Below, in pieces: positions 1 to 64,000 of a stretch of DNA of 64,000 nucleotides. Position 1 is the first letter of the stretch. Every line of letters starts with the position of its first letter. The stretch covers positions 1 through 64,000 of IMG/VR virus record IMGVR_UViG_3300017991_000002. One strand, 5' to 3'. The notes beneath the pieces were generated by a model. The model worked only from the letters and a program-made list of their open reading frames with translations, was not told the origin of the DNA and did not search any database. Both the position numbers and the translations under genes were made by a program.

Positions 1-505
1 AATATGCTTTTCGACCGGGGTTAAATGAAATTTCATATCCACCGTAAAACTCCTTCAGTGCCAATCGAACATACCCGAGCTTTTCAAGGTCTCCCCTGGG
101 GACGGCAATGAACCTCGTACCGGTCAGCCGTTCATTTAACTTCAGGGATCGATTAATATCGTGGTAAGTTCTCATTGATTTTCTGATTTTAACGGCCGTT
201 ACCCGATCAACATTAAGATACCGACGGGCCATCTCCTTGTCACGAGACTCAGGAGGATACGTCGGCCAGTATGAGGATCTGGCAGTTGCCTGGATTCTAC
301 TGACTGGCTCCTTGATAGAGGTCAATGACTTTTTCAACAAGGAGATACCATAAATTGCCCCGGCCAATGCACTCAAGCTTCCGAAGGTTTTCAGAACCTT
401 CCGGACCACCCTCTTGGTCTTCGTGTCGGCCTTCTTCTCCTGCTTGATCCTCTGGGCTAGATCAGAATAATCTGTATATGGTATCGAGATCGATGACTCA
501 ATCAT
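1..505 (-). CDS. Partial virion-cluster protein (runs off left edge)
   Basis: Hand translation from ATG at 505: MIESSISIPYTDYSDLAQRIKQEKK..., open to position 1; Gly/Ala hydrophobic stretch followed by basic residues like its neighbours. Confidence 0.7.
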   Translation of the reverse strand, partial: MIESSISIPYTDYSDLAQRIKQEKKADTKTKRVVRKVLKTFGSLSALAGAIYGISLLKKSLTSIKEPVSRIQATARSSYWPTYPPESRDKEMARRYLNVDRVTAVKIRKSMRTYHDINRSLKLNERLTGTRFIAVPRGDLEKLGYVRLALKEFYGGYEISFNPGRKAY

Positions 506-521
506 TTGTCCTGGTATTACT

Positions 522-1166
522 TTAAGCATTTAAACCCTCTGGTAAATAAATCATCACTTTCTTTGTCATTTTCGACCGACTCAGATCCGAAGGAGTCACA
601 AACTTCTTGGGAGATTTGGTCGTAAAGTTAATATCCTTGTATGCAATGGAGATAAGATTAGAGCAAATAACAGAAAAACTATTGGGCCTTTTCTTCTCCT
701 TGAACTTTTTGTGTAATAGTTTTCTTTTTGCTTTGTGTGCCACCGTCTTGACCGTACCCCAAAGAGTTACCCGCATCCCTTTCTTGTGAGCATGCTTAAT
801 AAATTTAATGGCTTCCTTCTTCTGCTGTGGGGTAGCTCTTGGTCGTAACAACAGTACCGGACTCTTCTTAATAAAACGATTTACCGATACGATAAAGGTC
901 CCTGTTGGAATAGCGTTGAATACCTTACCCCCTCCCAAATAAAATGCCGAATGAGGAAAATACTCCTGCTGTGGTAATGATAGTGTATATGACCACCTGC
1001 CTGGCCCTTTAAAACCTCGATACTTGGCCATAGTTCTCGTATTTATTATATCCCCCGGTTTCATGGCACTAATAAACTCCTCCGGATCGTGGGTTATGGG
1101 CACACGTTCAGGTATTCTGGGCTTTAAGGCAAATTCACTCAATACTGCTTCTTGTATACTGGCCAT
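522..1166 (-). CDS. Permuted papain-like NlpC/P60 (YiiX/YebB-like) hydrolase
   Basis: PGDII, HSAFYLGGGKV (His first), CSNLISIAY (Cys later) and VTPSDL motifs in permuted order. Confidence 0.75.
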   Translation of the reverse strand: MASIQEAVLSEFALKPRIPERVPITHDPEEFISAMKPGDIINTRTMAKYRGFKGPGRWSYTLSLPQQEYFPHSAFYLGGGKVFNAIPTGTFIVSVNRFIKKSPVLLLRPRATPQQKKEAIKFIKHAHKKGMRVTLWGTVKTVAHKAKRKLLHKKFKEKKRPNSFSVICSNLISIAYKDINFTTKSPKKFVTPSDLSRSKMTKKVMIYLPEGLNA

Positions 1167-1167
1167 G

Positions 1168-2019
1168 TTATCCCTTCATTCTGTCCTGAAGCATTGAAAT
1201 GCGATGACCAAGTCCTTCCCATTTTCTTACTGACTTGTCCGCATCATGAAACACCTTATCTGCTGTTTTAAACTCTGCTTGCCACTTCTTTTCACTTTCC
1301 GTATCTCCCTTTCTATGGGACATCTTAATGAAGTCCTGGGCAACCTTCTTTGCCCTTTCCGCTTCCATCCTAATACCGTTAGCCTCCATTGCATGATCTA
1401 CCACAGAGTCCATCATATTTTTTACACGACTCATAGTCTCGGGCTCGTCTCGGGCTGCGGCCGCACGCCTACGGTACTGACCAATCTCGGCCGCAGTAAG
1501 GTAAAGATCCATTATAAATTTATATGCCTTCCATATTTCACTTAAGGCTAAAGCCAAAAAAACAGCAGGTATAATCTTCCTCCCGAATTCATACCGGTTA
1601 ATATCCCTGAGACGCTTAGGATCGACAAATCTTCCTTGGTGGTCAACATAAACATAGGGCTTTCCCCGAGATTTCCATTTTTTATACACAAAGGAGGCTG
1701 CCCCTACCGAAGCTCCGATAAGAGACCCCATCAGATACCCTAACAGTCCAAACGCAAGAGCACCCACCCCAACCATCCCAACGCCGCTTCTGACTTTGGA
1801 AAGATTAACTATGGCCCGGCGGCCTGTGAGCATACGCTCTTTCGGGACAGTGCTTCTCGGTCTTTCTTGTCCTATAGCTGTAAGAGTTCCTAGGGCTGCA
1901 CCGACTCCTGCACCGATCTTCAGTCCTTTTACACTTCCCTTACCCAGGCCAACCGCAATTGATCTTGTTAGTGTCGGAACCACCACTTTCCCTTTACGGA
2001 TTTTGGGGTAATGGTACAC
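1168..2019 (-). CDS. Basic protein with Gly/Ala-rich hydrophobic segments, putative virion/ejection protein
   Basis: 283 aa; several Gly-zipper-like segments followed by Lys/Arg clusters. Confidence 0.55.
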   Translation of the reverse strand: MYHYPKIRKGKVVVPTLTRSIAVGLGKGSVKGLKIGAGVGAALGTLTAIGQERPRSTVPKERMLTGRRAIVNLSKVRSGVGMVGVGALAFGLLGYLMGSLIGASVGAASFVYKKWKSRGKPYVYVDHQGRFVDPKRLRDINRYEFGRKIIPAVFLALALSEIWKAYKFIMDLYLTAAEIGQYRRRAAAARDEPETMSRVKNMMDSVVDHAMEANGIRMEAERAKKVAQDFIKMSHRKGDTESEKKWQAEFKTADKVFHDADKSVRKWEGLGHRISMLQDRMKG

Positions 2020-2047
2020 AAGCCGTAGCTTCTCTTCCCGTGCCTTC

Positions 2048-2662
2048 TTATGCTTGGGCTCTTAACTTTATGGCCTTAACAGAAGGAGCAATCCCGGTCG
2101 CTGATGGTCGCATTAAGGCACCCATCACCAACGAACCGTATCGATCCCTCCAATCCTTACCAAACCATCCCTTGTAACGATTGGCGGCAATCGGTCTCTC
2201 TATCCTACCCTTCAACTTACCCGAAAAGGCAGCAGTATATGCAGCCTCGGAAACTCTCCCCAATGTATAGTCAACAAAATTACTGGACATTTTATCCAAT
2301 AATGCAGGCTTCGAGAGCAGGGACATAAGCCCAGGACTTGATAACCCCGAATCTTTAAAGTCCTTCAACTCATCTTTATACATAGAAACGGCAAGGTTAT
2401 CCGGGACAAGGCCACTTATATTTTTCTTCACCACCTTGATCCTTGAGGATCTTGCAAGGGCAGACTTAACGGTTATCTTCCTCGGCCCAACCAACTTACG
2501 GGCCTCTTCAACAGCAATGTCCCACGTCCTCTTCAGGATCTGGTCAATAAGATCGATCATCTGGGCACGGGTCTTGGCGGCTCTATGTTTTCGATACCAA
2601 CCCCTTATCAGCTCGAATTCCGTTCTTTTTTTAGACTTCTTTGCTGCTTCCTGCAGGTTCAT
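2048..2662 (-). CDS. Hypothetical virion-cluster protein
   Basis: 204 aa; N-terminus MNLQE-AA; start overlaps the upstream stop. Confidence 0.6.
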   Translation of the reverse strand: MNLQEAAKKSKKRTEFELIRGWYRKHRAAKTRAQMIDLIDQILKRTWDIAVEEARKLVGPRKITVKSALARSSRIKVVKKNISGLVPDNLAVSMYKDELKDFKDSGLSSPGLMSLLSKPALLDKMSSNFVDYTLGRVSEAAYTAAFSGKLKGRIERPIAANRYKGWFGKDWRDRYGSLVMGALMRPSATGIAPSVKAIKLRAQA

Positions 2663-3276
2663 TACTTATGCTTCTCCCAATACTCTTCGCCTTCCTTCTC
2701 CATCTTATCGAGCCGGGTGTAATAGTCCGGCAGTTCCATCAAATGTGCCTTGGCGATCGCCTTTGAGATAGTGGGATTATCGTGGTGTTCCTTCTTCTCC
2801 ACCTCAATCCCTCGCTTAAGTTCCCGGGCATCAAACTTCCTATCTGGAACATCAGCATGTTTCAAGTCCGAGGCCCGGACGATAGGATCAACATCTTCTT
2901 CCTCTTCGTCCTCTTCCATGCTACCGGCCTTTACAAGCTTGTGGGCAATTTTGTAGACGAACTCCTCGGCCGTCTCCGGATCAATACCATTCTCCACCGC
3001 AAAATTATGGAACTCTTTATCCGATGGCTCAGGATGTGAAGCAATATACTTAATAATCGCTTTTGCCTGATCAGGGGAGACATCCTCATACATGGGAGTA
3101 CGGAAGCCGCCGGGAACCTTATTAAACCTCAGGGCGGAAGCCCGTAGACTTCGAGCAGACCCACCATCGGTTCCTCGCTCCGGGGTTGCCCACATTCCTT
3201 TCCGTTTTTTATATTCCTGCGGGGACTCGAAGCGTCCTGCACCGGACTCGAGTACCGCTTCTCTGATTGAAGCCAT
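2662..3276 (-). CDS. DUF5661-like domain protein
   Basis: C-terminal ELKRGIEVEKKEH...AIAKAHLMELPDYYTRL; N-terminus MASIRE-AVLE. Confidence 0.7.
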   Translation of the reverse strand: MASIREAVLESGAGRFESPQEYKKRKGMWATPERGTDGGSARSLRASALRFNKVPGGFRTPMYEDVSPDQAKAIIKYIASHPEPSDKEFHNFAVENGIDPETAEEFVYKIAHKLVKAGSMEEDEEEEDVDPIVRASDLKHADVPDRKFDARELKRGIEVEKKEHHDNPTISKAIAKAHLMELPDYYTRLDKMEKEGEEYWEKHK

Positions 3277-3381
3277 GTGTTACTCCTTTTTCGTGATGAC
3301 ACACCAATACCGACTCCTTCGTTGGAGCTCGGCATGTGTTCCAACTCGTCCCGACCGCATCGATGACATAATGTCACCCCC

Positions 3382-4284
3382 TTAGAAGCTAAAGGGTTCT
3401 AATGCAGTTGGGGCACTTATTTTTGGTCCACTCGGATACTTTCCGACATTCCTTCCATGGCGAGATGGGGAAACGTTCGAACTGGCGGGCTTCCCGATCG
3501 GCATCTTATCGATCCCGAGGTCCTGAATTGCCATCTGGGCCAGCAACTTGGCGGCACGATCGATAGCAATGCCGGACTTGGCCATCTCAACAGCATGGGT
3601 AATCTTCCGGATCTTCATCGGGTTTCGGATGATTGCCTTGATTGTGTTTCTGACTTCCGCCGGGCTGATGTACATTCCTCGCCGTATTGACTCCTTCAAG
3701 ACAGTGGCAGTAGCGGCTTGCAGCATCTCCCTCGAGTGCCTGGCCTTGAACCACTTAACACCTGCAGCAACCATGGTAGCACCCAGGACCGCAACGAGCG
3801 GTTTCAGCGTCTTGGTAATGTCTGCGATCGGTATCATCCCCCTCTTGAACTTCGAGTCGACTGTTTTAGCAGCAGTAGCCCCTGTTTTGAAATACTCCTC
3901 CGGTCCCATTACCCTGGCCTCTTGTAAACCACCGTTCCTGCGAATGATCCTCCATTGCTCGAGAATAACAGCCCGAGGGTCAGCACTGGAAAGTCTCACC
4001 TTCACCGGTTCATCATCTGCTTCCGCCAGGTAGAGTCCAAAGAGGGAGGCAACGCCTTCTTCATCGATCACTACACAATCCGACAGTAATTGGTCACCGT
4101 CGCCTTCATAAAAGTCCAATAGAAAGAAAAACTCATCCTCGGACAGCCCGCCGTCTACCCCCTCAGCCTCCTCAATGGGGGTCTTGAAGGGGAAGACAAG
4201 GCCGGCACGTTCACCGTGGACGAGATACTCCCCAATGGATCCGATCATGGCGTCGGAAAGATCTACTGGAGTTCTGATCATCAC
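3382..4284 (-). CDS. Putative virion protein, acidic N-half and basic C-half
   Basis: 300 aa; charge switches at GGLQE-AR. Confidence 0.6.
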   Translation of the reverse strand: MMIRTPVDLSDAMIGSIGEYLVHGERAGLVFPFKTPIEEAEGVDGGLSEDEFFFLLDFYEGDGDQLLSDCVVIDEEGVASLFGLYLAEADDEPVKVRLSSADPRAVILEQWRIIRRNGGLQEARVMGPEEYFKTGATAAKTVDSKFKRGMIPIADITKTLKPLVAVLGATMVAAGVKWFKARHSREMLQAATATVLKESIRRGMYISPAEVRNTIKAIIRNPMKIRKITHAVEMAKSGIAIDRAAKLLAQMAIQDLGIDKMPIGKPASSNVSPSRHGRNVGKYPSGPKISAPTALEPFSF

Positions 4285-4352
4285 GTACTCCTTGGTAATT
4301 TTATATAGTCCCGCGGCGGGCCCGGCAATCGGGCCCTGATTTCATTCCGCGT

Positions 4353-5996
4353 TTACTTCCGGGCTTCTTTCTCTGCTTTCTTCTTCGCGCGTCGTTTCTT
4401 TAAAGCTTTGACTCCTTTGTATGCACCTAATCCGGCAGCAAGACCAGCAGCGGCCGTTCCTATGCGAGCTGTTCTTTGCATTTTGGCATAGTCCTTGTCC
4501 GGTATACCAGCCATATAGGACTTTGTCGCAAAACTACCTGCTTTCCTTGCCTGCTTCCGAGTAAGGCCGGATTTCCTAGCCTTCATTTCTGCATCCACAC
4601 CGGTTTTCACGGCTGCCTTATAATGCCCCTTCTGCCTCTTGTACTCTTGCCCGGCTTTAAATGCCTTCTCTCGCGCCTTTTGGCCTATTTTGAAAGCAAG
4701 GTCTTTTTCCTCGAGGTCGTCTTCTTCAACGTCCCCGATACCGAGAATAGCATCTGCCACTTCAGAAGCATCAAGCTCACCAGCAGCAATCCCTTCAATA
4801 ATTCCTTCAGCGGTGCCGAGTATCTCAGCATCCTCCTCAGCGGCCTCAACCATCTCCATGTAATCATAGAGCTGGGTGGCCTCTTCTTCGGTCAACCCAT
4901 CAACGAAAACGTCGACCTGGCTATCCGGTACCTGCATCAGGTTTTCAAACAATTCGAAGATGAGGTCTTCGCTCATGTTTTCTTCACTTTTACCAGACTC
5001 CCTAGCACCAAGCTCCGCACCCTTCTGAAAACCCTTCTGAAATTGTTTCTGAAGAGACCAAGGTCCTTTCTTACCTTTTCTTGTATAAAGGGACTTAGAG
5101 ACACCAGGTTCCTTGGATAGAAGTTTCTTGTATCTCGGGATGGTGTCTTGTTTTGCCTGGTACTTAGCGCCAACACCTACCAATTTCTTGGCCAGCTTCT
5201 TGGGGGCCCCGACTTCCCTACCCATCCTCGTCAAGGTTTGGTGCATCTTCTCCCCAGATTTCTGACCCCGAAATCCCGTAATACCCATTCTCTGTTTCAT
5301 TTTCCTGGCACCCATACCACGAGCCTTCTTATAAAGCTCCATCTTTCGTTCCTTGGAGACCTCTTCAATTGCGCCTTCGCAGAACGGACACACCAGGAAG
5401 TCACCATCGTCATCTTCAAGCAGGAGACCGTCGACGTCGACAAAGGACTCATTGCAGTGTGGACATTCAATAACATCTTCCTGCTGGGATTTTTTGGCTT
5501 TGCGTCGTTTGTACAGCTTCCGAGCCAGTGCAGCCGCGGCAATACCGGCACCAATACCGGCAGCAGTTTTTGGATGGGCTTTGATGGCCCCGCCAGCCTT
5601 ACCTGCAGTCTCTCCGGTTTTACCGAGAAACTCAGCAGCTTTCCGTTTCCGTTCATAACTCCGCATGCGTTTAACATCGGGGTCTACATACTCGTCCAAC
5701 TCGAGTGTACTTTCACAATAAGGACACTCGTAGTACTGTCCCTCATCGTCTTCATAGAGCTGGACATCTTCTTCGTTAAATTCTTGTTCACAAAATGGAC
5801 ATTCGATAATCATTGATCGTTCCTCCATATTTAAAGTAAAAGGTTTCCCTTCTTGTTCTCCTTCTTGTGCGGGTTCGAGTCCTCGTTTCTTTGCAGTAGC
5901 ATAGAAAACTTGTTTTCCTTTCTTGTTTCCATACTGCCGGATCATACTCCGAAGGACATCCTCCCCTCTTCCTTTGTAGTATTTTGAGATTGGCAT
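4353..5996 (-). CDS. Modular virion polyprotein with two acidic C4 Zn-ribbons and basic segments
   Basis: CPFC..CPYC and CPHC..CPFC modules alternate with Lys/Arg-rich segments. Confidence 0.65.
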   Translation of the reverse strand: MPISKYYKGRGEDVLRSMIRQYGNKKGKQVFYATAKKRGLEPAQEGEQEGKPFTLNMEERSMIIECPFCEQEFNEEDVQLYEDDEGQYYECPYCESTLELDEYVDPDVKRMRSYERKRKAAEFLGKTGETAGKAGGAIKAHPKTAAGIGAGIAAAALARKLYKRRKAKKSQQEDVIECPHCNESFVDVDGLLLEDDDGDFLVCPFCEGAIEEVSKERKMELYKKARGMGARKMKQRMGITGFRGQKSGEKMHQTLTRMGREVGAPKKLAKKLVGVGAKYQAKQDTIPRYKKLLSKEPGVSKSLYTRKGKKGPWSLQKQFQKGFQKGAELGARESGKSEENMSEDLIFELFENLMQVPDSQVDVFVDGLTEEEATQLYDYMEMVEAAEEDAEILGTAEGIIEGIAAGELDASEVADAILGIGDVEEDDLEEKDLAFKIGQKAREKAFKAGQEYKRQKGHYKAAVKTGVDAEMKARKSGLTRKQARKAGSFATKSYMAGIPDKDYAKMQRTARIGTAAAGLAAGLGAYKGVKALKKRRAKKKAEKEARK

Positions 5997-6002
5997 TGTT
6001 CC

Positions 6003-6839
6003 TTACCCTGTCCTTTCAATCGATTGTATCTTTGAATCGGGAATCTTGTCAACCGATGGGTATGATTTACTCCGTGCACGATGGGTTGTCACAAAGTATC
6101 CCGTTCCATCTTTCTTGACTGAAACTCCCGAGAATCGTTTCCGTTGTTCCGGCATAAGATTAACATAATAATTACCGTGCCGGTCAGTATTTCCCTTTTC
6201 CTGGAGAGAGATAATGCTCTCTTTTAGCTTTCTCTTTCTCAGCTTCCCCATCCTACCCCGATATTGGACATATCTATAACCCCAAGCCGGAATACTAAGC
6301 AACGCACCCGCGGCTGCAGCAGTTTTTGGGTCTACATGGTAGTGCCCATAAGGCATTCCATGCTTTCGCAATTGCTTCTGCACCTGAGCCGTTGATAATC
6401 CAGCTGCTGCTCCACCGGTCATATAACCTACCAGGGAAGGAGGTCCTTCACCTATTTTCCTGCCTCGTAGTTTCCTGGCCACTGATGAGCCTACATCATA
6501 GCCAAGTCCTGCAGCGAGAGAACCAGTTCCAGCAATTGCACCCGCAGAAGCACCGTGCTTTGCCATATGTTTTGCCATTACTTTGGGATCAGTATTTCCT
6601 CCATACATGTATGAGGGGGCCGATCCGATTGCAGCAGCAGAAAGACCATGCTCACCGGCACGTTTTACTCTATACTGTAACTGTCGACCCGCCCTTCGGA
6701 GAATTGATCGTTCATATAAAAGATCTTCTTTTAACTTCTTCTTGAAAGATGGATCCCTCTTGACCGCAGCCGCGACTCGTTCAAATCGTACTAAGCTAGG
6801 ACTATAATCTATATCCATTCTATTACTCCTCATGTCCAC
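6003..6839 (-). CDS. Putative virion protein with conserved phage C-terminal domain
   Basis: Ends GVSVKKDGTGYFVTTHRARSKSYPSVDKIPDSKIQSIERTG; Gly/Ala-rich middle. Confidence 0.6.
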   Translation of the reverse strand: MDMRSNRMDIDYSPSLVRFERVAAAVKRDPSFKKKLKEDLLYERSILRRAGRQLQYRVKRAGEHGLSAAAIGSAPSYMYGGNTDPKVMAKHMAKHGASAGAIAGTGSLAAGLGYDVGSSVARKLRGRKIGEGPPSLVGYMTGGAAAGLSTAQVQKQLRKHGMPYGHYHVDPKTAAAAGALLSIPAWGYRYVQYRGRMGKLRKRKLKESIISLQEKGNTDRHGNYYVNLMPEQRKRFSGVSVKKDGTGYFVTTHRARSKSYPSVDKIPDSKIQSIERTG

Positions 6840-7321
6840 GTTGTTCCGGAGCCATAGTTCTCTTCAGGTTCCCGAGCGTTCTTTCCAACCTCTGCACGAG
6901 GACCCATTACCCTATACTTAGGCTTCCTCATCCTTTCATATAATAAAGCAGCCTCTCGAATGCTCATTCCTTCATTTTTTGTTTTCTCTGCTTTTACAAC
7001 AATCTTCTTGGCCCAAGAATAACCGGGATTTCCTCCCCAAAGGAGCCAGGACACATAAGACTTACTCGGTGGATCAGTCGTATGCTTGTCCTTGAAGGCA
7101 CTGTGTCGGTCAAAGAAGGCCTTCATCCGTTTGACCGTTTCCAGGCTCAGGGCATCGCCGTTCTTAATATTGACTGCACGTTGAACGCCTGAGCCAATCC
7201 CTTCGGCTGCAGCTTGCTTCACTGACAGTCCACCCTTGCCGCCGGACTTCTTTCGAAGTTCCAGGCCGCGGGCCGCTGCTTTCCTGGCTGCTGGTGGTGG
7301 AATGTATCCCATATTACTCAC
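6830..7321 (-). CDS. Phage head-associated domain protein (SWLLWGG motif)
   Basis: AARGLELR...LSLETVKRMKAFFDRH...VSWLLWGGNPGYSWAKKIV, a domain I recognise from phage head morphogenesis/protease-linked proteins. Confidence 0.65.
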   Translation of the reverse strand: MSNMGYIPPPAARKAAARGLELRKKSGGKGGLSVKQAAAEGIGSGVQRAVNIKNGDALSLETVKRMKAFFDRHSAFKDKHTTDPPSKSYVSWLLWGGNPGYSWAKKIVVKAEKTKNEGMSIREAALLYERMRKPKYRVMGPRAEVGKNAREPEENYGSGTTWT

Positions 7322-9464
7322 CTTTTGGCTTCTTGGTTCCCCGCCAATCCCATTTCGTTTTCAGCTCAATAATATCAAAAGGAGAAAACCCGAGGTTCAG
7401 CAAACGAGCATAGCCAAAGGACAATGCATCCTCCGGAGAAAGTCCGTGCTTTGACAACAGGTCAACGATCCTGGAACGATTAACCCCACCGGCATTGGCC
7501 GATTCAAACATTGCTTCATCAAGATTTACGGATGCCTCCGCAACCAGCATATCAATATACTCATTAATGTCTTCAATATGGCTCAGATCCTCTTCCACTT
7601 TTCCAATGGAACGAAGGGCAACATCCTTGGACACATTGAAGTTTTCCATCAATTCCCGGACAGCAATCGCAAGGATTTCCCGGTCAGCGTCTTCTTCGAT
7701 CGGTTCACCCTTAATGACTGCCTCTACTCGGGGATACAGGGTCGATACCAGCTCGTAGTGAGCCTCCTTGACCTCCCGTTCCTTCAGGCCCTCCAACATG
7801 GAGAAATCAACGCCATTGAGCACCTCGTCGATCGCTTTGGTCAGTCCGCCAGGCTTAAGATCATAATCACGCTTTAACCGTTCCGCCAATTGTCGACCAA
7901 TGACCCGTTTATGGACCGAGTCAGCGACCGGTCCTGTCTTCCGGAAGAACTTGGCCTTCTTGCGATAATCTACACCGGAACCCCGGGCCTGGGGATTGTA
8001 CCGCTGCATCATCACTTCGCCGGAACGGGCAGCACCTGCAGCGGGCCTATATTCTGACAAGTCAGCTTCCTTCACGTACTGATTACCCTTGCCCATTGAC
8101 GGCTTCGGGGTCATCTCAATGCTTCTTCGATCCGCAGCAAGCGTCCTACGCTCGTCGCCAGTTGTTGCCGTTGAGCCGGAAGCTCCAGTCACCGCAATCC
8201 TGGTTCCTTGATTGTCAATCGGGGCATTACGATCTTTTAACATGGCCGGATCAATTCGACGAACACCGTGGGCTTCTGATATCTTGGCTTTTTTGGCTTT
8301 GCGCTTGGCCAAAAGTTCTTTAGCCTTCTTATAAGCTACAGCACCGGTAATACCGGCCCCCGCTAAAGCGGCTCCTTTTCCAATACGGAAATCTTTTCCT
8401 TTAGTTGGAGCATCCTTTGTTACAGTCACAGTTGCTGAGGGTAAACCTATTCCCTTAGCTGATACAGGCTTAGGAGGCCTACGCAGACCTTTGATCGCTT
8501 GCCCGGCCTTAAACCCGATCTCTCCAGCCTTCAACCTGGTCTTCAGGAGAGGTGAATCTGGACTATACGTCTTCTCGTCCAAATCGTCCTTCTCCATAAC
8601 CTTAACCCTCTTCTTGATCTTGGGCTTTCCCTTCGGCAATCCTGCACGAGGATCCGGTGCATTGTGTGGAAACACGAAGCCGACGCCGGGTTGTTCACTC
8701 AGGCTTTTGGAGACGATCATTTTTCGCTCGGGGCTGAGCTCTTCCAACCCTCCCTTCTCGCCCATATACCCGGGTTCTGCTTTCCAGAAGCGTCGTTTCT
8801 TGGCGCTGGTTCGATCACCGGCTGGCGGAAGTCCCTTACCATGGAAGTCAACCTCGTGGGTCATCGTCGTGTCCTTACCGGAAAGCATTCCGGTGGGGGC
8901 TTCGTCGACATCATCTTCTCGAACATCTTTTCCAGCTTTTGCTTGCTGTATGTTCTTGACGAACTTGGCATGGAGGCGTTTCTCCTTCTCCACTCCAAAG
9001 TCTCTTTTACCGATCCGCTCCGCATGTCTCACGAATTTCGAGCCGATCTCTGACTCCATAAGGGTCCCTTTCTTACCGGCCTCTTCCTTGTCATCCTTCT
9101 CGTCCTTCTGCTTATTATAAACTGCCAATGCTCTCCTATAATCGGACCGAAAGTCCTCCTCAAGAGACTGGCCGCATACTTCTTTGATTTGTTGCTTCAA
9201 TAATTCTCGACTGGTCATGTTTTCACCTACCGTCTTCCCACCTTTCAGTCTACCAGGGGCAACTCCAGTTCCCTGGATACCGTCCGGGGTATGTTTTGTA
9301 TGTTCACGGGCATTCAATGACCCGACGTTTGCTTTTCCGACCCTTCCAAGCGCTCCAGCCTCCGCCACGGTCGCTGTCTTTATCTTCTTCAGCTTCGGAC
9401 GTCTGAACTCCTTACTGGCAGAAACCCAAGCCTTTCCGGAAATGCCGCGGAGTGATTCCTTCAT
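7314..9464 (-). CDS. Large basic/acidic virion polyprotein
   Basis: 716 aa low-complexity mosaic with many L/I/V-x-E sites. Confidence 0.65.
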   Translation of the reverse strand: MKESLRGISGKAWVSASKEFRRPKLKKIKTATVAEAGALGRVGKANVGSLNAREHTKHTPDGIQGTGVAPGRLKGGKTVGENMTSRELLKQQIKEVCGQSLEEDFRSDYRRALAVYNKQKDEKDDKEEAGKKGTLMESEIGSKFVRHAERIGKRDFGVEKEKRLHAKFVKNIQQAKAGKDVREDDVDEAPTGMLSGKDTTMTHEVDFHGKGLPPAGDRTSAKKRRFWKAEPGYMGEKGGLEELSPERKMIVSKSLSEQPGVGFVFPHNAPDPRAGLPKGKPKIKKRVKVMEKDDLDEKTYSPDSPLLKTRLKAGEIGFKAGQAIKGLRRPPKPVSAKGIGLPSATVTVTKDAPTKGKDFRIGKGAALAGAGITGAVAYKKAKELLAKRKAKKAKISEAHGVRRIDPAMLKDRNAPIDNQGTRIAVTGASGSTATTGDERRTLAADRRSIEMTPKPSMGKGNQYVKEADLSEYRPAAGAARSGEVMMQRYNPQARGSGVDYRKKAKFFRKTGPVADSVHKRVIGRQLAERLKRDYDLKPGGLTKAIDEVLNGVDFSMLEGLKEREVKEAHYELVSTLYPRVEAVIKGEPIEEDADREILAIAVRELMENFNVSKDVALRSIGKVEEDLSHIEDINEYIDMLVAEASVNLDEAMFESANAGGVNRSRIVDLLSKHGLSPEDALSFGYARLLNLGFSPFDIIELKTKWDWRGTKKPKGE

Positions 9465-9466
9465 GG

Positions 9467-11095
9467 TTACGACTCCTCCTGGCCGGCCAGCTCTTTCTTC
9501 TTTCTCTTCAGCAGCCGTTTCAATTTTACCTTGACGGGAATCCCCCTTGGCCCTCTTCCCTTACCAAACGCCTCTCCTCGGCCTTCTCCCTTGGAACGGA
9601 TATTTTTGCCGGGAGTCTTACAGGTAATCTCATCCCCCGAGACGACAAAGTCAGCACCGGATGGGACACCGATCGGTCCTTCTCCCTTCCCGAAGGCTTC
9701 CCCTCGACCTTTTCCCTTGGATCTGATCTTCTCACCGGGGGTCTTGCACTTGGCTTCTTCGATATCCTCATACCGCTGTCGCCTGGCCATGATCATGCGC
9801 TGAATGATTTGACTTTTATAATTCTCTCGTTCCCGGGGGGTGAATTCGCGTTTACTCCTCTTCTCCATAGACGAAACCATGTTGTTCGCCGTCTTCTCGT
9901 ACCGATCGCGTAATACTGCGGGGATCTGGTAGCCAAGGTCAGAGATCGCTACCCCTGGAGGACTCTGGGGCATCCCGTAGTCAATATTTCGCCCGTCGTC
10001 TCCATACTCATGAATCTGTCCGGATCCATACTTCGAAAGGTAATCCGCCATCTGGTAACCAACACCTTCCGGATTCTGTGTCAGGTCAGCAACCCTTGGA
10101 CGCTTCTGGGCGGAAACCTTTTTTCGGCGATGCATCTGGTAAGAGTGCATCACGGGTGTCGTCACGAAGCCTTCAGTATTGCTCATCCATTCTTTTTCTT
10201 CGTGATTGATATCATCAGCCACGAGGGATTTATTCTTGTGCGGCTTCTTCATGGGTTCATAATGGGTGAGAAGCTTCTTGGACACTTGGATGTTCTCGCG
10301 GTGACCGGCAGGCATAAGGTAACTGGCATGCTGCCCTTTTCGGGGAGATTGCTTCCTGTCTTCAACTTCATTGAGTTCATGTCGGGAATAATCCTGGTCA
10401 GTGGGCTGCGATTTCCCAGCTGCTTCACTGAGGTCGATATCCGACAACCTAGGGTACCCTGGTCCAGGAAGTACCCCTCCCCCTACCGTGAAAGTCTGAC
10501 CCCGGGGGTTGGTAAGTACTACATCATATCCCCTATAAGGTGGCATACCCCTGCATACCATCTCCATAATCCAATGTGATCCATCTGACCCATCAAGATC
10601 GAATGCAGAGACGAGACCATTAATTGGCTCGATATCATAGAAGTACCCACTCGCACCCCCCATAACCTGGGTTACCCCCTCCAACAAGGTGGTACTCTGT
10701 ATACCATGTTTATGGGGTACAGGTACCTGGAAAGTATACCCCCGGGTACCAAGATCTTCGACCGAGTGTAAAACTTTCCGGTGCGAGGACATCTTCCTGA
10801 CGACATCCTCCGCAAGAACTTTTCCTGCTATCTTTGGTGACGCTTCTTTGATCCGATTAATCTTGCTCCTCACTGCATGCTCCCTGAGGGAAGACTGGAT
10901 AACCTGAGCAGCAAGACCATAAGAGACCGACTTCCCCGTAAACTCCTCCAGGATCACCCTAGAGGCGGTATCCGAGAACTCCCCGCAGGCGTTTCCGTCT
11001 GATCCGAAGATACCATGGTGGAGAGTCGCCTCATAAATGAGATCGAAGGCGCTGTCTCGGTCAAAGAACTCGTAACTTCCACTATTGTTTATCAT
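9467..11095 (-). CDS. Putative virion protein with duplicated C-terminal CKTPG..RSKG.GRG repeat
   Basis: 542 aa; RBS AGGGAG upstream of ATG at 11095. Confidence 0.65.
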   Translation of the reverse strand: MINNSGSYEFFDRDSAFDLIYEATLHHGIFGSDGNACGEFSDTASRVILEEFTGKSVSYGLAAQVIQSSLREHAVRSKINRIKEASPKIAGKVLAEDVVRKMSSHRKVLHSVEDLGTRGYTFQVPVPHKHGIQSTTLLEGVTQVMGGASGYFYDIEPINGLVSAFDLDGSDGSHWIMEMVCRGMPPYRGYDVVLTNPRGQTFTVGGGVLPGPGYPRLSDIDLSEAAGKSQPTDQDYSRHELNEVEDRKQSPRKGQHASYLMPAGHRENIQVSKKLLTHYEPMKKPHKNKSLVADDINHEEKEWMSNTEGFVTTPVMHSYQMHRRKKVSAQKRPRVADLTQNPEGVGYQMADYLSKYGSGQIHEYGDDGRNIDYGMPQSPPGVAISDLGYQIPAVLRDRYEKTANNMVSSMEKRSKREFTPRERENYKSQIIQRMIMARRQRYEDIEEAKCKTPGEKIRSKGKGRGEAFGKGEGPIGVPSGADFVVSGDEITCKTPGKNIRSKGEGRGEAFGKGRGPRGIPVKVKLKRLLKRKKKELAGQEES

Positions 11096-11184
11096 CTTAA
11101 ACTCCCTTGAACAATGCTAAACTCCCAACGGGAGCGTCTTTTTACCTAATCTACCCATTTAGGGGCCAAATTGTCATCAATGTC

Positions 11185-11660
11185 CAACAAAGTACCCACC
11201 TCATACCCCCTTTTACGTACCTTGATACGGTACTTGTTAGTATACAAGTTCCAACTTCTTTGTATACTGATAGGGTACTTCCCCTATATCAAGTTACATC
11301 TTCTTGAATATCGCACAAGAATGAAACCACACAGCAGACGATCAATCCTTCCCCAATTCAACATGTCGTACCCTCACATAGGACATACCCCCTATCAGTA
11401 CCCTATAAAGTACCCATACAGATACCCTACTTGTTAGTATACAAGTTCCAACTTCTTGGTATACTGATGGGGTACTTCCCCTATATCAAACACCAACTCG
11501 TCATTTTTTGAGGAAGATCCAGCCAAGATGACTCAAAATTCAACAACATAGTATACAGTATGGGTACTTCCTAGCATACAAGTGCTGACTTCCTGGTATA
11601 CAGATAGGGTACTTGTTGGTATACTGATAGGGTACTTCCCTTATATCAAGTTACATAAAT
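11185..11660. repeat. Iteron-like GGTACTT repeat region with a 62-bp direct repeat
   Basis: 11231-11292 and 11428-11489 match at 60/62; partial third copy at about 11609-11656; six GGTACTT plus inverted AGTACC copies. Confidence 0.85.
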
Positions 11661-11710
11661 AATAAATATCAGCACCATTCGTGTAAAAATTAGGGTTTAT
11701 TTTTCCCTTG

Positions 11711-11734
11711 CAAATACCCCTAAAGGGGTATTTG
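11711..11734. repeat. Perfect palindrome
   Basis: CAAATACCCCT-AA-AGGGGTATTTG (11-bp arms). Confidence 0.8.
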
Positions 11735-11752
11735 GGGAACAGGCGGTTGGAG

Positions 11753-11790
11753 ACAAAAAAAGCCCCCAAGGATTTCTCCCTGGGGGCCTA
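11753..11790 (-). terminator. Rho-independent terminator ending the early region
   Basis: Minus strand GCCCCCAGGG-AGAAA-TCCTTGGGGGC followed by T7. Confidence 0.8.
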
Positions 11791-11848
11791 GACCTTACGT
11801 TGGGTTGAACATGAAACCTACCGTTGGACTTATGCAACAATAGGGGAG

Positions 11849-11971
11849 TTATTCTTCTTGAATTCCTCGAGCAGCTTCATATTCAGCAAAAAGAATTCTT
11901 TCATTTTCTGCTGCTTCGAGTATCTCTCTTGCAATCTGTAATGCCTCAGCTCGTGATATAATAAGGGTCAT
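11849..11971 (-). CDS. Small acidic hypothetical protein (40 aa)
   Basis: Hand translation MTLIISRAEALQIAREILEAAENERILFAEYEAARGIQEE; starts 1 nt after the upstream stop. Confidence 0.6.
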   Translation of the reverse strand: MTLIISRAEALQIAREILEAAENERILFAEYEAARGIQEE

Positions 11972-11972
11972 A

Positions 11973-12176
11973 TTAAAAATCCATCAGGTCGATCGGATAG
12001 TTCTCCATCTCATATTTCTCGATAATGATAGCCAAGTGCTCGAGACGGTTCGCCTCATCAGTTCCCTCTTCGGGATCCAGATCAATAAGCGCCTCTATTT
12101 CTCTAAGGGCTTCTTCGTATTGCTCTTCTGTCTCTATCCTATCCATCTCTTCGGGCTCATAATGAATTCCTTCCAC
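11973..12176 (-). CDS. HigA antitoxin N-terminal-domain-only protein
   Basis: IETEEQYEEALREIEAL...EEGTDEANRLEHLAIIIEKYE..YPI resembles HigA N-terminal helices; no HTH. Confidence 0.65.
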   Translation of the reverse strand: MEGIHYEPEEMDRIETEEQYEEALREIEALIDLDPEEGTDEANRLEHLAIIIEKYEMENYPIDLMDF

Positions 12177-12210
12177 CTCATTGGTGCTCTCTCTCTCTTT
12201 CTATACCAGG

Positions 12211-12239
12211 ATTATAGCTTCTTGTCCTCCTGTTGTCAA
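12211..12239 (-). promoter_or_regulatory. Perfect sigma70 promoter
   Basis: TTGACA-17 nt-TATAAT on the minus strand upstream of 11973..12176. Confidence 0.85.
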
Positions 12240-12244
12240 GACAA

Positions 12245-12284
12245 GAAAAAACCCACCGTGGGTTTCTTCCCCGCGGTGGGTTAA
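12245..12284 (-). terminator. Rho-independent terminator
   Basis: CCCACCGCGGG-GAAGAAA-CCCACGGTGGG followed by T6. Confidence 0.8.
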
Positions 12285-12321
12285 TTAAGGAGATTTCTGA
12301 ACATCACCATTCAACACTTTT

Positions 12322-12350
12322 AATATAGGAACAGTGGTTCTGGTTGTCAA
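12322..12350 (-). promoter_or_regulatory. sigma70 promoter
   Basis: TTGACA-17 nt-TATATT on the minus strand. Confidence 0.7.
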
Positions 12351-12664
12351 GAATTCAATCGAAGTTTTCGATAACTTTCTCTCTTATTAAATGTGGGCCA
12401 GACGGTCGGTCTTGCCAGCTCTGCATCCTTGGGGTCTGTCGTGGACGTTGTTTGTGGGCGGAACATTTCCTGGGCTGCCTCCCAGCCGTTGTAGGCCATT
12501 ACCATTCGAACGAAGTAGTCGGGACGATCCTCGGGGAAAAAGTCTACTGGGGGGCCGAAGGAGTCCACCCACCAGGACACAAATTCCCGGGTAAAGACGA
12601 CGGACGGAAACCAGCTGGGAAGGTCCTCCGTGTTGAGCATTTCTTTCAGGGTTTCAGTGTTCAT
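12347..12664 (-). CDS. Hypothetical protein, RKLR-type tag
   Basis: Ends YRKLRLNS. Confidence 0.7.
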   Translation of the reverse strand: MNTETLKEMLNTEDLPSWFPSVVFTREFVSWWVDSFGPPVDFFPEDRPDYFVRMVMAYNGWEAAQEMFRPQTTSTTDPKDAELARPTVWPTFNKRESYRKLRLNS

Positions 12665-13020
12665 TTCTTCACCCTCAGCTTTCTGTAGAGCTTCACAGGT
12701 TTTCTTTCCTCCTGTTCCTCCATCTTCATCTTGAGTTCTTCATACTTCTGTTTCAGGGCATCTATTTGCCTTCGTAATACCTTCTGATCGATCTCATTCG
12801 CAGACTCTTCTGCGGCAGCCTGCGCCAATAACTCTTCCGCCTCGGGCCCGTGCAGATTAACCATGCGAGGTTCCAGAACAAATCGAGTTATGGCCTGCGA
12901 CTGGCTACGCCGTCGTTCTAGTTCCACCCGGCACTCGTAGCACACGGTCACCCCAACGATCATTTCAGGTTGGCTCAATGCACCGCCGCACTCGGAGCAG
13001 CTGTTCCCTTCCACACTCAT
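12661..13020 (-). CDS. C4 zinc-finger (TraR/DksA-like spacing) protein, tagged
   Basis: CSECG...VTVCYECR; ends YRKLRVKK. Confidence 0.65.
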   Translation of the reverse strand: MSVEGNSCSECGGALSQPEMIVGVTVCYECRVELERRRSQSQAITRFVLEPRMVNLHGPEAEELLAQAAAEESANEIDQKVLRRQIDALKQKYEELKMKMEEQEERKPVKLYRKLRVKK

Positions 13021-13319
13021 TTGAGCATCCTCAGCTTTCTTTTGTGAGGTAAGTTGTCTCTTATTGGTTCTACGGTCTTGGATGGGATCCCGCCGTTTCT
13101 GTACTTTCGCAGGCGTTCCAGGATATTCCTGAGTTCTTCATTGGCCGCTTGCTGACCCCAGGCCGCTGTATCCCCATGTTCAAGGAGTTCCTGGACAAGG
13201 CGCTCTCCTATCCTTATTCGATCGATTACCATCCTCTCGAACGCGGCGAGGTTGTACAGGTCCATCAATCCCCCCTCAATGTCTTCCATGATGCCAATTA
13301 TTCTTCCAAGCTCTAACAC
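13017..13319 (-). CDS. Hypothetical protein, tagged
   Basis: Ends KRKLRMLK. Confidence 0.7.
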   Translation of the reverse strand: MLELGRIIGIMEDIEGGLMDLYNLAAFERMVIDRIRIGERLVQELLEHGDTAAWGQQAANEELRNILERLRKYRNGGIPSKTVEPIRDNLPHKRKLRMLK

Positions 13320-13348
13320 CTTTTACGTTCTCCTACCTACTTCGTGAC

Positions 13349-13888
13349 TTATTCCAATCTTTCGAACACGGAAAAGATCCTAATTCGATTATTAAAGCCG
13401 CAGAGAACCCCTACCGCTGCTACGAACTTTGTTGACATTTCCTTCGGAGGGGAGGGAAGAATGTAGTGGATCATCCCAACCCTGCTTCCAGGCTCCACGG
13501 CATTGAGCATGTTCTTCAGCAATGCATTTGGCTTTGGGTAGGCCTCTCGTCCGACCTCGTAGTTCTCTGCATCCTCTGCACTGTATGGCGGGTCCGCCAG
13601 CATTGCCTTGAAGCCCGGGGGCAGCGGTTCCCTTGCATCCCGCAGGTAGTCTGGCCCGGTGGCCGGGTCGAGGTCTAGTGTTTTGTCCAGGGGACCAAAG
13701 CCCCCACGGTAAGGATAGTACCTCGCCATGCCGCCGCAGACATGGAGGACTGGGTCGTGGATGGATACCCCGAGCAATGCCCGGGCACGTTCTGGGAAGC
13801 CACCCAGGTAGGCACCGTAATACTTCCTACCGTCCTTCAACTTTGCCCGGGCAAGAATCCACATATCAGTTATTGGCCTGTAGCTCAT
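13349..13888 (-). CDS. Putative N6-adenine DNA methyltransferase
   Basis: VLHVCGG SAM-binding-like motif and LADPPY catalytic motif. Confidence 0.7.
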   Translation of the reverse strand: MSYRPITDMWILARAKLKDGRKYYGAYLGGFPERARALLGVSIHDPVLHVCGGMARYYPYRGGFGPLDKTLDLDPATGPDYLRDAREPLPPGFKAMLADPPYSAEDAENYEVGREAYPKPNALLKNMLNAVEPGSRVGMIHYILPSPPKEMSTKFVAAVGVLCGFNNRIRIFSVFERLE

Positions 13889-14169
13889 TTTGTCCTCCTT
13901 ACTCTCAACTTTCTATAAGGTTTGCAGGATTTTTTGGTCTTCTTGGACCGCAGGGGTCTTTCCTGCCGTTCATCATTCATCTCTTTCCTGAGCTCCCTTT
14001 TCATCGCCTCGTAAAAGCCAGCCATATCAGGCTCCTCCCCATAAAAATAGCGGCGGCAATTGGTACACATAGTCACCCCGGACGCCCGTTCGTACTCATT
14101 CAGATCGTCCCCGCACTCGGAGCACCGGTGGCTCTCCTCCTCGAACATCGTGTCGACTGCAATGCTCAT
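13885..14169 (-). CDS. C4 zinc-finger protein, tagged (paralog of 12661..13020)
   Basis: CSECG...GVTMCTNCR; ends YRKLRVRRTK. Confidence 0.65.
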   Translation of the reverse strand: MSIAVDTMFEEESHRCSECGDDLNEYERASGVTMCTNCRRYFYGEEPDMAGFYEAMKRELRKEMNDERQERPLRSKKTKKSCKPYRKLRVRRTK

Positions 14170-14471
14170 CGGTCCCCCATATTGAGTCTTCTTCCCGGAC
14201 GCCGGTGTTCTTCCTCACTCAGTTCAGGATGTTCAATTTCCTCCAGTTCTGAAAGGTCTATCCCAAACTCTTCCAGGAGCGGACAGTCCTCATAATTGCA
14301 CGGTGTGCGGGCATGTCTACATCGAGTAGTGTAGTTGGGATTCCTTGGCTGGGTCTCTAACTCTGCTGTAACATAGGTGGTATGTATGCCAACCGTTGCG
14401 TACGGACAAATCCCTTTGGAGTCAGCCATTCTTTCAACAAAATCAACAATCTTTCTTACATTCGGTTTCAT
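14166..14471 (-). CDS. Cys-rich hypothetical protein, tagged
   Basis: KGICPY..C..C..CPL; ends GRRLNMGDR; paralog of 35395..35628. Confidence 0.65.
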   Translation of the reverse strand: MKPNVRKIVDFVERMADSKGICPYATVGIHTTYVTAELETQPRNPNYTTRCRHARTPCNYEDCPLLEEFGIDLSELEEIEHPELSEEEHRRPGRRLNMGDR

Positions 14472-15031
14472 CTATTTAACCTCAGCTTTCTTTTGTAGTC
14501 CTTGGGCGCGGGGGTAGGAGTACAGAAGGTCCCTATTCTACGAAGGATTTCTTCAACTGCTGCTCGTACTCGTTCCTCCAACCGCTCTTGGGTATCCCTC
14601 AGGGAGGTTTCGAGGTCGAGGTCTTTTGATTCTCTTGTTCCCATGGATGTTGTCCACAGCCGGATTGCTCCATACCGGGTATAGGGAACCATTGGGACAA
14701 AGCGGACCCACGGGCTACGGCAGTTCGACGGGGTAGAGGACCGGGAGATTTGATCAATCTCATCGAGGAGTTCTGAGATAGTATCGTTACTGATCTCGAC
14801 ACAAAAGAGGTAGATCTTACCATCACTACCTTGGAATGCTGTATGTACCGCGATCACCGCTCCCAGAAACCTCTCGACGATGCTGTCGAGACTCTCAAAT
14901 TCCCTACACCTTCCTATGCAGGGACGTCGGTAGAAGCAATCGGACTGATGTCGCATATGGATTACAGTAAGGCCGGCTTCTCTCAAGGTATTAATAATGT
15001 TTGGGAGTCTTACCATTTTTGGGGTTTTCAT
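14468..15031 (-). CDS. Hypothetical protein, tagged
   Basis: Ends YKRKLRLNR. Confidence 0.7.
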   Translation of the reverse strand: MKTPKMVRLPNIINTLREAGLTVIHMRHQSDCFYRRPCIGRCREFESLDSIVERFLGAVIAVHTAFQGSDGKIYLFCVEISNDTISELLDEIDQISRSSTPSNCRSPWVRFVPMVPYTRYGAIRLWTTSMGTRESKDLDLETSLRDTQERLEERVRAAVEEILRRIGTFCTPTPAPKDYKRKLRLNR

Positions 15032-15549
15032 TTTCTTTCCCTTGTTTGAACGTTCAGTTTTCTTGTCAGCTTTGTTGGATTTTCAAGCTGGTGGATCCTT
15101 CTTCTTACCGTAATAAGATTGCGGGAGAGCAGATTGATCTCTTCTATGCAATGTTCATACGAAATGTACTCGGTTGTTGAGGGATACTTAAGGCATTCAT
15201 TCGCATCGTCTACCGCTTCCTTTAGCTTCTCAAGGATTTGGACTTCTTGAAGATATAACTCTTGCAGCCTTTTACTATTACCGAACGTCTTGCACGAGAG
15301 CTTATTGTTCCATCGACCCAATTGTCGGACCCGCTGCTCCAGTATTGCTTTCTTGCCTTCTTCACGGATAAGTTCCTCTCCCCAATTATTGAGGGTTTGC
15401 GGGGTTTCATTTTGTCGTGATTGCATAGGTTCTCCAGATCTTCCAGTCCCACAGTTTGCTTCCTGGTACCGGGCTAAAAATTGACGATACTTCTCGCACG
15501 TTCGATCGATTATTCGTGGGTAATATAAGTTCCTCATAATCGTTCCCAT
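15028..15549 (-). CDS. Coiled-coil hypothetical protein, tagged
   Basis: Ends TRKLNVQTRERK. Confidence 0.7.
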   Translation of the reverse strand: MGTIMRNLYYPRIIDRTCEKYRQFLARYQEANCGTGRSGEPMQSRQNETPQTLNNWGEELIREEGKKAILEQRVRQLGRWNNKLSCKTFGNSKRLQELYLQEVQILEKLKEAVDDANECLKYPSTTEYISYEHCIEEINLLSRNLITVRRRIHQLENPTKLTRKLNVQTRERK

Positions 15550-15626
15550 TATTTTTCCTTTTTAACGTTCAACGGGCCGCCTCTTTGACGTCGCGGACAA
15601 AACTTCCCATGCATACACTCCTTTGC

Positions 15627-15923
15627 TCATGCTCCTTGTCCTGTGTCTTCAATGCCCGGCAGGTGGGCATAAATATCAACCACTCCATCCATCACAACAT
15701 ACCTGCCGGCACCTAATCCCTCATGGGCGGCCCGTGCATCGAGTAGGTCTCTGAGGATTGAAATCTGCATAAGAGCATTGCTGGCCTCGATCCTTACAAT
15801 ATCATCATACTCGTAGTTAGCCTCAAGGATCTCCTGTGCCTCCTGAATCAGCCTTGCACAGGCCCTGAGTCGCTGCGCGCACCTTGTATGGTTAACTTTT
15901 TTCATGATCTTCCTCTTCCACAA
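15627..15923 (-). CDS. Hypothetical protein
   Basis: Tiles in the minus-strand operon. Confidence 0.6.
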   Translation of the reverse strand: MWKRKIMKKVNHTRCAQRLRACARLIQEAQEILEANYEYDDIVRIEASNALMQISILRDLLDARAAHEGLGAGRYVVMDGVVDIYAHLPGIEDTGQGA

Positions 15924-16134
15924 CTACCCACGAAAACATCATATCCAATCGCAGTGTATCACTCTTTGGGTTGTCGAGCAAGTCTACGAAACCTACCTCT
16001 TTCACAGCTTCCATCATTAAAAACACCAGCTCAGCTTCTGCTGCCAGACCCTGGAGTTTTCTGATCATGTTAATTTGTCCCACCGGTATCAATACTGTCA
16101 CTGGTTCTTTCTTATCACCTATCATTTTTGACAC
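15892..16134 (-). CDS. Hypothetical protein
   Basis: Tiles in the operon. Confidence 0.55.
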   Translation of the reverse strand: MSKMIGDKKEPVTVLIPVGQINMIRKLQGLAAEAELVFLMMEAVKEVGFVDLLDNPKSDTLRLDMMFSWVVVEEEDHEKS

Positions 16135-16546
16135 GTAGCCTCCTTACATACTTTGATGGCAGCTTGGGCTCTGGGCCTCTAGAGAGCTCATCAATCCTCT
16201 CAGCTATGCTCTTCTTGATCATTTTTAAATTATTGTACTCATTAAGTAGATTGACCTTCAAAGAGTACTCCAGACCAATCCGATCACGGGCGCTGACCTG
16301 ATCAATCCTCTCATACTTGTCAATAAGAGCATGAATTCTCCTGACAGAATCTCGTTGGGAGTTGTGAAGGATTGCAAGGATAAAATCATATGAAGCCTCT
16401 GATTTCTTTATCTCCTTTACAATATCTGCAACTGTAAAATCCAATTGAATTGTGCTCATATTTTCCTCCCCATCACCCGCCATGCCCAAAATGAAACTCA
16501 TGCACCAGCTGAGTTGGGTCATTGTCTTACCTGTTTGGACTAACAA
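16115..16546 (-). CDS. Hypothetical protein, tagged
   Basis: Ends VRRLRVKNDR; true start probably at the downstream MSTIQ. Confidence 0.6.
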   Translation of the reverse strand: MLVQTGKTMTQLSWCMSFILGMAGDGEENMSTIQLDFTVADIVKEIKKSEASYDFILAILHNSQRDSVRRIHALIDKYERIDQVSARDRIGLEYSLKVNLLNEYNNLKMIKKSIAERIDELSRGPEPKLPSKYVRRLRVKNDR

Positions 16547-16868
16547 TCTTCAACTTCCTCTTAAAGTCTACTGGTTGGGCTGGCTCCTTTTTCTCCCCAA
16601 ACTCTTGAATCCTCTTCCCGATGTTATGGTGAATATTTTCCAACTCCAGTCGACTGGCAACCATTATCGCTCTCAGTGCATGGAAGTCCCCAATCTCCCC
16701 GCTACGGCTACATTGTTTATATTCCCTGACTGCGGACTCTAATTTACAGGCCCAATAGTGTTGTTCATCAAACAGACTACTAAGATCCGGGTCAAAGAGT
16801 AAAGAACTCCTATCTTCACATAGTTTTACTGCCTCGTCAACTTCCCTCATAATGTTCATTATGATCAC
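16527..16868 (-). CDS. Hypothetical protein, tagged
   Basis: Ends FKRKLKIVSPNR. Confidence 0.65.
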   Translation of the reverse strand: MIIMNIMREVDEAVKLCEDRSSLLFDPDLSSLFDEQHYWACKLESAVREYKQCSRSGEIGDFHALRAIMVASRLELENIHHNIGKRIQEFGEKKEPAQPVDFKRKLKIVSPNR

Positions 16869-16883
16869 CTCTTTTTCGTATCT

Positions 16884-17044
16884 TCAGTCAGGGGACTTTC
16901 CATTAATACTCAAAGTCGGTCTTACCTTCAGCTTCCTGTGCTTGTATTTCCTGGTCTATCTTTCACTTTTATAATCCTTCCCGCCTCTTCGAGTAGGGAC
17001 ATATAGTCTTTGAGCTCAAGTGCCCTCTTATATGCCTTAAACAT
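16884..17044 (-). pseudogene. Frameshifted small tagged ORF
   Basis: MFKAYKRALELKDYMSLLEEAGRIIKVKDR, then one nt short of the frame encoding RKYKHRKLKVRPTLSINGKSPD. Confidence 0.45.
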
Positions 17045-17381
17045 TTGGCAACCTCAATCTTCTACAAGACGCCCTGGATTTTCTTGGCCTCTTACCAGCC
17101 TTCTCTAGTTCCCATTCCTTGGCCCGTTCCGAGGCCATGCGCTTGGTTTCCCTGCACAACTCTGCAATGTCCATAATTGTGTCAAGTCGATACTGAAGGA
17201 TAGGATCCGACGGGTTCCTTCCCGACCTCTCATATCGATTGGAAGCCCTCTCGATCTCTTCAATAAGATTTTTCCTCTCGTTGTCATACCATGAAAGAAG
17301 ATGAGCCAGCTCAGGATCAAATGTTCCAGCCATTGTAGCTTCCCGTATAATGTCTGCTGCTTCTTTTAATCGATCAGTCAT
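17037..17381 (-). CDS. Hypothetical protein, tagged
   Basis: Ends CRRLRLPNV. Confidence 0.7.
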   Translation of the reverse strand: MTDRLKEAADIIREATMAGTFDPELAHLLSWYDNERKNLIEEIERASNRYERSGRNPSDPILQYRLDTIMDIAELCRETKRMASERAKEWELEKAGKRPRKSRASCRRLRLPNV

Positions 17382-17404
17382 TCAGGACACCTGCTTTCAA
17401 CGCC

Positions 17405-17833
17405 TCACTCGTTTAATTCAGGAAAGAGGTGAGCCACTCTGCCGATAGAATCCCGACCCGAGTCCGGCATCCTTCCCTCCTCCAATGCCTTCTTCGTCTC
17501 CTCCGGGATAACCTTTATATCAATCGAGTCCACAAAAATATTGATCTCTGGAATTCCACTATCATTACCGGACACCGTTGTCTCCGGATCTTCCTGCACC
17601 ATGTAAAATACTGAACCGCTGGAAAACGGCTGCTTTGCAATCTCCTCAACTTGCCGCGGTACCGACAACTTCCCAAAGTCAAAAGAGCATTCCTTCGGTG
17701 GCCGGGGTTCCAGGAAGTTGCCAACGTAATTCAACTCCTCTTTAAAGTAGTCAAGGATCTCCTGTTCGGTCCCTGAAATTATCAAATCTTTTTTAATCGC
17801 CATAATTTTCCTTCCTTTCGGTTTTCGGGCCAT
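17405..17833 (-). CDS. Hypothetical protein
   Basis: Tiles in the operon. Confidence 0.6.
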   Translation of the reverse strand: MARKPKGRKIMAIKKDLIISGTEQEILDYFKEELNYVGNFLEPRPPKECSFDFGKLSVPRQVEEIAKQPFSSGSVFYMVQEDPETTVSGNDSGIPEINIFVDSIDIKVIPEETKKALEEGRMPDSGRDSIGRVAHLFPELNE

Positions 17834-17877
17834 TTATCAGGCCAAAATGGCCCACAAATGGCTCATTTGGGTCATTT

Positions 17878-18144
17878 TTACTCTTTATTGAAAAGTCGAG
17901 CAAGGTGTCCTTTTCTTTCTTCCATTGCTTTATCAAGATCCAGCAATCTTAGCCATCGCTCTATCCTCTCCTCATCCATCTGACGAATCTCCTGCACAAG
18001 CTCCTTGGCTGTAATTGACAGATCCTCATGAATTCTCGCCCTCATCTTCATCGGTGCCCTTTGTTCTGTGTCTACTACGGACAAAATCAGAGATAACGTA
18101 GGTCTACTCATGGTCGTCCTCCTTAGGGTCGGTAGCATCCTCAA
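17878..18144 (-). CDS. Hypothetical protein
   Basis: Likely starts at the internal MSRPTL. Confidence 0.55.
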   Translation of the reverse strand: MRMLPTLRRTTMSRPTLSLILSVVDTEQRAPMKMRARIHEDLSITAKELVQEIRQMDEERIERWLRLLDLDKAMEERKGHLARLFNKE

Positions 18145-18325
18145 ATTCGAGACAGGTCCCGGTTATCGGCCCTCCAACCGGACGACGCTCCCCCGCGGAA
18201 AGCATACAAAGAAATATTTCCGGATGACCAACCAAATGTGCTCCGTGCTTACACATATCGCAAGTTTTACCAAGACGTATATTTTCCTCGAGTCTCCAGT
18301 CCATTATGTCAACCTCCTTGACCAT
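18104..18325 (-). CDS. Small Cys-rich protein
   Basis: CDMCKH..C..C pattern. Confidence 0.55.
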   Translation of the reverse strand: MVKEVDIMDWRLEENIRLGKTCDMCKHGAHLVGHPEIFLCMLSAGERRPVGGPITGTCLEFEDATDPKEDDHE

Positions 18326-18395
18326 GACCTTATCAGACTCACTACTGTGACAAATGATTTGGCTCGTCTGCTCATTTATTCCCCCTAAAAAATAA

Positions 18396-18526
18396 GAGGT
18401 GGGCCGGGCGCTACTCCGGCTGGCTTAAAAGGCCTCAGCCTCGGGTTACATCACGTATAGTCCCGTCAAGGACGACCCCGATATTCTGCGACGGCTTAGC
18501 GTGTCTGCTTTCCACGCCGCCACCTC
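18396..18526 (-). ncRNA. tRNA-like structured RNA (non-canonical)
   Basis: 7-bp terminal stem GAGGUGG/CCACCUC; D-like arm GCGUG-GAAAGCAGA-CACGC; T-like arm GCCGG-AGUAGCGC-CCGGC; enlarged middle region. Confidence 0.6.
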
Positions 18527-18857
18527 ATAATATTTCAGTAACCTTACCATATACCCGTTTCGTCCATCCATTGATCCTGCCATGATTATTTCCTATTAGG
18601 CAGCCTCTTTTGTCGTTCTTGGCCTTTACCAGATGGGTATAGAAGTTGCCCTTGACCTTACAATAAACAATGTCCCCAACCTCAACTTCCTCCCAAGTTG
18701 CCGGGGAGAGCTTCACCGGCTGCCGAGACTTCAGGATCGGGGTCATAGAGTTTCCGGGTTCCTTGGAAACAACGATCTCACCTGCTAACAATTTTTGTGC
18801 TTTGATATTATTCATTAGGTTTTTATAACCCTCCCGTGTCCTCGAGATCTTCTTCAA
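18525..18857 (-). CDS. Peptidase S24/S26-like protein
   Basis: GNSMTP (Ser motif) and VGDIVYCKV..FYTHLVK. Confidence 0.65.
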   Translation of the reverse strand: MKKISRTREGYKNLMNNIKAQKLLAGEIVVSKEPGNSMTPILKSRQPVKLSPATWEEVEVGDIVYCKVKGNFYTHLVKAKNDKRGCLIGNNHGRINGWTKRVYGKVTEIL

Positions 18858-18859
18858 TG

Positions 18860-19042
18860 TCAGGGCAAAAAACCATCAACAATTTCGGCATTTTCAAACG
18901 GCCTGAATTTTCTCGCCTCAGCCAATGCCGCAAGTGCATCTTTGATATTGTCATAATTCTTCGCGTTCTCTTCGACAGTGGTTCGCGGTGGATCGCCTTC
19001 GCCATCGGCAATCCACACCCCTTTTTCTAATAATACTTTCAT
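18860..19042 (-). CDS. Hypothetical protein
   Basis: Tiles in the operon. Confidence 0.6.
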   Translation of the reverse strand: MKVLLEKGVWIADGEGDPPRTTVEENAKNYDNIKDALAALAEARKFRPFENAEIVDGFLP

Positions 19043-19043
19043 C

Positions 19044-19514
19044 TTATTTCCCGCTTTCTTTACATTTTTCAGGAGTGCTGAAAATATCCCCTACCACCTT
19101 ATGAAGAACATTCGTTCCACTCCGCAGTATGTCTTCCGACACAATATACGGGCCCAGTAGGTAATATTTAAACGCCGACTGCTTCTGATTATATCGAACC
19201 AATCTCAGCCCTTTATCAGTCTCAACAATATCCCCCTCATAAATACGAAGTCCTCGCCATGTATTCTCTTCCTGTCCCTTTCTTTGTTCCTCAGTCGCCT
19301 CATCCCACGAGGTGGCATCATATTGTCCAATGAACTGCATCAAGATAACATGCTGGAGCATACTGTCTGGCTCTTGATCACCCAGGATGACGGGATCTCC
19401 ATCTTCGTTAACAACAAATACTCCCAGGTCATCAAAAAAGACATCATAAACCATCTCTTTGTCTTTTGTAAGCCATGCCCGATATAGATGATCTCTTGGC
19501 TCCAATGTTTCCAT
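19044..19514 (-). CDS. YopX-family protein
   Basis: YRAWL...MQFIG...IYEGDIV...VVGDIF. Confidence 0.75.
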   Translation of the reverse strand: METLEPRDHLYRAWLTKDKEMVYDVFFDDLGVFVVNEDGDPVILGDQEPDSMLQHVILMQFIGQYDATSWDEATEEQRKGQEENTWRGLRIYEGDIVETDKGLRLVRYNQKQSAFKYYLLGPYIVSEDILRSGTNVLHKVVGDIFSTPEKCKESGK

Positions 19515-19517
19515 GGT

Positions 19518-19952
19518 CTAGCCCTCCCCTCCCGACATCCTCAGTTTTCTGGGATTACGCTTAATTCCTTCCGGCACAGGTCTACCCTCCAACCATCCCG
19601 CCTCTTTTGCAACCTTCCTGGCCTTTTCCATATCTTCAAATACCACCATTTCCACCTTTACTACTGCCCTCCCATTACTCCTATAATCAAGGTCTGGAAA
19701 AATAACCTGCCTCACTCTCCAAGATTCAATACCGGGGCCTCTTACGTCAAAATTACAAGATCTTGGAGGGATCTCTGGCCTATTCCCATCCATGATCTCA
19801 TTTCCGTGATCATCATACAGCGTTATCCTCAGATCAGCCAAGCTGACCTCGACCGTCTCTATGACCGGAAGTGTCTCTGTCTTCAGGCAAGGCAGTCTGG
19901 CCGTATAAGCTAAAGACCCCTCAAAAACCCCGTTGATGGTGGTCGTTGTCAT
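19518..19952 (-). CDS. Hypothetical protein, tagged
   Basis: Ends PRKLRMSGGEG. Confidence 0.65.
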   Translation of the reverse strand: MTTTTINGVFEGSLAYTARLPCLKTETLPVIETVEVSLADLRITLYDDHGNEIMDGNRPEIPPRSCNFDVRGPGIESWRVRQVIFPDLDYRSNGRAVVKVEMVVFEDMEKARKVAKEAGWLEGRPVPEGIKRNPRKLRMSGGEG

Positions 19953-20935
19953 TCTCCAAGCCTCCGGGGGATGACGGCAGGTAGGCTTCGTCTTCCGGGG
20001 TCTACAACATTTGGAAGAACGGGGGAAGAGACCAAATCCTCTATTGAATAGTTCTTGACCTTGCTGATATATTTTATCGTTTTAACTGGGTACCATAACA
20101 ACTGCACCGTTCCCTTATCCCCATTTGAGCTGAGACGAACCCCATGGATATATACCAGCCCGTTTTCCTTGGCCTTTTTAGTTGGCTCATATCTCTTGTT
20201 TCCGTGAGTATCTTTCACGTTTTTCTGAAGACCTATATTGGTCAACAGCCTGTTTACACATCTGGATCGATGCCACGAAGACATCGATTCAAAGTGACGG
20301 AACCACAAACCAAAATCGGTCACATTAAGGGCAGTATTGTCAGGATAAGTCTCTGCCAGAGGGCCGTTTGAGGAAAAATAGTCGATATAGACGGTTTCGC
20401 CTGTCGACCGCTGAACCTCTCTGGCCACTGCCTGTTTTTCATCCGATGTAAGTTTTCTATCCCTAGAATACCTGGCAATTCTCATTTCATGTTTGAGAAT
20501 CTCATAGACTTCCTTTCTTCTGCGAGCAAATTCCTGCAGACTTTTGGGAGGCTTCTTCATCTCTGGGAGGGCATCGTGTTTGATTTTCTGCAACTCTTCC
20601 TCAGCATCAATCAGGTACTGCCGAACGGCCTTTCCCGTTTCCGTCTTCTCGAGCTGGGCAAAATGCTTCGCTTGATTGAGGGTGATAGTGTATTCTATTG
20701 CCTTTGAGCCACCACCCATGTTCTCACGTTTGATAATTTTATCAAATGTGAAAAAGTCTTTCCCTTCAACAAGTTCTAAATCTCTGATCCGATTTTTGAC
20801 CCAATTGGAAAACTCTTGTTTCGATCCCAATGCTTCCCACAATGATCGGGCATCAACTCCCAACTTTTCCTCATCGCCAAAGTTATAGTTCTTAACTTCA
20901 ACCTTCTGAAACTTCTGTAAACTCTCTTGTGTCAT
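19949..20935 (-). CDS. AntA/AntB-family antirepressor-like DNA-binding protein
   Basis: VDARSLWEALGSKQEFSNWVKNRI..EGKDF..EYTITLNQAKHFAQLEKTETGKAVRQYLI. Confidence 0.8.
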   Translation of the reverse strand: MTQESLQKFQKVEVKNYNFGDEEKLGVDARSLWEALGSKQEFSNWVKNRIRDLELVEGKDFFTFDKIIKRENMGGGSKAIEYTITLNQAKHFAQLEKTETGKAVRQYLIDAEEELQKIKHDALPEMKKPPKSLQEFARRRKEVYEILKHEMRIARYSRDRKLTSDEKQAVAREVQRSTGETVYIDYFSSNGPLAETYPDNTALNVTDFGLWFRHFESMSSWHRSRCVNRLLTNIGLQKNVKDTHGNKRYEPTKKAKENGLVYIHGVRLSSNGDKGTVQLLWYPVKTIKYISKVKNYSIEDLVSSPVLPNVVDPGRRSLPAVIPRRLGE

Positions 20936-20976
20936 AGTTCTTCCTTTCTTTAGGGTTTTTTACCTATCCTGGACAC

Positions 20977-21258
20977 TCAGGATTTATCTTTATGAATCCT
21001 AACAGTTTTTACTGCATCAAGGAGACATCGAAGATCCATTTCGATAAGGTCCTTGGTACGTCCACATTCTTCCTTGTCTCTCTCAGTCTGAGCCAACTCC
21101 ACTACCTCAACCCAATGAAGGACCCTTTTAATAAGTCTCTGTACTGCATTGTCCAACAAATCCTTAACGTAGTCGAGACGATAACCATAATGTATGGGTC
21201 GCTCGGTCTCAATATCGATCGTCACCGTAAATTTCGTTGTCCCTCTTTTCACCATCAA
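20977..21258 (-). CDS. Hypothetical protein
   Basis: Tiles in the operon. Confidence 0.55.
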   Translation of the reverse strand: MMVKRGTTKFTVTIDIETERPIHYGYRLDYVKDLLDNAVQRLIKRVLHWVEVVELAQTERDKEECGRTKDLIEMDLRCLLDAVKTVRIHKDKS

Positions 21259-21425
21259 TCATCCTCCCCATCATCCAATGGAAATACATCCCCAGCCAGC
21301 ACCTGAATTAAGACAATTACCGTAAGGAATGCCGAAACGAAACCAAGAACCGGCCGGCCCCATAAAAAGGACAACAAGGTAGAGAAACATCCAAGGAAGA
21401 CAACAAATCTTTCAGTCAACGTCAT
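21255..21425 (-). CDS. Small two-TM membrane protein (56 aa)
   Basis: Hand translation MTLTERFVVFLGCFSTLLSFLWGRPVLGFVSAFLTVIVLIQVLAG...; fills the gap with overlaps at both ends. Confidence 0.55.
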   Translation of the reverse strand: MTLTERFVVFLGCFSTLLSFLWGRPVLGFVSAFLTVIVLIQVLAGDVFPLDDGEDD

Positions 21426-21777
21426 TTCCAATCTCCTCTACAGACATGATCATATTTGGTGGAACATGTTTTACTGGGATCTCCCCTTTTGCTACGATTG
21501 GGATATCTATTACGTAGACATAACCGGATCCGTCCAACTTTCCCCAACCGAGCTCCAGCCTCACATTACTCTCAAAATTCGACCCGGTCCTAGCATAGCC
21601 CAATGCCTCCTCAAACTTATCCGTCAGGTAGACAAACATGCACTCGCGTTTACGCCTGATGTGATCATCTATTTCAGAATTAAGCCCCTCGCACTTCAAG
21701 AGGTCAGTCTGACAAGGTTTCAGGCCCTCAGCGAATATAACTTCCGGCTTTACTTTTGTTCCATGGTAAAATATCAT
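21412..21777 (-). CDS. ADP-ribosyltransferase-fold protein
   Basis: FYHGT, GLKP, VYLTD..EEALGYA and GYVYVID strands typical of ART/Tpt1-like folds. Confidence 0.6.
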   Translation of the reverse strand: MIFYHGTKVKPEVIFAEGLKPCQTDLLKCEGLNSEIDDHIRRKRECMFVYLTDKFEEALGYARTGSNFESNVRLELGWGKLDGSGYVYVIDIPIVAKGEIPVKHVPPNMIMSVEEIGNDVD

Positions 21778-22277
21778 TACGTCTTCCCCTTACCTTGTAT
21801 CCTAAGCCTCCTCTTGAACACCGTGGGACAAACAACGCCCTCTCCTGCAATAAAAAATTCCTTGTTAATGATCGATAAATCGTCGACATTAATCCTAACA
21901 GACTTTATCATATTTGATAACGTCATCCCATGGCAAGTGGGAGCCATCATCACCCCCAAAACATGCGAGCAATACCGTTCCCGAACTATGTTCGTTGCCT
22001 TCAAGACAAAAGATTTGTACATCACGTACACTCCCTCCTCTACCTCCAATGCCTCTTTGCCTTTCAGGAATCCCTCGTTTACTATCTCAAGGTCATTAAT
22101 ACCGAAAAACTCACACATCCAAAATCCATCTTCTGTATACCACTCACATAAAGCAGATTCTGATACAACCTCTGAACGTGGCCAGCAGTAATTCTCGGAT
22201 ATATTGCAGACTTTCATGACAACATTATTTGCTTTATGCATGACATACATGCCTCTTTTAATCTTAACTTCTTTCAT
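21777..22277 (-). CDS. Internally duplicated hypothetical protein, tagged
   Basis: Two G.YVM.K..V.K halves; ends FKRRLRIQGKGKT. Confidence 0.65.
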   Translation of the reverse strand: MKEVKIKRGMYVMHKANNVVMKVCNISENYCWPRSEVVSESALCEWYTEDGFWMCEFFGINDLEIVNEGFLKGKEALEVEEGVYVMYKSFVLKATNIVRERYCSHVLGVMMAPTCHGMTLSNMIKSVRINVDDLSIINKEFFIAGEGVVCPTVFKRRLRIQGKGKT

Positions 22278-22286
22278 TTAAGGGCC

Positions 22287-22634
22287 TCAAAATTTAACAC
22301 CATGCTTTGGTTCCCTTGTCTTGTTGTACTTCATCTTCCAGTCAACTTGCCTCTGAATGTCGACCCCCAAAGCCCCACATAGGTCAAACGTTCGAATCAA
22401 AACGTCGGCCAATTCATCTTCGAAAGTATCCTTTTCCTCTATCCCAAATCTCTCTTCCCTGAGCGCATCACAAGCCTCAGCCAACTCTGAGACGATCAAC
22501 ATCAGCTTGGAGTTATAGTAATGAAGACACCCCCGGTCCTTATGCCAAGGAGGAATGTCATCCCAAAACTTCTTCTCCTTGGCTGTTGCGTAGCATTTTT
22601 TACAGTAGTCATTCAGATCCATGTGACTCTCCAT
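22287..22634 (-). CDS. MazG-like nucleotide pyrophosphohydrolase
   Basis: LIVSELAEACDALR...EDELADVLIRTFDL. Confidence 0.8.
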   Translation of the reverse strand: MESHMDLNDYCKKCYATAKEKKFWDDIPPWHKDRGCLHYYNSKLMLIVSELAEACDALREERFGIEEKDTFEDELADVLIRTFDLCGALGVDIQRQVDWKMKYNKTREPKHGVKF

Positions 22635-23028
22635 TTTTATTGTATTTAAACATCATCTCAAAAGGAGCCACCACGGGCTTAAATCTGGGCATCTCTATCC
22701 AGTAACACAATTCATCCGGCGGTATGTGGCCAGGAACACGAAGTTTCCGCTGCGGTTTTGGTTTCTTCGCAGCCACGAGGGAAAATTCATCCGTAAAACA
22801 GTAACCTTTCTCCCAAAATTCAGCTATTGCACGCTTTAACTCACATATGAGCATCACTTCTCCTCTTAAGCAAACTGTGCAAGGAAAGGCATAACGAGAT
22901 AAAAAGCAACCATGACTCCCGATATGTATGCCAGAGTTACCCTGGAAGGTTCCACCAGAAGAACAAGCAAGAACCCGATCATTACCCCGCCTATAAGATG
23001 ATACAGGGTAGAAATTAAATAACCCCAC
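22609..23028 (-). CDS. Hypothetical protein with internal RKLRV
   Basis: Real start probably at MLICEL (about 22854); the 5' extension overlaps 22866..23066. Confidence 0.5.
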   Translation of the reverse strand: MGLFNFYPVSSYRRGNDRVLACSSGGTFQGNSGIHIGSHGCFLSRYAFPCTVCLRGEVMLICELKRAIAEFWEKGYCFTDEFSLVAAKKPKPQRKLRVPGHIPPDELCYWIEMPRFKPVVAPFEMMFKYNKNGESHGSE

Positions 23029-23066
23029 TGATCTCTCGTAGATAGTTTTTCTTTGATAAATATCAT
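22866..23066 (-). CDS. Small membrane protein
   Basis: Two hydrophobic helices. Confidence 0.55.
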   Translation of the reverse strand: MIFIKEKLSTRDQWGYLISTLYHLIGGVMIGFLLVLLVEPSRVTLAYISGVMVAFYLVMPFLAQFA

Positions 23067-23416
23067 TATTTATGTAACCTCAACTTTCTTTTAAACTCCG
23101 CAGGCTCCACGGTCTCCGTCTCATTATCCTGGGTTTCCCATTGCCACGTCGCTGGGGCTCCTACTATAGGAGGGGGCATTGAACCGGTTTCCCAGGTTAT
23201 TACCACATTACGTGACACCACACCAGTTCGTCCGAACCTATTTTTGGCTATGTAGACATTATGATCCGGGCCGGTGATCATTACAACTTCCGCCTGGTGG
23301 AAAGAGCTCATCGGTATCCCGGTCAAAGCCTCACGAACCTCTTCCGCAGTTGTGACCACCGTCTCGGATCTGACAATCATCATGGACACCTGCGTATAAG
23401 TAAATTGATTTGACAT
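23066..23416 (-). CDS. Protein with DnaB C-terminal-like fragment, tagged
   Basis: AEVVMIT..VYIAKNRFGRTG; ends FKRKLRLHK. Confidence 0.5.
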   Translation of the reverse strand: MSNQFTYTQVSMMIVRSETVVTTAEEVREALTGIPMSSFHQAEVVMITGPDHNVYIAKNRFGRTGVVSRNVVITWETGSMPPPIVGAPATWQWETQDNETETVEPAEFKRKLRLHK

Positions 23417-23417
23417 G

Positions 23418-23825
23418 CTATTCTACTTTCTTGGAATCACACTCCATAATTTCATGTTTGGCATCTTCCGGATATTTTTTGATGAGATTCTTCATTCTTT
23501 CTTTCTCTTCTTTCTCCTTATCTTTCCTATTCTTTCTCTCTTGTCTGCTCTTCGCACTCTTTCTCTTTAATATAATCCTATCCACCATTTCTTGATCCGC
23601 CTCAAACTTATCCGTCACATCAGTCACTACCAGTATCTCATCCACCTCCCGATCATCACCATTCTCCTCCACAGGAATTTCTTGACTTGCTTTAATCTCC
23701 GTAAGAAAGTCAATAACCTCCTCCTCAGTGTCCATCTCCTCGTACTCTGACCACGTCCTTCTGCAGCACCCGCAATAATAACCATTCCCTTGAGTATAAT
23801 TGACCCTAAATTTCTTTTCTTGCAT
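23418..23825 (-). CDS. Hypothetical protein
   Basis: GGAGG RBS; directly downstream of the conserved promoter motif. Confidence 0.7.
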   Translation of the reverse strand: MQEKKFRVNYTQGNGYYCGCCRRTWSEYEEMDTEEEVIDFLTEIKASQEIPVEENGDDREVDEILVVTDVTDKFEADQEMVDRIILKRKSAKSRQERKNRKDKEKEEKERMKNLIKKYPEDAKHEIMECDSKKVE

Positions 23826-23839
23826 AAGAACACCTCCTT

Positions 23840-23882
23840 CTACTATACTTATACGTTTCTGGAACGAAAAAAGGAAAAGTTT
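23840..23882 (-). promoter_or_regulatory. Conserved phage promoter motif
   Basis: T-tract followed by CCAGAAACGTATAAGTATAGTAG on the minus strand. Confidence 0.75.
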
Positions 23883-23903
23883 TTTGACTGATTACTCGGG
23901 GGA

Positions 23904-24335
23904 CTACTTATCTTGCTTCTTCGTGGGGATTGGGATAGGTCGGATTCGCAGCTTTCTGGTAATTCTCCTCTCTGATACTTCCAAATCATCAGAGTAACCC
24001 CTTTCCAACTGCTCGAGTACCCACTTCAGGGTATTGATCGATGACTCATAAACTTCACAGGAGAGTTTGTCCCTTGGGAGTAATCCCTGCCTCTTCCTCA
24101 TTTCCCTAATCTCTTCATATATAGACTCGACAATCGTCGGGCTATTGCATTCTCTGTGTGTTCCATGTTCTATTTCATTTTTAATGAAGACTGCAACAGT
24201 CTCGAGGAATTCATCCATAGTAGAATCTCTGGAACATTCCACAGGCACTAAGAGACAAGAGTCCAGGGCATATCGAACAATCCATTTTAAATCATTCTTT
24301 GACAAGAAGCCTAAATAGCTCATAGACACCTCCAC
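23904..24335 (-). CDS. Hypothetical protein, tagged
   Basis: Ends TRKLRIRPIPIPTKKQDK. Confidence 0.65.
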   Translation of the reverse strand: MEVSMSYLGFLSKNDLKWIVRYALDSCLLVPVECSRDSTMDEFLETVAVFIKNEIEHGTHRECNSPTIVESIYEEIREMRKRQGLLPRDKLSCEVYESSINTLKWVLEQLERGYSDDLEVSERRITRKLRIRPIPIPTKKQDK

Positions 24336-25777
24336 ACATTATCATCAACGACCTTGACCAACTCCGAAGGCATATCTTCCGACTCACTCAACTCTTTCAT
24401 TACCTTGCCCGCTATCTTCAGCCGTTGATCTTTCCATTTTCCAGACAATGCTCTCTGGACACAGATATCCATAAACTGGGCAGGGGTCCTTCCTTGTCCT
24501 GCCCTAGCCATCTTATCTACTTCTTCTTCAGGAAGCTCGGGTATGATGTGCTTGACCATTTTTAAGCAATCCTCGTACGTAAACTCTCCGAGCTCATAAA
24601 TGGCATCGACCCGTCCAGGCCTGGAGCTGACTCCTGAATCTTCGTCAATGGTCCCAATGGCCGGATCGACTTTATCGATGTTATTCGTCGTAATGAATAG
24701 TAATATGCCGTCCGATCGACTCACCCCATCAATACAGTTGAGGAATGTATCGAAGGAAAGGGGACGGGACATTATAGTGTTCCCCTTTACAATATTCTCC
24801 CTTCCATGAAACACAGAGTCGATATCCTCGACCAAAAAGATACAGGGAGCCCTGCGAGACCTGTCATTCCAAGTGGTCACAAATTCCTGATCATCAAATG
24901 TGGAGAGATGAAAACTGAAGATGGGAAGATCAAACTTCTCCCCAAGGTAACGAATAACCATGGATTTTCCACAACCAGGCTTCCCGTGCAACAGAAACCC
25001 ACGACGCCACAGTATCCCGCGTTCCCGATACCACTTTTTACCTTCATACCACATATTAACCGCGCCTGCCAAACGTTCCACCTGCTCCGTCAATATAATA
25101 GAAGAGCTGGCTGATGTTCTCGTATCCTTTCCTCGCCCCAATTGGTCAGGCCTCCAGCCAAGGTATCGTATATGACTATTTCTCATGTAATCGGTCACAT
25201 CATAATCTCTCACTGTAGAAGGGGCCTCATTTTCCGTCTTGTTCATCCTTTCATAAACAGCCTCTCCAAACAGATCAATGACGGAAAAACGACTACTGAA
25301 TCCGTTCTCCTTTCTTTCCTCGTTAAAGTTCTTCAACCCCTCAACAATGATTCGCTCAATATCAACTTGCCCTCTTATGTATGTCACGGTCATTGACTTG
25401 CCGTTCATCTCATTAGGATTGTAGTCCTCCGTGTTATTTGTTACTGATCGCTTTATTATTACAGATTTCCAAGGTCTTTTACCCAGGCAAAAAACAGGGT
25501 CTGTCGTCAAGAGCAGCTCCCCGGAGACCAACTCAACTCTGTCGATCGGACGGACAAAAACACTTTGACCAATAAACCATCGCAAACCGATCCTGACCGG
25601 CTTAAATTCCCGATAAATCTGAGCTATGGTCGACATAGTCAGTGACGTAGAATTCTTTACTTCAATCGTCACAAAGATTATTGAATAGAGCTTAAAAAAT
25701 ATTGTCTTAATATGTCCCCAGGTACTGGCCACAATAGCGGCCAAAGCACCAAGACCAACTATTTGTGCTCCTTCCAT
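24320..25777 (-). CDS. BCS1-like AAA+ ATPase with N-terminal membrane anchor
   Basis: WYRERGILWRRGFLLHGKPGCGKS, FLVEDID, LNCIDGV, FITTN, RPGRVD. Confidence 0.85.
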   Translation of the reverse strand: MEGAQIVGLGALAAIVASTWGHIKTIFFKLYSIIFVTIEVKNSTSLTMSTIAQIYREFKPVRIGLRWFIGQSVFVRPIDRVELVSGELLLTTDPVFCLGKRPWKSVIIKRSVTNNTEDYNPNEMNGKSMTVTYIRGQVDIERIIVEGLKNFNEERKENGFSSRFSVIDLFGEAVYERMNKTENEAPSTVRDYDVTDYMRNSHIRYLGWRPDQLGRGKDTRTSASSSIILTEQVERLAGAVNMWYEGKKWYRERGILWRRGFLLHGKPGCGKSMVIRYLGEKFDLPIFSFHLSTFDDQEFVTTWNDRSRRAPCIFLVEDIDSVFHGRENIVKGNTIMSRPLSFDTFLNCIDGVSRSDGILLFITTNNIDKVDPAIGTIDEDSGVSSRPGRVDAIYELGEFTYEDCLKMVKHIIPELPEEEVDKMARAGQGRTPAQFMDICVQRALSGKWKDQRLKIAGKVMKELSESEDMPSELVKVVDDNVWRCL

Positions 25778-25801
25778 GGTAAATCCTTTCTTTCGTTCGG
25801 G

Positions 25802-26176
25802 TTAAAGACCTTTTATCCTTAACTGATTTTGCCTAGCGAGCCACTCCCTACCATGTCGTGTTCTTTTAAGATTGCCAGTCGACTTATCCCTGACAAGCAT
25901 ACCCTTGACAGGAGTGTCGTTGCTTATGGGAAGTGGACAATCGTCTGGTATCTCGTACACAGCCCTGTAAGAATGTTTCTCCGTCGTATGCAGGGTTCTT
26001 CCAGTAATCCCACACCGTTGTATACTGGACATTGCCTCCCCGCTAAAATGAGGGCACTGTGAACACTCTTTGACATAAACGACGGCCTTTCTCGTTTTTC
26101 CCATGGAACCATTATACCTCACTGGGGCTCGACAACATGATCCTCTCGACCTGATCAACTTCACAGCCGAACACAT
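25802..26176 (-). CDS. Cys-rich hypothetical protein
   Basis: CSQCPHF..C..PDDCPLP; true start probably at MGKTRK. Confidence 0.55.
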   Translation of the reverse strand: MCSAVKLIRSRGSCCRAPVRYNGSMGKTRKAVVYVKECSQCPHFSGEAMSSIQRCGITGRTLHTTEKHSYRAVYEIPDDCPLPISNDTPVKGMLVRDKSTGNLKRTRHGREWLARQNQLRIKGL

Positions 26177-26411
26177 CGGTCAGCAACTCTACATCGATCG
26201 GTCCTCCATACTCCCGAGAGAATAGAACAACGAGATTACTCAGTTCCCGATCCTCATACCTTCTTTGCTGCTGGAAGTGCTCTTCCTTTAAATCATCAAA
26301 TATCTCCTTCGAAATATTACCCAAGGCAAAGTCGAGTTGATAACCCAGAAAATCCATGCGCTCCCTCATTGTGTCTACAATTATTCGAAGCAAGGCATCA
26401 AATCCGTTCAT
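26112..26411 (-). CDS. Hypothetical protein
   Basis: Tiles in the operon. Confidence 0.6.
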   Translation of the reverse strand: MNGFDALLRIIVDTMRERMDFLGYQLDFALGNISKEIFDDLKEEHFQQQRRYEDRELSNLVVLFSREYGGPIDVELLTDVFGCEVDQVERIMLSSPSEV

Positions 26412-27520
26412 TATCCATCCTCCTTGAAACTTGTTACCATATTCACCTTAGAGTTCAAGGTCATGTTCTGTATTATATCATTCAGCTCCTGGCCCTTCCT
26501 AAGACGAAACAGTATTGACCCCACCGGGGTATCTTTAACTTTGAAAGCAAATTCCCTCTGATCTTTAATATCCTTTGTCGACAACCACAATCCTTCGACG
26601 TAGCCAAGCATTCTGTGATACGCCAACTCAAAAGGCAAAAAGAACTTCCTGTCCTCGGGAAAATAACTGAGATACTCCTCATGATCATTTCCCAGGATCA
26701 ACAAGATGATCCTCTTGGGGGACAGGGCATTCTCGCCCCGAAGATGAGCAACCGCCAAATATGATGGATTCTTTACTTTAAGTCTCCAGTCCATTCTCAA
26801 TTTTGGATCAGCGATTCGGCAAACGTATCCCTCGTCGAGAGCATGTAGATCATTCATACTCTTCAATGCCTCATCGAAGGAATTGAAGTAATACTTTCTC
26901 GGGTATTTGAATGCATAATCAAGCCGATTATATTCTTTCCAATCATACTCCCCGGATTCCCTGTCCCTTACCGCAAGAAGATAAATTTCCGTCTCAGTAT
27001 AAGGCTTTACTACCCGTGACTCAGGGGACACCAGTTCAAATATGTAGGTATAGTGCTCTTTTGCTTTCAAAGCGCAATTGAAAACCACATCCAATCCCTC
27101 TTTAATTGCCTCGGACACCAGCTCTGAGAAGGTCTTCTTGTTCAAGTGGGTCTCACCCTCCGCAAATGCCATTCTTCTCGTTGCCGCACACCACTTATCT
27201 CCGTCATGGTAGACATTAATCAAAGACCCGTCCAGCTTCTCCGTAACCTCTGCCCTGGTAATATCAAACTCATCAGTGTCCGGGTCCTCCCCATAATTCC
27301 AAAACCGATCGAAGCTCCGACAAAGGACACGATAGTCCGGCAAGGAAAGGATTAGTCCCCGACATTCCATCACCATGGGGTCAAATCGACAATGATGGGA
27401 GTCAATCATATGATAATTCAAAACAACTCGATCGTCGTATTTATTGATGACAATCCCAAATTTCTCCTCTAAGGACTCAAGGGAATTTTCTTTAAGGTAT
27501 TCCTGAACAAGCATTGTCAC
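26411..27520 (-). CDS. T4 Rnl1-like RNA ligase
   Basis: ECRGLIL, FDRFWNYGE, motif I EKLDGSLI, FELVSP, EGYV, KVKNPSYL. Confidence 0.88.
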   Translation of the reverse strand: MTMLVQEYLKENSLESLEEKFGIVINKYDDRVVLNYHMIDSHHCRFDPMVMECRGLILSLPDYRVLCRSFDRFWNYGEDPDTDEFDITRAEVTEKLDGSLINVYHDGDKWCAATRRMAFAEGETHLNKKTFSELVSEAIKEGLDVVFNCALKAKEHYTYIFELVSPESRVVKPYTETEIYLLAVRDRESGEYDWKEYNRLDYAFKYPRKYYFNSFDEALKSMNDLHALDEGYVCRIADPKLRMDWRLKVKNPSYLAVAHLRGENALSPKRIILLILGNDHEEYLSYFPEDRKFFLPFELAYHRMLGYVEGLWLSTKDIKDQREFAFKVKDTPVGSILFRLRKGQELNDIIQNMTLNSKVNMVTSFKEDG

Positions 27521-27804
27521 AATCGACCTCTCTTTCTTTTCACTCTTCTGCTCATCCGATGCTTACAGTCTCCCGGGTGCTTCTTTCGCCATTTAATATA
27601 TGACTTCATCTTATCAGTCTTTAGGAGTTTACTAAGACTCATACCCGATAACTCTTTATTACTAAACAACATATGTATCTGCTGGGAACAGGTAAAGCAA
27701 CATCTGATGGTCTCACCCTTACTCCCTCCTTTTGATTTAGGGGTTACATGATGTTTGTGCAAATCGGACGTTTCAAGACCGCATATGGAACAACAGTCAC
27801 TCAT
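27517..27804 (-). CDS. HNH endonuclease
   Basis: CSICG..HKHHVTPKSKGG..CCFTCSQQIH. Confidence 0.8.
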   Translation of the reverse strand: MSDCCSICGLETSDLHKHHVTPKSKGGSKGETIRCCFTCSQQIHMLFSNKELSGMSLSKLLKTDKMKSYIKWRKKHPGDCKHRMSRRVKRKRGRL

Positions 27805-28075
27805 TCACCATTCCTCCAAGACGCAGACGACGGCAGGGAGTACTTGCCTCTTCCTTCAGAGATTCGTTCCACAGTCTCCGTGCCGATGACCAATGCCTCT
27901 TGGATCCCATAAAGAACAAAGTTATAGCATCCCGAAGATTCTCAACTGCTTCCTCCTCATCGATCCCTAATGTATACAGATCAAGCTCTGGACAACGAAT
28001 AATGATATGATCATCCTTCTTCTTGAATTCATAATAAACATCGACCCTTACCTCAAGAAGCCCTTTAACTGTCAC
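27797..28075 (-). CDS. HicB-like antitoxin domain protein, tagged
   Basis: IIRCPELDLYTLGIDEEEAVENLRDAITLF; ends CRRLRLGGMVNE. Confidence 0.65.
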   Translation of the reverse strand: MTVKGLLEVRVDVYYEFKKKDDHIIIRCPELDLYTLGIDEEEAVENLRDAITLFFMGSKRHWSSARRLWNESLKEEASTPCRRLRLGGMVNE

Positions 28076-28080
28076 CGTAT

Positions 28081-28578
28081 TCAGTTCTCCTTATGTGGCC
28101 GCGAGCGCAAAGAGATGCCTTCCAACAAAGAAATGAAATACTCCACCTCTTTTCTCCAACGTCTTCTATCCAGCCATAAAATATATCGAAGTCTTCTACA
28201 CTCGGTCATTAGCTGTATCTCGGTATCAAATTTATCTTCCATGGGCCTGAGGAGGAGGTCAACGACCTTCTCCAGAGAAAGTGATGATCTGAAGGAGAAG
28301 TGAGCTTTTTTCTTCAAATGCCCTCCTACGTGACCCGTGCAGCATGCAGTGGTTACAATAAAATCAAAGGAATTTATCTTTCTGAGGTAGGGGATAAAGT
28401 ACTTATCCACTTCCCCTTCCTTGATTTCCGTCTCCAAAGACAACGTTCGATATTCTTTCTCCTCGGGGGTCAAAAGATTACCGATGAAATCGCCCAACTG
28501 TGCCGGGGGATCTCTATCAAGAAATGCTTTAAGGGTCTTTACCGGATCCCTTGGGGGTAGGTCTTGAATAATATCCAT
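28081..28578 (-). CDS. TYW3-like domain protein
   Basis: EVDKYFIPYLRKINSFDFIVTTACCTGH resembles the TYW3/Taw3 N-terminal D..I..L...IN....TTSSCSG motif. Confidence 0.55.
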   Translation of the reverse strand: MDIIQDLPPRDPVKTLKAFLDRDPPAQLGDFIGNLLTPEEKEYRTLSLETEIKEGEVDKYFIPYLRKINSFDFIVTTACCTGHVGGHLKKKAHFSFRSSLSLEKVVDLLLRPMEDKFDTEIQLMTECRRLRYILWLDRRRWRKEVEYFISLLEGISLRSRPHKEN

Positions 28579-28589
28579 AACTTCCCTTT

Positions 28590-29072
28590 CTAAGAAATAA
28601 TGATACCCCTGGCTTGGGCACGAAGCATCTGCGTCACCTCCGCTGAGTTGCTTATTGTCCCCGCAGAGTCAATAATAACAAGTTTACCATTTACCCGATC
28701 AATATTCTGACGAATATTTTTCAAGGTGAGAGGTTGTGGATCAGCCCCGGTCGAATGAAGACCGGCTATTCTCTGATTCAAGAATATCAACTCAACATCA
28801 TACGGGTAGGCCAATTTTATGGCCTTCCACAAAGTAGTATTCCCGGAACCAATACCCATATACAGATTTATAGGGCTCCTCCCGTAGGGCATCACGTTCC
28901 GTATCCAATAGCTGATCAGATAGATCATATGACGCTGGCACGTATTAAGGTGCATGCCATCAAGATGAGACTCGATAGCGTCAAAAGACAAACCCTCCGT
29001 AATAGGGGGACACTTTTCCGTATCTGGAATCTCCCTTATATACGCTCTACTTGTCTTCATCTTTCTCCTCAT
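28590..29072 (-). CDS. Degenerate P-loop/helicase-like protein
   Basis: LNTCQ Q-motif-like and MGIGSGNTT (Walker A Lys absent). Confidence 0.45.
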   Translation of the reverse strand: MRRKMKTSRAYIREIPDTEKCPPITEGLSFDAIESHLDGMHLNTCQRHMIYLISYWIRNVMPYGRSPINLYMGIGSGNTTLWKAIKLAYPYDVELIFLNQRIAGLHSTGADPQPLTLKNIRQNIDRVNGKLVIIDSAGTISNSAEVTQMLRAQARGIIIS

Positions 29073-29460
29073 TTTGGCGGGATATCTCCTTCAAGGCCTT
29101 CACGTACCAAATATTGTCAATATCCTCATCAGTGATCTTATGAAGTTGATCCTCGTCTTCAATCGGAGTCCACCAGCTCTCACACCCGAAAATAATGGTC
29201 TTCAGGTCAAACACATAAATTGCAGGATTATGATGACCGTGAGTAATCTCCATCGTCCCCTTGTCAGATATGCTGTACCCAAAAGAAAGAGCAATATCAC
29301 CAATATAAAGACCAAGAAAGGTCTTACCTTCGTAATTCTCCGCACAGGGTCGAATACTAACAAACTTCCCCAGGTGTCCACTGGATATAACGGGCTTCTC
29401 CCATACATGGGTTTCTGGGTGTAAATCTACGCTTTTAATTTTGGCTGGCAATTTCTTCAT
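29047..29460 (-). CDS. Hypothetical protein
   Basis: Tiles in the operon. Confidence 0.65.
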   Translation of the reverse strand: MKKLPAKIKSVDLHPETHVWEKPVISSGHLGKFVSIRPCAENYEGKTFLGLYIGDIALSFGYSISDKGTMEITHGHHNPAIYVFDLKTIIFGCESWWTPIEDEDQLHKITDEDIDNIWYVKALKEISRQNEEKDEDK

Positions 29461-29474
29461 TTTTACTTCCTTTC

Positions 29475-29999
29475 TTAAATTAATCTTAGGATTCGTTTCG
29501 CTCTTTTATCAAATATGGGCCGTCTGGGCCTTGTGAATGTATCAGACCTATTCACCGGCCAACTGACGGCCTCTATTCTTACATGGTACCGACCGTGCAT
29601 AATAACCAGGTATCTTTCCCCTGCCTCTTCCCAGGATGTCTCTGTGGGGTGAATAAAGACATCGACATTAAAAATCTCACATGAATCTCGAAGTGATCTG
29701 ACATTTTCATCGGTAACACAAATTTTCAAGGGCTGCATCGTGTAGACATGACTCTGTGAGCCTCGATGGAAGAACAGCTCACCACACTGATTAAGCGGAG
29801 ACTCTTTCAAGGCTGGATCATGCGGTCGACCATATAGATCTTGAGGCATGCCTTTGTGTGTTCCAGTGCGTAAAAGACCCCTCGTCGGTATAGCCGGCGA
29901 CTCTATTAGACCGTTCATATGAGCAAACTTTTTCACCCTATAATCTATTTCAGCAGATGCTTCCCAACCGTAACTCTTCCCATAGCCATCAAAATTCAT
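29475..29999 (-). CDS. Hypothetical protein, tag variant
   Basis: Ends AKRILRLI. Confidence 0.6.
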   Translation of the reverse strand: MNFDGYGKSYGWEASAEIDYRVKKFAHMNGLIESPAIPTRGLLRTGTHKGMPQDLYGRPHDPALKESPLNQCGELFFHRGSQSHVYTMQPLKICVTDENVRSLRDSCEIFNVDVFIHPTETSWEEAGERYLVIMHGRYHVRIEAVSWPVNRSDTFTRPRRPIFDKRAKRILRLI

Positions 30000-30484
30000 T
30001 TTTGGATCCTCAACTTCCTAATATGTCTAAAGGCCTTAGGTGGTTTTGACTCCACTTTACGAACCAGAACTTCGCTTGGTGGTTCTTTGTCGGAAAACCT
30101 ACTTCTCAAATGAAAAATTTCACCTGTTGGTCCCAGCATTGGTTGGACATTAATCAACTGGGGGGTGATCCTAAAAAAGGCCCGGTCGGCGATGGCCGAT
30201 TCTTCAGTATTGCAAACAGTCGCTTCCGGATTAGCGGGAGTATCTTGGGACGAAAACATTTCCGACTGAACCATAGACGTCAAGTCAACTTCAGTCCTCG
30301 ATCTATTTCGTCTTATAAGATCCAAAAATGCCTCTATAAGAGCACCTTCCTCATTATGACGAGCACGTCTCTCGTCCATCCTCTTTTTAATCCACCGAAT
30401 CATCAACTTTGCCCTTAATAAGACAGATAACTCCTCTCGCAGCCCCGAGCCAATTATGCCTAGACAAACTCCAATAATCATCAA
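29996..30484 (-). CDS. Hypothetical protein with N-terminal hydrophobic segment, tagged
   Basis: Ends IRKLRIQK. Confidence 0.6.
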   Translation of the reverse strand: MMIIGVCLGIIGSGLREELSVLLRAKLMIRWIKKRMDERRARHNEEGALIEAFLDLIRRNRSRTEVDLTSMVQSEMFSSQDTPANPEATVCNTEESAIADRAFFRITPQLINVQPMLGPTGEIFHLRSRFSDKEPPSEVLVRKVESKPPKAFRHIRKLRIQK

Positions 30485-30896
30485 ACCTGATTGGCAACGA
30501 TGTCGAATCTTCCCTCCTCTTTATGTACCCATGGAAGAACTGACTGGCTAATATCTTGGCTACTGCCCCCTCCGAGCTGCTATGCTCACGAGGAACTCCA
30601 TCCCTATACTCATGGATCGTATTAAGATATCCATGGATATCACCCAAGTGGTCTGTCAACTCCTCCTCAATACGATTAAGCTCCTCTGCATATTCCTTGG
30701 ATCCCTTCTCTGCTCTGATTTCATATTCCTCATCCTCACCAAGGGCACTCCAGCAAGCACCATTATAAGCATCCCAACCAATAAACAAGACATTCGGCCT
30801 CCCCTCAAAAAACTCATTATCTCCCTCGATATCGGTTTCAAGGATGAGTCCCAAATCCTTAATAAGCATTCCGGGTTCAATGTCCTTATACTTCAT
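30387..30896 (-). CDS. Hypothetical protein
   Basis: Tiles in the operon; overlaps the next gene. Confidence 0.55.
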   Translation of the reverse strand: MKYKDIEPGMLIKDLGLILETDIEGDNEFFEGRPNVLFIGWDAYNGACWSALGEDEEYEIRAEKGSKEYAEELNRIEEELTDHLGDIHGYLNTIHEYRDGVPREHSSSEGAVAKILASQFFHGYIKRREDSTSLPIRFDDYWSLSRHNWLGAARGVICLIKGKVDDSVD

Positions 30897-31371
30897 AGAA
30901 AGGCCTCTCCTTCTTTATTTCATTGATAATGGCCCCTATATCATCCTCACTACCCAAATTACAGATAGGGATATTATTCATCTCCGCCAGGGTGATAGCA
31001 TACCTAGTGCCCCCCACCTTATGTCCTTTAAGGGTCCAGCAAAGGACAAAATCCGAGGGAGTCTCCAGATCTTTTCCCATAACCTGGTACATATTTCTGG
31101 CGAGAAGATCTCTCACATAAGTTCTCATAGAATTAATATTTATCGAACTGCCCTGCTCTTTATTAAGCCCCTCAATAACCCGATTTAGCATATTAAAGGC
31201 CGCACGATCGTTTGCAACATCATAAGGGCGCCATATTTCCTTCTGACCCTTGGCCCCTCCAGAACGAAGAAGGTATCCCTTCCCTGCAAGAATCTCGGCT
31301 ATCCCTCGCATACAATCACACACATGAGACGGGGTAAGCCTACTCCCTATTCCTGTATAGATTTTGTTCAC
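30886..31371 (-). CDS. SLOG/DprA-like protein
   Basis: YTGIGSR..GYLLRSGGAKG..SDFVLCWT..GGTRYAI. Confidence 0.65.
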   Translation of the reverse strand: MNKIYTGIGSRLTPSHVCDCMRGIAEILAGKGYLLRSGGAKGQKEIWRPYDVANDRAAFNMLNRVIEGLNKEQGSSININSMRTYVRDLLARNMYQVMGKDLETPSDFVLCWTLKGHKVGGTRYAITLAEMNNIPICNLGSEDDIGAIINEIKKERPFYEV

Positions 31372-31372
31372 T

Positions 31373-31837
31373 TTAATCTCCCCTCCCCGGTAACTTACAA
31401 AGCCTCAATTTTCTTTTGTGTTTTATCTCCTCCACTACCTGTCGTTGGGGTCGAGTGATGCCACATTCATTCAGTCCAAGCCTTTGCCGCTCAGCCTCAG
31501 TCAGACCATACGTCACTATATCCTCAAAAGTAGTCGCAACCTGCGAATCTCCTCCTTCTTGTCACCCCCATCCGGTATAATCACACCAAGCACGCAACGA
31601 AACATACCTACCATCTTTTAGCTGGAAGACTCCAATCCAAGTGTCCCCGTCATTCTCTCCCTCCTCCAGGGCAAGAATAAACATGACGTCCTCTCTGGTA
31701 TAAGAATCGGTTGACACATTATCATCTACAATCACTGCCTGGGGACCATGATTATGACCTCTTTGGCATACCGTGGGTGAGGCATATTTAAAAGCTTCCT
31801 CCCAATCATAAGTATCAAGCATCTCCAGCATAATCAC
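31373..31837 (-). CDS. Candidate selenoprotein (in-frame UGA at 31562-31564), tagged
   Basis: WCDYTGWG-UGA-QEGGDSQVATTFEDIVTYGLTEAERQRLG..KRKLRLCKLPGRGD (154 aa with readthrough); SECIS-like hairpin 11 nt after the UGA. Confidence 0.6.
31521..31561 (-). promoter_or_regulatory. Bacterial SECIS-like hairpin
   Basis: UGA-CAAGAAGGAGG-AG-AU-UCGC-AGGUU-GCGA-CU, the same geometry as E. coli fdhF SECIS as I recall it. Confidence 0.55.
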
Positions 31838-32064
31838 CTCTCCTCTTCGGATCGGACATTAAGTCGTCTTCCCGGCCTCTTAGTGACCGGATCCTCAGAA
31901 TCCCCCTGATTTATCTCCTCTTCAAGCATCCCAATAGTGGATCTTATCTCCGATGTCCATAAATCCAGGTCACCCCCCGGTATGTCAAAAGGGGAAAGGA
32001 ACGACTCTAACTTAGTCAGCTGCCTTTTAAGAATCTTCACCAATATTTCAACATTTCGGCCCAT
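31834..32064 (-). CDS. Hypothetical protein, tagged
   Basis: Ends GRRLNVRSEEER. Confidence 0.65.
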   Translation of the reverse strand: MGRNVEILVKILKRQLTKLESFLSPFDIPGGDLDLWTSEIRSTIGMLEEEINQGDSEDPVTKRPGRRLNVRSEEER

Positions 32065-32066
32065 CT

Positions 32067-32354
32067 TTACTTACTCAACCTTAGTTTCCTGCTTGGTTTA
32101 AACTTCTGCGGTGTCAATTTTTCCTCCTTCCTATAACTTGCCCCGCCGTGAAATACCTCCACCTTCTTGAGTTCAAAGGCCACAATATGGACTTCCCCTT
32201 TCAGGAGGCTATGGTGTCCTGCATAGAGGGAAGCACTTTTCTTATTGTTGAACAAAGTAGCCTTCTCCAATTCGTCCGTAAATACATTTCCATACTCGCC
32301 TGTACTTCTCGTCAGCCATAATCCTCCATTATTACGGACGGCATATTGCCTCAT
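32067..32354 (-). CDS. Hypothetical protein, tagged
   Basis: Ends SRKLRLSK. Confidence 0.7.
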   Translation of the reverse strand: MRQYAVRNNGGLWLTRSTGEYGNVFTDELEKATLFNNKKSASLYAGHHSLLKGEVHIVAFELKKVEVFHGGASYRKEEKLTPQKFKPSRKLRLSK

Positions 32355-32560
32355 CTCTGCATCCTCAACTTTCTGACAGAATAGACTCTTTTTGGGGGAG
32401 CCCTATCAAATGCAGCATTATAGTCCACTCGAAGTGTGAACTCCTCCGGATAATCAAGAATATGACCACCCGGGACATCAAAACGTACACCTTCTTCAGT
32501 ACGAGATAGACGTTCCAATATCTCATTAACCTTCGATACTGCCAATCGATTTTCCATCAC
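32351..32560 (-). CDS. Hypothetical protein, tagged
   Basis: Ends VRKLRMQR. Confidence 0.65.
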   Translation of the reverse strand: MMENRLAVSKVNEILERLSRTEEGVRFDVPGGHILDYPEEFTLRVDYNAAFDRAPPKRVYSVRKLRMQR

Positions 32561-32970
32561 TTAACCTTCAGCTTTCTCTTCTTACCTTCCTTTTCAGTTT
32601 TAGGATCTTCCCAGGGCATAAACCTGGCGGAGGGGAAAAGGAACGTAACGAATGAGTCCTCATCAAAAAAGACTCCAAGTTTAAGGTCAAGATCCTCATT
32701 GTAGGCAAAATTATCCACTTCTTCCGTCGCTTTTACCGGGGGATCCAGAATTTCAACAACGATTGCCGGGCTACCTTCCCCCGGATGTTTCTTAATCCGA
32801 AGACCGGGCTTCCACTGCACAATATCTCCTACACTAAATTCATGCCTTTCGTTAAGAACTTGAACAGCCTTTCTTAAATCCTCCGCGGAATACTCAAAAA
32901 CATTCTCTTCCCTCTCCTCCGAAATGGCACTCAATATGTCCGACATATTCATGTTACACCTTCCTTCCAT
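32557..32970 (-). CDS. Hypothetical protein, tagged
   Basis: FSVGDIVQWKPG; ends KRKLKVK. Confidence 0.7.
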   Translation of the reverse strand: MEGRCNMNMSDILSAISEEREENVFEYSAEDLRKAVQVLNERHEFSVGDIVQWKPGLRIKKHPGEGSPAIVVEILDPPVKATEEVDNFAYNEDLDLKLGVFFDEDSFVTFLFPSARFMPWEDPKTEKEGKKRKLKVK

Positions 32971-33247
32971 TTGATTCTTTGACCTGGGCCTTCAACCCAA
33001 GAGCGTTAAGTATGTCAATAAAAGTCCGGAACCTTGTCTCGTCCGGGCTATTCAAAAATCTGGAGACTGTTGATTCGCTTCTTCCTGACATTCTCGCCAG
33101 GTCTTTTTTGGAGATATTCCTGGACTCCATGATTTCACAAATGGCTTCCGTGATTTCCATACACGACTCCCCTATAGCAGACAGCCTGGCAAACTCCGGG
33201 TCGCTTTTCAGTAATTTCGCTCTATAGTCTCTTAGGGTCTTCATCAT
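32954..33247 (-). CDS. XRE-family HTH protein (antitoxin/regulator-like)
   Basis: ISKKDLARMSGRSESTVSRFLN..RFRTFIDILNALG. Confidence 0.8.
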   Translation of the reverse strand: MMKTLRDYRAKLLKSDPEFARLSAIGESCMEITEAICEIMESRNISKKDLARMSGRSESTVSRFLNSPDETRFRTFIDILNALGLKAQVKESNGRKV

Positions 33248-33675
33248 CCCACTTCATCCTTTTTATCTTCTTCTTGGGGAACATCCTCCAACTTTCCAGT
33301 AACCGGCATCACCTCAAAAACGCCTTTGTATTCATTATAAAGTCTTTCCGCCCGACGCTTTACTTGAGGATCGACATCGTTAAGTGTATGCGCCAGTTTC
33401 TTTGCACCCAGCCATTCAAGGTAGAGGTCACTGTTCCTTGAATTCTTTCCCTCTTTCCTTTTTCGATTCTCCTCCATATCTCTCAATATTTCCTCGTCCG
33501 TCATCATCAAGTAATAGAGGGGGATAGCCTCCTCCTCATATTGACCATTTACATCTTTGAAGACAACCACAATTTCCCGGTCAATACGGAAACCAGAAAA
33601 ATCACTGATATTACATACAGTATGCAAAAGATCCTTAACCTTTTTCTGTACCTTCAACGTTTCGTCTACGAGCAT
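33244..33675 (-). CDS. Hypothetical protein
   Basis: AAGGAG RBS. Confidence 0.65.
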   Translation of the reverse strand: MLVDETLKVQKKVKDLLHTVCNISDFSGFRIDREIVVVFKDVNGQYEEEAIPLYYLMMTDEEILRDMEENRKRKEGKNSRNSDLYLEWLGAKKLAHTLNDVDPQVKRRAERLYNEYKGVFEVMPVTGKLEDVPQEEDKKDEVG

Positions 33676-33727
33676 GATCCACTCCTTTCTTGGTATTATT
33701 TAATGATTGACAGAGGTATACATTAAA

Positions 33728-33769
33728 CAAAAAAATGGAACCAAGTCCGGCTGAGGATACCGGACTCGA
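33728..33769 (-). terminator. Probable terminator hairpin
   Basis: GAGTCCGG-TATCCTCAG-CCGGACTT, then GGTTCCA and T7. Confidence 0.55.
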
Positions 33770-33875
33770 TTCCCGGAGGTGTAACTGTGTGACTACGTCC
33801 ACTGTCTCAGCAGTGAATATATTAGGAGGGGCACAAAGTCCGCAACCTCGTAGCCTATGCTCAGTATAAACCATC

Positions 33876-34196
33876 CTAGCCCACCTTGTCAATCCTTAGT
33901 CTTCTTTTTACTCTCCCCGAACTATACATATCCTCATCGAAAAATACCAAAGCAGCTGCTTCCCAAGGATACTTCGCAGCTCCTCTATAAACCCATTCCG
34001 TCTTACTCTTTTCCCATATAAAGAGAAGGGATACAGGTACGAGGCCTATAACCTCGCTCTCAACGTAACACTTTCTTACTTGATAAACAACATCTTTGAC
34101 ATGATCAACCCTAAAGTATCCCCATTGCTGACATTCCCACCCGAGACTGGTCATTTTTTCTGATTCACTGTTTGACATTTCTTCGCTTTCTGTCAT
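33876..34196 (-). CDS. Hypothetical protein, tagged
   Basis: Ends KRRLRIDKVG. Confidence 0.65.
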   Translation of the reverse strand: MTESEEMSNSESEKMTSLGWECQQWGYFRVDHVKDVVYQVRKCYVESEVIGLVPVSLLFIWEKSKTEWVYRGAAKYPWEAAALVFFDEDMYSSGRVKRRLRIDKVG

Positions 34197-34420
34197 TTTT
34201 TATTTATCCTTAACTTGCGAAACGTTTTTGCTGGAGGACACTGCTCTTTATTTTCCACCCTTGTCACCCACAAGGAAGGGCTCTCTGCACCGACAAGGTG
34301 CATAAACCGCAAAAGACCCAAACTGGACTTCATATTATCGAGAGTCTCCAGAGATTTAATATAATCCTCAAGATCTCCCTTGATGTCCCCAAACGACAGT
34401 TGATTATTACTATTTGACAT
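34193..34420 (-). CDS. Hypothetical protein, tagged
   Basis: Ends FRKLRINKK. Confidence 0.65.
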   Translation of the reverse strand: MSNSNNQLSFGDIKGDLEDYIKSLETLDNMKSSLGLLRFMHLVGAESPSLWVTRVENKEQCPPAKTFRKLRINKK

Positions 34421-34733
34421 TTGATTTCCTCATCCTCAACTTTCTTACTGTTCTCTTTTCCATTCTTTCCTCTATATTATCAATCAGATTCTCCAACTCA
34501 ATCCTCACCCATTGCAACACTTTCAGCCTGGCCATATCGGCCGAATATTCCGAAGCATTCTGAGAAGCCAGATGATCTATTTCTTCCTCCTGCTCACATA
34601 TCTTGTCCACCAGCTCTAAGATTTTCACTTCATATTTTCTTCTGACATGGCCAAAGTCAGACAGGTCATCCGGCAAATCACATATCACTCTCCACTCCCC
34701 TGCTGTCAGATCTACTTTTTTACGATCCACCAT
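34410..34733 (-). CDS. Coiled-coil hypothetical protein, tagged
   Basis: Ends VRKLRMRKSNVK. Confidence 0.7.
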   Translation of the reverse strand: MVDRKKVDLTAGEWRVICDLPDDLSDFGHVRRKYEVKILELVDKICEQEEEIDHLASQNASEYSADMARLKVLQWVRIELENLIDNIEERMEKRTVRKLRMRKSNVK

Positions 34734-35394
34734 TTGGAATCCTCAGCTTTCTGCTCATTCTGTTTGTGCCCGTCCCTTCCTGCCCCGGATCTTCTTCATT
34801 TGGGAGGACAACTTGAAATTTATGATTAACTTTCATAAATACCTGTCCTCCTGCTTCATTAATACGACTCATAAAATCGGGCAACGAAGTACCAGCATAA
34901 ATAGAAACCTTAGGTCCTGCAACATAATCCGGGGTAGCAAGCCATGGAACTCCACCCTTATTTATAATCTCTACCGAATAGGGACTATTACGATAACCTT
35001 CGTCTGGGGTATCCAAATTCCCCGTAAAAAATACGCTGATAATATCCCACGCCTTCCTACCTTCCTTCCTATCATGGTCACCATACTCATAAGGTGCACC
35101 GGCATTATGCTCATACGGAGCGTCATTCCAATCATCCCCCCACTGTTCTAACAGTGGCTGGGTTGTGAAATAAGCCCTATAGTCTTCAACATAGCAGAGT
35201 TTATAAGTATGCAAAAGGGAGGCGGTTCGATCATCATCCCGAACAATCCAATCATCCCTTGTCAGTAGATCAATTTCAGACTCGCCTTCATCCACCTCTA
35301 TCCCCAAATCCATATTATCCCCTAATACGAACCACTCCTTCGATTGAGGAAGTTTGAATGGCTTACCTGTCCCTATGGCCTCATAAATGTTCAT
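34720..35394 (-). CDS. Two-domain phage protein, tagged
   Basis: N-terminal MNIYEA..GKPFK..DDWIV domain plus QWGDDWNDAPYEHNAG domain; ends SRKLRIPNGGS. Confidence 0.7.
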   Translation of the reverse strand: MNIYEAIGTGKPFKLPQSKEWFVLGDNMDLGIEVDEGESEIDLLTRDDWIVRDDDRTASLLHTYKLCYVEDYRAYFTTQPLLEQWGDDWNDAPYEHNAGAPYEYGDHDRKEGRKAWDIISVFFTGNLDTPDEGYRNSPYSVEIINKGGVPWLATPDYVAGPKVSIYAGTSLPDFMSRINEAGGQVFMKVNHKFQVVLPNEEDPGQEGTGTNRMSRKLRIPNGGS

Positions 35395-35628
35395 TCAGTC
35401 CTCCAACGGTGTCAACTCAAACTCCTGAAAAAGGGGACAATGTAGACGGCAACATTTTTGGCTCGAGGTGCATCCGTGAAAGCACTTGGCCGCCCCCTCA
35501 AATTTGATACCCTTCTCCAGACTACCTGCTAGGCTCCTAACCTCAAAATCGGAATAAGGGCACCTACCTTTATTGGCAACCATATTTATAAGGAAGTCAA
35601 TTAACTTTCTATCCCTTTCTGTTTTCAT
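35395..35628 (-). CDS. Cys-rich protein, untagged paralog of 14166..14471
   Basis: KGRCPY..C..C..CPLFQEF. Confidence 0.6.
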   Translation of the reverse strand: MKTERDRKLIDFLINMVANKGRCPYSDFEVRSLAGSLEKGIKFEGAAKCFHGCTSSQKCCRLHCPLFQEFELTPLED

Positions 35629-36014
35629 AAAATCCCTTTCATTTTCCCATAATCCCTGGCATTCTTTGAATACCCCTGATTAGCTGTAATCCAAGAACCC
35701 AACCAATCCCACTCATCAAGGACAAAGTTACGAAACTCTTCAGCAGTAAGGCTTATGACCTTTTCCTCAGTCCACTCGAGCATACCGATCACCTGATCAT
35801 AAATACTTGTCTTGTCCTCAGGAACAGTAAGCCCAAAGATCAAACGCTCCACTTTGCCCTCCTCAAGGCTATTAAGCTTCTCAATAATTTTCTCTTTTGC
35901 CTTCTGGATATAGCCGGCCCTCGCCTCAAGATACATACTACGATGATTATCCCGGTTATCTTTGAGCTTGACCAACAATTTATCTTTCTCGATCTTGGTT
36001 TTCATTTCTATCAT
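35625..36014 (-). CDS. Hypothetical protein
   Basis: GGGAGG RBS downstream of the promoter motif. Confidence 0.7.
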   Translation of the reverse strand: MIEMKTKIEKDKLLVKLKDNRDNHRSMYLEARAGYIQKAKEKIIEKLNSLEEGKVERLIFGLTVPEDKTSIYDQVIGMLEWTEEKVISLTAEEFRNFVLDEWDWLGSWITANQGYSKNARDYGKMKGIL

Positions 36015-36041
36015 GGATCCTCCCTTCGATTAAACTTTCCT

Positions 36042-36085
36042 CTATTATACTTATACGCCTGTGAAGACAAAAAAGTAAAAGAAAA
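36042..36085 (-). promoter_or_regulatory. Conserved phage promoter motif (variant)
   Basis: TTTACTTTTTT...CGTATAAGTATAATAG. Confidence 0.7.
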
Positions 36086-36105
36086 TGTAGATAGAATACC
36101 GATTT

Positions 36106-36399
36106 TTAGTTGACTGTGTCTTCTCTATTCTTTTTCAGGTACTCCGCAGCCATCTTACACTCTCCTTCAATCTGGTCGACTTTATCCTGGCCAATAACAT
36201 TAGCAATTCTCTTCTTCAGTTCGATCAACCTCTCTTCCTGCATCTTTTTGTACCTGCCATGGAATCCGGACTCCCTCAGCTTTTCGATCGCCCACCTCTT
36301 CATAAGATCCGGAATTTCACCATCCCCCATATTCCCATGTACGGCCAAAATCAACAGCCACTCAACCGGCATATACACAGACACCTTTCTTTCCATCAT
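36106..36399 (-). CDS. Hypothetical protein
   Basis: Tiles in the operon. Confidence 0.6.
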   Translation of the reverse strand: MMERKVSVYMPVEWLLILAVHGNMGDGEIPDLMKRWAIEKLRESGFHGRYKKMQEERLIELKKRIANVIGQDKVDQIEGECKMAAEYLKKNREDTVN

Positions 36400-36653
36400 A
36401 ATCTCAATCTCCTTTTACTTCTTACAGAGTCCACAAGAATAGACTTTGAATTTTGGACATCATCCCCCTTTATCTCCCAATCATCAGCAAGGGCATCCGC
36501 AGCATCCAAATGCGCATTTTCCAACAGTTCCAGACTACCGTCCTCCAAGACAGCATGGAATTCACCATCTTTATACACATGCCACTTGTCCCCGGTTCCT
36601 CAAGCCTCTCTTTTGAAGGGACAACCACTCAGGGCCGCTTCTCTAAAATTCAT
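36396..36653 (-). CDS. Small tagged protein with in-frame TGA (pseudogene, readthrough, or shorter GTG start at 36578)
   Basis: MNFREAALSGCPFKREA-TGA-GTGDKWHVY..DALADDWEI..KRRLRL; same family as the N-terminus of 34720..35394. Confidence 0.5.
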
Positions 36654-36861
36654 TCCCTATCCTCAACTTTCTCCCTACTTCCTTACTACCTACCTTGAGA
36701 TTACTCAACATTTCTATTTCGTCCAAACTATCAAGAACATATCTCAGGGTACCATGAACATAACTAAGGCCTATTCGATCAATACCATATCCTGCCATTT
36801 GTGCCTGTGCTTCATCCATCCGCCCTTGAAGCCATTCAGCCAAAACTTCTTTTTTAATCAC
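36643..36861 (-). CDS. Tandem paralog 1, tagged
   Basis: MIKKEVLAEWL..; ends GRKLRIGNEF. Confidence 0.7.
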   Translation of the reverse strand: MIKKEVLAEWLQGRMDEAQAQMAGYGIDRIGLSYVHGTLRYVLDSLDEIEMLSNLKVGSKEVGRKLRIGNEF

Positions 36862-37082
36862 TTTAGTACCTTCAACTTCCTTTTAAATCCTTTAACGTTT
36901 CCTTCGGCCACTTTGTCTTCACTTAAAGCCTTTATATCATCTATATGATGAAGAATATAAGTGAAGACTGTCTTATTCCGAAGAGCCATCACCTTCTCAA
37001 AATAAGACCCCACCTTCGCCACCTCCTCAAGCTTTTCTATCTCACTCTCAAGCCACTCTATAAGAGATTCTTCCTTGATCAT
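36858..37082 (-). CDS. Tandem paralog 2, tagged
   Basis: MIKEESLIEWL..; ends FKRKLKVLK. Confidence 0.7.
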   Translation of the reverse strand: MIKEESLIEWLESEIEKLEEVAKVGSYFEKVMALRNKTVFTYILHHIDDIKALSEDKVAEGNVKGFKRKLKVLK

Positions 37083-37318
37083 TTGGGTACTCTTAATTTC
37101 CTTTTATACTCAAATATGACAGGAACATCCTTCTTGTCTTCTTCCAATTCGGTCAAAATTTTCATTATGCTGTCTATCTCATCCTTCATGACCGTGACAT
37201 GATAAACATTAGTGAATCCACTTTGGAGTAGTGCCTTCTTGACCGTATCTTTCAATAGAACCAATCGATCCTGAAGATAAGACTCAAACTCCTCCCGAGA
37301 TCCAAACTTTACCGACAT
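37079..37318 (-). CDS. Tandem paralog 3, tagged
   Basis: SREEFESYL..; ends YKRKLRVPK. Confidence 0.65.
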   Translation of the reverse strand: MSVKFGSREEFESYLQDRLVLLKDTVKKALLQSGFTNVYHVTVMKDEIDSIMKILTELEEDKKDVPVIFEYKRKLRVPK

Positions 37319-37550
37319 TCAATTTCCTCTCCTTTGAAGCCTTCCTCGATTCTCTATAGACCGATCTTCTCTTAATAGACTCCCCCTCGATATATAAATG
37401 ATCCCACTTCTGAAATATGGCTATGGTTTCATCATACTTCAATGATGATACAGTCAAGAGGCCGCCGGTCGTAACCTTATAAAGGACCTCTCCGAACACC
37501 CACTCATCTCCGCCAACCACAACAACAAGCCCTTTTCGCCTATCATCCAT
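37284..37550 (-). CDS. Hypothetical protein, tagged
   Basis: Ends ERKLNVGKVWISGGV. Confidence 0.6.
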   Translation of the reverse strand: MDDRRKGLVVVVGGDEWVFGEVLYKVTTGGLLTVSSLKYDETIAIFQKWDHLYIEGESIKRRSVYRESRKASKERKLNVGKVWISGGV

Positions 37551-37551
37551 G

Positions 37552-37947
37552 TCAATCCCTCTCCACTATCTCACCTTGGACGGCCTCATATTCATCCTCA
37601 CTTAACCACATAAAAGACTGAACAACACCGGGGTCATCGAAGTCTTTAAAACCCTCTACTCGAAGGCCAAGACTGTCACCACAAAGAACCCTCGTAATCG
37701 TGGCAATTAATGACAAAAACGATACTCCCTCGTCATCTTTGTCATAACGAGCAATTCCAAGCTCCGGATATTTTTTCTCAAGCTCTCGGAGTTCGTTGAC
37801 CTTTTCTTCGAAGGGTATAACCTTGTTCAAGTCATCGTAGGACACAGTCCTGATTTTAAGCATCTCATTCAATATATCGAGAAGCCTTTCCTTCCTTTCA
37901 TCTAGATACATGTATGGATTCACTATATTTCTCCTTTCCAAGAACAA
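37552..37947 (-). CDS. Hypothetical protein
   Basis: Tiles in the operon. Confidence 0.65.
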   Translation of the reverse strand: MFLERRNIVNPYMYLDERKERLLDILNEMLKIRTVSYDDLNKVIPFEEKVNELRELEKKYPELGIARYDKDDEGVSFLSLIATITRVLCGDSLGLRVEGFKDFDDPGVVQSFMWLSEDEYEAVQGEIVERD

Positions 37948-37971
37948 ACTGTGGTTATATCGTCTACCGGG

Positions 37972-38307
37972 CTATTCCCCGACAACATCCAAACCCGCTA
38001 TAATCAAGTGTCTCACCGCCCCTTCCGCATCAAAATCATGATAAAGACGAAGCATCCTGACCTGAATAAGGCCGATGGTCAAATAAAAAACGTTTCCCGC
38101 CACACGAAGTCCTATTCTCCAATCATTCGCGGACGGCTCTACATTCACAAGGGAAACATGATCAGGCAACGTTTCCTTCGCAATTTTGGTCACCATAACA
38201 AAGCTTGGGTCATCAAACCATTCTCCCTTGTCACAGATGTACTCACCAACACTGCCGGATCTCGACACCTCCATAAGTTCCTTAGCATCAACCATCACAT
38301 TCATCAT
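37972..38307 (-). CDS. Hypothetical protein
   Basis: Tiles in the operon. Confidence 0.6.
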   Translation of the reverse strand: MMNVMVDAKELMEVSRSGSVGEYICDKGEWFDDPSFVMVTKIAKETLPDHVSLVNVEPSANDWRIGLRVAGNVFYLTIGLIQVRMLRLYHDFDAEGAVRHLIIAGLDVVGE

Positions 38308-38557
38308 TATCCTCCCTATTCTTGGACAGTCTTAACTTTCTGGTTATGGGTCCAAGACTTCTTATTTCTTCTTCTTTCACCTCACCGTTCGATGTCATCA
38401 AAGAATAGATTGTGTCCCTCATGAAACCTATCATTATTTCCCGTTTATTACTCTCCTCCTTCGAATCATTGGATGATTTACTACAACTTTCCCTGATCGC
38501 CTCTTCATATTTCAACAACAACCTCCACATGCTATTCTTACCTTCCAATGTCACCAC
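38288..38557 (-). CDS. Hypothetical protein, tagged
   Basis: TRKLRLSK near the C-terminus. Confidence 0.6.
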   Translation of the reverse strand: MVTLEGKNSMWRLLLKYEEAIRESCSKSSNDSKEESNKREIMIGFMRDTIYSLMTSNGEVKEEEIRSLGPITRKLRLSKNREDNDECDG

Positions 38558-38567
38558 CTCCCCTTCC

Positions 38568-38864
38568 TCATTTGGGCAATCTCAACTTCCTGTAAAATTT
38601 TTGATTATTGCATTTTTGGGGTTTCGAAGCAAGAGCTATATCCATCAACAGGGAATTTCCAGGCCACAAATTAACCTCAACCATCGTCGCATCCTCCCTA
38701 TAAAAACAGGAAACACTTGCATCGATATCATATCTGGCACTAAGCATATCAGCTATTACCTCTTCCATGGCCACGAGAAGAGTGGTATCCTTCACTTCAT
38801 ATCTGAATAATGATACAATAGATTCGACTGACTCAGACACCTCATTCATATAATTATCCACCAA
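38568..38864 (-). CDS. Hypothetical protein, tagged
   Basis: Ends YRKLRLPK. Confidence 0.65.
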   Translation of the reverse strand: MVDNYMNEVSESVESIVSLFRYEVKDTTLLVAMEEVIADMLSARYDIDASVSCFYREDATMVEVNLWPGNSLLMDIALASKPQKCNNQKFYRKLRLPK

Positions 38865-38867
38865 CCA

Positions 38868-39380
38868 TCACCTCCGTACTCTCAGCCTTCTTGCCGGCCT
38901 CTTTCCTAACTCCCCCACATAAACTGGCTTATCCGCCTGAGATGCCTCTTTTAATAACCGAATAACCTCGTCATACGCCTCTATTCTCCCTTGCATAACA
39001 GCTGAAGATGTCCTCCCTCCGGATAAAAGCTCCTGCCTAGCCCCTTCCCGAACTTCCGATATTGTTATTATAATTTCACCTCTATTAATTAAATGATGGT
39101 TGTCTGCACTCCCTTTATCCAGAAGGATAAGATGCCTCATAAGTTTACTCACTTCTTTTACAGACATTCCGGTCTTCAACAAAGACTTCCTGATAATCTG
39201 TATTACTTCAAGAACATCATCAGAGGGAACCTTATCAATAACACCAAGAGCCTTCATTATAGTAACTTTGACCTCAGGCCATACAAAGTCCTGCTCAATC
39301 AGCCACATAAGATAATTGGGATCAACCTGGGCAACCTTTTCAATCTCCTTGCCCTTATATTTACCAAACAAAAGACGCAT
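38868..39380 (-). CDS. DUF3820/ExoX-C-like N-terminal domain protein, tagged
   Basis: LLFGKYKGKEIEKV..DPNYLMWL; ends ARRLRVRR. Confidence 0.65.
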   Translation of the reverse strand: MRLLFGKYKGKEIEKVAQVDPNYLMWLIEQDFVWPEVKVTIMKALGVIDKVPSDDVLEVIQIIRKSLLKTGMSVKEVSKLMRHLILLDKGSADNHHLINRGEIIITISEVREGARQELLSGGRTSSAVMQGRIEAYDEVIRLLKEASQADKPVYVGELGKRPARRLRVRR

Positions 39381-39383
39381 AAT

Positions 39384-39647
39384 TTACCATTCCAAGGATC
39401 CAGCACGAATACATATCAGACCGAACAGACAGGCAACACACAAGTCGGCCAACTCCCCCTCAAAGTCCTCCACAGGACCCCTAACAGCCTCGGCCAACTC
39501 ATAAAACTCTTCAGACACGGCACCGAACACTTCATGCCTGCTGGAGAATGTCCCGTAACCTTTTCTCGAGAGTTCAGTATCCAAAGCCTCGACCAAAAAA
39601 TCTATCCCTTTGGTAACCTCATTATCGGTTATCTGTCTCCTCATCAT
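39384..39647 (-). CDS. MazG-like fold protein
   Basis: SRHEVFGAVSEEFYELAEAV..GELADLCVAC. Confidence 0.6.
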   Translation of the reverse strand: MMRRQITDNEVTKGIDFLVEALDTELSRKGYGTFSSRHEVFGAVSEEFYELAEAVRGPVEDFEGELADLCVACLFGLICIRAGSLEW

Positions 39648-39887
39648 TTAACCTCTTCTTCTCAAATGAACGGGAATATCTCCCCGAAGGTGAACTCCAC
39701 TGTTGACTTCTCCTGCAATGGCAAAGAAATTACGCCTAGGGATGATAACCATGGATGTATTATCCTCAAGACTACCTCTCCTCTTAAAGATATTTATTCT
39801 GGTTACCTTATTCCCTCTCCTAAGATATTCCTCTGTTGCCATTTTGATGTCGTCTCTTGTAATTGACATAGAAGCCTCTCTTTCCAT
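39648..39887 (-). CDS. Hypothetical protein
   Basis: DDIKMATEEYLRRGNKVTRI. Confidence 0.55.
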   Translation of the reverse strand: MEREASMSITRDDIKMATEEYLRRGNKVTRINIFKRRGSLEDNTSMVIIPRRNFFAIAGEVNSGVHLRGDIPVHLRRRG

Positions 39888-39889
39888 AA

Positions 39890-40216
39890 TTACTGTAATC
39901 TCAACTTTCTAGAAGGTCTCATTTCTTCTTCACCTTTACATTGGGGACTGAAATCTCCCGCTAGGGAAGATATAATCTTACGCTTTATCCTCAAACAATT
40001 ATCCCTGTCAACAATATTCATTTTGAGGAGTTGAACCATTATCTTCTCAACAAGAGCCTCAAGACAAAGCATTTCCTTGTCCCCGATCATCGCAAATTCC
40101 TGGGCATCCTTCCAGAATGCCCTAAGCCAATAGCTGTCCACACCTATTACTTTATGACCCTCCTCTTCCAGCAACTCTGGAAACCTAATACCTATGTATT
40201 CTTCGAATGATGACAT
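39890..40216 (-). CDS. Hypothetical protein, tagged
   Basis: Ends SRKLRLQ. Confidence 0.65.
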   Translation of the reverse strand: MSSFEEYIGIRFPELLEEEGHKVIGVDSYWLRAFWKDAQEFAMIGDKEMLCLEALVEKIMVQLLKMNIVDRDNCLRIKRKIISSLAGDFSPQCKGEEEMRPSRKLRLQ

Positions 40217-40530
40217 GCATTTATTTTCCTTTTAGAATTCCTGTTATCGACACCTTTGTTCTTTTTTATTAATTTATCAGAAACCGACCTGAGTTCCTGC
40301 AATCTTTTCAATCTATAATGCTCATGGACTAAGTTCATCAATCTACCTCTTTCCTCGGACACTGTTCCCACATCAAAACTCAGCCCCTTTACTGCCCCGT
40401 TATGGTCAACAGATATACCGGTCCCCGTGTGAGTAGCCGTCACCACATAAAACTCACCAGCTGCTCCCTTATTTAGCTCCCAATCCTCCGGGTTATTTTC
40501 AAGTGAGTGTATCACAGAGCAGATAAACAT
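40192..40530 (-). CDS. Hypothetical protein
   Basis: Tiles in the operon; degenerate KRKIN near the end. Confidence 0.55.
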   Translation of the reverse strand: MFICSVIHSLENNPEDWELNKGAAGEFYVVTATHTGTGISVDHNGAVKGLSFDVGTVSEERGRLMNLVHEHYRLKRLQELRSVSDKLIKKNKGVDNRNSKRKINACHHSKNT

Positions 40531-41098
40531 CCGATCCCCTTCCTCTCTTCCTTTCTCTTCCTTTCTCGTCCCTTATTTCCCCACGTACCTGTTTATCGAC
40601 ATTTTCAAGGGTGGTCCGAGAGATATCCAATCCAAGGAGTTCATGACTCGGGGGTCTTACTCTGGTCATCTTCTTCCCCCTTCCCATTCTCAGCCTGCGA
40701 AACAGGCGTTTCGGTTTCTCTTCCTCTCTCCCGTCCTCAATTTCCTCTTCTTGACGACGCACAGCCTCCCTGTTCACTTCATCAACCCACTCTTTCAGAA
40801 CCCTAAACACCTCTAACCGATACTCCTTCGGAAGAGTCACCCCCGGGATCTGGGCTGCTGCTATTACAATCTCCCTTGATCTATTACAGATATAGTCCAA
40901 TGCCCAACTACTCCAGACCATGATAATCCCAGGCCACACTAATAGATCCATTTCAAGGTCGGAACCAACCCATATGAGGCTTATAACTTGAAACAAAAGA
41001 GTGGTGAGAAATAGTGTGTAAGCTACCACACTGTAAAGCCTTCTTACCTTTTCACCTTTATCGAGTTCTCTTTTTATTATACCAAGCCATGTGTCCAT
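40499..41098 (-). CDS. Membrane protein with internal RRLRM
   Basis: Two TM helices. Confidence 0.6.
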   Translation of the reverse strand: MDTWLGIIKRELDKGEKVRRLYSVVAYTLFLTTLLFQVISLIWVGSDLEMDLLVWPGIIMVWSSWALDYICNRSREIVIAAAQIPGVTLPKEYRLEVFRVLKEWVDEVNREAVRRQEEEIEDGREEEKPKRLFRRLRMGRGKKMTRVRPPSHELLGLDISRTTLENVDKQVRGEIRDEKGRERKRGRGSDVYLLCDTLT

Positions 41099-41520
41099 TA
41101 CACCCTCAGCCTCCTTGTGGTCCCCCCAGAATCCCTACTATCTTCCCCTAAAGAATTACGGACGTCAACCATAAGGCGCTTTACCTTGCGAAAAAAGCAA
41201 TCGACGCAAAGGTCTCCATCCTTGCTATATACGAAAGAGATCGTTACACCGATACTAAGGACACCTTTAGTCTCAACCGTCACAGTATACCCTCCCCCAG
41301 AGACGGTTACCTCATCATCTGACACCTTCTCCCGTAGGAGTTGTATAGCTTGCTCTCTGTTCCCTCTTCGATCTTCAATCTCTTTCCCACAATCATCACA
41401 TTTATACGTGACTACTTTCATTTCCGCCAACCTTTTCTCATTTCTTTGGTACTTCTCTCCTTCACAATGGGGGTTAGCATTTTTATCTTTTCCAAAGAAT
41501 CCCTGTCTCTCCCCCACCAC
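41098..41520 (-). CDS. Zn-binding hypothetical protein, tagged
   Basis: CDDCG..DLCVDC; ends TRRLRV; start probably at MKVVTY. Confidence 0.65.
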   Translation of the reverse strand: MVGERQGFFGKDKNANPHCEGEKYQRNEKRLAEMKVVTYKCDDCGKEIEDRRGNREQAIQLLREKVSDDEVTVSGGGYTVTVETKGVLSIGVTISFVYSKDGDLCVDCFFRKVKRLMVDVRNSLGEDSRDSGGTTRRLRV

Positions 41521-41690
41521 GAAAGAAGCTCATCTGGGTCCAACGGACTCGATGTTAATATCCCGCCCAACTGATCATAATGACGATCACACAATCCAAG
41601 CGAGCCATCCAACACCTGCCAAGCGGCCAACGACTGACACCCAGGATGACTACATTTAAGTTTTTCATCAGACATGCTCATTAGAAACAC
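41418..41690 (-). CDS. Small Cys-rich protein
   Basis: CSHPGC..LCDRH; follows the promoter motif. Confidence 0.55.
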   Translation of the reverse strand: MFLMSMSDEKLKCSHPGCQSLAAWQVLDGSLGLCDRHYDQLGGILTSSPLDPDELLSWWGRDRDSLEKIKMLTPIVKERSTKEMRKGWRK

Positions 41691-41696
41691 CTCTCT

Positions 41697-41738
41697 CTAC
41701 TATACTTATACGTTTGTGGCGAGGATAAAGAAAATTTT
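41697..41738 (-). promoter_or_regulatory. Conserved phage promoter motif
   Basis: AAACGTATAAGTATAGTAG with upstream TTTTCTTT. Confidence 0.75.
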
Positions 41739-42187
41739 TATTCATTTATTCTCAACTTTCTTCCCCTCTGCTGGGTAGGTTCAGAATGAGTCGCCTCTCT
41801 GTTTCTGCTTACCCACCCCATGCTTATCAGAAATAGCAAAACATCAGACCGGAGTATAACCTCTGAATAGGCATGAAACGTGTGTAATTTCGTCCCATCC
41901 CACACCTGACCAATAAACATTGGACCATCAATTCTATCACTACTATGCCCAAAATACACCTTCTTTATCGATCCCTTGAAGATGGCAATCCCTAACTCCT
42001 GTACAGTATATGCAGGATAGTACCTCAGGCCTTCATACTGAGTACCGAGACATCCCATCTTCACAAGATCGGGACTCCCCATACCTTCGGGCGGGTGTTT
42101 CCACAAAAACAAGGTCTCATGTTCATACCCGGCTTCAAATATCTTCTGTGAAGTATGGAAGGACGTTAAAATATTCTGGAATTTCAC
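41738..42187 (-). CDS. Hypothetical protein, tagged
   Basis: YPAYTVQELG; ends GRKLRINE. Confidence 0.7.
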   Translation of the reverse strand: MKFQNILTSFHTSQKIFEAGYEHETLFLWKHPPEGMGSPDLVKMGCLGTQYEGLRYYPAYTVQELGIAIFKGSIKKVYFGHSSDRIDGPMFIGQVWDGTKLHTFHAYSEVILRSDVLLFLISMGWVSRNREATHSEPTQQRGRKLRINE

Positions 42188-42483
42188 TACCGTCTCCTAA
42201 CTCTCTTACCTGCAGCACTTCTCCCTGATAATATCTGTCTTTTAGCCTTTTCATAAGCAATATGGCCGTCATCGATTGCCTTAAGAAAGTCTCTCTTCGG
42301 TACCATTCGATCTCCTTCGCTCAACCCACCTTCTAGGACTATAAAATGCATCTCTACTCTAACCACTTTACAGTCCCCCATCTCTGGGATGGTAAAAACC
42401 TGACCCTCCCGAACGACATTCCCATTAGGGGTCCTAACCTCCTTCGGGGGTATTCTCAGCTTCCTTCTTTCTTTCTCTTTCAC
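42187..42483 (-). CDS. Hypothetical protein with N-terminal RKLRI
   Basis: MKEKERRKLRIPP. Confidence 0.6.
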   Translation of the reverse strand: MKEKERRKLRIPPKEVRTPNGNVVREGQVFTIPEMGDCKVVRVEMHFIVLEGGLSEGDRMVPKRDFLKAIDDGHIAYEKAKRQILSGRSAAGKRVRRR

Positions 42484-42486
42484 AGC

Positions 42487-42909
42487 CTATCTCCAAACAC
42501 AAACGAGTATCTCCACCTCAACATTCTTGAATAAGTCATGAATCATTTCCCTGACTTTTGGCCACTGCAAACGATCGAGTCCACATCCTATCTTCGGCAT
42601 GGCCACTTTCTCTATACCTTCATCCACAATAATATCCCTCATAATCTCCAGGGGTTTATGCAGGGAGGTATATGTCGGCTTCCCACAACTTCTTCGTTTT
42701 GTTATAAGGTTAAAGACACGATCCACCAGAATACAGGTCGGATGAACAGGGGACTCCCTACTGCTTTTTATCTTCTCCCGAAGACCAAATTTCTTTCTCA
42801 TCGGGACGGCAATCCCCTTACCCATCCCAAGATCGCTGGCAATACAGTGGGCCAAATAAAAATCCTCTGGTACAGTAAAGATATCTCTCTTCTCCTCCCT
42901 GTAGTACAT
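42487..42909 (-). CDS. Macrodomain (TARG1/DarG-like) ADP-ribosyl hydrolase
   Basis: DIF..LAHCIASDLGMGKGIA..FNLITK..KPTY..AMPKIGCGLDRLQW. Confidence 0.88.
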   Translation of the reverse strand: MYYREEKRDIFTVPEDFYLAHCIASDLGMGKGIAVPMRKKFGLREKIKSSRESPVHPTCILVDRVFNLITKRRSCGKPTYTSLHKPLEIMRDIIVDEGIEKVAMPKIGCGLDRLQWPKVREMIHDLFKNVEVEILVCVWR

Positions 42910-43151
42910 CAGTCCTTCTCCTTAAAATGGCTCTTTAGGGCCTCAAATAGGAGCTTCCAGAATCGCTCTTTTTGACGGGGAAAACCTTCTACCGAAGAAG
43001 AAAAAGATAATCCGTCATCATCATAAAAACGACAAACATAGTCCCCTTTCTCTAAAGTCCCCTTTCCCGTATTGATAATATGGGCCTCGCCGATCCTCCT
43101 CCTATTATCCTCATTCCCGAACGGTACTATCTCTACATATGCTCTCAACAT
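42909..43151 (-). CDS. Hypothetical protein
   Basis: MLRAYVEIVPFG. Confidence 0.65.
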   Translation of the reverse strand: MLRAYVEIVPFGNEDNRRRIGEAHIINTGKGTLEKGDYVCRFYDDDGLSFSSSVEGFPRQKERFWKLLFEALKSHFKEKD

Positions 43152-43161
43152 ACAAAACCCC

Positions 43162-43812
43162 CTATTTAATCCTTAATTTTCTGTAATACCTTTTTCCCTC
43201 AGGCTTCCTGCCCTGTATTTCATACAACATTACAACACACATCCAAGAGGCATCAAAAAACTTTCCAGGAATCATACTGTGAAGATGATTCTCGCTTATC
43301 CCTGACAGGTTAAAGAGATGATTACTAAACTCCCTAGCCCTCATTACTGTCAATTCGGAGACTTTTATGGTTATTCTGCAAAACGAGGGATTCATGCTGC
43401 TGGATGCCCTCCACACAGAAGATTGGGTTTGCCATTTTGGCACAGGACTAAGGCCCACTTTCCCGACCCATTCAGTGGATGTTCTCTCCTTCCCTATTCG
43501 ATACCTAGGATATCTATACTCAATAACCTGCTCTCCCCTCGTCACCACATAAGGTCTCCATTGCTCCTTGCACCTCAAGACATCCCCAACTACAGGGAAG
43601 AGGCCCCTCCCCCAATACTCCCCATTTATCTTTAAAAAGTTAAATTTCCCATTACTACTTAACGAAAACTCATAAGGAATACTTTCACCGGAGGCATTAG
43701 GAACAACAGGCCGGATCAAAGCACCCGTCGTGGAGAACCCCTTACTCTCTAAAAGCTCCACAGCCTTTATGATCTCCCACTCCCTCAAATTTACATACCC
43801 TAAAGCCAACAT
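43162..43812 (-). CDS. ASCH-like/morphogenetic-type protein, tagged
   Basis: GDVLRCKEQW..WRASSSMN..RITIKV; ends YRKLRIK. Confidence 0.55.
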   Translation of the reverse strand: MLALGYVNLREWEIIKAVELLESKGFSTTGALIRPVVPNASGESIPYEFSLSSNGKFNFLKINGEYWGRGLFPVVGDVLRCKEQWRPYVVTRGEQVIEYRYPRYRIGKERTSTEWVGKVGLSPVPKWQTQSSVWRASSSMNPSFCRITIKVSELTVMRAREFSNHLFNLSGISENHLHSMIPGKFFDASWMCVVMLYEIQGRKPEGKRYYRKLRIK

Positions 43813-44249
43813 TACTTCTCCTTAAGTTCATCTCTTATCTTCATAAGGATCTTTCCAAGTTCATTTCTTCCCTCCCCAGTTCTCTCATCGACACCCCAAA
43901 AAACATCGTGCCACCAATTACCTTCTACCAGTTCCCTGTCACCAGTGTTAAGGAGCTTATACTTCATAAAATTCCTACTGAACTTTTGTCGGACCAGGTC
44001 CTCCATAATCCCGACCTTAACATCTTCCCAATCCTCCCTTAAAGTAACCCTTCGCCCTATTCTCTTGGCCGAGCCGGGATCCTGCGATGACCGTATCTTC
44101 GCTCTTTCTTTCTCACTTAACGTCTTTGCCGCCTGGAACGCATGCTCCACAGTTCTATATACCTTCCCCTCGAACACAACATCCGTCCGATAGTAATTGG
44201 ACAGATATCTAAACTTCCCCACAAACATCCTTATAGGATCAGTCTTCAT
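43812..44249 (-). CDS. NADAR (YbiA-like) family protein
   Basis: LSNYY..VEHAFQAAK..AKRIGR..REDWE..KF..LLNTGDRELVEG..DVFWG..GRNELGKILM. Confidence 0.9.
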   Translation of the reverse strand: MKTDPIRMFVGKFRYLSNYYRTDVVFEGKVYRTVEHAFQAAKTLSEKERAKIRSSQDPGSAKRIGRRVTLREDWEDVKVGIMEDLVRQKFSRNFMKYKLLNTGDRELVEGNWWHDVFWGVDERTGEGRNELGKILMKIRDELKEK

Positions 44250-44571
44250 AATATTCCTCCGTTGTCATAAACCTCTGTCGAAAGCTTTCCCTAAAGCACT
44301 TCCATGAGCAAAATTTTCCTGTCTCATCGTTTATCCACGCCTCTTCCAATTTCACACCACAATATGTACATGATCCCCTCTCAAAAGGCAGCCTCATCTT
44401 TCGAACGACAGAGGCTATATACCGCGCATCTTCCTCCGGAATATCATACAAAACAGAATACATCAGATCCATTACCTCGTCCACCGACAGCAACCTTACA
44501 TTACGCCCCTCGCTGTTTTTAAACTTAGGAACCACTTTCAATGCCCTCTCCCTGTGTTTACGATCTCTCAT
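44239..44571 (-). CDS. Hypothetical protein with C-terminal Zn motif
   Basis: CTYCG..FCSWKC. Confidence 0.6.
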   Translation of the reverse strand: MRDRKHRERALKVVPKFKNSEGRNVRLLSVDEVMDLMYSVLYDIPEEDARYIASVVRKMRLPFERGSCTYCGVKLEEAWINDETGKFCSWKCFRESFRQRFMTTEEYYED

Positions 44572-44574
44572 CTC

Positions 44575-45144
44575 TTATCCTCCGGACCCGCTGGGAATCC
44601 TCAACTTCCTTACCTTTATAACCTTTTTTGTTTCACCCTTCTCAGTTTCCTTCGGATTTGATGAGGTATAATAATAACCTCCTTCCAACAGCACCCTCAC
44701 CCGGGGACCACCAATATGTCGCATATGATAGTCTACCAAAAGCCCCCCAAGGTATTCAGTGGGAGGACTTTCCACATCTATCCTTGTAATCGAAAGATAA
44801 TGGACATTTTGTCCGGTATTGACAAAGACCCCTGTATCCTGACTCTTACAATAAAAAAACCCCTCAGAGTGTCCCCCGTCTGTGCACCGAATATAGGAGT
44901 CCTCAAAATCACCCCACGGAGGGTTCCTCTTCTCCATTTTAGAGAGGAAAAACTTAATAAGGTCATCCTCACAGATCCTTACCTCTACCTCAACCTGTGA
45001 AAACCCTGGGATCCCCGCACCTTGAATAAATACAACACACCTACCCCATGAGAGGTCCTGATGTGTTCCAAAGTCAATAGAGGATATTTGGTAGGAGTTG
45101 CCGGGAGCGAAGAAGATCCGCTCCGCGGGAAGATTTCTTTCCAT
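44575..45144 (-). CDS. Hypothetical protein, tagged
   Basis: Ends VRKLRIPSGSGG. Confidence 0.65.
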   Translation of the reverse strand: MERNLPAERIFFAPGNSYQISSIDFGTHQDLSWGRCVVFIQGAGIPGFSQVEVEVRICEDDLIKFFLSKMEKRNPPWGDFEDSYIRCTDGGHSEGFFYCKSQDTGVFVNTGQNVHYLSITRIDVESPPTEYLGGLLVDYHMRHIGGPRVRVLLEGGYYYTSSNPKETEKGETKKVIKVRKLRIPSGSGG

Positions 45145-45207
45145 TTTCGCGTTCCTTTCTCATCGTATAAAAAACAGAGTGATCATCTTGCAGATTCACA
45201 CTAATCT

Positions 45208-45250
45208 CTACTATACTTATACGTTTCTGGAACGAAAAAGGAAAAGTTTA
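45208..45250 (-). promoter_or_regulatory. Conserved phage promoter motif
   Basis: Near-identical (one-base indel) to 23840-23882. Confidence 0.8.
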
Positions 45251-45943
45251 TTCTTTTTTTGCTTCTTTTTCAGCTTCTTGCTGTGTTTCTTTTTGGAGTT
45301 CCGAGGCTTCAACAAGGCCTATAACCTCGGTGGATAGCTTGGCCTTCTCCGCCAGGGAGGTTCTTTCCTTTAAAGACATCCCATCGGGATTGGATATAAG
45401 ATACTCAACCACACCAACCGATTCCATCTTGATCTTCTTATGATCCTCTTCCTTGTTCCACTCCAAAACCTCATCAATTCTTTCTTTCGTCGGAAGTCCC
45501 ATTATCCTATTCAGCGCTTTCTGATACTCCATCACCCGATCAAAGGATTCCTGGAGAGATGAGTCATCCATAACACCAGAGCGTTCAAGAAGATCCATCG
45601 TTGCCTCCAGACGAGACAGCATATATTGTGTCAAACCCTTGAGCATGGAATACTGTTCAATAAGGACATCAGCCGTGCTCTTCGTCTTTCCTTCAACAAA
45701 CTTGATCTGTTTATCCATTTCCTTCAATTTATTCTCAAACTCGAGCCGTGTCGGCGGCGTATGAAAGCGCTTTATTCTCTTAAGACTCTCCTCGGAAGAT
45801 TTCTTCCCAGAAGGCTGAGGTTCTGGAGGGTCTACCTCATCCAGAGCCTCTTTAATCTCTCTGGCGGTTGACTTCGCCTCCAATTCAACAACTTTATCAG
45901 ACTCATCTATCAGCTTAGAAATTTTCTCGTCTACATCTTTCAT
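45248..45943 (-). CDS. Charged coiled-coil protein, possibly head/scaffold related
   Basis: 231 aa, Glu/Lys-rich. Confidence 0.6.
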   Translation of the reverse strand: MKDVDEKISKLIDESDKVVELEAKSTAREIKEALDEVDPPEPQPSGKKSSEESLKRIKRFHTPPTRLEFENKLKEMDKQIKFVEGKTKSTADVLIEQYSMLKGLTQYMLSRLEATMDLLERSGVMDDSSLQESFDRVMEYQKALNRIMGLPTKERIDEVLEWNKEEDHKKIKMESVGVVEYLISNPDGMSLKERTSLAEKAKLSTEVIGLVEASELQKETQQEAEKEAKKE

Positions 45944-45955
45944 CGTATCTCCAAT

Positions 45956-46189
45956 CTATGATATCCATTTACCTGCTTTAGGGTCCCATCTCCGTCTTTT
46001 TTTGGGGAGCTCAAATGCGGACATCCCTTTCTGTCTTCCCGCAAGCCTCCGAATAACCGGGCTTTCCCTGTGAATCGTCTCTGGGTCAAACAAACGGCCA
46101 AGCTTAAACTCAAGAATACCTTCAGCAGCTTCAGCCGGAGTAATGTCCTGACTCACAACACTATCAATATACTCATGTATCTCTTTCAT
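45956..46189 (-). CDS. Small protein with acidic leader and basic cargo
   Basis: IDSVVSQDITPAEAAEGILE followed by a basic tail. Confidence 0.6.
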   Translation of the reverse strand: MKEIHEYIDSVVSQDITPAEAAEGILEFKLGRLFDPETIHRESPVIRRLAGRQKGMSAFELPKKRRRWDPKAGKWIS

Positions 46190-46252
46190 CTTCTGAAATC
46201 CTCCTGATTTTTATCACTATTGGCCTATAATACCACAAATAAGCCTATCTTT

Positions 46253-46825
46253 TCAAATGTTTATAATTCCCCTTCCTTTCAACTCATAAAAGATAGTTTT
46301 AAGGGCAAAAACATCAGAGTGGGCTGTATGAGCATCTTCCATGTCCTCATTCAAGGCACACTTGAACAATTCTCCAAGCTTCGGCCACTTATAGCCTCTA
46401 CCTCTTCCCCGCTTGGGAAGCTGACAAAACTCAGTAAGCTCACGCATCGTACAGTATTTCGGTATCGAATCAAAGGACTTAATAGCCTTCCCCAGGCCAA
46501 CCTTATAAAGCTCCTGCCTGATTATTTCTGCATCGAATTCGATATTATGCGCAATAACATAATCCGCTATCATACAATGCATTAAAAAAGTCTTCAGGGC
46601 CACGATAGTAGGAACCCCTACCCTCTCTGCATAAGCAGTAGTTATTCCGTGAATGTTCGTGGCAGATCCCGGGATCGTCCACCCAACCGGCTTGATAATC
46701 ATACTCATTGAGGCCATCTCCTCAGCCTCTTCATTGGCCAATAAAGAAGCCAACTGTACCATCTCGTGGTGCTCGTGCTCTAGAAGTCCACAGCTTTCTA
46801 TATCAAAAAACAGATACGTCTTCAC
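46253..46825 (-). CDS. DEDDh 3'-5' exonuclease (DnaQ-like)
   Basis: FFDIESCGL, AHNIEFD, AHTAHSDV. Confidence 0.88.
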   Translation of the reverse strand: MKTYLFFDIESCGLLEHEHHEMVQLASLLANEEAEEMASMSMIIKPVGWTIPGSATNIHGITTAYAERVGVPTIVALKTFLMHCMIADYVIAHNIEFDAEIIRQELYKVGLGKAIKSFDSIPKYCTMRELTEFCQLPKRGRGRGYKWPKLGELFKCALNEDMEDAHTAHSDVFALKTIFYELKGRGIINI

Positions 46826-46851
46826 AACAGCTCTCTCTTTCTAGAAGAACT

Positions 46852-47340
46852 TCACCGTGGGGTTCTTCTTACCCACCTATATGACAAAACCCTCTCTATC
46901 GGAAAGGGCATCACATTAAACTGGTTATTCTGATTTCCCCCCAGGATATAAACAAACTGCCTGCTTCCGTCAAGACCTATGAAAAGACCGACATGGCCAT
47001 AAGGGCTATCGGGAGAAATCCTCCACAAGACAACAACACAACCGAGGCGAGGCTCAGGAATATCAGTCCCCCATACCAACCAAGAACGAGCATTGGGGAG
47101 ACCTGTACCCCCACACCCGGACTCCCTCATAATTAAATTCAACGCAGCAGAGCACCAAGGAATCTCATCATTCGGCTCCATTCCTACAGACAGCAGATAT
47201 TCATCAATCTGAGGATTGCTCTCCGGTCCTGGTATCTCCGTTACCCCATAATGACGGAATGCCACTTCCAGCCAAGGAGGAACTATCAAAGATCTCATCG
47301 TCGTCACAATTTCCTTCCCCATACTTAACCAACGTCTCAT
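46852..47340 (-). CDS. TIGR02594-family NlpC/P60-like peptidoglycan hydrolase
   Basis: PWLEVA..EIPG..NPQI..DEIPWCSAALN..ARSWL..GHVGLF..LGGNQ. Confidence 0.85.
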   Translation of the reverse strand: MRRWLSMGKEIVTTMRSLIVPPWLEVAFRHYGVTEIPGPESNPQIDEYLLSVGMEPNDEIPWCSAALNLIMRESGCGGTGLPNARSWLVWGTDIPEPRLGCVVVLWRISPDSPYGHVGLFIGLDGSRQFVYILGGNQNNQFNVMPFPIERVLSYRWVRRTPR

Positions 47341-47479
47341 ACCACCACGTGTTCACATAAGTGGCCCCTCTGAAAGGCTGCCAGCCTTCTTGCAACAGGG
47401 CTCTGACCTTCTTACAAAGGTCATCGTCCCCTTCAGGACTGATAACAACTTTGTAATCAACTATCCGCTTCCTCATCAT
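47204..47479 (-). CDS. DUF1737-like small protein
   Basis: YKVV..LCKKVRALLQEGWQPFRG; overlaps the neighbouring gene. Confidence 0.5.
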   Translation of the reverse strand: MMRKRIVDYKVVISPEGDDDLCKKVRALLQEGWQPFRGATYVNTWWYETLVKYGEGNCDDDEIFDSSSLAGSGIPSLWGNGDTRTGEQSSD

Positions 47480-47612
47480 CCTTTTCTTCCCTCACCACCG
47501 CATCCTTAGGGGTCTTAAACTCCCGAATAGGCCTATCGCTCATTCTAAGGGTTGTGGGACCAGGTCTGACTTCATTAATTTTCATCATTTAATACCTCTC
47601 CCCTCAATCTCC

Positions 47613-48125
47613 CTATTGATGTGTCAGCACCTGAGCACCTATGCCATATTTTCCACTTTTCTTTCTATATTCATGTCCCCTCTCTCTCGATGCGGCAACC
47701 TTCATCGACTTAAGAAGTCCAGGCCGTTTCACTCCCTTGGTCCGTTTAATTGCCTTCTGCATGATCGGCTTCATTTCCTTTTTATATGCTGTCTTGAATT
47801 CACGCTTCAGTAGCTGTTTCCTCCTTTTGTGGGCTTCGGCAGCGGGCCAAACTGGCCTCGGATCATTTCTTCCCATCTTTTTACCTTGTAATTCAGTCCG
47901 CCAGTAATCTATATGGCGTCTGGCGTCTTCTTTTGCCCGCTTTCGAACCTCTGGATCCTTCATGCGTTCCCGCACCTTTTTACGTGCCCAAGCAAGTGCC
48001 TCTTTCTTACTCTTAAACTTGGCCTCTAATAGTTCATCAATCACGTCAGATGGAGGGTACCCATCGAGGACTGCTTCAATCATCTCTTGCGTTCTTGATA
48101 GTTCAAGTTTTTTGTCCATTCCCAT
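47613..48125 (-). CDS. Protein with acidic leader and very basic cargo
   Basis: IEAVLDGYPPSDVIDELLE-AKFKSK... Confidence 0.65.
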   Translation of the reverse strand: MGMDKKLELSRTQEMIEAVLDGYPPSDVIDELLEAKFKSKKEALAWARKKVRERMKDPEVRKRAKEDARRHIDYWRTELQGKKMGRNDPRPVWPAAEAHKRRKQLLKREFKTAYKKEMKPIMQKAIKRTKGVKRPGLLKSMKVAASRERGHEYRKKSGKYGIGAQVLTHQ

Positions 48126-48170
48126 ACTCCTGGTTCTGCCTTCCCTGGGAAGGTTACGTTTTCCCCGTAA

Positions 48171-48407
48171 TCAACTATCTTCTTTCTCATCTTCTCTTTC
48201 TTCCCTCACCACCACCTGCAACGCCTGCAACTGGGTCATGAAAGCTTCTACCTCTACCCACGGCTTTGTCTTAAGATAAGAGAACAGAGACCTCAGCAAT
48301 GCAGCAGGGATAATGAAATTTGTTTCATCCATCTTACTCATCTTCTCTCCCGAAGAATATTTCTTCAATCTTGTCCTCAAAAACTCCGACAGCATCTCCC
48401 CACTCAT
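48171..48407 (-). CDS. Hypothetical protein
   Basis: LFSYLKTKPWVEVEAFM; likely starts at MDETNF. Confidence 0.55.
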   Translation of the reverse strand: MSGEMLSEFLRTRLKKYSSGEKMSKMDETNFIIPAALLRSLFSYLKTKPWVEVEAFMTQLQALQVVVREEREDEKEDS

Positions 48408-49053
48408 CTTTATCGTCCATTACGGACGTTAAGTACCTGATACTGCCATAAAGCTTAATAGAGTCTTCGCCTCTTGCAATGATAAGGGTAAACATATTGA
48501 CCCCGAATTCATGCTCGGTGTTGAACACAATATCCTCGTCCTTATACAAGGCGTTAAGACTTTTCAATAACTTGCCCAAGGCGCTTCTCGCCTCATTTTT
48601 GTATTTCACTATCTTCTGATTAAACCATTCTTTCAGTTTAATCAACCCCTTCTTCATCCCAGCCACGACCCACTCAATACATAGGTCAATAATAATCGAG
48701 GCATAAGGTATTTGAGATGATATCCCTACCTTGGCCAAAATAACCGCAACGTTCGCAGCGGCCAGCAATTTCTTCAGGAACCCGCCAGACGCCAGATTAA
48801 CCAATGCTTCCGTGATCCCATGGCCAAACTCAACCCCCTTATCCTTGATAACGGCAATTATCTCTTCCTTGCTATGCTTGACTATACCATCATTGTTGAG
48901 ATCAACCTTTGATACGTTCTCCGCCACCAATACACAAATATCCCACAGATCCGACAGTATATTCGAACTTTGCCCCCTAAAAAAGGTCATAGCTGTGTTG
49001 ACAAATTCATCCTTACATTCCTGACCAGTGGTCAGGGAGATTGCTGTAGTCAT
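48334..49053 (-). CDS. Hypothetical protein
   Basis: 239 aa with a hydrophobic middle. Confidence 0.6.
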   Translation of the reverse strand: MTTAISLTTGQECKDEFVNTAMTFFRGQSSNILSDLWDICVLVAENVSKVDLNNDGIVKHSKEEIIAVIKDKGVEFGHGITEALVNLASGGFLKKLLAAANVAVILAKVGISSQIPYASIIIDLCIEWVVAGMKKGLIKLKEWFNQKIVKYKNEARSALGKLLKSLNALYKDEDIVFNTEHEFGVNMFTLIIARGEDSIKLYGSIRYLTSVMDDKDEWGDAVGVFEDKIEEIFFGREDE

Positions 49054-49745
49054 TTTCCTGACTCCTTCGATAGTATTTTTAGCTTGCGCCCTCGCAAATG
49101 ATCAGACGGGACAGTTCCTTTTGTCCTCAAGCTTCTGATACAATTATCGATGATTTTACGAAATGAGTCAAGTGAAATATCCTGATTCATGTAAGAATCT
49201 CTAAAAGGATACTTATACCACTGGATGCCAAATCCGGTTGGATTGTAATGAAAATTATCTTTCACCAGATAACAATCTGACTTATGACCTTCATGCCCAA
49301 AGATGACAGCATACTGCCGGATGATTACCTGCCTTCTCTCCTCAAGATCGCACGTACACTTCACTGCACAGCCATGCCACCAATCATCTCCTTCGGTGCT
49401 AAAACCATATTCACTATAAAGGATCCTCATTTGAGCGAGCCAATTTTCCACATGGGACAGGCCTCTAAAGGAGTCATCTATCCTCCTATACTTGGTGTGG
49501 AAACAATGTGCACGATGTGCAAGATCTTGATAAGACCGATGACCGTCATCAACATTATTCCAACCACACGTGCAGTCACCCCACCAATAAGGAAAAATCC
49601 AGAAAGTATCGTTCTCAAATTCATCTTGATAATCAATGCCGGTCACAGGCCACAGCCTTTGAAACTCCTCCTCCCAGCCCTTCCCCCGTGGAATTGATAT
49701 CTCCCCTCGAGAGTTCCCGAGGAGGACGTTTCCAAGATCCGTCAT
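49050..49745 (-). CDS. Cys/His-rich phage protein, tagged
   Basis: PYWWGDCTCG..FGIQWYKYPFRDSYMN; ends GRKLKILSKESGK. Confidence 0.7.
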   Translation of the reverse strand: MTDLGNVLLGNSRGEISIPRGKGWEEEFQRLWPVTGIDYQDEFENDTFWIFPYWWGDCTCGWNNVDDGHRSYQDLAHRAHCFHTKYRRIDDSFRGLSHVENWLAQMRILYSEYGFSTEGDDWWHGCAVKCTCDLEERRQVIIRQYAVIFGHEGHKSDCYLVKDNFHYNPTGFGIQWYKYPFRDSYMNQDISLDSFRKIIDNCIRSLRTKGTVPSDHLRGRKLKILSKESGK

Positions 49746-50296
49746 TTTCTGATCCTTAACTTTCGAAATAATTTTTTCTTTTTCCTTAGGAGTCCAGAAG
49801 TCATTTGCGGAGACATATGAAAGTTCTCAATAAAGGCGACATTGTCACTTGAAGGGGACATACTTATATTGACATTGAAAATATCCATATTCTCAACAAT
49901 ATTGGATTCGTTAACATTAACCGTTCCACAAATACTAAACCCAAACCGTGCTCCATTCCTCGCCATGGCAGTAATCTGGTCACCGCAGGGGGTATTAAGC
50001 ACCCGCACCGTACATCTTACCTTGCCGGAGACCTCCAGGACTAATTCTTCGACCCGATGAGATGTTCTGCAAAGAGGAAGAGTTCTAAAACCGGCCTCCT
50101 CCCCATGGGTAAAAGCCCCAAACTCCTCCCGCATTGAAGATACAGCCCTCTCCAGGACATCTCTCGGATACACACGACCGTTGCCATCGACCCTATCAGC
50201 TTCCAGATTCAGGTACCCTGTCAGTCGACCTTCCCTCTCGCTCATAAATAATCTTCCTCTCCTCACGACAAATCCCGGAGTGGCATATCGTCCCAT
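49742..50296 (-). CDS. Degenerate T4 gp21-like prohead protease, tagged
   Basis: NGRVYPRDVLERAV..TSHRV..VLNTPCG..GFSICG; ends FRKLRIRK. Confidence 0.65.
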   Translation of the reverse strand: MGRYATPGFVVRRGRLFMSEREGRLTGYLNLEADRVDGNGRVYPRDVLERAVSSMREEFGAFTHGEEAGFRTLPLCRTSHRVEELVLEVSGKVRCTVRVLNTPCGDQITAMARNGARFGFSICGTVNVNESNIVENMDIFNVNISMSPSSDNVAFIENFHMSPQMTSGLLRKKKKLFRKLRIRK

Positions 50297-50543
50297 ACTT
50301 CCTACAAATCAAAAAGGTAGCCCCCGGTAATGGGCCTTCACAGCAAGGACAGTGAACATCCGGAACGCACACCCTATCTTCCTTACAAGCAATCATCTGC
50401 CTGCGGAATGACCCATGCCTTACTTTATAATTAAGAAAACTCTCGCTCACAACATTCCTCCCCGACACTGGAAGGGCTTCCAGTGGAGCGATGGTTCTCC
50501 TCCCCCTCAGAAGAATGGAGCCGAAGCGTTCGTGAAATACCAT
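50196..50543 (-). CDS. Small Cys-rich protein (real start uncertain)
   Basis: CPCC..C..C..C in the C-half. Confidence 0.4.
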   Translation of the reverse strand: MVFHERFGSILLRGRRTIAPLEALPVSGRNVVSESFLNYKVRHGSFRRQMIACKEDRVCVPDVHCPCCEGPLPGATFLICRKYGTICHSGICREERKIIYEREGRSTDRVPESGS

Positions 50544-50946
50544 CCCTCCGTCTCTCTACCCTGAGCATACCATCATGTGGCACATCGCCATTCTCATCAA
50601 TACCCCAATAGGTCTCCATAAAATCAGCCAAAGCACAGGAAATAGAAACTGTACGACGTTCTAAATCTCCCATCGACTCAAGCCTTCTCATAAGAATATG
50701 GAGCTTTTCTTTCAGCCTCCTATGTTCAAACACCGCCCTATCCTTTTCTCTGATGACCTGATGTACCTTCTTTTGATGATCCCTGTGGGAATCAACTAAC
50801 AACCTTTCGGCATCTTTAGCCCTCATTTGATACAGTGTATAGTTCCCCTCAAAAAACTTCCTGGCGGCCCTTTGCTGTAAACCATACGATATGGACGCCG
50901 CGCTAACAGCGATCAGAAATACTACCAGAAAAGAAACCATTGGCAC
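50431..50946 (-). CDS. Membrane-anchored coiled-coil protein
   Basis: N-terminal TM helix. Confidence 0.55.
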   Translation of the reverse strand: MPMVSFLVVFLIAVSAASISYGLQQRAARKFFEGNYTLYQMRAKDAERLLVDSHRDHQKKVHQVIREKDRAVFEHRRLKEKLHILMRRLESMGDLERRTVSISCALADFMETYWGIDENGDVPHDGMLRVERRRDGISRTLRLHSSEGEENHRSTGSPSSVGEECCEREFS

Positions 50947-51370
50947 ACTCCTCTCTAGAATAAACAGGCCCTACTCTCAACTTCCTAACCGGCACTGTGA
51001 CCGATTGTAGCGCCGGTTCTGGTGTAATAACATTCCTGCCGGAGTTGAGGATAGTAACCACTTCGTCCTCCCCACGTGTTTCCCGCCGTTCAGGGTTTCG
51101 AGGTAACTGAAGTGACTCAAGCGACGGAACATACATCATCCCGAGTTTCATCTCCTCGTAAAGTACCTCCATAATGGATCCTTTTCTGAGAGGAGGAAAA
51201 AACAAAAGGAAATTGGAGTCTCTTACGAAATAAGGACCCTTATATGTACGACCATCTGGCAAATCCTTCCCATCAATGGTAATAACCACCTCCCCCTTAA
51301 TGGGAGAGGGTAACCACAACCTATCTACTTCCGCTGCGATTTCATACGTTATTAGTCTCAATTCCGACAT
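50903..51370 (-). CDS. Beta-rich structural-like fragment, tagged
   Basis: VVITIDG..Y..LLFFPPLRKGSIMEVLY; VRKLRVGP near the end. Confidence 0.55.
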   Translation of the reverse strand: MSELRLITYEIAAEVDRLWLPSPIKGEVVITIDGKDLPDGRTYKGPYFVRDSNFLLFFPPLRKGSIMEVLYEEMKLGMMYVPSLESLQLPRNPERRETRGEDEVVTILNSGRNVITPEPALQSVTVPVRKLRVGPVYSREECANGFFSGSISDRC

Positions 51371-52025
51371 TCTGCACCTTTAGCTTTCTTATACCGACCC
51401 CGGAAATCTTCATTTTTTCTATTCTTCCCTTCTCCAGAGTTTCCGCCTGTTTAATAATGTTCATTTCGTTTTTGGGGAGACAAATATCCACTCCAAGGAG
51501 TTCATATTCGGAGATGACCTTTACCTGATCAACCGCCCCAGCATACCCGTGAAGACTCGTCCTAAAAGGACAATTACCCAATAAAAGCCCCTGAAGTGTC
51601 CTGCTCCTCTCCGACAGGTCATCCACATTCATGTCGGCCATGACAATGTCCTCATCGTTAATCCAGAGCTTTACAAGGGTATGCGTTGTCGGTTCACGAT
51701 GCTCAGCCCGATGAGTATTGGATGTTTCAACATCAAAGATACAACACCTTGGATGTACATCTTCAACAACTTTTATAGCCTTCTCTATCTCTTCCCGGGG
51801 ATATATATACCCTGAAGAAGTAGGGGCACCAACTGGAATAACTCCGGCAGTTACAACAACTACTTTCCTCCCCTTCATGATATATTCCCAAATCTTCGGT
51901 TCTGGTATCTTCATAATAATACCTGCGCTTTCCTTAAATTCATGGGGCATTCTTTGAAGGGCCAGTAACATCGATAGACTGAGAGAAGGTAATGTTGCCC
52001 GCATTTCCCGAAATGATATTGACAT
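51342..52025 (-). CDS. Second degenerate gp21-like prohead protease, tagged
   Basis: SGYIYPREEIEKAI..THTLVKL..TSLHG..LLGVD; ends IRKLKVQNVGIETNNV. Confidence 0.5.
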   Translation of the reverse strand: MSISFREMRATLPSLSLSMLLALQRMPHEFKESAGIIMKIPEPKIWEYIMKGRKVVVVTAGVIPVGAPTSSGYIYPREEIEKAIKVVEDVHPRCCIFDVETSNTHRAEHREPTTHTLVKLWINDEDIVMADMNVDDLSERSRTLQGLLLGNCPFRTSLHGYAGAVDQVKVISEYELLGVDICLPKNEMNIIKQAETLEKGRIEKMKISGVGIRKLKVQNVGIETNNV

Positions 52026-52182
52026 ACAATGGTCTCCTTCTGAGGACTACCTTCCACAACCAGGGCCAAAATCGGACGTGGTATACCACATTGATCGTTA
52101 CCGGTTTATCCCAGCGGTTATTATACAAGGTAAATGGCCGATCCACAACAGTAAAGTTATCTGGTAAGTTTACCGGCATCAT
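51940..52182 (-). CDS. Hypothetical protein
   Basis: Overlapping start/stop with its neighbour. Confidence 0.45.
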   Translation of the reverse strand: MMPVNLPDNFTVVDRPFTLYNNRWDKPVTINVVYHVRFWPWLWKVVLRRRPLYVNIISGNAGNITFSQSIDVTGPSKNAP

Positions 52183-52397
52183 TTATTCCAAGTTTCGTCC
52201 TCGATCATATCGAGGAATTTATCACTCTCAACAACCTTAATCGGGATACCCCTGGCCATCTTCTTTATCTTCTTCAAACCCAAAGGTTCCTTTCCTGAGG
52301 CAACATTCGTTTCGACATAGGACTGATACCATCGTTTTCCCTTCTCATCAGGCGAAGACAAAATTCTCCTGACAGCTTTCTCTTTTCGTTCGCTCAT
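52179..52397 (-). CDS. Hypothetical protein
   Basis: Follows the promoter motif. Confidence 0.6.
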   Translation of the reverse strand: MSERKEKAVRRILSSPDEKGKRWYQSYVETNVASGKEPLGLKKIKKMARGIPIKVVESDKFLDMIEDETWNK

Positions 52398-52432
52398 CCT
52401 TTACCCCTTTCCTTGTTTTCTGTGTTATCTTC

Positions 52433-52475
52433 CTACTATACTTATACGTTTCTGAACAGAAAAAAGAAAAAGAAT
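52433..52475 (-). promoter_or_regulatory. Conserved phage promoter motif
   Basis: CAGAAACGTATAAGTATAGTAG with upstream T-tract. Confidence 0.75.
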
Positions 52476-52679
52476 TTACTGAGGAGAGGGAAAATTTCCG
52501 GTTATGATCCCTTCTGCGTAGTCTTGGATATTTGTTGTTCCTTTTCTTTTTCTACACTCTGTACAAATCCTAAAGGAAATTTGTCCTTCATCTGCAGAGA
52601 ATGTTTTAAATTCCCAAGTGTCTTCAATAAGGACTTTTCTCTGACAGGACTGACAGGTTACGAGGGTATTCAAGCTCAT
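52476..52679 (-). CDS. Small Zn-ribbon protein
   Basis: CQSCQ..ICTECR; AGGAGG RBS. Confidence 0.7.
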   Translation of the reverse strand: MSLNTLVTCQSCQRKVLIEDTWEFKTFSADEGQISFRICTECRKRKGTTNIQDYAEGIITGNFPSPQ

Positions 52680-52849
52680 CTTTTCCTCCTTTGAAAAAAT
52701 TGCGGTATCATTACTAATGACCCCAATTGTGATGAAGCTATTTCTTCAGTACATATTGTGGTCATATTAATGTGACAGAAATCGGGCACTTACTTTGAAC
52801 CAATCACTCTGTTTTATTATAGTATTTACATCAGGAGTATTCAAGGTAA

Positions 52850-53570
52850 TCTGTTTCAACAAAAGACTCTTTTTCTTTTGTTGAGCTGCCTCCTAAGTGG
52901 TCTTAAAAACGTGATGGCGCTATTACTTATAGCGTCGCAGAGGTAAAATCTGTGGATAACTCCAGAAACCTCTTCAGTCATATGAAGTTAACACGACTTT
53001 AGTTTCATTAAATAAACGTAAAAAAATAAAAAATAATCAAAAATAACGTAAAAACCCCCTTTTTCGCCTTTAAACGGTTATTTTTTATTTTTTCGGGGGG
53101 TATTTATTATTTATAGGGTATTTTCAACTTGTTGGGTATCTGTATAGGTACTTGTTAGTATACAAGTTCCAACTTCTTGGTATACCGATGGGGTACTTGT
53201 CGGATCCCAATGCCTCTAAATCTTGGGTCCTCAGATTCGACTTGACCCCTATCAAGTTCCGACTTTAGGGTAACCTGATATGGTACTTGTATGGTATCTG
53301 TATAGGTACTTCCCCGGGTAGTGATATGGTACTTGTATGGGGGAGGTGTAGGTACTTGTCGGTACTTCGGTGACATGTATGGTTTTTCGGGTCAAAAAGT
53401 CATCAAGTTCCGACTTTATGGCATGGGCAGGTATGGGCAGGTGTGGGCAGGTTTGGTACTGCCTAATGTGTATCAAGTATCAACAAGTTGACATTTGTAT
53501 GGGTACTTGTTGGTATACTGACTAGGTACTTGTCAGGTAGTTGATGGGGTACTTGTCTGGGAGGGTGTGA
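52850..53570. repeat. Origin-like intergenic region at the strand switch
   Basis: About ten GGTACTT; 50-bp copy of the 11.4-kb repeat (53149-53198); AT-rich 16-bp inverted repeat (53021-53036/53078-53093); DnaA-box-like TGTGGATAA at 52951. Confidence 0.75.
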
Positions 53571-53782
53571 TAACTTTATGGTCTCCGAATACCATAAAAG
53601 TGAAAAATCGAAAAAAGAAAAAATTTTTTTGATTGCCCCTGGAAAAGGCAATCAAATCGACCCAAAATCGGTAGAATGGGGGTGGGACTGAGATTAGATA
53701 GCTTTTTTATTATTCTTCGTGGTTTTTCGGATAAAGTTCTTTATGAAACTTCATTGTTTTTTGTGAACCTAAAGGAGGAAAA

Positions 53783-54511
53783 ATGAACAAACTCACTGAG
53801 AAGGAAGCGAAACAGATATTCAATCTCCTGCAGACTGACCTGTTTTACATGGCAGAGATAGCAAGACTGTTCAGGGTTTCGACGGAGATGATTCGTCAGA
53901 TTGCGGATGGTCTGGCTTGGAAATCGGTGACGGGAGGAGTGGTCACTAACCCCCACAAAAAATTGTATGAGGCTTTTGGGGAGTTTAAGACTTTGCAGGA
54001 GTGGTCGGAAGATCCGCGATTGACGACGACACGTTCCTCCTTCTTCCAATCTGTTAGGGACGGGTACAGGATTGAGATCTCTCTGGTAGGGATTGTCGAA
54101 TTCAAAGCGAGTAAGAGACTTCAGAAAATCAAACTCCTGAGACAGAAGGGATTTAAAGATAAGGATATTGCTGTCTCCCTGGAAACAGTCCCATCAGGTA
54201 TTTACAGAGCCGCCAACAATCATCAAACAGGGTCCGGCAGCAGGTCGATATTGAGGGAAGCCTTTGGAGAGAAGAAGACTGCAAGCCAATGGTCCAAGGA
54301 TCCCAGATGTAAGGTTAGCTACCTTTCCCTTAATAAGAGATTAAAAAATGGTTGGGGTTTGGAGGAAGCTTTACTAACCCCCCTTCCCGTAGGAGATCGA
54401 GTTCCAGTGGAGTTCCATTGCATGAGGCCTTTGGTGAGTCAAAGACTGCGGCTGAGTGGTCTAGGGATAGTAGATGCAGGGTTCCCTACTACACTTTATG
54501 CTCAAGACTGA
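53783..54511 (+). CDS. HTH plus homing-endonuclease-type DNA-binding repeat protein (N-part)
   Basis: N-terminal HTH (MAEIARLFRVSTEMIRQI); two EAFGE.KT..EWS.DPR..RL..GW..EEAL.TP repeats. Confidence 0.7.
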   Translation: MNKLTEKEAKQIFNLLQTDLFYMAEIARLFRVSTEMIRQIADGLAWKSVTGGVVTNPHKKLYEAFGEFKTLQEWSEDPRLTTTRSSFFQSVRDGYRIEISLVGIVEFKASKRLQKIKLLRQKGFKDKDIAVSLETVPSGIYRAANNHQTGSGSRSILREAFGEKKTASQWSKDPRCKVSYLSLNKRLKNGWGLEEALLTPLPVGDRVPVEFHCMRPLVSQRLRLSGLGIVDAGFPTTLYAQD

Positions 54512-54744
54512 GGGGAGGTTGGGATACTGAGGATGCTCTTCTGTCCCCGGGCCGGGGGAGAGGATCAGAAGGAACTCTATACGAGGCCTTTGGAGTCAAG
54601 AAGACTATAATTGCCTGGTCAAAAGACCAGAGGTGTGTTGTTAAGTATTGCACGCTTACTTACAGATTACGGACCGGCTGGGATATAAAGGACGCCCTTA
54701 TGACACCCCCAGGAGGAAGACATGCTCAATGTAAAAGCGATTGA
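54352..54744 (+). CDS. C-terminal repeats of the same protein, -1 frame after a C6 tract
   Basis: Two more EAFG..KT...WS.D.RC repeats; no good start of its own. Confidence 0.6.
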   Translation: MGFGGSFTNPPSRRRSSSSGVPLHEAFGESKTAAEWSRDSRCRVPYYTLCSRLRGGWDTEDALLSPGRGRGSEGTLYEAFGVKKTIIAWSKDQRCVVKYCTLTYRLRTGWDIKDALMTPPGGRHAQCKSD

Positions 54745-54940
54745 CAACACTGTGGTTATTACCGGCGGTCGTTTCTCCGACCTGCCGGAGAGGAAGGTTG
54801 TCCTATCAAAAGAGGAAGCACTGCACGTCTCCATAGATACATGGAGGCATCGGCTGCCGGAATTCTCCTACGTATGCCCCTGTACTTTATGTAAAATTTC
54901 TCGAGAGGCAAAGAAACTTATAACCAGGGAGGAGTCATGA
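54722..54940 (+). CDS. Hypothetical protein
   Basis: Tiles in the plus-strand operon. Confidence 0.6.
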   Translation: MLNVKAIDNTVVITGGRFSDLPERKVVLSKEEALHVSIDTWRHRLPEFSYVCPCTLCKISREAKKLITREES

Positions 54941-55269
54941 ACTTCGATACAATTTTCATTATTTCCAGCCTGCTCTATGCAGCTGTGATAGTTATTGTCT
55001 TTTTGCTGGGCTATAAGACAGGCCAAAGAGACGAGAATCAGGACAGCAGGGAAGTGCTTACAATGCTCAGGTCAGTAGTGGATGCTGCAGAGGGAGATCT
55101 TCACGAATCCTGTGACCAGCTTCTGATGGATGCCAGGGTGTTGATTGCGGAGAGGGAAGGATCGATTACCAGTGATCCTCCTCGAATATGTACATCCCTT
55201 GGAAGATTTCTTATGTACCGGGGTGGTGAATGGATTGAATTACCCGGAAGGGAGGTGAGGTCAATTTGA
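54937..55269 (+). CDS. Membrane-anchored hypothetical protein
   Basis: N-terminal TM helix; GGAG RBS. Confidence 0.65.
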   Translation: MNFDTIFIISSLLYAAVIVIVFLLGYKTGQRDENQDSREVLTMLRSVVDAAEGDLHESCDQLLMDARVLIAEREGSITSDPPRICTSLGRFLMYRGGEWIELPGREVRSI

Positions 55270-55359
55270 AAGATGTTGTGATTTTCGGTATTATATGCGG
55301 GATACTCACAGTAGCCGTATTCCTGTGGGCCTACCCCTGGAGAAGAAAGGGAGACTAAG

Positions 55360-55878
55360 ATGAGTGGATGGGTTCCTTTAATTTTAACGGTTTCATTGGT
55401 GATTTTTCTGTTCATTATTGTTAGCATCGCTACCTCTTATTCCATCAGAAGGCATGAGTCTGTTCAGAAAGAGGTTATTCGAGCAATAAGGGCCAGAGAA
55501 AAGTATATCGATATCCTCGATCATGTATATGGCCAGGAAGAGTTTGATGACGAGGAAGTCATTTATCTTCTTCCCTGTAAGAGCAGAAACGGTAGTAATG
55601 GGTTTTTTGTGCGGGCAGTTGAGGGGAAGAGCCGTGATAAGGTAAATTATTTTCTTGGCCTCGGTAAGGAACATTGGATACCAATAAGCCGGGGTCTTTA
55701 TGAGGAGTTTAGGAGAGAGTCGGCAAAAAACTTTTACCTCTTCATTGATGGAAGGATGGACAGCCGTGAAAAAGAAATGCAAGATCTGTGGGAAAATGGT
55801 TCCACGAAACTACCTGGTGAGTCACCAGAGTTATCACAAGAAGAAACGTCAGACGGATCCACGCAGCAAGAAATCTAA
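55360..55878 (+). CDS. Membrane-anchored hypothetical protein
   Basis: N-terminal TM helix. Confidence 0.7.
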   Translation: MSGWVPLILTVSLVIFLFIIVSIATSYSIRRHESVQKEVIRAIRAREKYIDILDHVYGQEEFDDEEVIYLLPCKSRNGSNGFFVRAVEGKSRDKVNYFLGLGKEHWIPISRGLYEEFRRESAKNFYLFIDGRMDSREKEMQDLWENGSTKLPGESPELSQEETSDGSTQQEI

Positions 55879-55879
55879 C

Positions 55880-56545
55880 CCCAAGTCATCTTGATCACGA
55901 TTACTGGGAGTGCCTCTGACGAGGCCCCAGGGTCGGGGGGGAGATGACACTAACCCAAGACTGGCTATGCTGTAGAGTGCATCAGTTATGCTTCTGCGGA
56001 TCGGCCAGTCTGAAGGGCTACGCTGCTAAAGAGCCACGGGGTATGATTTGATTCCATCGGTCTTGTAAGAAGACTTAATGTCCAAGCTGTGGTGCTGATG
56101 TTCCACACCGGGTGACGGTGTCTCTAAGGACGATGATTGAGGGTCATATCCGACAAAGCAGTGAAGGGAGGTGTAGTATGCGTTCGGGCCTCGGCTGTCG
56201 GGGGTTGGCGATGGGAACAAGACCCAGACAGGTGGTAGTCGTCAGGTGAGCGGGACTTTTAGCCGATCCTGATCATTGCCCATTTGCTCATGACCAGGGA
56301 TCTTGTAATCCAGAACCAACAAAAACTGCCGGTCGAGATGAAAATAGGTTTGAAAACGATCTGGGTGCCAGTTCGAGGAGCCAGCTTAGACAGAAGGCCT
56401 CCGAACAAAAGACACGCGTATGCTAATCTTTTCCAGAGATAAGTGTATCCCGCTTGAGCATGCCGACATTTCGAACCGCCAAATCCGGACTATCTTTTTT
56501 GAGAATTTCTGATCCACACCAGCCCCGGGCACCATGCCCGGGGCC
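55880..56545 (+). ncRNA. Candidate large structured ncRNA
   Basis: About 650 nt without a convincing gene; many local hairpins plus long-range and crossing helices. Confidence 0.5.
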
Positions 56546-56570
56546 CTACGCGAAGGAAGAGAGGTATAGA

Positions 56571-56798
56571 ATGGCTCATACATACTGCAAGGTATGCGCA
56601 CTGCCTTACGATTCACTTATTGGCAGAGACTGTCCCCATTGTCGAGAGCGTACCCAAAGAAGACTTGACAAAGAGGATGAAGACCAAGCCTGGATTGAAG
56701 ATAGTTTAAACCTTCTACATCAAAAACTTGATCGGCTGCTGTCACTTGTAGATAAGGACGCAGGGCCAATCAAGAGGAAGGGGGAATTGTACTTATAA
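56571..56798 (+). CDS. Small Zn-ribbon protein
   Basis: MAHTYCKVC..DCPHC; RBS favours ATG 56571 over 56454. Confidence 0.65.
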   Translation: MAHTYCKVCALPYDSLIGRDCPHCRERTQRRLDKEDEDQAWIEDSLNLLHQKLDRLLSLVDKDAGPIKRKGELYL

Positions 56799-56811
56799 TG
56801 AACTCACACTT

Positions 56812-57180
56812 TTGGTGGACCATACGAAGGTGGTGGCACCTTCCGCACATGATGGCAATGACTTGTCGACCAGAGCACCCCAGGAAGTATTTATCATGCT
56901 CCTTATTGTATTTGCCCTGTTTGTAACTGCCGCGGCTGTGCACAATACTTGGGGTATGTGTGGTGATTTAACTGTGTGTATTAAGGATGGGGAGGTTACA
57001 GTTTTCGAGGGGATAAATTATTGGGATTTCTTTAACAGAAAAAACTGCCTAAGCATAAACACGGGCGAGTGGACAACTATCTATATCCCCTGGGAGGAGA
57101 TAGAAAGAGTTGAGTTTATGATAACGGAGTGGGATGATGAGGACTTTAAGAAATCACAGAGTAAAATTCCTGGGGAGTGA
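56812..57180 (+). CDS. Membrane/secreted hypothetical protein
   Basis: Hydrophobic segment MLLIVFALFVTAAAV. Confidence 0.55.
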   Translation: MVDHTKVVAPSAHDGNDLSTRAPQEVFIMLLIVFALFVTAAAVHNTWGMCGDLTVCIKDGEVTVFEGINYWDFFNRKNCLSINTGEWTTIYIPWEEIERVEFMITEWDDEDFKKSQSKIPGE

Positions 57181-57204
57181 TCGACAGGACAGAGAGGAGA
57201 GATT

Positions 57205-57399
57205 ATGAATGGCTCAGAATTGAATGTTCAAACATGGGGATTATCCCAATCACGGGAAACCAGGCAAGAGACACTCAGTTCTATTTTTGAGGAGTGGGAT
57301 AGCCCAGGTAATCAATTCAGGGTACCAATCGGCGGTTACTTGTATAATGAGGGGTCATATAGAAGCTTGCCCCCCTGCATACTTCATGAGGAGTTATGA
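57205..57399 (+). CDS. Hypothetical protein
   Basis: GAGGAG RBS. Confidence 0.5.
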   Translation: MNGSELNVQTWGLSQSRETRQETLSSIFEEWDSPGNQFRVPIGGYLYNEGSYRSLPPCILHEEL

Positions 57400-57575
57400 G
57401 CTCGGTCCTCAATCCAATCACCATCCTCCTTGTTCTTTTATTTGTTTACGCAATCTGTCTGACGGTTGAGCACCTACGGACAGTCTGCGACAGATTAAGG
57501 AGAGATATATCTATTATTAAAGACGAACGTTTATTAGTCCTTTTACGAAAGAAAGGGGAGAAACAATGTCGCTGA
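57396..57575 (+). CDS. Small membrane protein (59 aa)
   Basis: Hand translation MSSVLNPITILLVLLFVYAICLTVEHLR... Confidence 0.5.
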   Translation: MSSVLNPITILLVLLFVYAICLTVEHLRTVCDRLRRDISIIKDERLLVLLRKKGEKQCR

Positions 57576-58141
57576 CTATCAATGAATTCAAGAAAATGAT
57601 CGTTAACAGGGAAGAGCCTGCTTGGCTCTCCAGTGTTGCAAAAGAAGCACGAAGACGTCATCATGAACGAAGCCGTGAAAGGAGACAGTTTCAGAAGATG
57701 CGTGGTGGACGGACAACAATGTGCAAGAAAGTGGAAGAGATGGTTTACCGTAACGGCTTTTCTCATATGTCCGTCGGACACATCTTTCACTGTGCCCACT
57801 GTAAAGATCGATTTACTGGACCGGAGTCGTTGTGTTCCCTGTTTGATGAGGTATTCAAGCGCGAACGGTATGGCTTAAAAAGGATTCACAGGAAACAGGA
57901 TATTCAGTTAGTCAACGATCACGTCGAGAAGTGTGCCAGGTGCTGGAGGATTCGGCAGGAGACCCTTGAAGAGGAGGCACATGATTGTCTTCGTTTCCGG
58001 GAGCTGCTCGAGTATGCCCTCCAAGATCCCGGTTGGCTGGAGACTCGATACGAAGACGTAAAATGGTTCTTCGAGCACAAGAACATTAAGTGTGGCAAGT
58101 GCCATCGTCTATTTAATGATATTTTACCGGATTATAAATGA
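57566..58141 (+). CDS. Cys/His-rich hypothetical protein
   Basis: CAHC, CARC, CGKCH. Confidence 0.7.
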   Translation: MSLTINEFKKMIVNREEPAWLSSVAKEARRRHHERSRERRQFQKMRGGRTTMCKKVEEMVYRNGFSHMSVGHIFHCAHCKDRFTGPESLCSLFDEVFKRERYGLKRIHRKQDIQLVNDHVEKCARCWRIRQETLEEEAHDCLRFRELLEYALQDPGWLETRYEDVKWFFEHKNIKCGKCHRLFNDILPDYK

Positions 58142-58314
58142 TTATTTCTGAGTTTGAGGACGAATTCGGAAACCCTCTCTTTAATATTGAAGTAAACCTC
58201 GAAGTGTTGGAAAGGAGGACCAAAGGCTTGGAGGATATTCTCAAGAGCATTCGAAAAAGCATTGAGGGGTTAAAGGAACTAAAGCAGAAGGTTTCCGAGG
58301 AAGGAGTCATATGA
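58138..58314 (+). CDS. Small coiled-coil protein (58 aa)
   Basis: Hand translation MIISEFEDEFGNPLFNIEV...; ATGA overlap. Confidence 0.55.
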   Translation: MIISEFEDEFGNPLFNIEVNLEVLERRTKGLEDILKSIRKSIEGLKELKQKVSEEGVI

Positions 58315-58321
58315 GCAGAAA

Positions 58322-58361
58322 TTTTTACTTTTTCTGTCCCAGAAACGTATAAGTATTATAG
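58322..58361 (+). promoter_or_regulatory. Conserved phage promoter motif
   Basis: TTTTACTTTTT..AGAAACGTATAAGTATTATAG followed by RBS AAGGAG. Confidence 0.75.
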
Positions 58362-58375
58362 AAAGGAGAATTGCG

Positions 58376-58828
58376 ATGCACATTTTGTATGATCAGGACG
58401 GAACCAAGTGCTTGTTCCACCACGAGAATGCTGAGGTGGAGTTGATACACAACGGCACGGTGATTATTGGCGGTAGTATTTTCAATGTTGACGTGTTAAA
58501 CATCCTACGCCAGAATGATATGTTGGAAAGGTTGGCAATGCATGCTGCCGACATCAAGGGTTGGCTGGACATTTTGGGATACTCCGTATTGTCCAAGTCA
58601 GATCAGGGACTTGTTCCGGATCAAAGTATCATCATCAACTGTGGTCATGACTACAAGGTCAGGACCAGGGTAAGAATGAAGGATAACATTATTATATTCA
58701 CACAGGAAGAATTCAACGTGGATACGAACAGATGGGAGGAGGTGGAGTTATATCGGGAGGATTTTGGCACGTTGAGGAAAGTAGTTACTTTCTTCGAAAC
58801 TTTTAACACGGCTTCACAGGAGGTGTAA
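58376..58828 (+). CDS. Hypothetical protein
   Basis: First gene after the promoter. Confidence 0.7.
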   Translation: MHILYDQDGTKCLFHHENAEVELIHNGTVIIGGSIFNVDVLNILRQNDMLERLAMHAADIKGWLDILGYSVLSKSDQGLVPDQSIIINCGHDYKVRTRVRMKDNIIIFTQEEFNVDTNRWEEVELYREDFGTLRKVVTFFETFNTASQEV

Positions 58829-58829
58829 T

Positions 58830-61375
58830 TTGCCGGAAAACAAAGCGGAAATAAAGGATACATATCAACGATTCTTCGATTACATGAATGCCGGATATCC
58901 TCTTATCTGGATCCAGACACAGGAGGATGCCCGCGTCATTTCTGAAATATCCCGACATGATAAGGATGAGACGCAGTGGTATGTCTGGGATATTGCCGCC
59001 GGCTTTCGTCAGCTAATCGAGAATGCTCAGGCAGAGGAGATGGAAGACCCAACTGGTCCGATTAAGAAGATTGAATCCCTTCCTGATCGGTCGGTAGTGT
59101 TCTTAAAGGACTTTCATCTTTTCATCACCAACCCGACCGTCTTTCGAATGATGAAGAACCTGATCCCTGTATTGGAGACAACGGAGAAGCATTTAGTGGT
59201 TATTTCCCCCACCGACAAAATGCCGATAGAGATCGAGACGGACTTCGTAATATGGGATTTTCCACTTCCCGATAGGGACGAGCTCGTAAATGAGGCAAAG
59301 AAACTGGCGGAGGATAACGACCTCACAAACATCAATGAGGAGTATGCTGCCTCTGCCGCCGGAATGGGATTAAATCCGGCCAGGAACGCTTTCTCCTTGT
59401 CCTTGGTTACCAGGGGAGGTAAGCTCGATCGTGAGCTTATTGAGGAGCAGAAGAAGGACAACATTCGAAGAGTGGAAGGACTCGAGTGGTTTCCGGTCGT
59501 TGAGGAGAAGGAAGTCGGGGGACTCGACAATATGAAAGATTACTTCAAATCACGTTGTCGAGGATTTACCGATCCGAAGCTTCCACTGCCGAAGGGAGTT
59601 CTGCTTGTTGGTCTTCCCGGCGCCGGCAAGTCGTTGTCTGCCAAGATGGCGGCACATATTTTCCAGACACCGCTCATCAGGTTCGATCTTGGGTCTCTGA
59701 AGGGATCCCTGGTTGGTGAGACGGAGAGCAAGACTCGTAAGGCACTGCAAGTGATCGATGCAAACGCACCGTTGGTGGTGTGGGTGGATGAAAAGTCGAT
59801 CTTGTCCACCTTAAATCCCGTGAACTGCTGGGACACTGAAACAGGTAGTGCTGTCAGCTATCAGCAGCCAAGCCTTGGGAGGAATTCCTTGGAAGGTTCA
59901 GAGGTCAGAGCATACCGTCCAGAACGGACGATGAAGCTCGTAGGGTCCAAGAGGACTCGAAGCGCGGGACAGATAGTTGACTTTTTTGATTAACCTGCTA
60001 TAGTATTAGAAAAGGTTCTTCTAATATTGACTAAAGCAGGAGGTTTTGAAATGTGGTCCAAGAAGTATGATGAATGTGTAAAATGTGGTTCCTCTGAGAG
60101 AAAGCATGTAGGCAGGGGTCTATGTTCCCTTTGTTACTCAAGAGACTGGGGAAATAAAAATGCTGACAAGCTTCGGAAACAACGGCATGAATGGTACATA
60201 AGAAGTGGGGGGAAGAATAGAGCCAGAATATTAAGGGAAGAGCGTTATTATGCAGGTAAAAGGAATCACATTCTGGAGCGAGATGGTTATAAGTGCGTCA
60301 AGTGTGGAGAAGATAGGGTAAGTCAATTGATTGTGCATCATGGAGACGGGAGTGGCAGGGGATCTAAAGAGCACAATAATGAAGACGATAATCTTGTAAC
60401 TTGGTGCCGAAGTTGCCATGCGAGACATCATAGTCCTCATAGAGGTAGGATATACAAGCCAGCTGGGTGGTCAGCTTGTTATTCAGCATGTATTGAATGC
60501 GGAACTACGGAGAGGCCACACGGTAGTAAAGGTTTGTGTAAGACCTGCTATGCCCGTAAGCTAAGAGCTGGTAAGGGTTATATGTGGACAGGATGGTCTT
60601 TTCATTATGAACACTGTATAGACTGTGGGACCACAGAAGTGAAACATCATTCGAAGGGTCTATGCACACGTTGCTATGATAAAAAGCGGCGTGAGGAGGC
60701 CAGAATGAAACGTCAACTATCTGATGATATGATCCGAACTCATGCGAAAGTATGAGAGGTTAATCGGACTCGGATTGACCGTAACATATAAATCCTTGTA
60801 TTTAAAGGGTTTTGGAGATCGAAAAAGCATTGGGAGGAGTGATGTCTTCGTCCAGATCAGACGCTGGAACAACCAGTAATATGTTCTCGGCACTGCTGAC
60901 GTGGATGCAGGAGTCTACGAAACCGCACTTCATCGTGGCAACGTGCAATGAAATTAGTGAATTGCTCGAGATCTCACAAGGTGCCCTCCTCCGTCGGTTT
61001 GATGATATCTTCTTCGTCGATCTTCCCACCCAGAAAGAGCGGGAAGAGATTATCAAGATTATGAACGAGCGGTATGGGACGAAGATACCGGTTAAGATGG
61101 CAAACGATATGCCGAATTGGACAGGTGCCGAAATAGAGCGCTTTGCCAGGGACTTGCTCTTCTGCAATGCCAAGACAAAGGCTGAGATGGATGAGGTCAA
61201 GGACGGAATTCGGTTGATTTACAACCAAAACCAGAATATAATTGAAACACTAAGACGGTGGGCGAAGGTTAACGCTCGCCGAGCGAATGCGTATCTGCCA
61301 GAGGAAGATGCCAGCGCTTCTGATAAGAAGTCGAAACGATCCTTGAGGTATCCCTCACAAACAACCAATGTGTAA
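58830..61375 (+). CDS. Ycf46-like AAA+ ATPase, spliced: join(58830..59789,60815..61375), 506 aa
   Basis: Walker A GLPGAGKS; splicing restores Walker B WVD|EIEKA..SDAGT..LLTWMQE; RRFD; WTGAEIE. Confidence 0.88.
59977..60004 (+). promoter_or_regulatory. Intron-internal sigma70-like promoter
   Basis: TTGACT-16 nt-TATAGT with TG extension. Confidence 0.55.
60051..60755 (+). CDS. Intron-encoded HNH homing endonuclease with three Zn-finger-like repeats
   Basis: CVKCG..VHH.D..N..DNLVTWCRSCHARHH; three C..CG...H..KGLC..CY repeats; AGGAGG RBS before ATG 60051. Confidence 0.85.
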   Translation: MWSKKYDECVKCGSSERKHVGRGLCSLCYSRDWGNKNADKLRKQRHEWYIRSGGKNRARILREERYYAGKRNHILERDGYKCVKCGEDRVSQLIVHHGDGSGRGSKEHNNEDDNLVTWCRSCHARHHSPHRGRIYKPAGWSACYSACIECGTTERPHGSKGLCKTCYARKLRAGKGYMWTGWSFHYEHCIDCGTTEVKHHSKGLCTRCYDKKRREEARMKRQLSDDMIRTHAKV

Positions 61376-61391
61376 CCAGGAGGTAAGGTAA

Positions 61392-61754
61392 ATGAGTCAT
61401 ACATCAGATATCAATCTGAAAATAAATTCTATTGAGGCTCTCCGCAGAGTTTGCGACAAGCTCGGTTGGGAGATGAACGAGAATGGTTCTGCTACTTTCT
61501 ATGATGGAAAGAAACGGGACGGTATCACCGTCAAGCTTCCGGGCTGGAGGTATGCCGTCGTTATCAATCGTGAGGAGGGGAAGGTCCTCTTCGACAACTA
61601 CAATGGTAGTTGGGGGAACATTAAACATCTGAATAAGTTAAAGGCACACTACGCGATCGAGTATGGAAAGATCCAAGCTCGAAGGATGGGATACACAACC
61701 GTGTATCAGGAAAACAATGAGGGCGAACTTGTCCTCACGGTTAACGTAGAATAG
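61392..61754 (+). CDS. DUF1257 (Ycf35-like) protein
   Basis: MSH..I..I.S.EALRRVCDKLGW..FDNY.G.WG..LKAHYAIE; typical neighbour of Ycf46-like genes. Confidence 0.8.
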   Translation: MSHTSDINLKINSIEALRRVCDKLGWEMNENGSATFYDGKKRDGITVKLPGWRYAVVINREEGKVLFDNYNGSWGNIKHLNKLKAHYAIEYGKIQARRMGYTTVYQENNEGELVLTVNVE

Positions 61755-61765
61755 AGAGGTGTACG

Positions 61766-61960
61766 ATGGGAAAAAAGATCATTATCTCTGCCAACGAAAA
61801 CACCGGTGATATCAATGTGACAACAGAGGGATTTAAAGGGGCCCAATGTCTTAAGGCCTCGAAATTCCTCGAGGAGGGTCTTGGTGGCGGTAAGATGACA
61901 AAGACCGCTGAATTTTACGAGGCCGAAAAGTTCGATGAGCATGTCCAGCTCAATACCTAA
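61766..61960 (+). CDS. DUF2997 protein
   Basis: G.INVTTEGFKGAQCLKASKFLEEGLG..KTAEFY. Confidence 0.8.
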   Translation: MGKKIIISANENTGDINVTTEGFKGAQCLKASKFLEEGLGGGKMTKTAEFYEAEKFDEHVQLNT

Positions 61961-62141
61961 GAATAAACTCATAATATCTGTCGGCCTGTGGGATCCTGAC
62001 CGTGTCAGGATCCGCACCGACGGGTGCGTTGACCCGGAAACGATCCTTGCGATCTGCCCTGAGGACGAGCAATTCAAGAAATGGGTAAACAAGAATCGTC
62101 CGGAGGAAGGTATGTTCTTTAGTACCCACCTATGTGGTTAA
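61935..62141 (+). CDS. Hypothetical protein
   Basis: Overlaps the upstream gene. Confidence 0.5.
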   Translation: MSMSSSIPKNKLIISVGLWDPDRVRIRTDGCVDPETILAICPEDEQFKKWVNKNRPEEGMFFSTHLCG

Positions 62142-62232
62142 CAGTACTATCAGGCCCACTGTCTGTGGGCCTCGCAATAATCATTTATTTTTCTTTATTT
62201 GAATCACTGTTCTCTACGGAAGGAGGTACTCC

Positions 62233-62841
62233 ATGGCCTTCAAGTTCGACATTATCTTGAAGCCAAAGAAGAGAGGTAACTGGCGTCCTGAAGTTATTAT
62301 TACTCTGGAAATCCTGGCTCCGGCATTTCCACACAGGCCTTACGTACCACGATTACACATAGTCTCAATAAATATGAAGGACTTTATTGAGAAAGGGATA
62401 AGGCCTGAAGAGGCAGAATGGTTTTGGCCTGTTACACACGAAAAGCCCTTCAAAATAATTTCACGAGATAAGTGGTTCCTTGATCTCAGCGACCTTGCAA
62501 GGGATTCTTCTGATAATCTGAAGGAGGATTGCACCCATGCTTTTCATGATAGTCCAAAGAGGGGCGTGGAGGCTGCTTATCCCTTAACGGGAGGAGACAT
62601 AGGTCCCGGTGGATTTCTTGAGGTAAACTATAGACACGATCTACATTTATTTCTGCCGTGGAGGCCGGGAATCAGGCCGGACTATTCAGACTATATGGCC
62701 AGGTTTGAAAATGCAGGTCGCTGGTTTGCTGAAAGATTAAAGGACGGCGAAGATAGCGGACAAAACGATGAGATGATTATCTCTGTAACCTCTGCGAGAA
62801 AAAAGTCGAGGGAGCAGGGTGTCAGGAAATTACGCTTTTGA
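62233..62841 (+). CDS. Hypothetical protein, tagged
   Basis: AGGAGG RBS; ends VRKLRF. Confidence 0.75.
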   Translation: MAFKFDIILKPKKRGNWRPEVIITLEILAPAFPHRPYVPRLHIVSINMKDFIEKGIRPEEAEWFWPVTHEKPFKIISRDKWFLDLSDLARDSSDNLKEDCTHAFHDSPKRGVEAAYPLTGGDIGPGGFLEVNYRHDLHLFLPWRPGIRPDYSDYMARFENAGRWFAERLKDGEDSGQNDEMIISVTSARKKSREQGVRKLRF

Positions 62842-62844
62842 ATC

Positions 62845-63340
62845 TTTGATTACAGGGGGTGAAAATTGCGGCATAAGGATACTATAGCCGAAGCTGGCTC
62901 GCCCGCGACCGATCCCTTTCAGAAGAAAGGGCAAATCGGGGAGTTGCACCATAAGGTGCGCCTGCGGAGGAGGAACCGAGAGGATTCTACGGTGGGGCAA
63001 GCGCCGGCCATGCCTGACCAGAGGTCCTATCGCACATTCTTGGGGATGCCTCGGGTGACTCGACAGAAAATAGAATCGAGGCCCAACTTATAAGAGGATT
63101 ATAATAGGATGAACGAAAAAGGAGACCGTGTTCAGTGTGCGAGCTTTATTATCATACTTGGGGATTCCATAGGCTAAGAAGCAGGGATTGATCCTACTCT
63201 TAGAGGATTCCGTTTCAATCTCGGTGGAGCTCAGGGTGGCCACCTTTAAAAACCCCTTGAGGTGGCGGGTGTGGTGAGGAAAGGACTAACCCATAACGGA
63301 GTGTGCAGATGCTGCTCTTACAAAAGGGGTTTTTTATTTC
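62845..63340 (+). ncRNA. Candidate structured ncRNA with partial tmRNA-like motifs
   Basis: Multiple hairpins, a pk1-like pseudoknot at 63223-63255 and an alternative 11-bp helix 63248-63258/63324-63334. Confidence 0.4.
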
Positions 63341-63404
63341 CGCACAAATATAGTGGTCATTATGGCCACTTGAAATATACCCAACCTTTTCAGAAAGGAT
63401 TCAA

Positions 63405-63569
63405 GTGAGAAAGAATCAACGCTGTCCGGGGTGTGGTCGTCGGTACAAAAAATCCCACGACGATCGAGAAAAGAAGTATACGAAGGAATGCTTGTCTTAC
63501 AAGGAATACAAGGCAGCAGCTGCAAAAATTCGAGAAGCAAGAAATATAACCACCAAATCATCTTCGTAG
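63405..63569 (+). CDS. Small basic protein (54 aa)
   Basis: Hand translation MRKNQRCPGCGRRYKKSHDDREKKYTKECLSYKEYKAAAAKIRE... Confidence 0.5.
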   Translation: MRKNQRCPGCGRRYKKSHDDREKKYTKECLSYKEYKAAAAKIREARNITTKSSS

Positions 63570-63579
63570 GAGGTGTCAC

Positions 63580-64000
63580 TTGAAGAAGAAGTTCAAAGAA
63601 GTACCCGTCGAATTACTCAGAAAAGTTTGTCCGACCGATATCATGAAATTCAAGACCACCGATGATATCGAACCGTCGTCCAATATCCTTGGCCAAAAAC
63701 GTGCCGTCGATGCTTTAAATATGGGCATTGAGATGAAAGGGAAGGGATTCAATATATTTATCACCGGCGCGCCAGGGACCGGAAGAAGGGAGATGGTTAA
63801 ATCATTTCTCGGGGGCTTGGAGGAGCAGAAGAAGGAGTTTCACGATATATGCTACGTGAACAACTTCCAGAATGAAGACATGCCTACCTTGCTTGCCCTG
63901 CCTAAGGGGCATGGTGTTGAATTGAAGATGGATATGGAGAACCTGACGGAAACAGTTATCCGGAGCACTCCCTCGATTCTTGAAAGTGATGAATACAGGG
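63580..64000 (+). CDS. Lon-like (LonC/AAA_32-type) ATP-dependent protease, partial
   Basis: Hand translation from TTG 63580: FKTTDDIEP..ILGQKRAVDALNMGI..GFNIFITGAPGTGR..DICYVNNFQN..LALPKGHG..LESDEY; AGGAGG RBS. Confidence 0.85.
   Translation, partial: MKKKFKEVPVELLRKVCPTDIMKFKTTDDIEPSSNILGQKRAVDALNMGIEMKGKGFNIFITGAPGTGRREMVKSFLGGLEEQKKEFHDICYVNNFQNEDMPTLLALPKGHGVELKMDMENLTETVIRSTPSILESDEYR

What the first reader, a model, noticed from the sequence alone, without database searches (positions are those of the whole stretch)
1..11095. Cluster of virion polyproteins with many I/L-x-E sites resembling T4 prohead-protease cleavage sites
Seen: four proteins begin, or restart a segment, with the same short leader (MASIQE-AV, MASIRE-AV, MNLQE-AA, internal MSIRE-AA). 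Internal hydrophobic-x-E sites (GLQE-A, KISE-A, DLSE-A, DIEE-A, DLEE-K, DLDE-K, SLQE-K, LLYE-R) repeatedly mark a switch from acidic spacer to basic segment. Known: T4 gp21 cleaves after Glu in I/L-x-E contexts, and T4 internal proteins carry a cleavable capsid-targeting leader. Inference: these are head-packaged precursors cut into many basic peptides delivered with the DNA.
Basis: partly seen in the sequence, partly recalled or inferred. Interest (0 to 1): 0.68.

Follow-up and report, generated by a model that had tools for sequence, protein, structure and literature searches.

The report
Protease-cut head proteins of a giant phage
A block of eleven orphan genes in an uncultured 205-kb T4-like phage carries twice the expected number of the exact motif (Ile/Leu-x-Glu) cut by the T4-type head protease that this phage also encodes. 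They are therefore most likely head-internal precursor proteins trimmed into basic pieces, a known principle in a new and unusually modular form.

Summary
All quoted leaders and sites exist on the minus strand. [IL]-x-E occurs 69 times against 35 expected in the eleven proteins (z 5.8; 0 of 500 shuffles). The excess is limited to I/L at P3, E at P1 and that exact spacing.

Every other gene block of the genome shows 0.8-1.2x, except one protein: the phage's own gp21-like protease-scaffold fusion (29 vs 13).

The same statistic picks out the known gp21 substrates in phage T4 (54 vs 30).

The protease keeps the catalytic His and Ser. The MASI[Q/R]EAVL leader is conserved as peptide, not as DNA. 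Four homologous 'basic + Gly/Ala stretch + polybasic' units and eight acidic zinc-ribbon modules are bounded by such sites.

The local 'acid-to-basic junction' claim is only partly supported: local tests were not significant, one global charge-partition test was.

There is no virion or cleavage evidence. The proteins are near-orphans, and site conservation in the single homolog is no better than for Glu in general.

Best reading (about 0.6): these are prohead-incorporated internal proteins processed by the T4-type protease. Delivery with the DNA is inferred. This is a new variant of a known kind.

The parts
9467..11095 (-). First gene of the cluster, 542 aa. It has 12 [IL]xE sites vs 4.8 expected. 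The C-terminal part after DIEE|A (residue 447) is a +14 basic tail with a tandem CKTPG..IRSKG.GRGEAFGKG repeat (9470-9754).
7314..9464 (-). 716-aa precursor-like protein with 16 sites vs 7.8 expected. It holds a basic Gly/Ala unit (residues 298-397 = 8274-8573) bracketed by LDE|K and ISE|A. The C-terminal 250 aa form a conserved acidic helical domain.
6830..7321 (-). 163-aa protein. Residues 6-115 match phrog_2859. The same domain sits in head-assembly modules of unrelated phages. The tail carries internal MSIRE|AA and LLYE|R (6953-6967).
6003..6839 (-). 278-aa basic protein (+30) with 5 sites vs 1.1 expected. Unit 44-131 (6447-6710) is bracketed by LYE|R and IGE|G. The C-terminal 45 aa match phrog_3666.
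4353..5996 (-). 547-aa multi-module precursor. It has two acidic Zn-ribbon modules (5715-5801, 5379-5465), each followed by an [IL]xE and a basic stretch. It also has two basic Gly/Ala + polybasic units (5481-5690, 4356-4706) and a long acidic spacer ending DLEE|K.
3382..4284 (-). 300-aa protein. The acidic N-terminal 109 aa hold 6 sites. A basic C-terminal half follows GLQE|A and is paralogous to the 394-aa protein at record 202251-203435.
2662..3276 (-). 204-aa protein with leader MASIRE|AV (3259-3276) and a C-terminal DUF5661 domain (44 bits, cut-off 27).
2048..2662 (-). 204-aa basic protein (+23) with leader MNLQE|AA (2648-2662). No family found.
1168..2019 (-). 283-aa basic protein with two Gly/Ala-rich hydrophobic stretches (35-51, 78-112). 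It has only one [IL]xE.
522..1166 (-). 214-aa basic protein with leader MASIQE|AV (1149-1166). It is a candidate permuted NlpC/P60 (Peptidase_C92-like) hydrolase.
1..529 (-). Start of a 416-aa gene that continues across the record's 123-bp terminal overlap into record positions about 203997-205244. It has 8 sites.
11096..11800 (-). Non-coding region upstream of the cluster. It holds a strong terminator-like hairpin (11760-11789) and then five copies of GTACCCTATCAGTATAC-like elements (11262-11640). The cluster therefore starts its own transcription unit.
47613..48125 (-). The same module recurs four times in the related contig L014.
49742..50296 (-). Second, diverged gp21-like (S77) ORF of 184 aa. 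It keeps the residues that align with T4 His85 and Ser140 and has a polybasic tail.

Best explanation
The cluster encodes head-internal (core or ejection-type) protein precursors of a T4-like jumbo phage.

They are made from their own transcription unit at the head of the long minus-strand virion-gene block. They are built into the prohead around the scaffold. They are then cut after Glu in Ile/Leu-x-Glu by the phage's gp21-type serine protease, which is the N-terminal domain of the 529-aa protease-scaffold fusion at record 172416-174005.

Cleavage removes 5-6-residue leaders (MASIQE, MASIRE, MNLQE). It also chops acidic Zn-ribbon and helical pro-segments into small acidic peptides. What is left:
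- long basic products, namely four related 'basic + Gly/Ala stretch + polybasic' units;
- polybasic tails;
- an NlpC/P60-like hydrolase;
- a DUF5661 protein.

Shown here: the motif statistics, the protease homology and catalytic residues, peptide-level conservation of the leader, and the module boundaries.

Inferred: incorporation into heads, actual cleavage, loss of the acidic pieces, retention of the basic pieces with the DNA, and their entry into the host.
For: (1) [IL]xE is 69 vs 35 in the cluster (z 5.8). It is specific for I/L, for E and for the spacing.

(2) The only comparably enriched protein in the genome is the protease-scaffold fusion (29 vs 13-14.5). The next four most enriched proteins are cluster proteins.

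(3) Positive control in T4. Known gp21 substrates show 54 vs 30.2 (z 4.4). Twenty-three other T4 proteins show 90 vs 77.9. T4 leaders are MELITE|L (Alt), MEGLIE|A (gp67) and MAKINE|LLRE|S (gp24). T4 gp68 is acidic, then has an [IL]xE, then is polybasic. The I/LxE specificity of gp21 is stated in PMC12991175.

(4) The protease matches Pfam S77 at 50.7 bits. It is 37-45% identical to gp21 of about 2,500 T4-like phages. H74 and S128 align with T4 H85 and S140.

(5) The phiKZ-type S/A/G-x-E motif is not enriched (58 vs 71). The signal therefore matches this phage's protease type.

(6) The MCP pro-region ends with PLYE|TTTTT, the only such site between the conserved delta-domain helix and the PNLIA motif.

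(7) The leader is conserved as peptide with different codons, in proteins that are otherwise unrelated. SPN3US ejection proteins gp53/gp54 show the same pattern (PMC5694885).

(8) Four homologous basic units are bounded by sites at 7 of 8 ends or by the protein's end. A Gly/Ala stretch followed by a polybasic tract occurs 4 times in the cluster and 0 times in the other 59,975 aa.

(9) Eight of 8 acidic Zn-ribbon modules, in this phage and two relatives, are followed within 13 aa by a site (about 7.5e-5).

(10) The sites partition charge better than random Glu (0/2000).

(11) The 163-aa protein's domain lies in head modules of other phages, between minor head protein and scaffold/MCP, or fused in front of a capsid polyprotein after the portal.

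(12) The cluster begins after a terminator and leads into the virion block.
Against: - There is no proteomic, structural or expression evidence.
- The proteins are near-orphans. For the 716-aa protein there is one homolog among 1.84 billion representatives; for the 214-aa protein a word search finds none. Selection on the sites therefore cannot be tested properly.
- In the one alignment, 3 of 13 sites are exactly conserved, no better than Glu overall at 13 of 39.
- The closest homolog of the MASIRE protein lacks that leader.
- Only 3 of 11 proteins have the short leader. N-terminal [IL]xE is common in the genome.
- Local junction tests were not significant.
- About half of the 69 sites are expected by chance. 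Many lie in what looks like a folded helical domain (716 aa, residues 528-700) where a protease may not reach.
- Genes just downstream (record 200.6-204.6 kb) and the head-proximal block are not enriched as groups.
- No T4-type late promoter was found.
Confidence: 0.6

Rival explanations
1. They are prohead core or scaffold-accessory proteins. The protease degrades them and they are largely lost from the head, as with T4 gp22 and gp67. They are not stored cargo delivered with the DNA.
For: - The strongest twin of the cluster's signal is the scaffold domain itself.
- Acidic, site-dense segments resemble T4 gp22 and gp67.
- Paralogs of the Zn-ribbon module lie right beside the protease gene (174265-175266).
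Against: - Most of the mass (3,195 of 3,867 aa) would survive as long, strongly basic fragments (+272). Such fragments are unlikely to leave a DNA-filled head.
- At least one product looks like an enzyme (NlpC/P60-like).
Confidence: 0.2
2. The [IL]xE excess is a by-product of sequence style (amphipathic acidic helices, coiled coils, low complexity). The proteins are not protease substrates, and the shared leader serves translation or another role.
For: - In the scaffold, neighbouring spacings are also somewhat raised (gap 0 z 2.5, gap 4 z 1.7), showing that heptad effects exist.
- Site conservation in the homolog is no better than for Glu.
- The complex prediction gave no answer, which is not evidence either way.
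Against: - In the cluster only one of 14 spacing/orientation combinations is raised, and only for I/L with E. A helical style would raise i+3 and i+4 and would include V/M/F and Asp.
- No other block of the genome shows the excess.
- The same test recovers true substrates in T4.
- The leader differs at synonymous positions, so it is not a DNA or RNA signal.
Confidence: 0.12
3. They are membrane-acting infection proteins made in the cell (superinfection exclusion, lysis control, envelope remodelling), not virion components. The Gly/Ala-rich hydrophobic stretches with positive flanks act as membrane anchors.
For: - Gly/Ala-rich uncharged stretches followed by Lys/Arg runs recur.
- Two long hydrophobic stretches occur in the 283-aa protein.
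- An NlpC/P60-like enzyme could serve lysis.
Against: - Most stretches are only 12-19 residues, short for a membrane span.
- This reading does not explain the protease-type motif excess, the leaders, or the head-module context of the 163-aa domain.
- Sizes of 547-716 aa with many modules are unlike holins or exclusion proteins.
Confidence: 0.06

Closest known systems
Phage T4 gp21 substrates: internal proteins IPI-III and Alt with capsid-targeting leaders, and core proteins gp67/gp68/gp22
   Same: - Homologous protease with the same catalytic residues.
- The same I/L-x-E motif and the same statistical signature in substrates.
- 5-10-residue N-terminal leaders that end in the motif.
- gp68-like order of acidic part, then site, then polybasic tail.
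(PMC9026906; PMC12991175)
   Different: - No sequence homology to any T4 substrate.
- Far more coding mass: 11 or more genes, 3.9 kaa.
- Several precursors hold multiple units, with sites between modules rather than only one N-terminal propeptide.
- The protease is fused to the scaffold.
- Zn-ribbon pro-modules and Gly/Ala + polybasic units are not T4 features.
Inner-body and ejection proteins of phiKZ, 201phi2-1 and SPN3US, processed by the gp175/gp245 protease
   Same: - Many head-internal proteins are processed after Glu.
- Multiple sites occur within pro-regions.
- Paralogs have conserved N-termini but diverged bodies.
- A second, diverged protease paralog is present in the genome.
(PMC5694885, PMC9026906; here)
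   Different: - The motif there is S/A/G-x-E or A-x-E, which is not enriched here.
- Propeptides there are usually over 100 aa.
- This phage's head genes (gp20, gp21, gp23, gp24-like) are T4-type.
- No homologous proteins were found.
Polyvalent proteins of phages (Iyer et al. 2017, PMC5512222) and P1 Dar/DdrB head proteins
   Same: - Late-gene context next to virion genes.
- Multi-module proteins proposed to be packaged, processed and injected.
- The 163-aa protein's domain is found in Vibrio-phage proteins annotated as ParB-N or methyltransferase, in such a context.
   Different: - No catalytic domains of disparate activity and no zincin-like processing peptidase were detected in the large proteins.
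- Processing here would be by the prohead protease.
Adenovirus core proteins (pVII, pX/mu) cut by the viral protease (from general knowledge, not tested here)
   Same: Basic DNA-associated peptides are released inside the capsid by a maturation protease from precursors.
   Different: Unrelated virus, protease and motif. This is an analogy only.

Membership tests
Substrates of a T4 gp21-type (MEROPS/Pfam S77) prohead protease | The genome encodes an S77 protease with catalytic His and Ser. | tested here: met
   PF03420 at 50.7-53.4 bits (cut-off 27), record 172416-174005. H74 and S128 align with T4 H85 and S140.
Substrates of a T4 gp21-type (MEROPS/Pfam S77) prohead protease | Cleavage motif I/L-x-E present and over-represented, as in known substrates. 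| tested here: met
   69 vs 35 (z 5.8), specific to I/L, E and the spacing. T4 substrates show 54 vs 30 under the same test.
Substrates of a T4 gp21-type (MEROPS/Pfam S77) prohead protease | Actual cleavage after Glu, and presence of the mature form in heads. | not testable with these tools
   This needs proteomics or an in vitro assay. The complex prediction gave no answer.
T4 internal proteins with a capsid-targeting sequence (IPI-III, Alt) | Short N-terminal leader ending in the motif and shared among otherwise unrelated proteins. | tested here: met
   MASIQE|AVL, MASIRE|AVL and MNLQE|AA. Codons differ and the protein bodies are unrelated. This applies to only 3 of 11 proteins.
T4 internal proteins with a capsid-targeting sequence (IPI-III, Alt) | Sequence homology to T4 IPs, Alt, gp67 or gp68. 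| tested here: not met
   No Pfam or PHROG family of these was hit. tblastn of the 716- and 278-aa proteins against 50,697 phage records found nothing.
phiKZ-type inner-body/ejection proteins | S/A/G-x-E cleavage motif. | tested here: not met
   [SAG]xE is 58 vs 71 expected.
Polyvalent proteins (Iyer 2017) | Several domains of disparate enzymatic activity in one polypeptide, often with a zincin-like peptidase. | tested here: not met
   Pfam finds only Zn-ribbon-like hits in the 547-aa protein and nothing in the 716- and 542-aa proteins.
Peptidase_C92 / permuted NlpC-P60 (214-aa protein) | Match to the family profile. | tested here: not met
   PF05708 was not detected even at E 10. Pfam scan shows nothing relevant.
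Peptidase_C92 / permuted NlpC-P60 (214-aa protein) | Fold and feature similarity. | tested here: inconclusive
   ESM Atlas features score 0.95 (200 of 256 shared) to NLPC_P60/C92 clusters. Its own model (pTM 0.68) gives TM 0.63-0.81 to C92 clusters. My AF2 single-sequence model was unusable (pLDDT 35).
DUF5661 (PF18905; 204-aa MASIRE protein) | Match above the curated cut-off. | tested here: met
   44.2 bits vs a cut-off of 27, residues 146-195. Forty-four homologs all carry PF18905.

The most novel reading that the evidence does not exclude
A deep-branching T4-like jumbo phage builds a protein 'filling' for its head from polyprotein-like precursors. Acidic Zn-ribbon and helical pro-modules target the precursors to the prohead core and are shredded by the gp21-type protease. 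This releases a family of Gly/Ala-zipper + polybasic (protamine-like) peptides and small enzymes, which stay with the DNA and enter the host. That would be a phage counterpart of adenovirus core-protein maturation, using modules (acidic Zn-ribbon pro-domain, 'EMxxAxLEG..P.D..D.LLE' pro-peptide) not described as capsid-targeting signals before.
Probability: 0.3. Interest if true: 0.7.

Novelty: new variant of a known kind. Interest (0 to 1): 0.5.

Why it matters
If correct, a simple composition-corrected motif statistic can pick out prohead-protease substrates, and so the hidden head-internal or ejected proteome, in uncultured phages whose proteins have no homologs. I calibrated that statistic on T4.

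It would also show that the T4 gp21/leader system has been extended in a distant lineage to multi-unit precursors with new pro-modules and a family of polybasic Gly/Ala peptides. These are candidates for DNA charge neutralisation in a large head, or for early action in the host.

The short leaders and pro-modules could be tried as packaging tags, as the T4 leader has been. The protease-substrate pairs can be tested with synthetic genes, without the phage or its host.

Tried and rejected
- Homolog hunts mostly failed.
  - tblastn of the 716- and 278-aa proteins against cultured phages found nothing.
  - IMG/VR word scans with the 716-aa protein and the portal found nothing.
  - Two metagenome scans returned only the source contig.
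  - Exhaustive HMMER found one partial homolog.
  - The word search for the 214-aa protein found only itself.
- Site conservation against that one homolog was uninformative.
- The DNA of the contig carrying the DUF5661 homolog could not be fetched.
- Structure: the AF2 single-sequence model of the 214-aa protein was unusable (pLDDT 35), so no fold search was run. The Atlas search of the MNLQE protein gave only sub-threshold leads (0.76).
- Complex prediction of the protease domain with the first 45 residues of the 214-aa protein gave no answer (score 0.00). It is not evidence either way.
- The T4 late promoter TATAAATA is not used here: 6 copies, none upstream of genes. Late timing could therefore not be inferred that way.
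- The idea that the Gly/Ala stretches are classical transmembrane helices was rejected for most of them. They are 12-19 residues long, and only three stretches pass a 17-residue hydrophobicity filter.
- The idea that the leader similarity reflects a DNA repeat or translation signal was rejected.
- The phiKZ-type motif was rejected.
- The literature holds nothing on DUF5661.
Full report
**Setting**

The window is the first 64 kb of a 205,367-bp virus record whose ends repeat 123 bp. A 416-aa gene runs across that junction.

All cluster genes are on the minus strand and tightly packed. In order of transcription they are:
- 542 aa (9467-11095)
- 716 aa (7314-9464)
- 163 aa (6830-7321)
- 278 aa (6003-6839)
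- 547 aa (4353-5996)
- 300 aa (3382-4284)
- 204 aa (2662-3276)
- 204 aa (2048-2662)
- 283 aa (1168-2019)
- 214 aa (522-1166)
- the 416-aa wrap gene (529 down to 1, then continuing at the other end of the record)

Upstream lies a 700-bp non-coding stretch with a strong terminator-like hairpin and five copies of a 17-bp element. Downstream the same strand runs on into the virion genes:
- tail sheath at 163411-166422;
- a gp23-type capsid gene in three exons;
- a gp21-type protease fused to a coiled-coil scaffold at 172416-174005.

A gp20-type portal lies on the other strand at 115807-117504. The head genes are thus T4-type, but distant: the portal is about 25% identical to the nearest cultured phages.

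**Checking the observation**

I counted [IL]-x-E against an expectation from each protein's own composition.
- The cluster has 69 against 35 (z 5.8). None of 500 shuffles reached 69.
- The excess is carried only by Ile (28 vs 14.7) and Leu (41 vs 20.3) at P3.
- Val, Met and Phe at P3, and Asp, Gln and Lys at P1, are at expectation.
- Of 14 spacing and orientation combinations of I/L and E, only the cleavage-type one is raised. This rules out mere co-enrichment of I/L and E in the same segments, and ordinary helical periodicity.
- The rest of the proteome stands at 1.11x.

Block by block:

| Block | Ratio observed/expected |
|---|---|
| 12-52 kb | 1.22 |
| Plus-strand block | 1.07 |
| Tail genes | 0.97 |
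| Head-proximal genes | 1.13 |
| Fibre region | 0.82 |
| Cluster | 1.97 |
| Protease-scaffold fusion | 2.21 |

Ranked singly, the protease-scaffold fusion is the most enriched protein in the genome, and the next four are cluster proteins. Ala after the Glu is mildly favoured (13 vs 6.2).

**Positive control in T4**

I applied the same statistic to T4 genes 20 to denA.
- The known gp21 substrates (gp67, 68, 21, 22, 23, 24, Alt) give 54 vs 30.2 (z 4.4).
- The 23 other proteins give 90 vs 77.9 (z 1.4).
- gp22 alone gives 16 vs 5.7.

The T4 sequences also show the two design features seen here.
- Short leaders end in the motif: MELITE|L in Alt, MEGLIE|A in gp67, MAKINE|LLRE|S in gp24.
- gp68 has an acidic front, an [IL]xE and a polybasic tail.

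The I/LxE preference of gp21 and its catalytic H85/S140 are stated in PMC12991175. The leader (capsid-targeting sequence) concept is described in PMC9026906.

**The enzyme**

The 529-aa protein matches Pfam Peptidase_S77 over residues 25-163. It finds gp21 of about 2,500 T4-like phages at 37-45% identity. His74 and Ser128 sit at the positions of T4 H85 and S140.

Its protease domain ends at AVLSE|S, aligned with T4's EITE|S. Behind it lies a 360-residue acidic coiled-coil part dense with sites.

The phiKZ-type motif S/A/G-x-E is not enriched in the cluster (58 vs 71). The signal therefore fits the protease type this phage actually has.

The capsid protein's first exon carries PLYE|TTTTT. This lies between the conserved delta-domain helix (aligned weakly with T4 residues 12-44) and the PNLIA motif, about where T4 gp23 is cut.

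**Leaders**

MASIQEAVL and MASIREAVL head two proteins that show no other similarity. They use different codons (Ser AGT vs TCA, Leu TTG vs CTC, Ala GCC vs GCT), and there is no similarity upstream of the ATG. The peptide is conserved, not the DNA.

MNLQE|AA and the internal MSIRE|AA are looser versions.

The same phenomenon was reported for SPN3US gp53 and gp54: identical 15-residue N-termini on ejection-protein paralogs that are only 34% identical (PMC5694885).

Two caveats apply.
- An [IL]xE within the first 12 residues occurs in about 10% of all ORFs here.
- The closest homolog of the MASIRE protein (P0005, 40% identity) starts differently.

**Modules and their borders**

Four segments share a core. 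Each has a basic region, then a 12-19-residue Gly/Ala-rich uncharged stretch, then A-[RK]-[KE]-L...K-R-[RK]-A-K-K.

| Protein | Residues | Preceded by | Followed by |
|---|---|---|---|
| 716 aa | 298-397 | LDE\|K | ISE\|A |
| 547 aa | 431-547 | LEE\|K | protein end |
| 547 aa | 103-172 | LDE\|Y | VIE (not a match) |
| 278 aa | 44-131 | LYE\|R | IGE\|G |

A Gly/Ala stretch followed by a tract of +4 or more occurs four times in the cluster's 3,867 residues and never in the other 59,975.

A second module is an acidic Zn ribbon (CPxC, about 20 mostly acidic residues with ED[DE]xG, then CPxC). Its occurrences:
- twice in the 547-aa protein;
- once each in three proteins of the head region (179117-179521, 179751-180647, 201004-202182);
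- three times in the only relatives found (contig L014 and protein P0005).

All eight copies are followed within 13 residues by an [IL]xE whose local sequence differs from copy to copy (joint chance about 7.5e-5). Most are then followed by a basic stretch.

A third module, EM[IV]xA[IL]L[ED]G..P.D[VL][IV]D.L[LI]E, heads the very basic 170-aa protein at 47613-48125. It recurs four times in L014, and in four of the five copies it ends in an [IL]xE before a basic run.

In order it has a Zn ribbon, an acidic spacer, NIEE|AW, a run of 20 Lys/Arg, an acidic spacer, DLVE|R and a second polybasic segment.

**The acid-to-basic claim**

Local tests did not support it.
- The charge step across [IL]xE sites is no larger than across other Glu (p 0.19).
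- At strictly defined junctions only 2 of 8 Glu had I/L at P3 (p 0.25). In seven similar proteins elsewhere it was 4 of 8 (p 0.011).

A global test did support it. If every site were cut, the 36 fragments of 30 residues or more carry net +272 and the 44 shorter ones carry -77. Choosing the same number of Glu at random gives +221 +/- 14 and -26 +/- 14, and none of 2,000 trials reached the observed split.

The sites are therefore concentrated so that acidic parts fall into small pieces and basic parts stay long, as in T4's core proteins. A one-to-one rule 'site = junction' is not shown.

**What the proteins are**

Family searches gave little.
- The MASIRE protein ends in DUF5661 (44 bits). This is a widespread small domain of unknown function with no literature.
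- The 214-aa MASIQE protein has no sequence homolog. In the ESM Atlas it resembles NlpC/P60 and permuted papain-like C92 hydrolases, many of them viral, by features (0.95) and by structure (TM 0.63-0.81). The Pfam profile itself does not match and my own fold failed, so this remains a lead.
- The 163-aa protein matches phrog_2859. Its domain occurs in other phages inside head modules. In Vibrio phage 382E49-1 it lies in the gene between the minor head protein and the scaffold/MCP genes. In Synechococcus phage S-CBS3 it lies at the N-terminus of the 836-aa 'major capsid protein' that follows the portal. This is independent, if modest, support for a head location.
- The 716-aa protein has a single partial homolog among 1.84 billion representatives. 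That homolog sits on a 4.9-kb contig whose five genes share the style and a weaker motif excess (26 vs 16.8).

**Limits**

- Nothing here shows that the proteins are in particles or are cut.
- With one homolog, conservation of sites is untestable. Three of 13 aligned sites are exactly kept, against 13 of 39 for Glu in general.
- About half of the 69 sites are what chance would give.
- Several sites lie in the conserved C-terminal helical domain of the 716-aa protein, where access is doubtful.
- The complex prediction of protease with a leader gave no answer.

**Conclusion**

Retention and delivery with the DNA are inferred by analogy with T4 internal proteins and with phiKZ/SPN3US ejection proteins.

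The main rival is that these are core proteins that are degraded and lost (about 0.2). A purely compositional artefact is unlikely (about 0.12).

Relative to what is known, this is the T4 principle in a new form: non-homologous cargo, multi-unit precursors, new pro-modules, and a family of Gly/Ala + polybasic peptides.

Noticed in passing
Outside the window: record 169647-172387, minus strand (L010:530-735, 1261-1514, 2187-2467): The gp23-type major capsid gene is split into three exons in three frames. Rfam finds a group I intron at record 171885-172165 (64 bits, cut-off 50). Two weaker half-matches flank a 340-aa endonuclease-like ORF (170235-171257), pointing to a second group I intron that carries a homing endonuclease.
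   Followed up: partly
window 49742-50296 (-): A second, diverged gp21-like ORF of 184 aa (PF03420 at 18-20 bits, below cut-off). It keeps the residues aligned with T4 His85 and Ser140 and ends in a polybasic tail. SPN3US and its relatives also carry a diverged protease paralog.
   Followed up: partly
window 11262-11640 and 53180-53530 (-): A 17-bp element, GTACCCTATCAGTATAC, partly palindromic. Five copies lie in the 700-bp non-coding region upstream of the cluster, and three looser copies lie in the large non-coding region where gene orientation and GC skew switch (about 52-53.7 kb). These may be operator or iteron-like sites; their function is unknown.
   Followed up: partly
window 1-123 = record 205245-205367: The 123-bp 'direct terminal repeat' lies inside a 416-aa gene. 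It is an assembly overlap of a circular or permuted genome rather than a physical end.
   Followed up: yes
window 9470-9754 (-): The C-terminus of the 542-aa protein holds two tandem copies of a roughly 30-residue Gly/Lys/Arg-rich repeat (CKTPG..IRSKG.GRGEAFGKG.GP.G[IV]P). No family was found for it.
   Followed up: no
window 43812-44249, 46253-46825, 46852-47340 (-): A NADAR domain protein (102 bits), an RNase_T-type exonuclease (36 bits) and a weak CHAP-domain match (21.6 bits, below cut-off) lie in the 12-52 kb block. That block shows a slight [IL]xE excess (1.22x, z 2.6).
   Followed up: no
Outside the window: record 134738-135736 (+): A second gp23-family match (39 bits), probably a gp24-like vertex protein. 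It is encoded on the opposite strand, far from the capsid gene.
   Followed up: no
Outside the window: record 174265-182435 (-), upstream of the protease gene: A second group of small proteins has the same design as the cluster: acidic Zn ribbons, Gly/Ala or hydrophobic stretches, polybasic tails, and N-termini such as MMNARELINIVLTE| and MDIKKVVDNILFE|. As a group they are not enriched for the motif (1.13x).
   Followed up: partly

What the first reader, a model, noticed from the sequence alone, without database searches (positions are those of the whole stretch)
11185..53570. Two related GGTACTT/GTATAC repeat loci 42 kb apart bracket the whole early block
Seen: TACTTGTTAGTATACAAGTTCCAACTTCTTGGTATAC(T/C)GATGGGGTACTT at 11428-11477 and 53149-53198 (49/50 identical, direct orientation), with another copy at 11231. 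The core is an imperfect palindrome (AGTATACAAGTT-CC-AACT...GTATAC). Both loci hold many GGTACTT heptamers, and ATAAATAATAAATA (11656) appears inverted at 53101. Inference: duplicated origins or protein-binding iterons, or recombination sites able to excise or amplify the 41-kb accessory block.
Basis: partly seen in the sequence, partly recalled or inferred. Interest (0 to 1): 0.65.

Follow-up and report, generated by a model that had tools for sequence, protein, structure and literature searches.

The report
Paired iteron-like arrays in jumbo phage
The only two large gene-free gaps of a 205-kb uncultured phage genome are filled with the same phased GGTACTT repeat arrays, which look like protein-binding iterons of one or two replication origins (or a paired control region), not like recombination sites or an assembly error.

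Summary
The window is the first 64 kb of a circularly assembled 205-kb IMG/VR phage. GGTACTT is the most clustered 7-mer of the genome. 18 of its 37 copies lie in two ORF-free gaps, 11096-11972 and 52680-53782, which are the two largest non-coding gaps. A 50-nt module is 49/50 identical between the two gaps. Sites are phased at 23, 45 and 90-92 nt, mostly in direct orientation. Locus B also holds the most AT-rich 80 bp of the genome, a perfect 16-nt inverted repeat and one of only two perfect DnaA boxes. A 14-mer found only twice in the genome abuts both arrays. The only other metagenome hit to the double-unit pattern is a 4.5-kb Rep_3 plasmid with the layout iterons, AT-rich stretch, DnaA box. 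Best reading (about 0.45): iteron-type origin at locus B, with locus A as a second origin or an arrest/control site, as in SPP1 oriL/oriR. No initiator was found. The main rival is a pair of operator arrays at the early-block boundaries. Excision or amplification is not supported: there is no recombinase and no junction contig, and flank depths are equal (36 vs 33). The GC-skew minimum follows the coding strand, so it is not independent evidence. No relative carries the loci.

The parts
11096..11972 (.). Locus A: second-largest ORF-free gap of the genome. It lies between the start of the leftward 542-aa gene (11095) and the last gene of the small-ORF block.
11174..11196 (-). Inverted iteron-like unit (GGTACTTTGTTGGACATTGATGA on the minus strand). 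It overlaps the -35 of a weak sigma70-like promoter (11177..11148) for the 542-aa gene.
   Evidence: PWM score 13.8; promoter scan
11224..11292 (+). 69-nt module, copy 1, with GGTACTT at 11229 and 11274.
11390..11425 (-). Inverted units (12-nt tandem CCCTATACAGTA x3.4; AAGTACC at 11408) placed head-to-head with module copy 2.
   Evidence: (I6, I7, I13)
11421..11489 (+). 69-nt module, copy 2. Its 11428-11477 stretch is 49/50 identical to 53149-53198.
11558..11649 (+). Degenerate module copies, with the best 23-nt unit GGTACTTGTTGGTATACTGATAG at 11608. GGTACTT at 11563, 11608 and 11631.
11655..11668 (+). AT-rich 14-mer ATAAATAATAAATA, one of only two copies in the genome.
11760..11789 (-). Strong intrinsic terminator (13-bp stem, 8 GC pairs, T-run) that closes the leftward small-ORF block.
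11973..52679 (-). Bracketed block of about 100 small minus-strand ORFs. Recognisable genes: RNA ligase 26411-27520, Ant-like 19949-20935, ATPase 24320-25777, methyltransferase-like 13349-13888, weak prohead-protease-like 49742-50296. Five copies of a phage promoter motif.
52680..53782 (.). Locus B: largest ORF-free gap of the genome, at the divergence point of leftward and rightward genes.
52816..52844 (-). Sigma70-like promoter TTGAAT-17-TATAAT (10/12) facing the leftward block.
52951..52959 (-). Perfect DnaA box TTATCCACA, one of two in 205 kb.
53011..53114 (.). Most AT-rich stretch of the genome (79% over 80 bp). It contains a perfect 16-nt inverted repeat (53021-53036 / 53078-53093) and the inverted 14-mer at 53101-53114.
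53121..53373 (+). Array of about 11 units in a 23-nt register. It includes the 50-nt shared module (53149-53198) and four consecutive GGTACTT sites at exactly 23 nt (53282-53357).
53423..53456 (+). 10-nt tandem repeat ATGGGCAGGT x3.4 between the two sub-arrays.
53489..53575 (+). Second phased sub-array, with GGTACTT at 53502, 53525 and 53548.
53783..54511 (+). First rightward gene: a 242-aa multi-HTH protein (N-terminal three-helix HTH plus two 45-aa beta-beta-alpha3 modules). It is a candidate binder only.

Best explanation
The two loci are arrays of double-stranded-DNA binding sites (iterons) for one sequence-specific protein. The core is GGTACTT(G/C)(T/C), repeated every 23 bp or a multiple of it.

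Locus B (52.7-53.8 kb) is most likely the phage's replication origin. Its layout is DnaA box, then the most easily melted AT-rich element of the genome, then about 15 phased iterons, then the first rightward gene. An initiator bound to the array would open the AT-rich element, so that the phage's own DnaB-like helicase, primase and PolA (97-104 kb) can load.

Locus A (11.1-11.97 kb) carries the same sites plus the same AT-rich 14-mer. It would act as a second origin, or as a distant partner that binds the same protein. That partner role could be fork arrest or replication-mode switching as proposed for SPP1 oriR, or pairing ('handcuffing') with locus B.

Shown: the sites, their phasing, their uniqueness and their surroundings. 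Inferred: protein binding, the identity of the binder, and any replication activity.
For: 1. Clustering and uniqueness. GGTACTT occurs 26 times against 5.3 expected. 18 of 37 genome copies lie in the two loci. It is the top clustered 7-mer of the genome.
2. Binding-site signature. Information content is concentrated in 9 of 23 positions while the spacers vary. The 23-nt register is kept over about 250 bp. Spacings are 23/45/90-92 nt.
3. Origin-type surroundings at locus B: the most AT-rich 80-bp window of 205 kb, a perfect 16-nt inverted repeat, and a perfect DnaA box. About 1.6 perfect boxes are expected per genome, so about 0.01 in this gap.
4. A 14-mer present only twice in the genome flanks both arrays.
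5. These are the two largest non-coding gaps of a tightly packed genome.
6. The double-unit pattern, scanned over all metagenome contigs, hit only this genome and L128. L128 is a 4.5-kb plasmid with 22-bp iterons CGTACTTTTTGGTATACTTCTT, 17/22 identical to the best phage unit. Its layout is rep gene, iterons, AT-rich stretch, perfect DnaA box, with a Rep_3 initiator (Rep3_N E = 3.8e-37). Locus A has the same order: leftward gene, iterons, AT-rich.
7. The phage has its own replisome and so needs an origin.
8. Known precedent: SPP1 has two origins, each with direct repeats plus an AT-rich DUE, both bound by one protein (PMC6316719).
Against: - No initiator was found. There is no Rep_3 domain and no homologue of the L128 Rep in six frames.
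- The neighbouring 542-aa protein is an ORFan with no usable model.
- gp53783 looks like the DNA-binding part of homing endonucleases. Its homologues elsewhere sit in tight gene arrays without repeat-filled gaps.
- The GC-skew minimum at locus B follows the coding strand: a reverse-oriented gene at 125.5 kb has reversed skew. It is therefore not independent evidence.
- One DnaA box may be chance.
- The L128 resemblance was found with a pattern built from the phage unit. Given the many 22-bp iteron arrays in nature, my rough estimate is that such a hit has an expectation of order 0.01-1.
- No relative of the phage carrying these loci was found, so conservation could not be tested.
- Both loci also sit at operon boundaries, which suits a transcriptional role equally well.
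Confidence: 0.45

Rival explanations
1. Operator arrays of a phage transcription regulator, marking the two ends of the leftward small-gene block. Locus B lies at the divergent promoters. Locus A lies between the block's terminator and the promoter of the next (structural-looking) operon. The same protein bound at both could switch early and late expression, possibly by looping, in the manner of lambda oL/oR.
For: - Both loci lie exactly at operon boundaries.
- An inverted unit overlaps the -35 of the predicted promoter of the 542-aa gene.
- The shared module contains a short operator-like palindrome, ACTTGT-N6-ACAAGT.
- GTATAC motifs 23 nt apart score as TATACA-N16/17-(TG)TATACT promoter-like sites at 11241, 11438 and 11597.
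- A multi-HTH protein gene follows locus B.
Against: - Sixteen or more same-orientation sites phased over 250-450 bp is far more than known operators need.
- Promoter-like hits are only 9/12 and follow automatically from the 23-nt period. The locus B copy fails the scan.
- The plus-strand promoter-like sites at locus A would point antisense into the block.
- A distinct, well-conserved promoter motif already serves both arms and is unrelated to GGTACTT.
- This reading does not explain the extreme AT-rich element, the DnaA box or the plasmid-origin resemblance.
Confidence: 0.28
2. Cis sites for DNA handling other than replication initiation. Candidates are a T5-like injection-stop or entry signal, a packaging or synapsis site for terminase, a centromere, or an anchoring site for a nucleoid or compartment protein.
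For: - The T5 iss is a large untranslated region full of repeats, palindromes and DnaA boxes at the edge of the first-injected pre-early block (bioRxiv 10.1101/866236).
- The arrays bracket an early-looking block.
- The sub-period of 11-12 nt resembles centromeres such as parC, which is my own recollection and was not tested here.
Against: - No ParA or ParB in six frames.
- Depth is equal inside and outside the block, so the block is not a collapsed long terminal repeat.
- The map is circular and the terminase and portal are T4-like, which suggests headful packaging without fixed ends.
- The loci are 60 kb from the terminase genes.
Confidence: 0.12
3. Recombination sites, either site-specific or 50-bp homology, that excise, delete or amplify the 41.7-kb block.
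For: - Direct orientation and a 49/50 identical 50-nt module.
- Phages with active recombination can delete between such repeats. T4 gene 17 amplification between short homologies is a precedent, cited from my own knowledge.
Against: - No tyrosine or serine recombinase in the genome.
- No recombinant joint in the contigs of the source run.
- Loose ends at 11229 and 11637 read straight into locus B sequence.
- Depth is 36.3 outside and 33.4 inside the block, and shared 31-37-mers sit at about 2x, as expected for two copies.
- A recombination role does not explain 16 or more phased sites.
Confidence: 0.04
4. Functionless remnants of a duplicated intergenic segment.
For: One module is nearly identical between the loci, as after a recent duplication or gene conversion.
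Against: - The heptamer is kept in every unit while the spacers diverge to 40-60% identity.
- The phase is kept.
- The genome is otherwise compact, with the next largest gaps at 300 bp or less.
Confidence: 0.05

Closest known systems
Bacillus phage SPP1 oriL / oriR
   Same: Two loci in one phage genome, kilobases apart. Each is built of direct repeats plus an AT-rich unwinding element. One is intergenic and lies between transcription signals. Both are bound by a single origin-binding protein. The second locus is proposed to stall forks and trigger the theta-to-sigma switch (PMC6316719).
   Different: SPP1 is 44 kb and its loci lie about 13 kb apart on the circle. oriL lies inside the initiator gene 38. 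Here both loci are intergenic, 42 kb apart in a 205-kb genome, have many more sites, and have no recognised initiator. A gp38 homologue was not looked for specifically.
Iteron origins of Rep_3 theta plasmids (example found here: L128, ERZ808277 NODE_1925, 4.5 kb)
   Same: Direct repeats of 22-23 bp with the shared core GTACTTnTTGGTATACT (17/22 identical). An adjacent AT-rich region and a perfect DnaA box. A gene starting next to the array.
   Different: The phage has no Rep_3 protein. Its units are much less uniform, with only a 7-9-nt conserved core. There are two loci. Relative to the AT-rich element, the iteron orientation at locus B is opposite to that of the plasmid.
P1 incC/incA, P4 ori/crr and R6K distant iteron sets (my own knowledge, not tested here)
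   Same: One initiator binds two separated sets of related repeats. The second set controls or assists the origin by pairing or looping.
   Different: Those sets lie 1-5 kb apart and flank or neighbour the initiator gene. Here 42 kb of unrelated genes lie between them.
Lambda oL / oR operator clusters (my own knowledge)
   Same: Two related site clusters bracket a gene block at divergent early promoters and can interact at a distance.
   Different: Lambda has three 17-bp palindromic operators per cluster, 2.4 kb apart. Here there are 8-15 same-orientation short sites per cluster in helical phase.
T5 injection stop signal region
   Same: A large untranslated, repeat- and palindrome-rich region with DnaA boxes at the border of the first-expressed block (10.1101/866236).
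   Different: The T5 iss lies in a 10-kb terminal repeat and has eight DnaA boxes. Here the map is circular, there is no depth step, and there is one DnaA box.

Membership tests
Iteron-type replication origin (plasmid/phage theta origins) | Several direct repeats of about 17-23 bp in helical phase | tested here: met
   23-nt register over 53121-53373 and 53489-53575. Spacings are 23/45/90-92 nt at both loci. The core is conserved and the spacers vary.
Iteron-type replication origin (plasmid/phage theta origins) | Adjacent AT-rich DNA unwinding element | tested here: met
   Locus B: 53011-53114 is the most AT-rich 80-bp window of the genome and holds a 16-nt perfect inverted repeat. Locus A has only a short AT-rich stretch with the shared 14-mer.
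Iteron-type replication origin (plasmid/phage theta origins) | Host DnaA box(es) beside the iterons (common, not universal) | tested here: inconclusive
   One perfect box at 52951, one of two in the genome. None within one mismatch at locus A. A single box could be chance.
Iteron-type replication origin (plasmid/phage theta origins) | Cognate initiator (Rep_3 or other iteron-binding protein) encoded nearby | tested here: not met
   No Rep3_N in six frames. No homologue of the L128 Rep. The neighbours are an ORFan and a multi-HTH protein of unproven role.
Iteron-type replication origin (plasmid/phage theta origins) | Replication actually starts there | not testable with these tools
   Only contigs of one DNA run were available. 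GC skew is confounded by gene orientation.
Site-specific recombination sites (att/res-type) | A recombinase encoded by the element | tested here: not met
   No Phage_integrase and no Resolvase domain in six frames. Controls rang in 13-14 of 14 genomes.
Site-specific recombination sites (att/res-type) | Recombinant junctions or copy-number change of the bracketed block | tested here: not met
   No 11.4/53.2 joint. Depth is 36.3 vs 33.4. This is contig-level data only, so rare events are not excluded.
ParABS-type centromere | ParA ATPase and ParB-type binder | tested here: not met
   No AAA_31 and no ParB_N matches. ParM and TubZ types were not searched.
Boundaries of a long terminal repeat (T5/SPO1 style) | Two-fold read depth across the repeated block in a collapsed assembly | tested here: not met
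   A 12.4-kb contig inside the block has depth 33.4. The 89-kb contig outside it has depth 36.3.
Sigma70-type promoters | -35/-10 hexamers at 16-18 nt | tested here: inconclusive
   9/12 matches at 11241, 11438 and 11597 (+), which follow from the GTATAC period. There are 6 sites against 2.8 expected at locus A. The arrays of locus B have none.
Known RNA families | Match to an Rfam model, or a stable fold | tested here: not met
   No Rfam hit in the window and no tRNA. Folding z-scores are only -0.4 to -2.6.

The most novel reading that the evidence does not exclude
A T4-like-packaging jumbo phage with an SPO1-like replisome uses two distant arrays bound by one still unknown, non-Rep_3 protein. 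The protein starts replication at locus B. By pairing with or stalling forks at locus A, 42 kb away, it loops out or silences the whole early block and switches replication mode. This would be a combined origin and insulator system with a new class of initiator.
Probability: 0.1. Interest if true: 0.75.

Novelty: new variant of a known kind. Interest (0 to 1): 0.45.

Why it matters
Origins and their initiators are unknown for almost all jumbo and uncultured phages. Here a 205-kb genome, most of whose genes have no relatives, offers two short, sharply defined and easily synthesised candidate cis elements. They share a simple site (GGTACTT every 23 bp) that can be used as bait to fish out the binding protein. 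If the two loci work together across 42 kb, they would be a compact model for long-range control of a phage's early gene block. If they turn out to be plain operators or one origin plus a copy, the finding is a useful annotation but not a surprise.

Tried and rejected
- Relatives by DNA. No blastn match of locus A (with flanks), locus B or either array in the phage or plasmid collections.
- Relatives by flanking proteins. None in IMG/VR. The word search found only the genome itself, plus module-level hits.
- Iteron 17-mer in IMG/VR: ten single chance hits, none clustered.
- Promoter 19-mer in IMG/VR: nothing.
- TerL relatives. Best 68% (5.9-kb contig), then 53% (54-kb contig that cannot reach the locus), and 36% or less in IMG/VR.
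- Two distant relatives were fetched whole (G001, G005). They have no comparable arrays. G001 has an unrelated pentamer array.
- GC skew as origin evidence: rejected, because it follows the coding strand.
- Collapsed 42-kb terminal repeat or amplification: rejected by equal contig depth.
- Recombinases, ParA, ParB, Rep_3: absent.
- gp53783 fold. pLDDT is 65 and there is no significant PDB match. The Atlas gives only HTH and homing-endonuclease leads.
- Big protein search on gp53783. It showed a widespread 45-aa tandem module rather than an initiator family. Three homologue contexts had no repeat-filled gaps.
- 542-aa neighbour: no family, no Atlas lead. PF18823, carried by its weak hits, is absent from the genome.
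- Structured RNA or ssDNA: no Rfam hit and weak folds.
- RNA-seq runs: none hold the stretch.
- Genome-contig scan: only an AT-rich Clostridia MAG region with GTATAC arrays, judged a composition-level resemblance.
- GTAC avoidance: mild (388 against 567 expected) and not explanatory.

Full report
**What the window is.** The window is bases 1-64000 of a 205,367-bp IMG/VR virus record. Its 123-bp 'terminal repeat' is an exact end overlap. The same genome was assembled by JGI (205,369 bp) and by ENA/MEGAHIT k141 (205,387 bp) with different rotations. Both are letter-identical to the window over 6967-13595. The map is therefore circular and the contig ends are arbitrary.

The genome has three parts.
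- A rightward arm, 53-136 kb. It carries a helicase, a DnaB-like helicase, a primase, a family A polymerase, SbcCD, a large terminase and a T4-type portal.
- A leftward arm of large genes, 136-205 kb continuing into 1-11 kb.
- A leftward block of about 100 small ORFs at 12-53 kb.

The nearest cultured phages share only 26-28% polymerase identity. The best uncultured terminase relatives are 68% and 53% identical and sit on short contigs.

**The observation.**
- A 69-nt family has copies at 11224, 11421 and 53142, and degenerate copies at 11558 and 11581.
- 11428-11477 and 53149-53198 are 49/50 identical and direct.
- GGTACTT occurs 26 times in the window against 5.3 expected.
- In the whole genome there are 37 copies: 8 fall in kb 11 and 10 in kb 53, and nowhere else is there a cluster.
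- A blind scan of all 7-mers ranks GGTACTT as the most clustered word of the genome.
- The 14-mer ATAAATAATAAATA occurs exactly twice, at 11655 (+) and 53101 (-), each next to an array.
- Both loci are ORF-free. They are the two largest non-coding gaps of the genome, about 0.9 and 1.1 kb. The next largest is about 300 bp.

**Anatomy of the arrays.**
- Conserved core. Only GGTACTT plus about two following bases and a G at position 12 is conserved. The rest of each unit varies.
- Phasing. Sites are phased at 23 nt or multiples of it. Locus B has four consecutive sites at exactly 23 nt, two sub-arrays in a 23-nt register (53121-53373 and 53489-53575), and other spacings of 45 and 90 nt. Locus A has spacings of 45, 92, 45 and 23 nt.
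- Sub-period. An 11-12-nt sub-period (GGTA...GGTA) is visible.
- Orientation. Locus B is entirely in one orientation. In locus A each direct module is preceded by inverted units (11174-11196 and 11390-11425). One of these overlaps the -35 of a weak promoter for the 542-aa gene.
- Shared module. It holds the short palindromes ACTTGT-N6-ACAAGT and AAGTT-CC-AACTT. Folding as a single strand is barely better than shuffles. No RNA family matches.

Taken together, this is the signature of double-stranded protein-binding sites under selection, not of a decaying duplication.

**Surroundings.**
- Locus B, reading left to right: a sigma70-like promoter facing left (52816-52844); a perfect DnaA box at 52951, one of two in 205 kb; the most AT-rich 80 bp of the genome (53011 onward), with a perfect 16-nt inverted repeat; the arrays; and the first rightward gene at 53783.
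- Locus A, reading left to right: the start of the leftward 542-aa gene, the arrays, the AT-rich 14-mer, and a strong terminator that ends the small-ORF block.

**An outside comparator.** The pattern ACTTNTTRGTATAC-N8-ACTTNTTNGTATAC was scanned over all metagenome contigs. It hit only this genome and one 4.5-kb contig, L128. L128 looks circular and has 27% GC. It carries at least four 22-bp iterons, CGTACTTTTTGGTATACTTCTT, which are 17/22 identical to the best phage unit. Next come an AT-rich region and a perfect DnaA box. A Rep_3 initiator gene starts beside the iterons (Rep3_N 3.8e-37, Rep3_C 2.7e-15), and there is a resolvase.

This is a textbook iteron origin. Locus A has the same order (leftward gene, iterons, AT-rich) and locus B has the same parts. 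The hit was found with a pattern built from the phage unit, and 22-bp iteron arrays are common. I therefore treat it as a functional analogy, not as proof of homology. The phage has no Rep_3 and no relative of that Rep.

- Excision or amplification. No tyrosine or serine recombinase is encoded. Only one public run holds the stretch. It is probably the source sample and is kept as contigs. Laid on 10000-13000, its contigs break inside the repeats, as a k=31 assembler must. Every loose end reads into locus B. Shared 31-37-mers have about twice the flank depth. The 89-kb contig outside the block and the 12.4-kb contig inside it have depths of 36.3 and 33.4. So there is no junction and no copy-number step, which also rules out a collapsed 42-kb terminal repeat. 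Contigs cannot exclude rare events.
- GC skew. The cumulative minimum is at 52-53 kb and the maximum at 135 kb. However, a reverse-oriented gene at 125.5-126.9 kb has reversed skew. The skew therefore follows the coding strand and says nothing independent about replication.
- Partition. No ParA or ParB.

**The candidate binder.**
- gp53783 has an N-terminal three-helix HTH and two copies of a 45-aa module, AFGExKTxxxWSxDPR...GW..EEAL. The next ORF carries a third copy.
- The fold search gave no significant match. Atlas leads are viral HTH proteins and DNA-binding parts of homing endonucleases.
- The exhaustive search found the module in 1543 representative proteins, with up to 28 tandem copies. 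Three homologue contexts are tight small-gene arrays without repeat gaps.
- gp53783 is therefore a reasonable EMSA candidate but not an identified initiator.
- The 542-aa neighbour of locus A is an ORFan.

**Verdict.** The loci are paired iteron-like binding arrays.
- The most likely role (about 0.45) is an origin at locus B, with locus A as a second origin or a distant partner site. This matches the SPP1 oriL/oriR arrangement (PMC6316719).
- The main rival (about 0.28) is a pair of operator arrays at the two ends of the early-looking block.
- Other DNA-handling signals, such as a T5-iss-like stop (10.1101/866236), are possible but less supported.
- Recombination and artefact readings are weak.
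- No relative carrying these loci was found, so conservation could not be tested.

Noticed in passing
window 23840, 36042, 41697, 45208, 52433 (-); 58346 (+); genome 95711, 117834, 127378 (+): A roughly 40-nt conserved promoter-like motif, TTTTTCTTTTTTC-N-CAGAAACGTATAAGTATAGTAG, often followed by a ribosome-binding site. There are 9 copies, always in gene orientation. They occur only in the 12-53 kb block and the 53-128 kb arm, and none in the large-gene arm. This looks like a phage-specific early/middle promoter class.
   Followed up: partly
window 58830-59993, 60027-60755, 60812-61375: An ATPase gene (phrog_8638, profile positions 29-372 and 372-554) is split in two by an HNH endonuclease gene. 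This may be an intron, an intervening element or a split gene. No Rfam group I intron hit.
   Followed up: no
window 53783-54744; proteins P0025, P0026: The 45-aa module of gp53783 (AFGExKTxxxWSxDPRCxVSY..L..RL..GW..E.AL..P) has no Pfam hit for this protein. It occurs in 1543 representative proteins, up to 28 tandem copies in a 1537-aa protein. It is a little-described tandem DNA-binding-like repeat family.
   Followed up: partly
L128 (ERZ808277 NODE_1925, 4537 bp): A small AT-rich Rep_3 plasmid with resolvase. Its 22-bp iterons share the core GTACTTnTTGGTATACT with the phage arrays.
   Followed up: yes
G001 (IMGVR_UViG_3300035099_000047) 48500-49070: A distant terminase relative (35%) carries about 110 tandem pentamers (GTCNN)n, all on one strand. 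These are unrelated to the GGTACTT arrays and their role is unknown.
   Followed up: no
L130 (Clostridia MAG CAXXGX010000025.1) 4130-4430: An AT-rich stretch with dense GTATAC arrays and a 33-nt tandem repeat x4. There is no ORF of 80 aa or more in the 4.5-kb locus.
   Followed up: no
window 49742-50296 (-): A weak match to the T4 gp21-type prohead protease (phrog_207 8.6e-11; Pfam Peptidase_S77 below cut-off) inside the supposedly early block.
   Followed up: no
window 53423-53456: The 10-nt tandem repeat ATGGGCAGGT x3.4 lies between the two sub-arrays of locus B. It may be a second kind of site.
   Followed up: no
window 11711-11734: A perfect 11-nt inverted repeat, CAAATACCCCT / AGGGGTATTTG, with a 2-nt loop. 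It lies between the AT-rich 14-mer and the terminator at locus A.
   Followed up: no
window 12660-50993, many gene junctions (families D5-D7, D10): A recurrent motif, AGAAAGTTGAGG on the coding strand, lies just before start codons that overlap the previous stop. This is a conserved translation-initiation context in the small-ORF block.
   Followed up: no
whole genome: GTAC is mildly under-represented (388 against 567 expected), although it is part of the array core.
   Followed up: no

What the first reader, a model, noticed from the sequence alone, without database searches (positions are those of the whole stretch)
12347..62841. About 45 unrelated small proteins share a C-terminal [RK][RK]L[RKN][LIVMF] tag: candidate undescribed addressing/adaptor system
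Seen: I count about 45 ORFs with the motif, nearly all within about 20 residues of the C-terminus (e.g. YRKLRLNS, YRKLRVKK, KRKLRMLK, FKRKLRLHK, IRKLRIQK, SRKLRLSK, FRKLRINKK, YKRKLRVPK, YRKLRIK, FRKLRIRK, and plus-strand VRKLRF), usually after a Pro/charged linker. Codons vary widely (CGA AAA CTT CGA, AGA AAG CTG AGG, AGG AAA TTA CGC), so selection is on the peptide. The tag is attached to diverse and often degenerate domains (Zn fingers, HicB-like, DUF3820-like, DnaB-like fragment, gp21-like). It is absent from the intact enzymes (Rnl1, MazG, macrodomain, NADAR, exonuclease, MTase, YopX). Known: ClpX reads basic/hydrophobic C-terminal tags such as MuA RRKKAI; poxvirus ankyrin proteins pair variable domains with a constant C-terminal ligase-docking motif. 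Inference: the tag is (a) a degron timing early proteins, (b) a docking motif that makes this a library of bait-plus-tag adaptors recruiting an AAA+ machine (the window encodes Lon-like, BCS1-like and Ycf46-like ATPases), or (c) a localisation/packaging signal.
Basis: partly seen in the sequence, partly recalled or inferred. Interest (0 to 1): 0.95.

Follow-up and report, generated by a model that had tools for sequence, protein, structure and literature searches.

The report
Shared peptide tag on phage proteins
In one uncultivated 205-kb T4-like phage, about 60 small, mutually unrelated accessory proteins end in the same five-residue peptide (Arg-Lys/Arg-Leu-Arg/Lys-hydrophobic) on a flexible leash, which looks like a common handle for one unknown partner and has no described precedent in phages.

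Summary
In the window, 47 ORFs carry R-[KR]-L-[RKN]-[ILVMF]. Forty-two of them, in the minus-strand array 12.3-52.0 kb, have it within 12 residues of the C-terminus (41 of 102 proteins against 0.2 expected by shuffling). Arg at position 0 and Leu at position 2 are invariant.

The signal is in the peptide. All six Leu codons and both Arg codon families occur. The motif is always in the frame of its own ORF, but in all three phases, 10-132 nt away, relative to the next start. It persists where no downstream gene needs a ribosome-binding site. A secondary AGR/G-ending codon bias lets it double as that site.

Walking the contig showed that the tag continues on the plus strand to about 92 kb (17 strict or relaxed tags, then 4 more). 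It is absent from 55 late/structural proteins.

Tagged proteins are soluble, mostly acidic ORFans. Two are exceptions: an extra gp21-fold protease and an ExoX-C-like protein.

No relative of this phage exists in any collection searched, so conservation could not be tested.

The best guess (0.4) is a docking or degradation handle for an AAA+/Lon-type machine. The tag-bearing arrays also encode a LonC-like protease and two AAA+ ATPases. The closest known peptide is the SspB tail that binds ClpX. The function is untested.

The parts
12347..52025 (-). Minus-strand array of about 100 small genes; 42 of them carry the tag within 12 residues of the C-terminus.
   Evidence: Tagged ORFs (start-end): 12347-12664, 12661-13020, 13017-13319, 13885-14169, 14166-14471, 14468-15031, 15028-15549, 16115-16546, 16527-16868, 17037-17381, 19518-19952, 21777-22277, 23066-23416, 23904-24335, 27797-28075, 29996-30484, 31373-31516, 31516-31614, 31834-32064, 32067-32354, 32351-32560, 32557-32970, 33876-34196, 34193-34420, 34410-34733, 34720-35394, 36396-36578, 36643-36861, 36858-37082, 37079-37318, 37284-37550, 38288-38557, 38568-38864, 38868-39380, 39890-40216, 41098-41520, 41738-42187, 43162-43812, 44575-45144, 49050-49745, 49742-50296, 51342-52025.
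12347..12664 (-). Last gene of the array. Its tag is written CGA AAA CTT CGA TTG, and no downstream gene overlaps it.
   Evidence: The peptide is kept with codons that contain no GAGG, so the motif does not depend on a neighbouring ribosome-binding site.
27797..28075 (-). Tagged ORF whose tag is written CGT CGT CTG CGT CTT; a separate GGAGG follows it.
   Evidence: This is a second all-CGN version of the same peptide.
38868..39380 (-). Tagged protein with an N-terminal ExoX-like_C (DUF3820-type) module.
   Evidence: Pfam PF20600, E = 1.4e-9. No homologue was found by the word-indexed search.
49742..50296 (-). Tagged extra copy of a T4 gp21-type head maturation protease. It has a folded domain (residues 20-150), a low-confidence linker, and a tail that carries the tag.
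   Evidence: phrog_207 E = 8.6e-11. AF2 mean pLDDT 80. Foldseek best match 5JBL, probability 1.00. None of 149 homologues carries the tag.
29996..30484 (-). Tagged ORF with a weak resemblance to the N-terminal part of Gp23.
   Evidence: Pfam Gp23 E = 1.5e-3 and phrog_138 E = 2.3e-3; both are below the curated thresholds.
22609..23028 (-). ORF with the motif 41 residues before the end.
40499..41098 (-). ORF with the motif 61 residues before the end. It also has one hydrophobic, membrane-like segment near residue 24.
50903..51370 (-). ORF with the motif 22 residues before the end.
42187..42483 (-). ORF with the motif at residues 7-11, in frame just after the TAG stop of the macro-domain gene 42487-42909.
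   Evidence: A GTG start preceded by GGAG would make this an N-terminal tag. TAG is otherwise an ordinary stop in this genome.
31516..31837 (-). Gene 31562-31837 ends at a G5 run; a tag (RRLRL) follows in the +1 frame as the 32-codon ORF 31516-31614.
   Evidence: This is either a frameshifted tagged gene or an assembly error.
62233..62841 (+). Plus-strand tagged ORF with RKLRF at the extreme C-terminus, two genes upstream of the LonC-like gene.
63580..64000 (+). 5' end of an 815-residue LonC-like protease (it runs off the window; whole gene in L076:11348-13795).
   Evidence: Pfam LonC_helical, AAA_32, LonB_AAA-LID and Lon_C. The best solved relative is M. taiwanensis LonC, E = 1.2e-89. The GDSA serine and the K-x-EGFF lysine are kept; Walker A and B are degenerate.
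24320..25777 (-). Untagged AAA ATPase in the middle of the tagged array; its AAA module is closest to BCS1.
   Evidence: Pfam AAA E = 1.8e-15. PDB BCS1 E = 2.7e-21 over residues 224-412.
58830..61375 (+). Second AAA gene (Cdc48/p97-like), split by an HNH endonuclease ORF.
   Evidence: AAA profile positions 1-65 are in 58830-59993, the HNH ORF is 60027-60755, and AAA profile positions 74-130 are in 60812-61375.
52398..53782 (.). AT-rich divergent region from which the two tag-bearing arrays run outwards; it holds eight GGTACTTGT iterons.

Best explanation
The motif is a translated short linear docking peptide: R-[KR]-L-[RK]-hydrophobic, often followed by x-K. It sits on a flexible Pro/Lys/Glu-rich leash at the end of at least 58 soluble, mostly acidic, mutually unrelated accessory proteins of one T4-like jumbo phage. 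All these proteins are thereby presented to one common receptor pocket that reads Arg0 and Leu2 strictly. I think the most likely receptor is an AAA+/Lon-type proteolytic machine. That would be either the phage's own LonC-like protease, possibly fed by the phage's two AAA+ ATPases, or the host ClpX N-domain. On this reading the tag works as a shared degradation or tethering handle. It would clear the accessory proteins on schedule, and possibly drag whatever host protein each one has bound to the same fate.

Shown: the motif exists, it is selected as a peptide, it sits on a disorder-like leash, and it is confined to the accessory arrays. Inferred: that it docks to one receptor. Guessed from context and resemblance: that the receptor is a protease or unfoldase.
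For: Peptide-level selection:
- Arg0 and Leu2 are invariant, while all six Leu codons and both Arg codon families are used.
- The motif is always in its own ORF's frame, but in phases 21/15/5 and at 10-132 nt relative to the next start.
- It is kept with CGN codons where no ribosome-binding site is needed.

Leash architecture:
- The linker is enriched in Pro, Lys and Glu and depleted of hydrophobic residues.
- In the one tagged protein that could be modelled, a confident domain is followed by a low-confidence linker and then the tail.

Independence from position and fold:
- Three internal instances and one N-terminal instance exist.
- The tagged proteins have unrelated bodies.

Specific pocket rather than generic charge: Arg is never replaced by Lys at position 0, and Leu is never replaced by Ile, Val or Met at position 2. 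None of the 42 tagged proteins has a membrane-like segment.

Link to proteolysis:
- The arrays that carry the tag also encode a LonC-like protease with an intact Ser-Lys dyad and two AAA+ ATPases.
- Characterised LonC degrades only unstructured substrates without ATP (PMC3391209).
- The SspB tail that tethers cargo to ClpX is RGGRPALRVVK at the C-terminus of a flexible linker (PMC3983244).
- The published ClpX zinc-binding-domain consensus is L-K-x-h (PMC7226468).
- That tail works wherever it sits in a polypeptide, and an anchor-linker-bait fusion is enough to destroy a target (PMC12373786).

Distribution: 41/97 and 13/62 proteins are tagged in the two accessory arrays, against 0/55 late/structural proteins (p = 1e-8). 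The tag is absent from enzymes that are needed throughout infection.
Against: - No binding, stability or localisation data exist.
- The host is unknown, so its ClpX or Lon cannot be examined.
- The match to the ClpX-binding consensus is partial: here the hydrophobic residue is at +2 from Leu, not +3, and Arg0 has no counterpart in that consensus.
- The terminal Lys is frequent mainly in the stereotyped junction (9/14 against 6/23). It may therefore reflect the A-rich spacer before the next ATG rather than binding.
- Homologues of the BCS1-like AAA occur in phage-like contigs that have no tag, so that ATPase is not tag-specific.
- Co-location of the Lon and AAA genes with the tags is circumstantial in a region that covers 40% of the genome.
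- A tagged, apparently active protease is not an obvious candidate for timed destruction.
- No relative exists in which to test whether the tag and a receptor co-occur.
Confidence: 0.4

Rival explanations
1. The tag is a docking or localisation handle for a non-proteolytic hub. It would concentrate the accessory proteins at one place or on one host machine (for example RNA polymerase, the ribosome, a chaperone such as DnaK, the nucleoid, or a phage-made compartment or replication factory) without changing their stability.
For: All the evidence that this is a specific peptide handle on a leash applies equally here. The strict Arg0/Leu2/hydrophobic-4 spacing (i, i+2, i+4) fits an extended peptide in a groove. 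From memory, eukaryotic cyclin RxL docking motifs bind in that way. Acidic bodies with a basic tail (median pI 5.1 against 7.6) would suit recruitment to an acidic surface or to nucleic acid. The arrays diverge from an iteron-rich region.
Against: No candidate hub was identified. Nothing in the accessible 135 kb resembles a shell or compartment protein, but most genes there have no annotation. Generic DNA or membrane binding would tolerate Lys at position 0 and Ile or Val at position 2, which never occur. No tagged protein has a membrane-like segment.
Confidence: 0.3
2. The tag is an encapsidation signal. Tagged proteins are loaded into the prohead and injected with the DNA, as T4 internal proteins are through their N-terminal capsid-targeting sequence, or as encapsulin cargo is through C-terminal peptides.
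For: One tagged protein has the T4 gp21 prohead-protease fold, and the tag replaces the helical, Lys-ended tail seen in many homologues. Another resembles the Gp23 N-terminus weakly. The phage has a T4-type head (Gp23, S77 protease-scaffold and gp13 in L083). From memory: C-terminal tails target the HK97 protease and encapsulin cargo to HK97-fold shells.
Against: The canonical 529-residue protease-scaffold sits in the head module and is untagged. None of 55 late/structural proteins carries the tag. Tagged genes lie in small-ORFan arrays running out from a control region, which is the usual layout of early genes. About sixty different small cargo species would be unprecedented.
Confidence: 0.08
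3. The motif is a nucleotide-level signal read in the mRNA or DNA, and the peptide is a by-product. Candidates are a ribosome-binding site with its spacer for the next gene, a phage promoter, an RNase or repressor site, or a recombination joint between gene cassettes.
For: The nucleotide consensus is AGA AAG YTG AGG, and its GAGG lies about 8 nt before the next ATG in the commonest junction. The 4-nt ATGA overlap occurs in 16/41 tagged against 6/60 untagged genes (p = 0.001). At ribosome-binding-site distance, all 17 Arg codons at position 3 are AGR. AGR is over-used at position 0 whatever the distance.
Against: The variable positions are exactly the synonymous ones: the third codon positions, the first position of the Leu codon (C20/T22), and the first position of the Arg codon (A/C). 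The fifth codon is N-T-N. All-CGN versions exist (12347, 27797, 22609). The motif is in frame with its own ORF in every case but in all three phases relative to the next start, at 10-132 nt. Downstream genes of untagged genes have ordinary ribosome-binding sites without this peptide. No flanking nucleotide conservation is seen.
Confidence: 0.03
4. The tag is an inherited joint with little present function. The arrays grew by copying a cassette end (tag, ribosome-binding site and ATGA), and the bodies diverged or were replaced upstream of it.
For: Codon use leans towards one version of the sequence (AGA AAG YTG AGG) even away from ribosome-binding-site distance. Fourteen genes share the same junction with exactly two residues after the motif. 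Adjacent paralogues exist (36643-36861 and 36858-37082). Out-of-frame and orphan tags show turnover.
Against: Bodies have diverged beyond recognition and synonymous sites have drifted, yet Arg0 and Leu2 are kept 42/42. That requires purifying selection on the peptide now. Copying explains how the tag spread, not why it is kept.
Confidence: 0.05

Closest known systems
SspB-type adaptor tail (XB peptide) that tethers cargo to the zinc-binding N-domain of ClpX
   Same: The architecture is the same: a variable binding domain, a flexible linker and a short basic/hydrophobic C-terminal peptide. The XB peptide is RGGRPALRVVK (PMC3983244). It shares Leu, then Arg, then an aliphatic residue, then x, then a terminal Lys with the commonest form here. 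The published domain-binding consensus is L-K-x-h (PMC7226468). The tail works wherever it sits in a polypeptide, and an anchor-linker-bait design is enough for targeted degradation (PMC12373786).
   Different: Here Arg two residues before Leu is invariant, and the hydrophobic residue is at +2 rather than +3. SspB is a single host protein, not about sixty phage proteins. The host and its ClpX are unknown, and binding is untested.
C-terminal degrons of AAA+ proteases (ssrA-type and the MuA-type basic class read by ClpX; Lon degrons)
   Same: They are short terminal peptides that commit unrelated proteins to one protease. Phage regulators are classic substrates (from memory: lambda O, N, CII and Xis, and the Mu repressor).
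   Different: Those ClpX degrons are read at the very C-terminus. Here the distance to the end varies from 0 to 12 residues, with 22-61 in three cases and one N-terminal instance. No known degron has this sequence. No phage is known to tag a large share of its accessory proteome.
Capsid and nanocompartment targeting peptides (T4 capsid-targeting sequence of internal proteins; HK97 protease tail; encapsulin cargo-loading peptides)
   Same: In each, a short peptide on a linker addresses unrelated cargo to one destination. This phage has a T4-type head, and one tagged protein has the gp21 fold.
   Different: The T4 signal is N-terminal and is removed by gp21 (from memory). The sequence is different. 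Here the tag is absent from the head and late gene block, and the canonical protease-scaffold is untagged.
C-terminal translocation signals shared by hundreds of unrelated type IV secretion substrates (from memory: the Arg-rich tails of Agrobacterium substrates and the Glu-rich block of Legionella substrates)
   Same: The logic is the same at the same scale: many unrelated proteins carry one loosely placed C-terminal signal that is read by one coupling machine.
   Different: Those signals are compositional and degenerate, whereas this one has two invariant residues. They belong to cellular secretion systems, not to a phage, and no translocase is identified here.
Poxvirus ankyrin / PRANC (F-box-like) families and the eukaryotic cyclin RxL docking motif
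   Same: PRANC families pair variable target-binding domains with a constant C-terminal module that recruits a degradation machine. The RxL motif has the same residue pattern: basic, x, Leu, x, hydrophobic, bound in extended form (from memory).
   Different: PRANC is a folded domain of about 50 residues on homologous ankyrin proteins. Cyclins do not exist in bacteria. The resemblance is one of logic or pattern only.

Membership tests
SspB-type ClpX-tethering tail (XB) | The peptide matches the consensus that binds the ClpX zinc-binding domain (L-[KR]-x-small hydrophobic; XB = ALRVVK at the C-terminus). | tested here: inconclusive
   The tag has L-[RK]-[ILVM]-x, often followed by K. Leu and the basic residue fit. 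The hydrophobic residue is one position early. Arg0 has no counterpart in the consensus (PMC3983244; PMC7226468).
SspB-type ClpX-tethering tail (XB) | The tail is separated from a folded binding domain by a flexible linker. | tested here: met
   Linker composition. The AF2 model of 49742-50296 shows a confident domain, then a stretch with pLDDT near 49, then the tail.
SspB-type ClpX-tethering tail (XB) | It binds ClpX and increases delivery of bound cargo. | not testable with these tools
   The host is unknown, no ClpX sequence is in hand, and no complex prediction was available.
Extreme C-terminal ClpX degron (ssrA or MuA class) | The signal lies at the very C-terminus with a free carboxylate. 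| tested here: not met
   Only 2 of 42 tags end the protein. The distance to the end varies from 0 to 12 residues, and four instances are internal or N-terminal.
T4 capsid-targeting sequence | It is an N-terminal peptide on proteins packed into the prohead and is removed by gp21 at an L/I-x-E site. | tested here: not met
   The tag is C-terminal and has no Glu site. It is absent from 55 late/structural proteins, including the head module.
Ribosome-binding site or other nucleotide signal | Conservation lies in the bases, independent of reading frame, at a fixed distance from the next start. | tested here: not met
   Synonymous positions vary. The motif is locked to its own ORF's frame. It lies in phases 21/15/5 and at 10-132 nt relative to the next start. 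A secondary AGR bias at ribosome-binding-site distance is present.
Membrane-anchoring basic/amphipathic C-terminal tail | Generic basic-plus-hydrophobic composition that tolerates K/R and I/L/V swaps, often on membrane-associated proteins. | tested here: not met
   Arg0 and Leu2 are invariant. None of the 42 tagged proteins has a membrane-like segment. Binding to lipid was not tested.
T4 gp21 / Peptidase S77 (for tagged ORF 49742-50296) | Family profile match, gp21 fold, and conserved His and Ser motifs. | tested here: met
   phrog_207 E = 8.6e-11. Pfam S77 scores 20.1 bits, below the 27-bit cut-off. Foldseek finds 5JBL with probability 1.00 and TM 0.58-0.63. The family's 'VSH' and 'G-x-S-x-RG' columns read TSH and GFSICG in this protein. 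Activity was not tested.
LonC subfamily (for the gene starting at 63580) | Lon protease domain with a Ser-Lys dyad, a LonC helical insertion, and Walker motifs that cannot hydrolyse ATP. | tested here: met
   Pfam LonC_helical, AAA_32, LonB_AAA-LID and Lon_C. M. taiwanensis LonC E = 1.2e-89, with GDSA and K-x-EGFF aligned. Walker A reads GAPGTGRR and Walker B reads GYLIVDA with no Glu, like GPPSLGKHE and GYLILDA in the characterised enzyme (PMC3391209). The lack of ATPase activity is inferred.
BCS1-type AAA (for 24320-25777) | AAA module closest to BCS1, plus the BCS1-specific N-terminal domain and a membrane anchor. | tested here: inconclusive
   The AAA module's best solved match is BCS1, E = 2.7e-21. 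The first 215 residues match nothing, and no Pfam BCS1_N hit was found.

The most novel reading that the evidence does not exclude
The arrays are a natural library of targeted-degradation adaptors. Each tagged ORFan would bind a different host protein (defence, transcription, division and so on) through its variable acidic body. The constant tail would tether the complex to one protease or unfoldase, either the host ClpX or the phage's own LonC-like protease with its AAA+ partners. The phage would then dismantle the host proteome with about sixty interchangeable bait-plus-handle modules, the natural counterpart of engineered anchor-linker-bait degraders.
Probability: 0.15. Interest if true: 0.97.

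Novelty: new variant of a known kind. Interest (0 to 1): 0.85.

Why it matters
Most genes of large phages are small ORFans with no handle for study. Here about sixty of them declare a common partner through one pentapeptide. A single pull-down with a synthetic peptide and its Arg0 and Leu2 mutants could assign a shared pathway to a third of a phage's accessory proteome.

If the partner is a protease or unfoldase, this would be the first phage known to use a genome-wide degradation or tethering tag. It would also supply a compact, portable tag for controlling protein stability or recruitment.

If the partner is something else, it identifies a hub that this phage treats as central.

The finding also shows how one 15-nt stretch can carry both a selected peptide and the next gene's ribosome-binding site, and so act as a reusable joint between gene cassettes.

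The main limits are that the phage is uncultivated, its host is unknown, and it has no relatives in present collections.

Tried and rejected
Searches for relatives, all negative:
- Megablast of 12 kb against 50,697 phage records gave no match.
- The search for related loci with the 716-residue protein and with the LonC-like protein returned only the source contig.
- Nine of ten tested proteins are singleton 90% clusters; the tenth (49742-50296) is not in the collection as an exact sequence.
- Word-indexed searches with two tagged proteins returned only themselves.
- The best homologue of the BCS1-like AAA is 36% identical. The phage-like or cellular loci around five such homologues carry no shared C-terminal motif.

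Nucleotide-pattern scan of IMG/VR with the stereotyped junction (AGRAAGYTGAGRNT-N6-ATGA): 65 stretches matched, but only the source contig had more than one match. The few loci with several peptide matches turned out to be short spurious ORFs.

Exhaustive HMMER search with the tagged protease: 272 homologues were found, and none of the 149 examined carries the tag.

Literature: full-text searches for the tag strings, for shared C-terminal motifs in phage proteins and for phage LonC found nothing relevant.

RNA: no tRNA gene and no Rfam family occurs in the window.

Promoter and terminator consensus scans were uninformative; promoter-like sites were at the shuffle level.

Rejected ideas:
- A stop-codon reassignment that would fuse the ORFs. 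All three stops are used, and neighbouring ORFs are in different frames.
- One hidden protein family.
- A membrane-topology signal.
- The tagged protease being the phage's only maturation protease. A canonical one sits in the head module.
- A second gp21-like paralogue at 51342-52025. This is unproven: the only evidence is a 20-residue pairwise match at E = 0.007, with no profile hit.

Not done: dN/dS (no relatives and no micro-diversity; overlapping assemblies were identical over 22 kb), complex prediction, and host assignment.

Full report
WHAT THE WINDOW IS. The window is the first 64 kb of IMG/VR contig UViG_3300017991_000002 (205,367 bp). The same genome was assembled from several samples, and the overlaps I compared were identical.

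Genes up to about 52.4 kb are on the minus strand. Later genes are on the plus strand. The two blocks diverge from a 1.4-kb AT-rich region.

Walking along the contig with exact-protein look-ups reached a T4-type head module about 45 kb beyond the window's start. It holds a 529-residue S77 protease-scaffold, Gp23 and gp13, and is preceded by large tail-like genes. So this is a distant T4-like jumbo phage.

It has no usable relatives:
- nothing in 50,697 phage records;
- only itself in IMG/VR;
- singleton clusters among about 15 billion proteins;
- a best AAA homologue at 36% identity.

THE OBSERVATION. The regex matches 56 times in the minus-strand frames and 5 times in the plus frames. Forty-seven matches lie in credible ORFs:
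- 42 within 12 residues of the C-terminus in the array 12347-52025;
- three at 22-61 residues from the end;
- one at residue 7;
- one on the plus strand.

Forty-one of 102 array proteins carry the motif in their last 20 residues. Within-protein shuffling gives a mean of 0.2 and a maximum of 2 in 1000 trials.

Arg at position 0 is 42/42 and Leu at position 2 is 42/42. Position 1 is K31/R11, position 3 is R33/K5/N4, and position 4 is I13/L12/V12/M5. The commonest ending is two more residues, with a final Lys or Arg in 24/42.

PEPTIDE OR NUCLEOTIDE? The nucleotide consensus is AGA AAG YTG AGG NTN. The positions that vary are the synonymous ones:
- the third codon positions;
- the first base of the Leu codon (C20/T22);
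- the first base of the Arg codons (A or C, never giving Ser).

All six Leu codons occur, and 17% of the Arg codons are CGN. Versions written entirely with CGN exist, including the last gene of the array, which has no downstream neighbour (12347-12664; also 27797-28075 and 22609-23028).

The motif is always in the frame of its own ORF. Relative to the next gene's start it lies in all three phases (21/15/5), at 10-132 nt. No conservation extends into the flanking bases. This is selection on the peptide.

There is also a real secondary layer. AGR, AAG and G-ending Leu codons are over-used. In the 22 tags that lie 13-26 nt before the next start, all 17 Arg codons at position 3 are AGR, against 11 of 15 elsewhere. 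The 4-nt ATGA overlap is enriched after tagged genes (16/41 against 6/60, p = 0.001).

So the tag often doubles as the neighbour's ribosome-binding site. Tag, spacer and ATGA together form a stereotyped joint. The over-use of AGR at position 0, whatever the distance, may reflect spread of the tag by copying.

WHAT CARRIES THE TAG. With the tags trimmed off, all-against-all BLAST finds only three weak pairs.

Twenty-six small tagged proteins have no credible Pfam hit (one weak match at E = 0.005) and no PHROG hit. The larger ones yield only:
- an ExoX-like_C module (E = 1.4e-9);
- a head maturation protease (phrog_207, E = 8.6e-11);
- weak Zn-ribbon and Gp23 N-terminal matches.

The protease-like protein (49742-50296) models with confidence as a domain spanning residues 20-150. 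A low-confidence stretch follows, and then a tail with the tag (mean pLDDT 80). Its best structural match is T4 gp21 (5JBL, probability 1.00). It keeps the family's His and Ser motifs. None of 149 homologues from an exhaustive search carries the tag. The phage has a separate, canonical, untagged protease-scaffold in its head module. The tag was therefore added to pre-existing folds in this lineage.

Tagged proteins are soluble; none of the 42 has a membrane-like segment. Their bodies are mostly acidic, with a median pI of 5.1 against 7.6 for untagged neighbours.

The residues before the motif are enriched in Pro, Lys and Glu (15-residue window). They are depleted of hydrophobic residues (0.27 against 0.38 in the protein body, 20-residue window, p = 1e-8).

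WHERE THE TAG IS AND IS NOT. Just beyond the window's end lies an 815-residue LonC-like protease. After it, a second array of tagged small genes runs on the plus strand.

Counts of proteins with a C-terminal tag:
- 41/97 in the minus array;
- 13/62 in the plus array by the strict motif, or 18/62 if position 1 is free and position 3 may be S or T;
- 4/26 in the next 10 kb;
- 0/55 in the late/structural block (Fisher p = 1e-8).

Within the arrays, these recognisable enzymes are untagged: Rnl1, NADAR, an RNase_T exonuclease, YopX, AntA, a CHAP protein and the AAA ATPases. The tag thus marks about 60 accessory ORFans over about 80 kb.

Decayed or displaced tags also exist:
- one out of frame behind a G5 run (31516-31837);
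- an orphan between 16868 and 17037;
- one in frame after the TAG stop of the macro-domain gene.

HOW IT MOST LIKELY WORKS. Three features point to a short linear motif that docks in one specific pocket, probably in extended form. Arg is never replaced by Lys, and Leu never by another aliphatic residue. The conserved positions have an i, i+2, i+4 spacing. The motif sits on a disorder-like leash, and it tolerates internal or N-terminal placement. I hold that much with about 0.85 confidence.

Which pocket is inference. I favour a protease or unfoldase (0.4), for these reasons:
- The tag-bearing arrays encode a LonC-like protease with the Ser-Lys dyad aligned and with Walker motifs degenerate in the same way as the characterised M. 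taiwanensis enzyme. That enzyme degrades only unstructured substrates and needs no ATP (PMC3391209).
- The same arrays encode a BCS1-like AAA and a Cdc48-like AAA.
- The closest known peptide is the SspB tail, RGGRPALRVVK. It sits at the end of a flexible linker and tethers cargo to the ClpX N-domain (PMC3983244). The published binding consensus is L-K-x-h (PMC7226468). The tail acts wherever it is placed, and an anchor-linker-bait fusion is enough to destroy a chosen target (PMC12373786).

Under this reading the tag either times the removal of accessory proteins or makes them adaptors.

The caveats are serious:
- The match to the ClpX consensus is partial.
- The terminal Lys may be a by-product of the A-rich spacer before the next start.
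- Homologues of the BCS1-like AAA occur in tag-less genomes.
- Co-location is weak evidence in a region this large.
- Nothing has been measured.

RIVALS.
- A non-proteolytic hub or localisation signal (0.3) fits all the structural evidence equally well.
- An encapsidation signal (0.08) is suggested by the gp21-fold protein. The tag-free late block and the untagged canonical protease-scaffold speak against it.
- A purely nucleotide signal (0.03) is contradicted by the frame and codon data.
- An inert inherited joint (0.05) explains how the tag spread, but not why two residues have stayed invariant while everything else diverged.

NOVELTY. Full-text searches for the tag strings and for shared C-terminal motifs on phage proteins found nothing. 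Every plausible mechanism is a variant of a known kind of signal: a degron, an adaptor tail or a targeting peptide. What is new is the sequence and its use across a large share of a phage's accessory proteome. The most novel reading that remains open is a natural library of bait-plus-handle degraders (probability about 0.15).

Noticed in passing
window 53147-53556, and 11229 and 11608: The 9-mer GGTACTTGT occurs 10 times against 0.24 expected, always on the plus strand. Eight copies, often 23 or 45-46 nt apart, lie in the divergent AT-rich region between the two arrays. Two lie in the gene-poor gap at the other end of the minus array. They look like iterons or operators that mark both borders of the tagged array (an origin, or binding sites for a regulator).
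   Followed up: partly
window 58830-61375 (+): An AAA ATPase gene is split. AAA profile positions 1-65 are in 58830-59993, an HNH endonuclease ORF lies at 60027-60755, and AAA profile positions 74-130 are in 60812-61375. This is probably an intron carrying a homing endonuclease.
   Followed up: partly
L083:16363-18550: The Gp23 major head protein gene is likewise in two pieces (227 and 164 residues), separated by an ORF with a TnsA-like endonuclease domain.
   Followed up: no
window 31516-31837 (-) and 16868-17044 (-): Tags are displaced from their genes. The first is RRLRL in the +1 frame directly after the stop of 31562-31837, at a G5 run. The second is RKLKV in a stop-bounded frame beside the 38-codon ORF 16928-17044. 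They could be decaying tagged genes, assembly indels or programmed frameshifts.
   Followed up: partly
window 42187-42909 (-): The macro-domain gene (42487-42909) ends at TAG, and the same frame continues with a linker, the tag and the whole next ORF. Either the next protein has an N-terminal tag (GTG start after GGAG), or read-through would give a tagged macro fusion. TAG is an ordinary stop elsewhere (18 of 94 genes).
   Followed up: partly
window 49742-50296 and 51342-52025 (-); L083:14192-15781: The phage has an extra, short gp21-fold protease with its catalytic motifs in the accessory array, in addition to the canonical 529-residue protease-scaffold. The first tagged gene of the array (51342-52025) shares the 'G-x-x-Y-P-R-x-x-x-E-x-A' stretch and may be a further diverged copy (pairwise E = 0.007 only). 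What an accessory-array prohead-type protease does is unknown.
   Followed up: partly
window 1168-2662 (-) against L079:8503-9999: Two window ORFs (283 and 204 residues) are called as one 498-residue gene in another assembly of the same phage. The assemblies therefore differ by at least one indel or stop here.
   Followed up: no
L079:17417-18964 and L081:10456-13275: Three adjacent late proteins (364, 147 and 939 residues) end in nearly the same stretch (SDG-T/S-NWWI-F/L). One has a weak baseplate match (E = 1.4e-4). They look like paralogous tail or baseplate proteins with a shared C-terminal module.
   Followed up: no
L081:15945-17139: A sulfotransferase and a stand-alone response-regulator receiver domain are encoded among the tail-like genes.
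   Followed up: no
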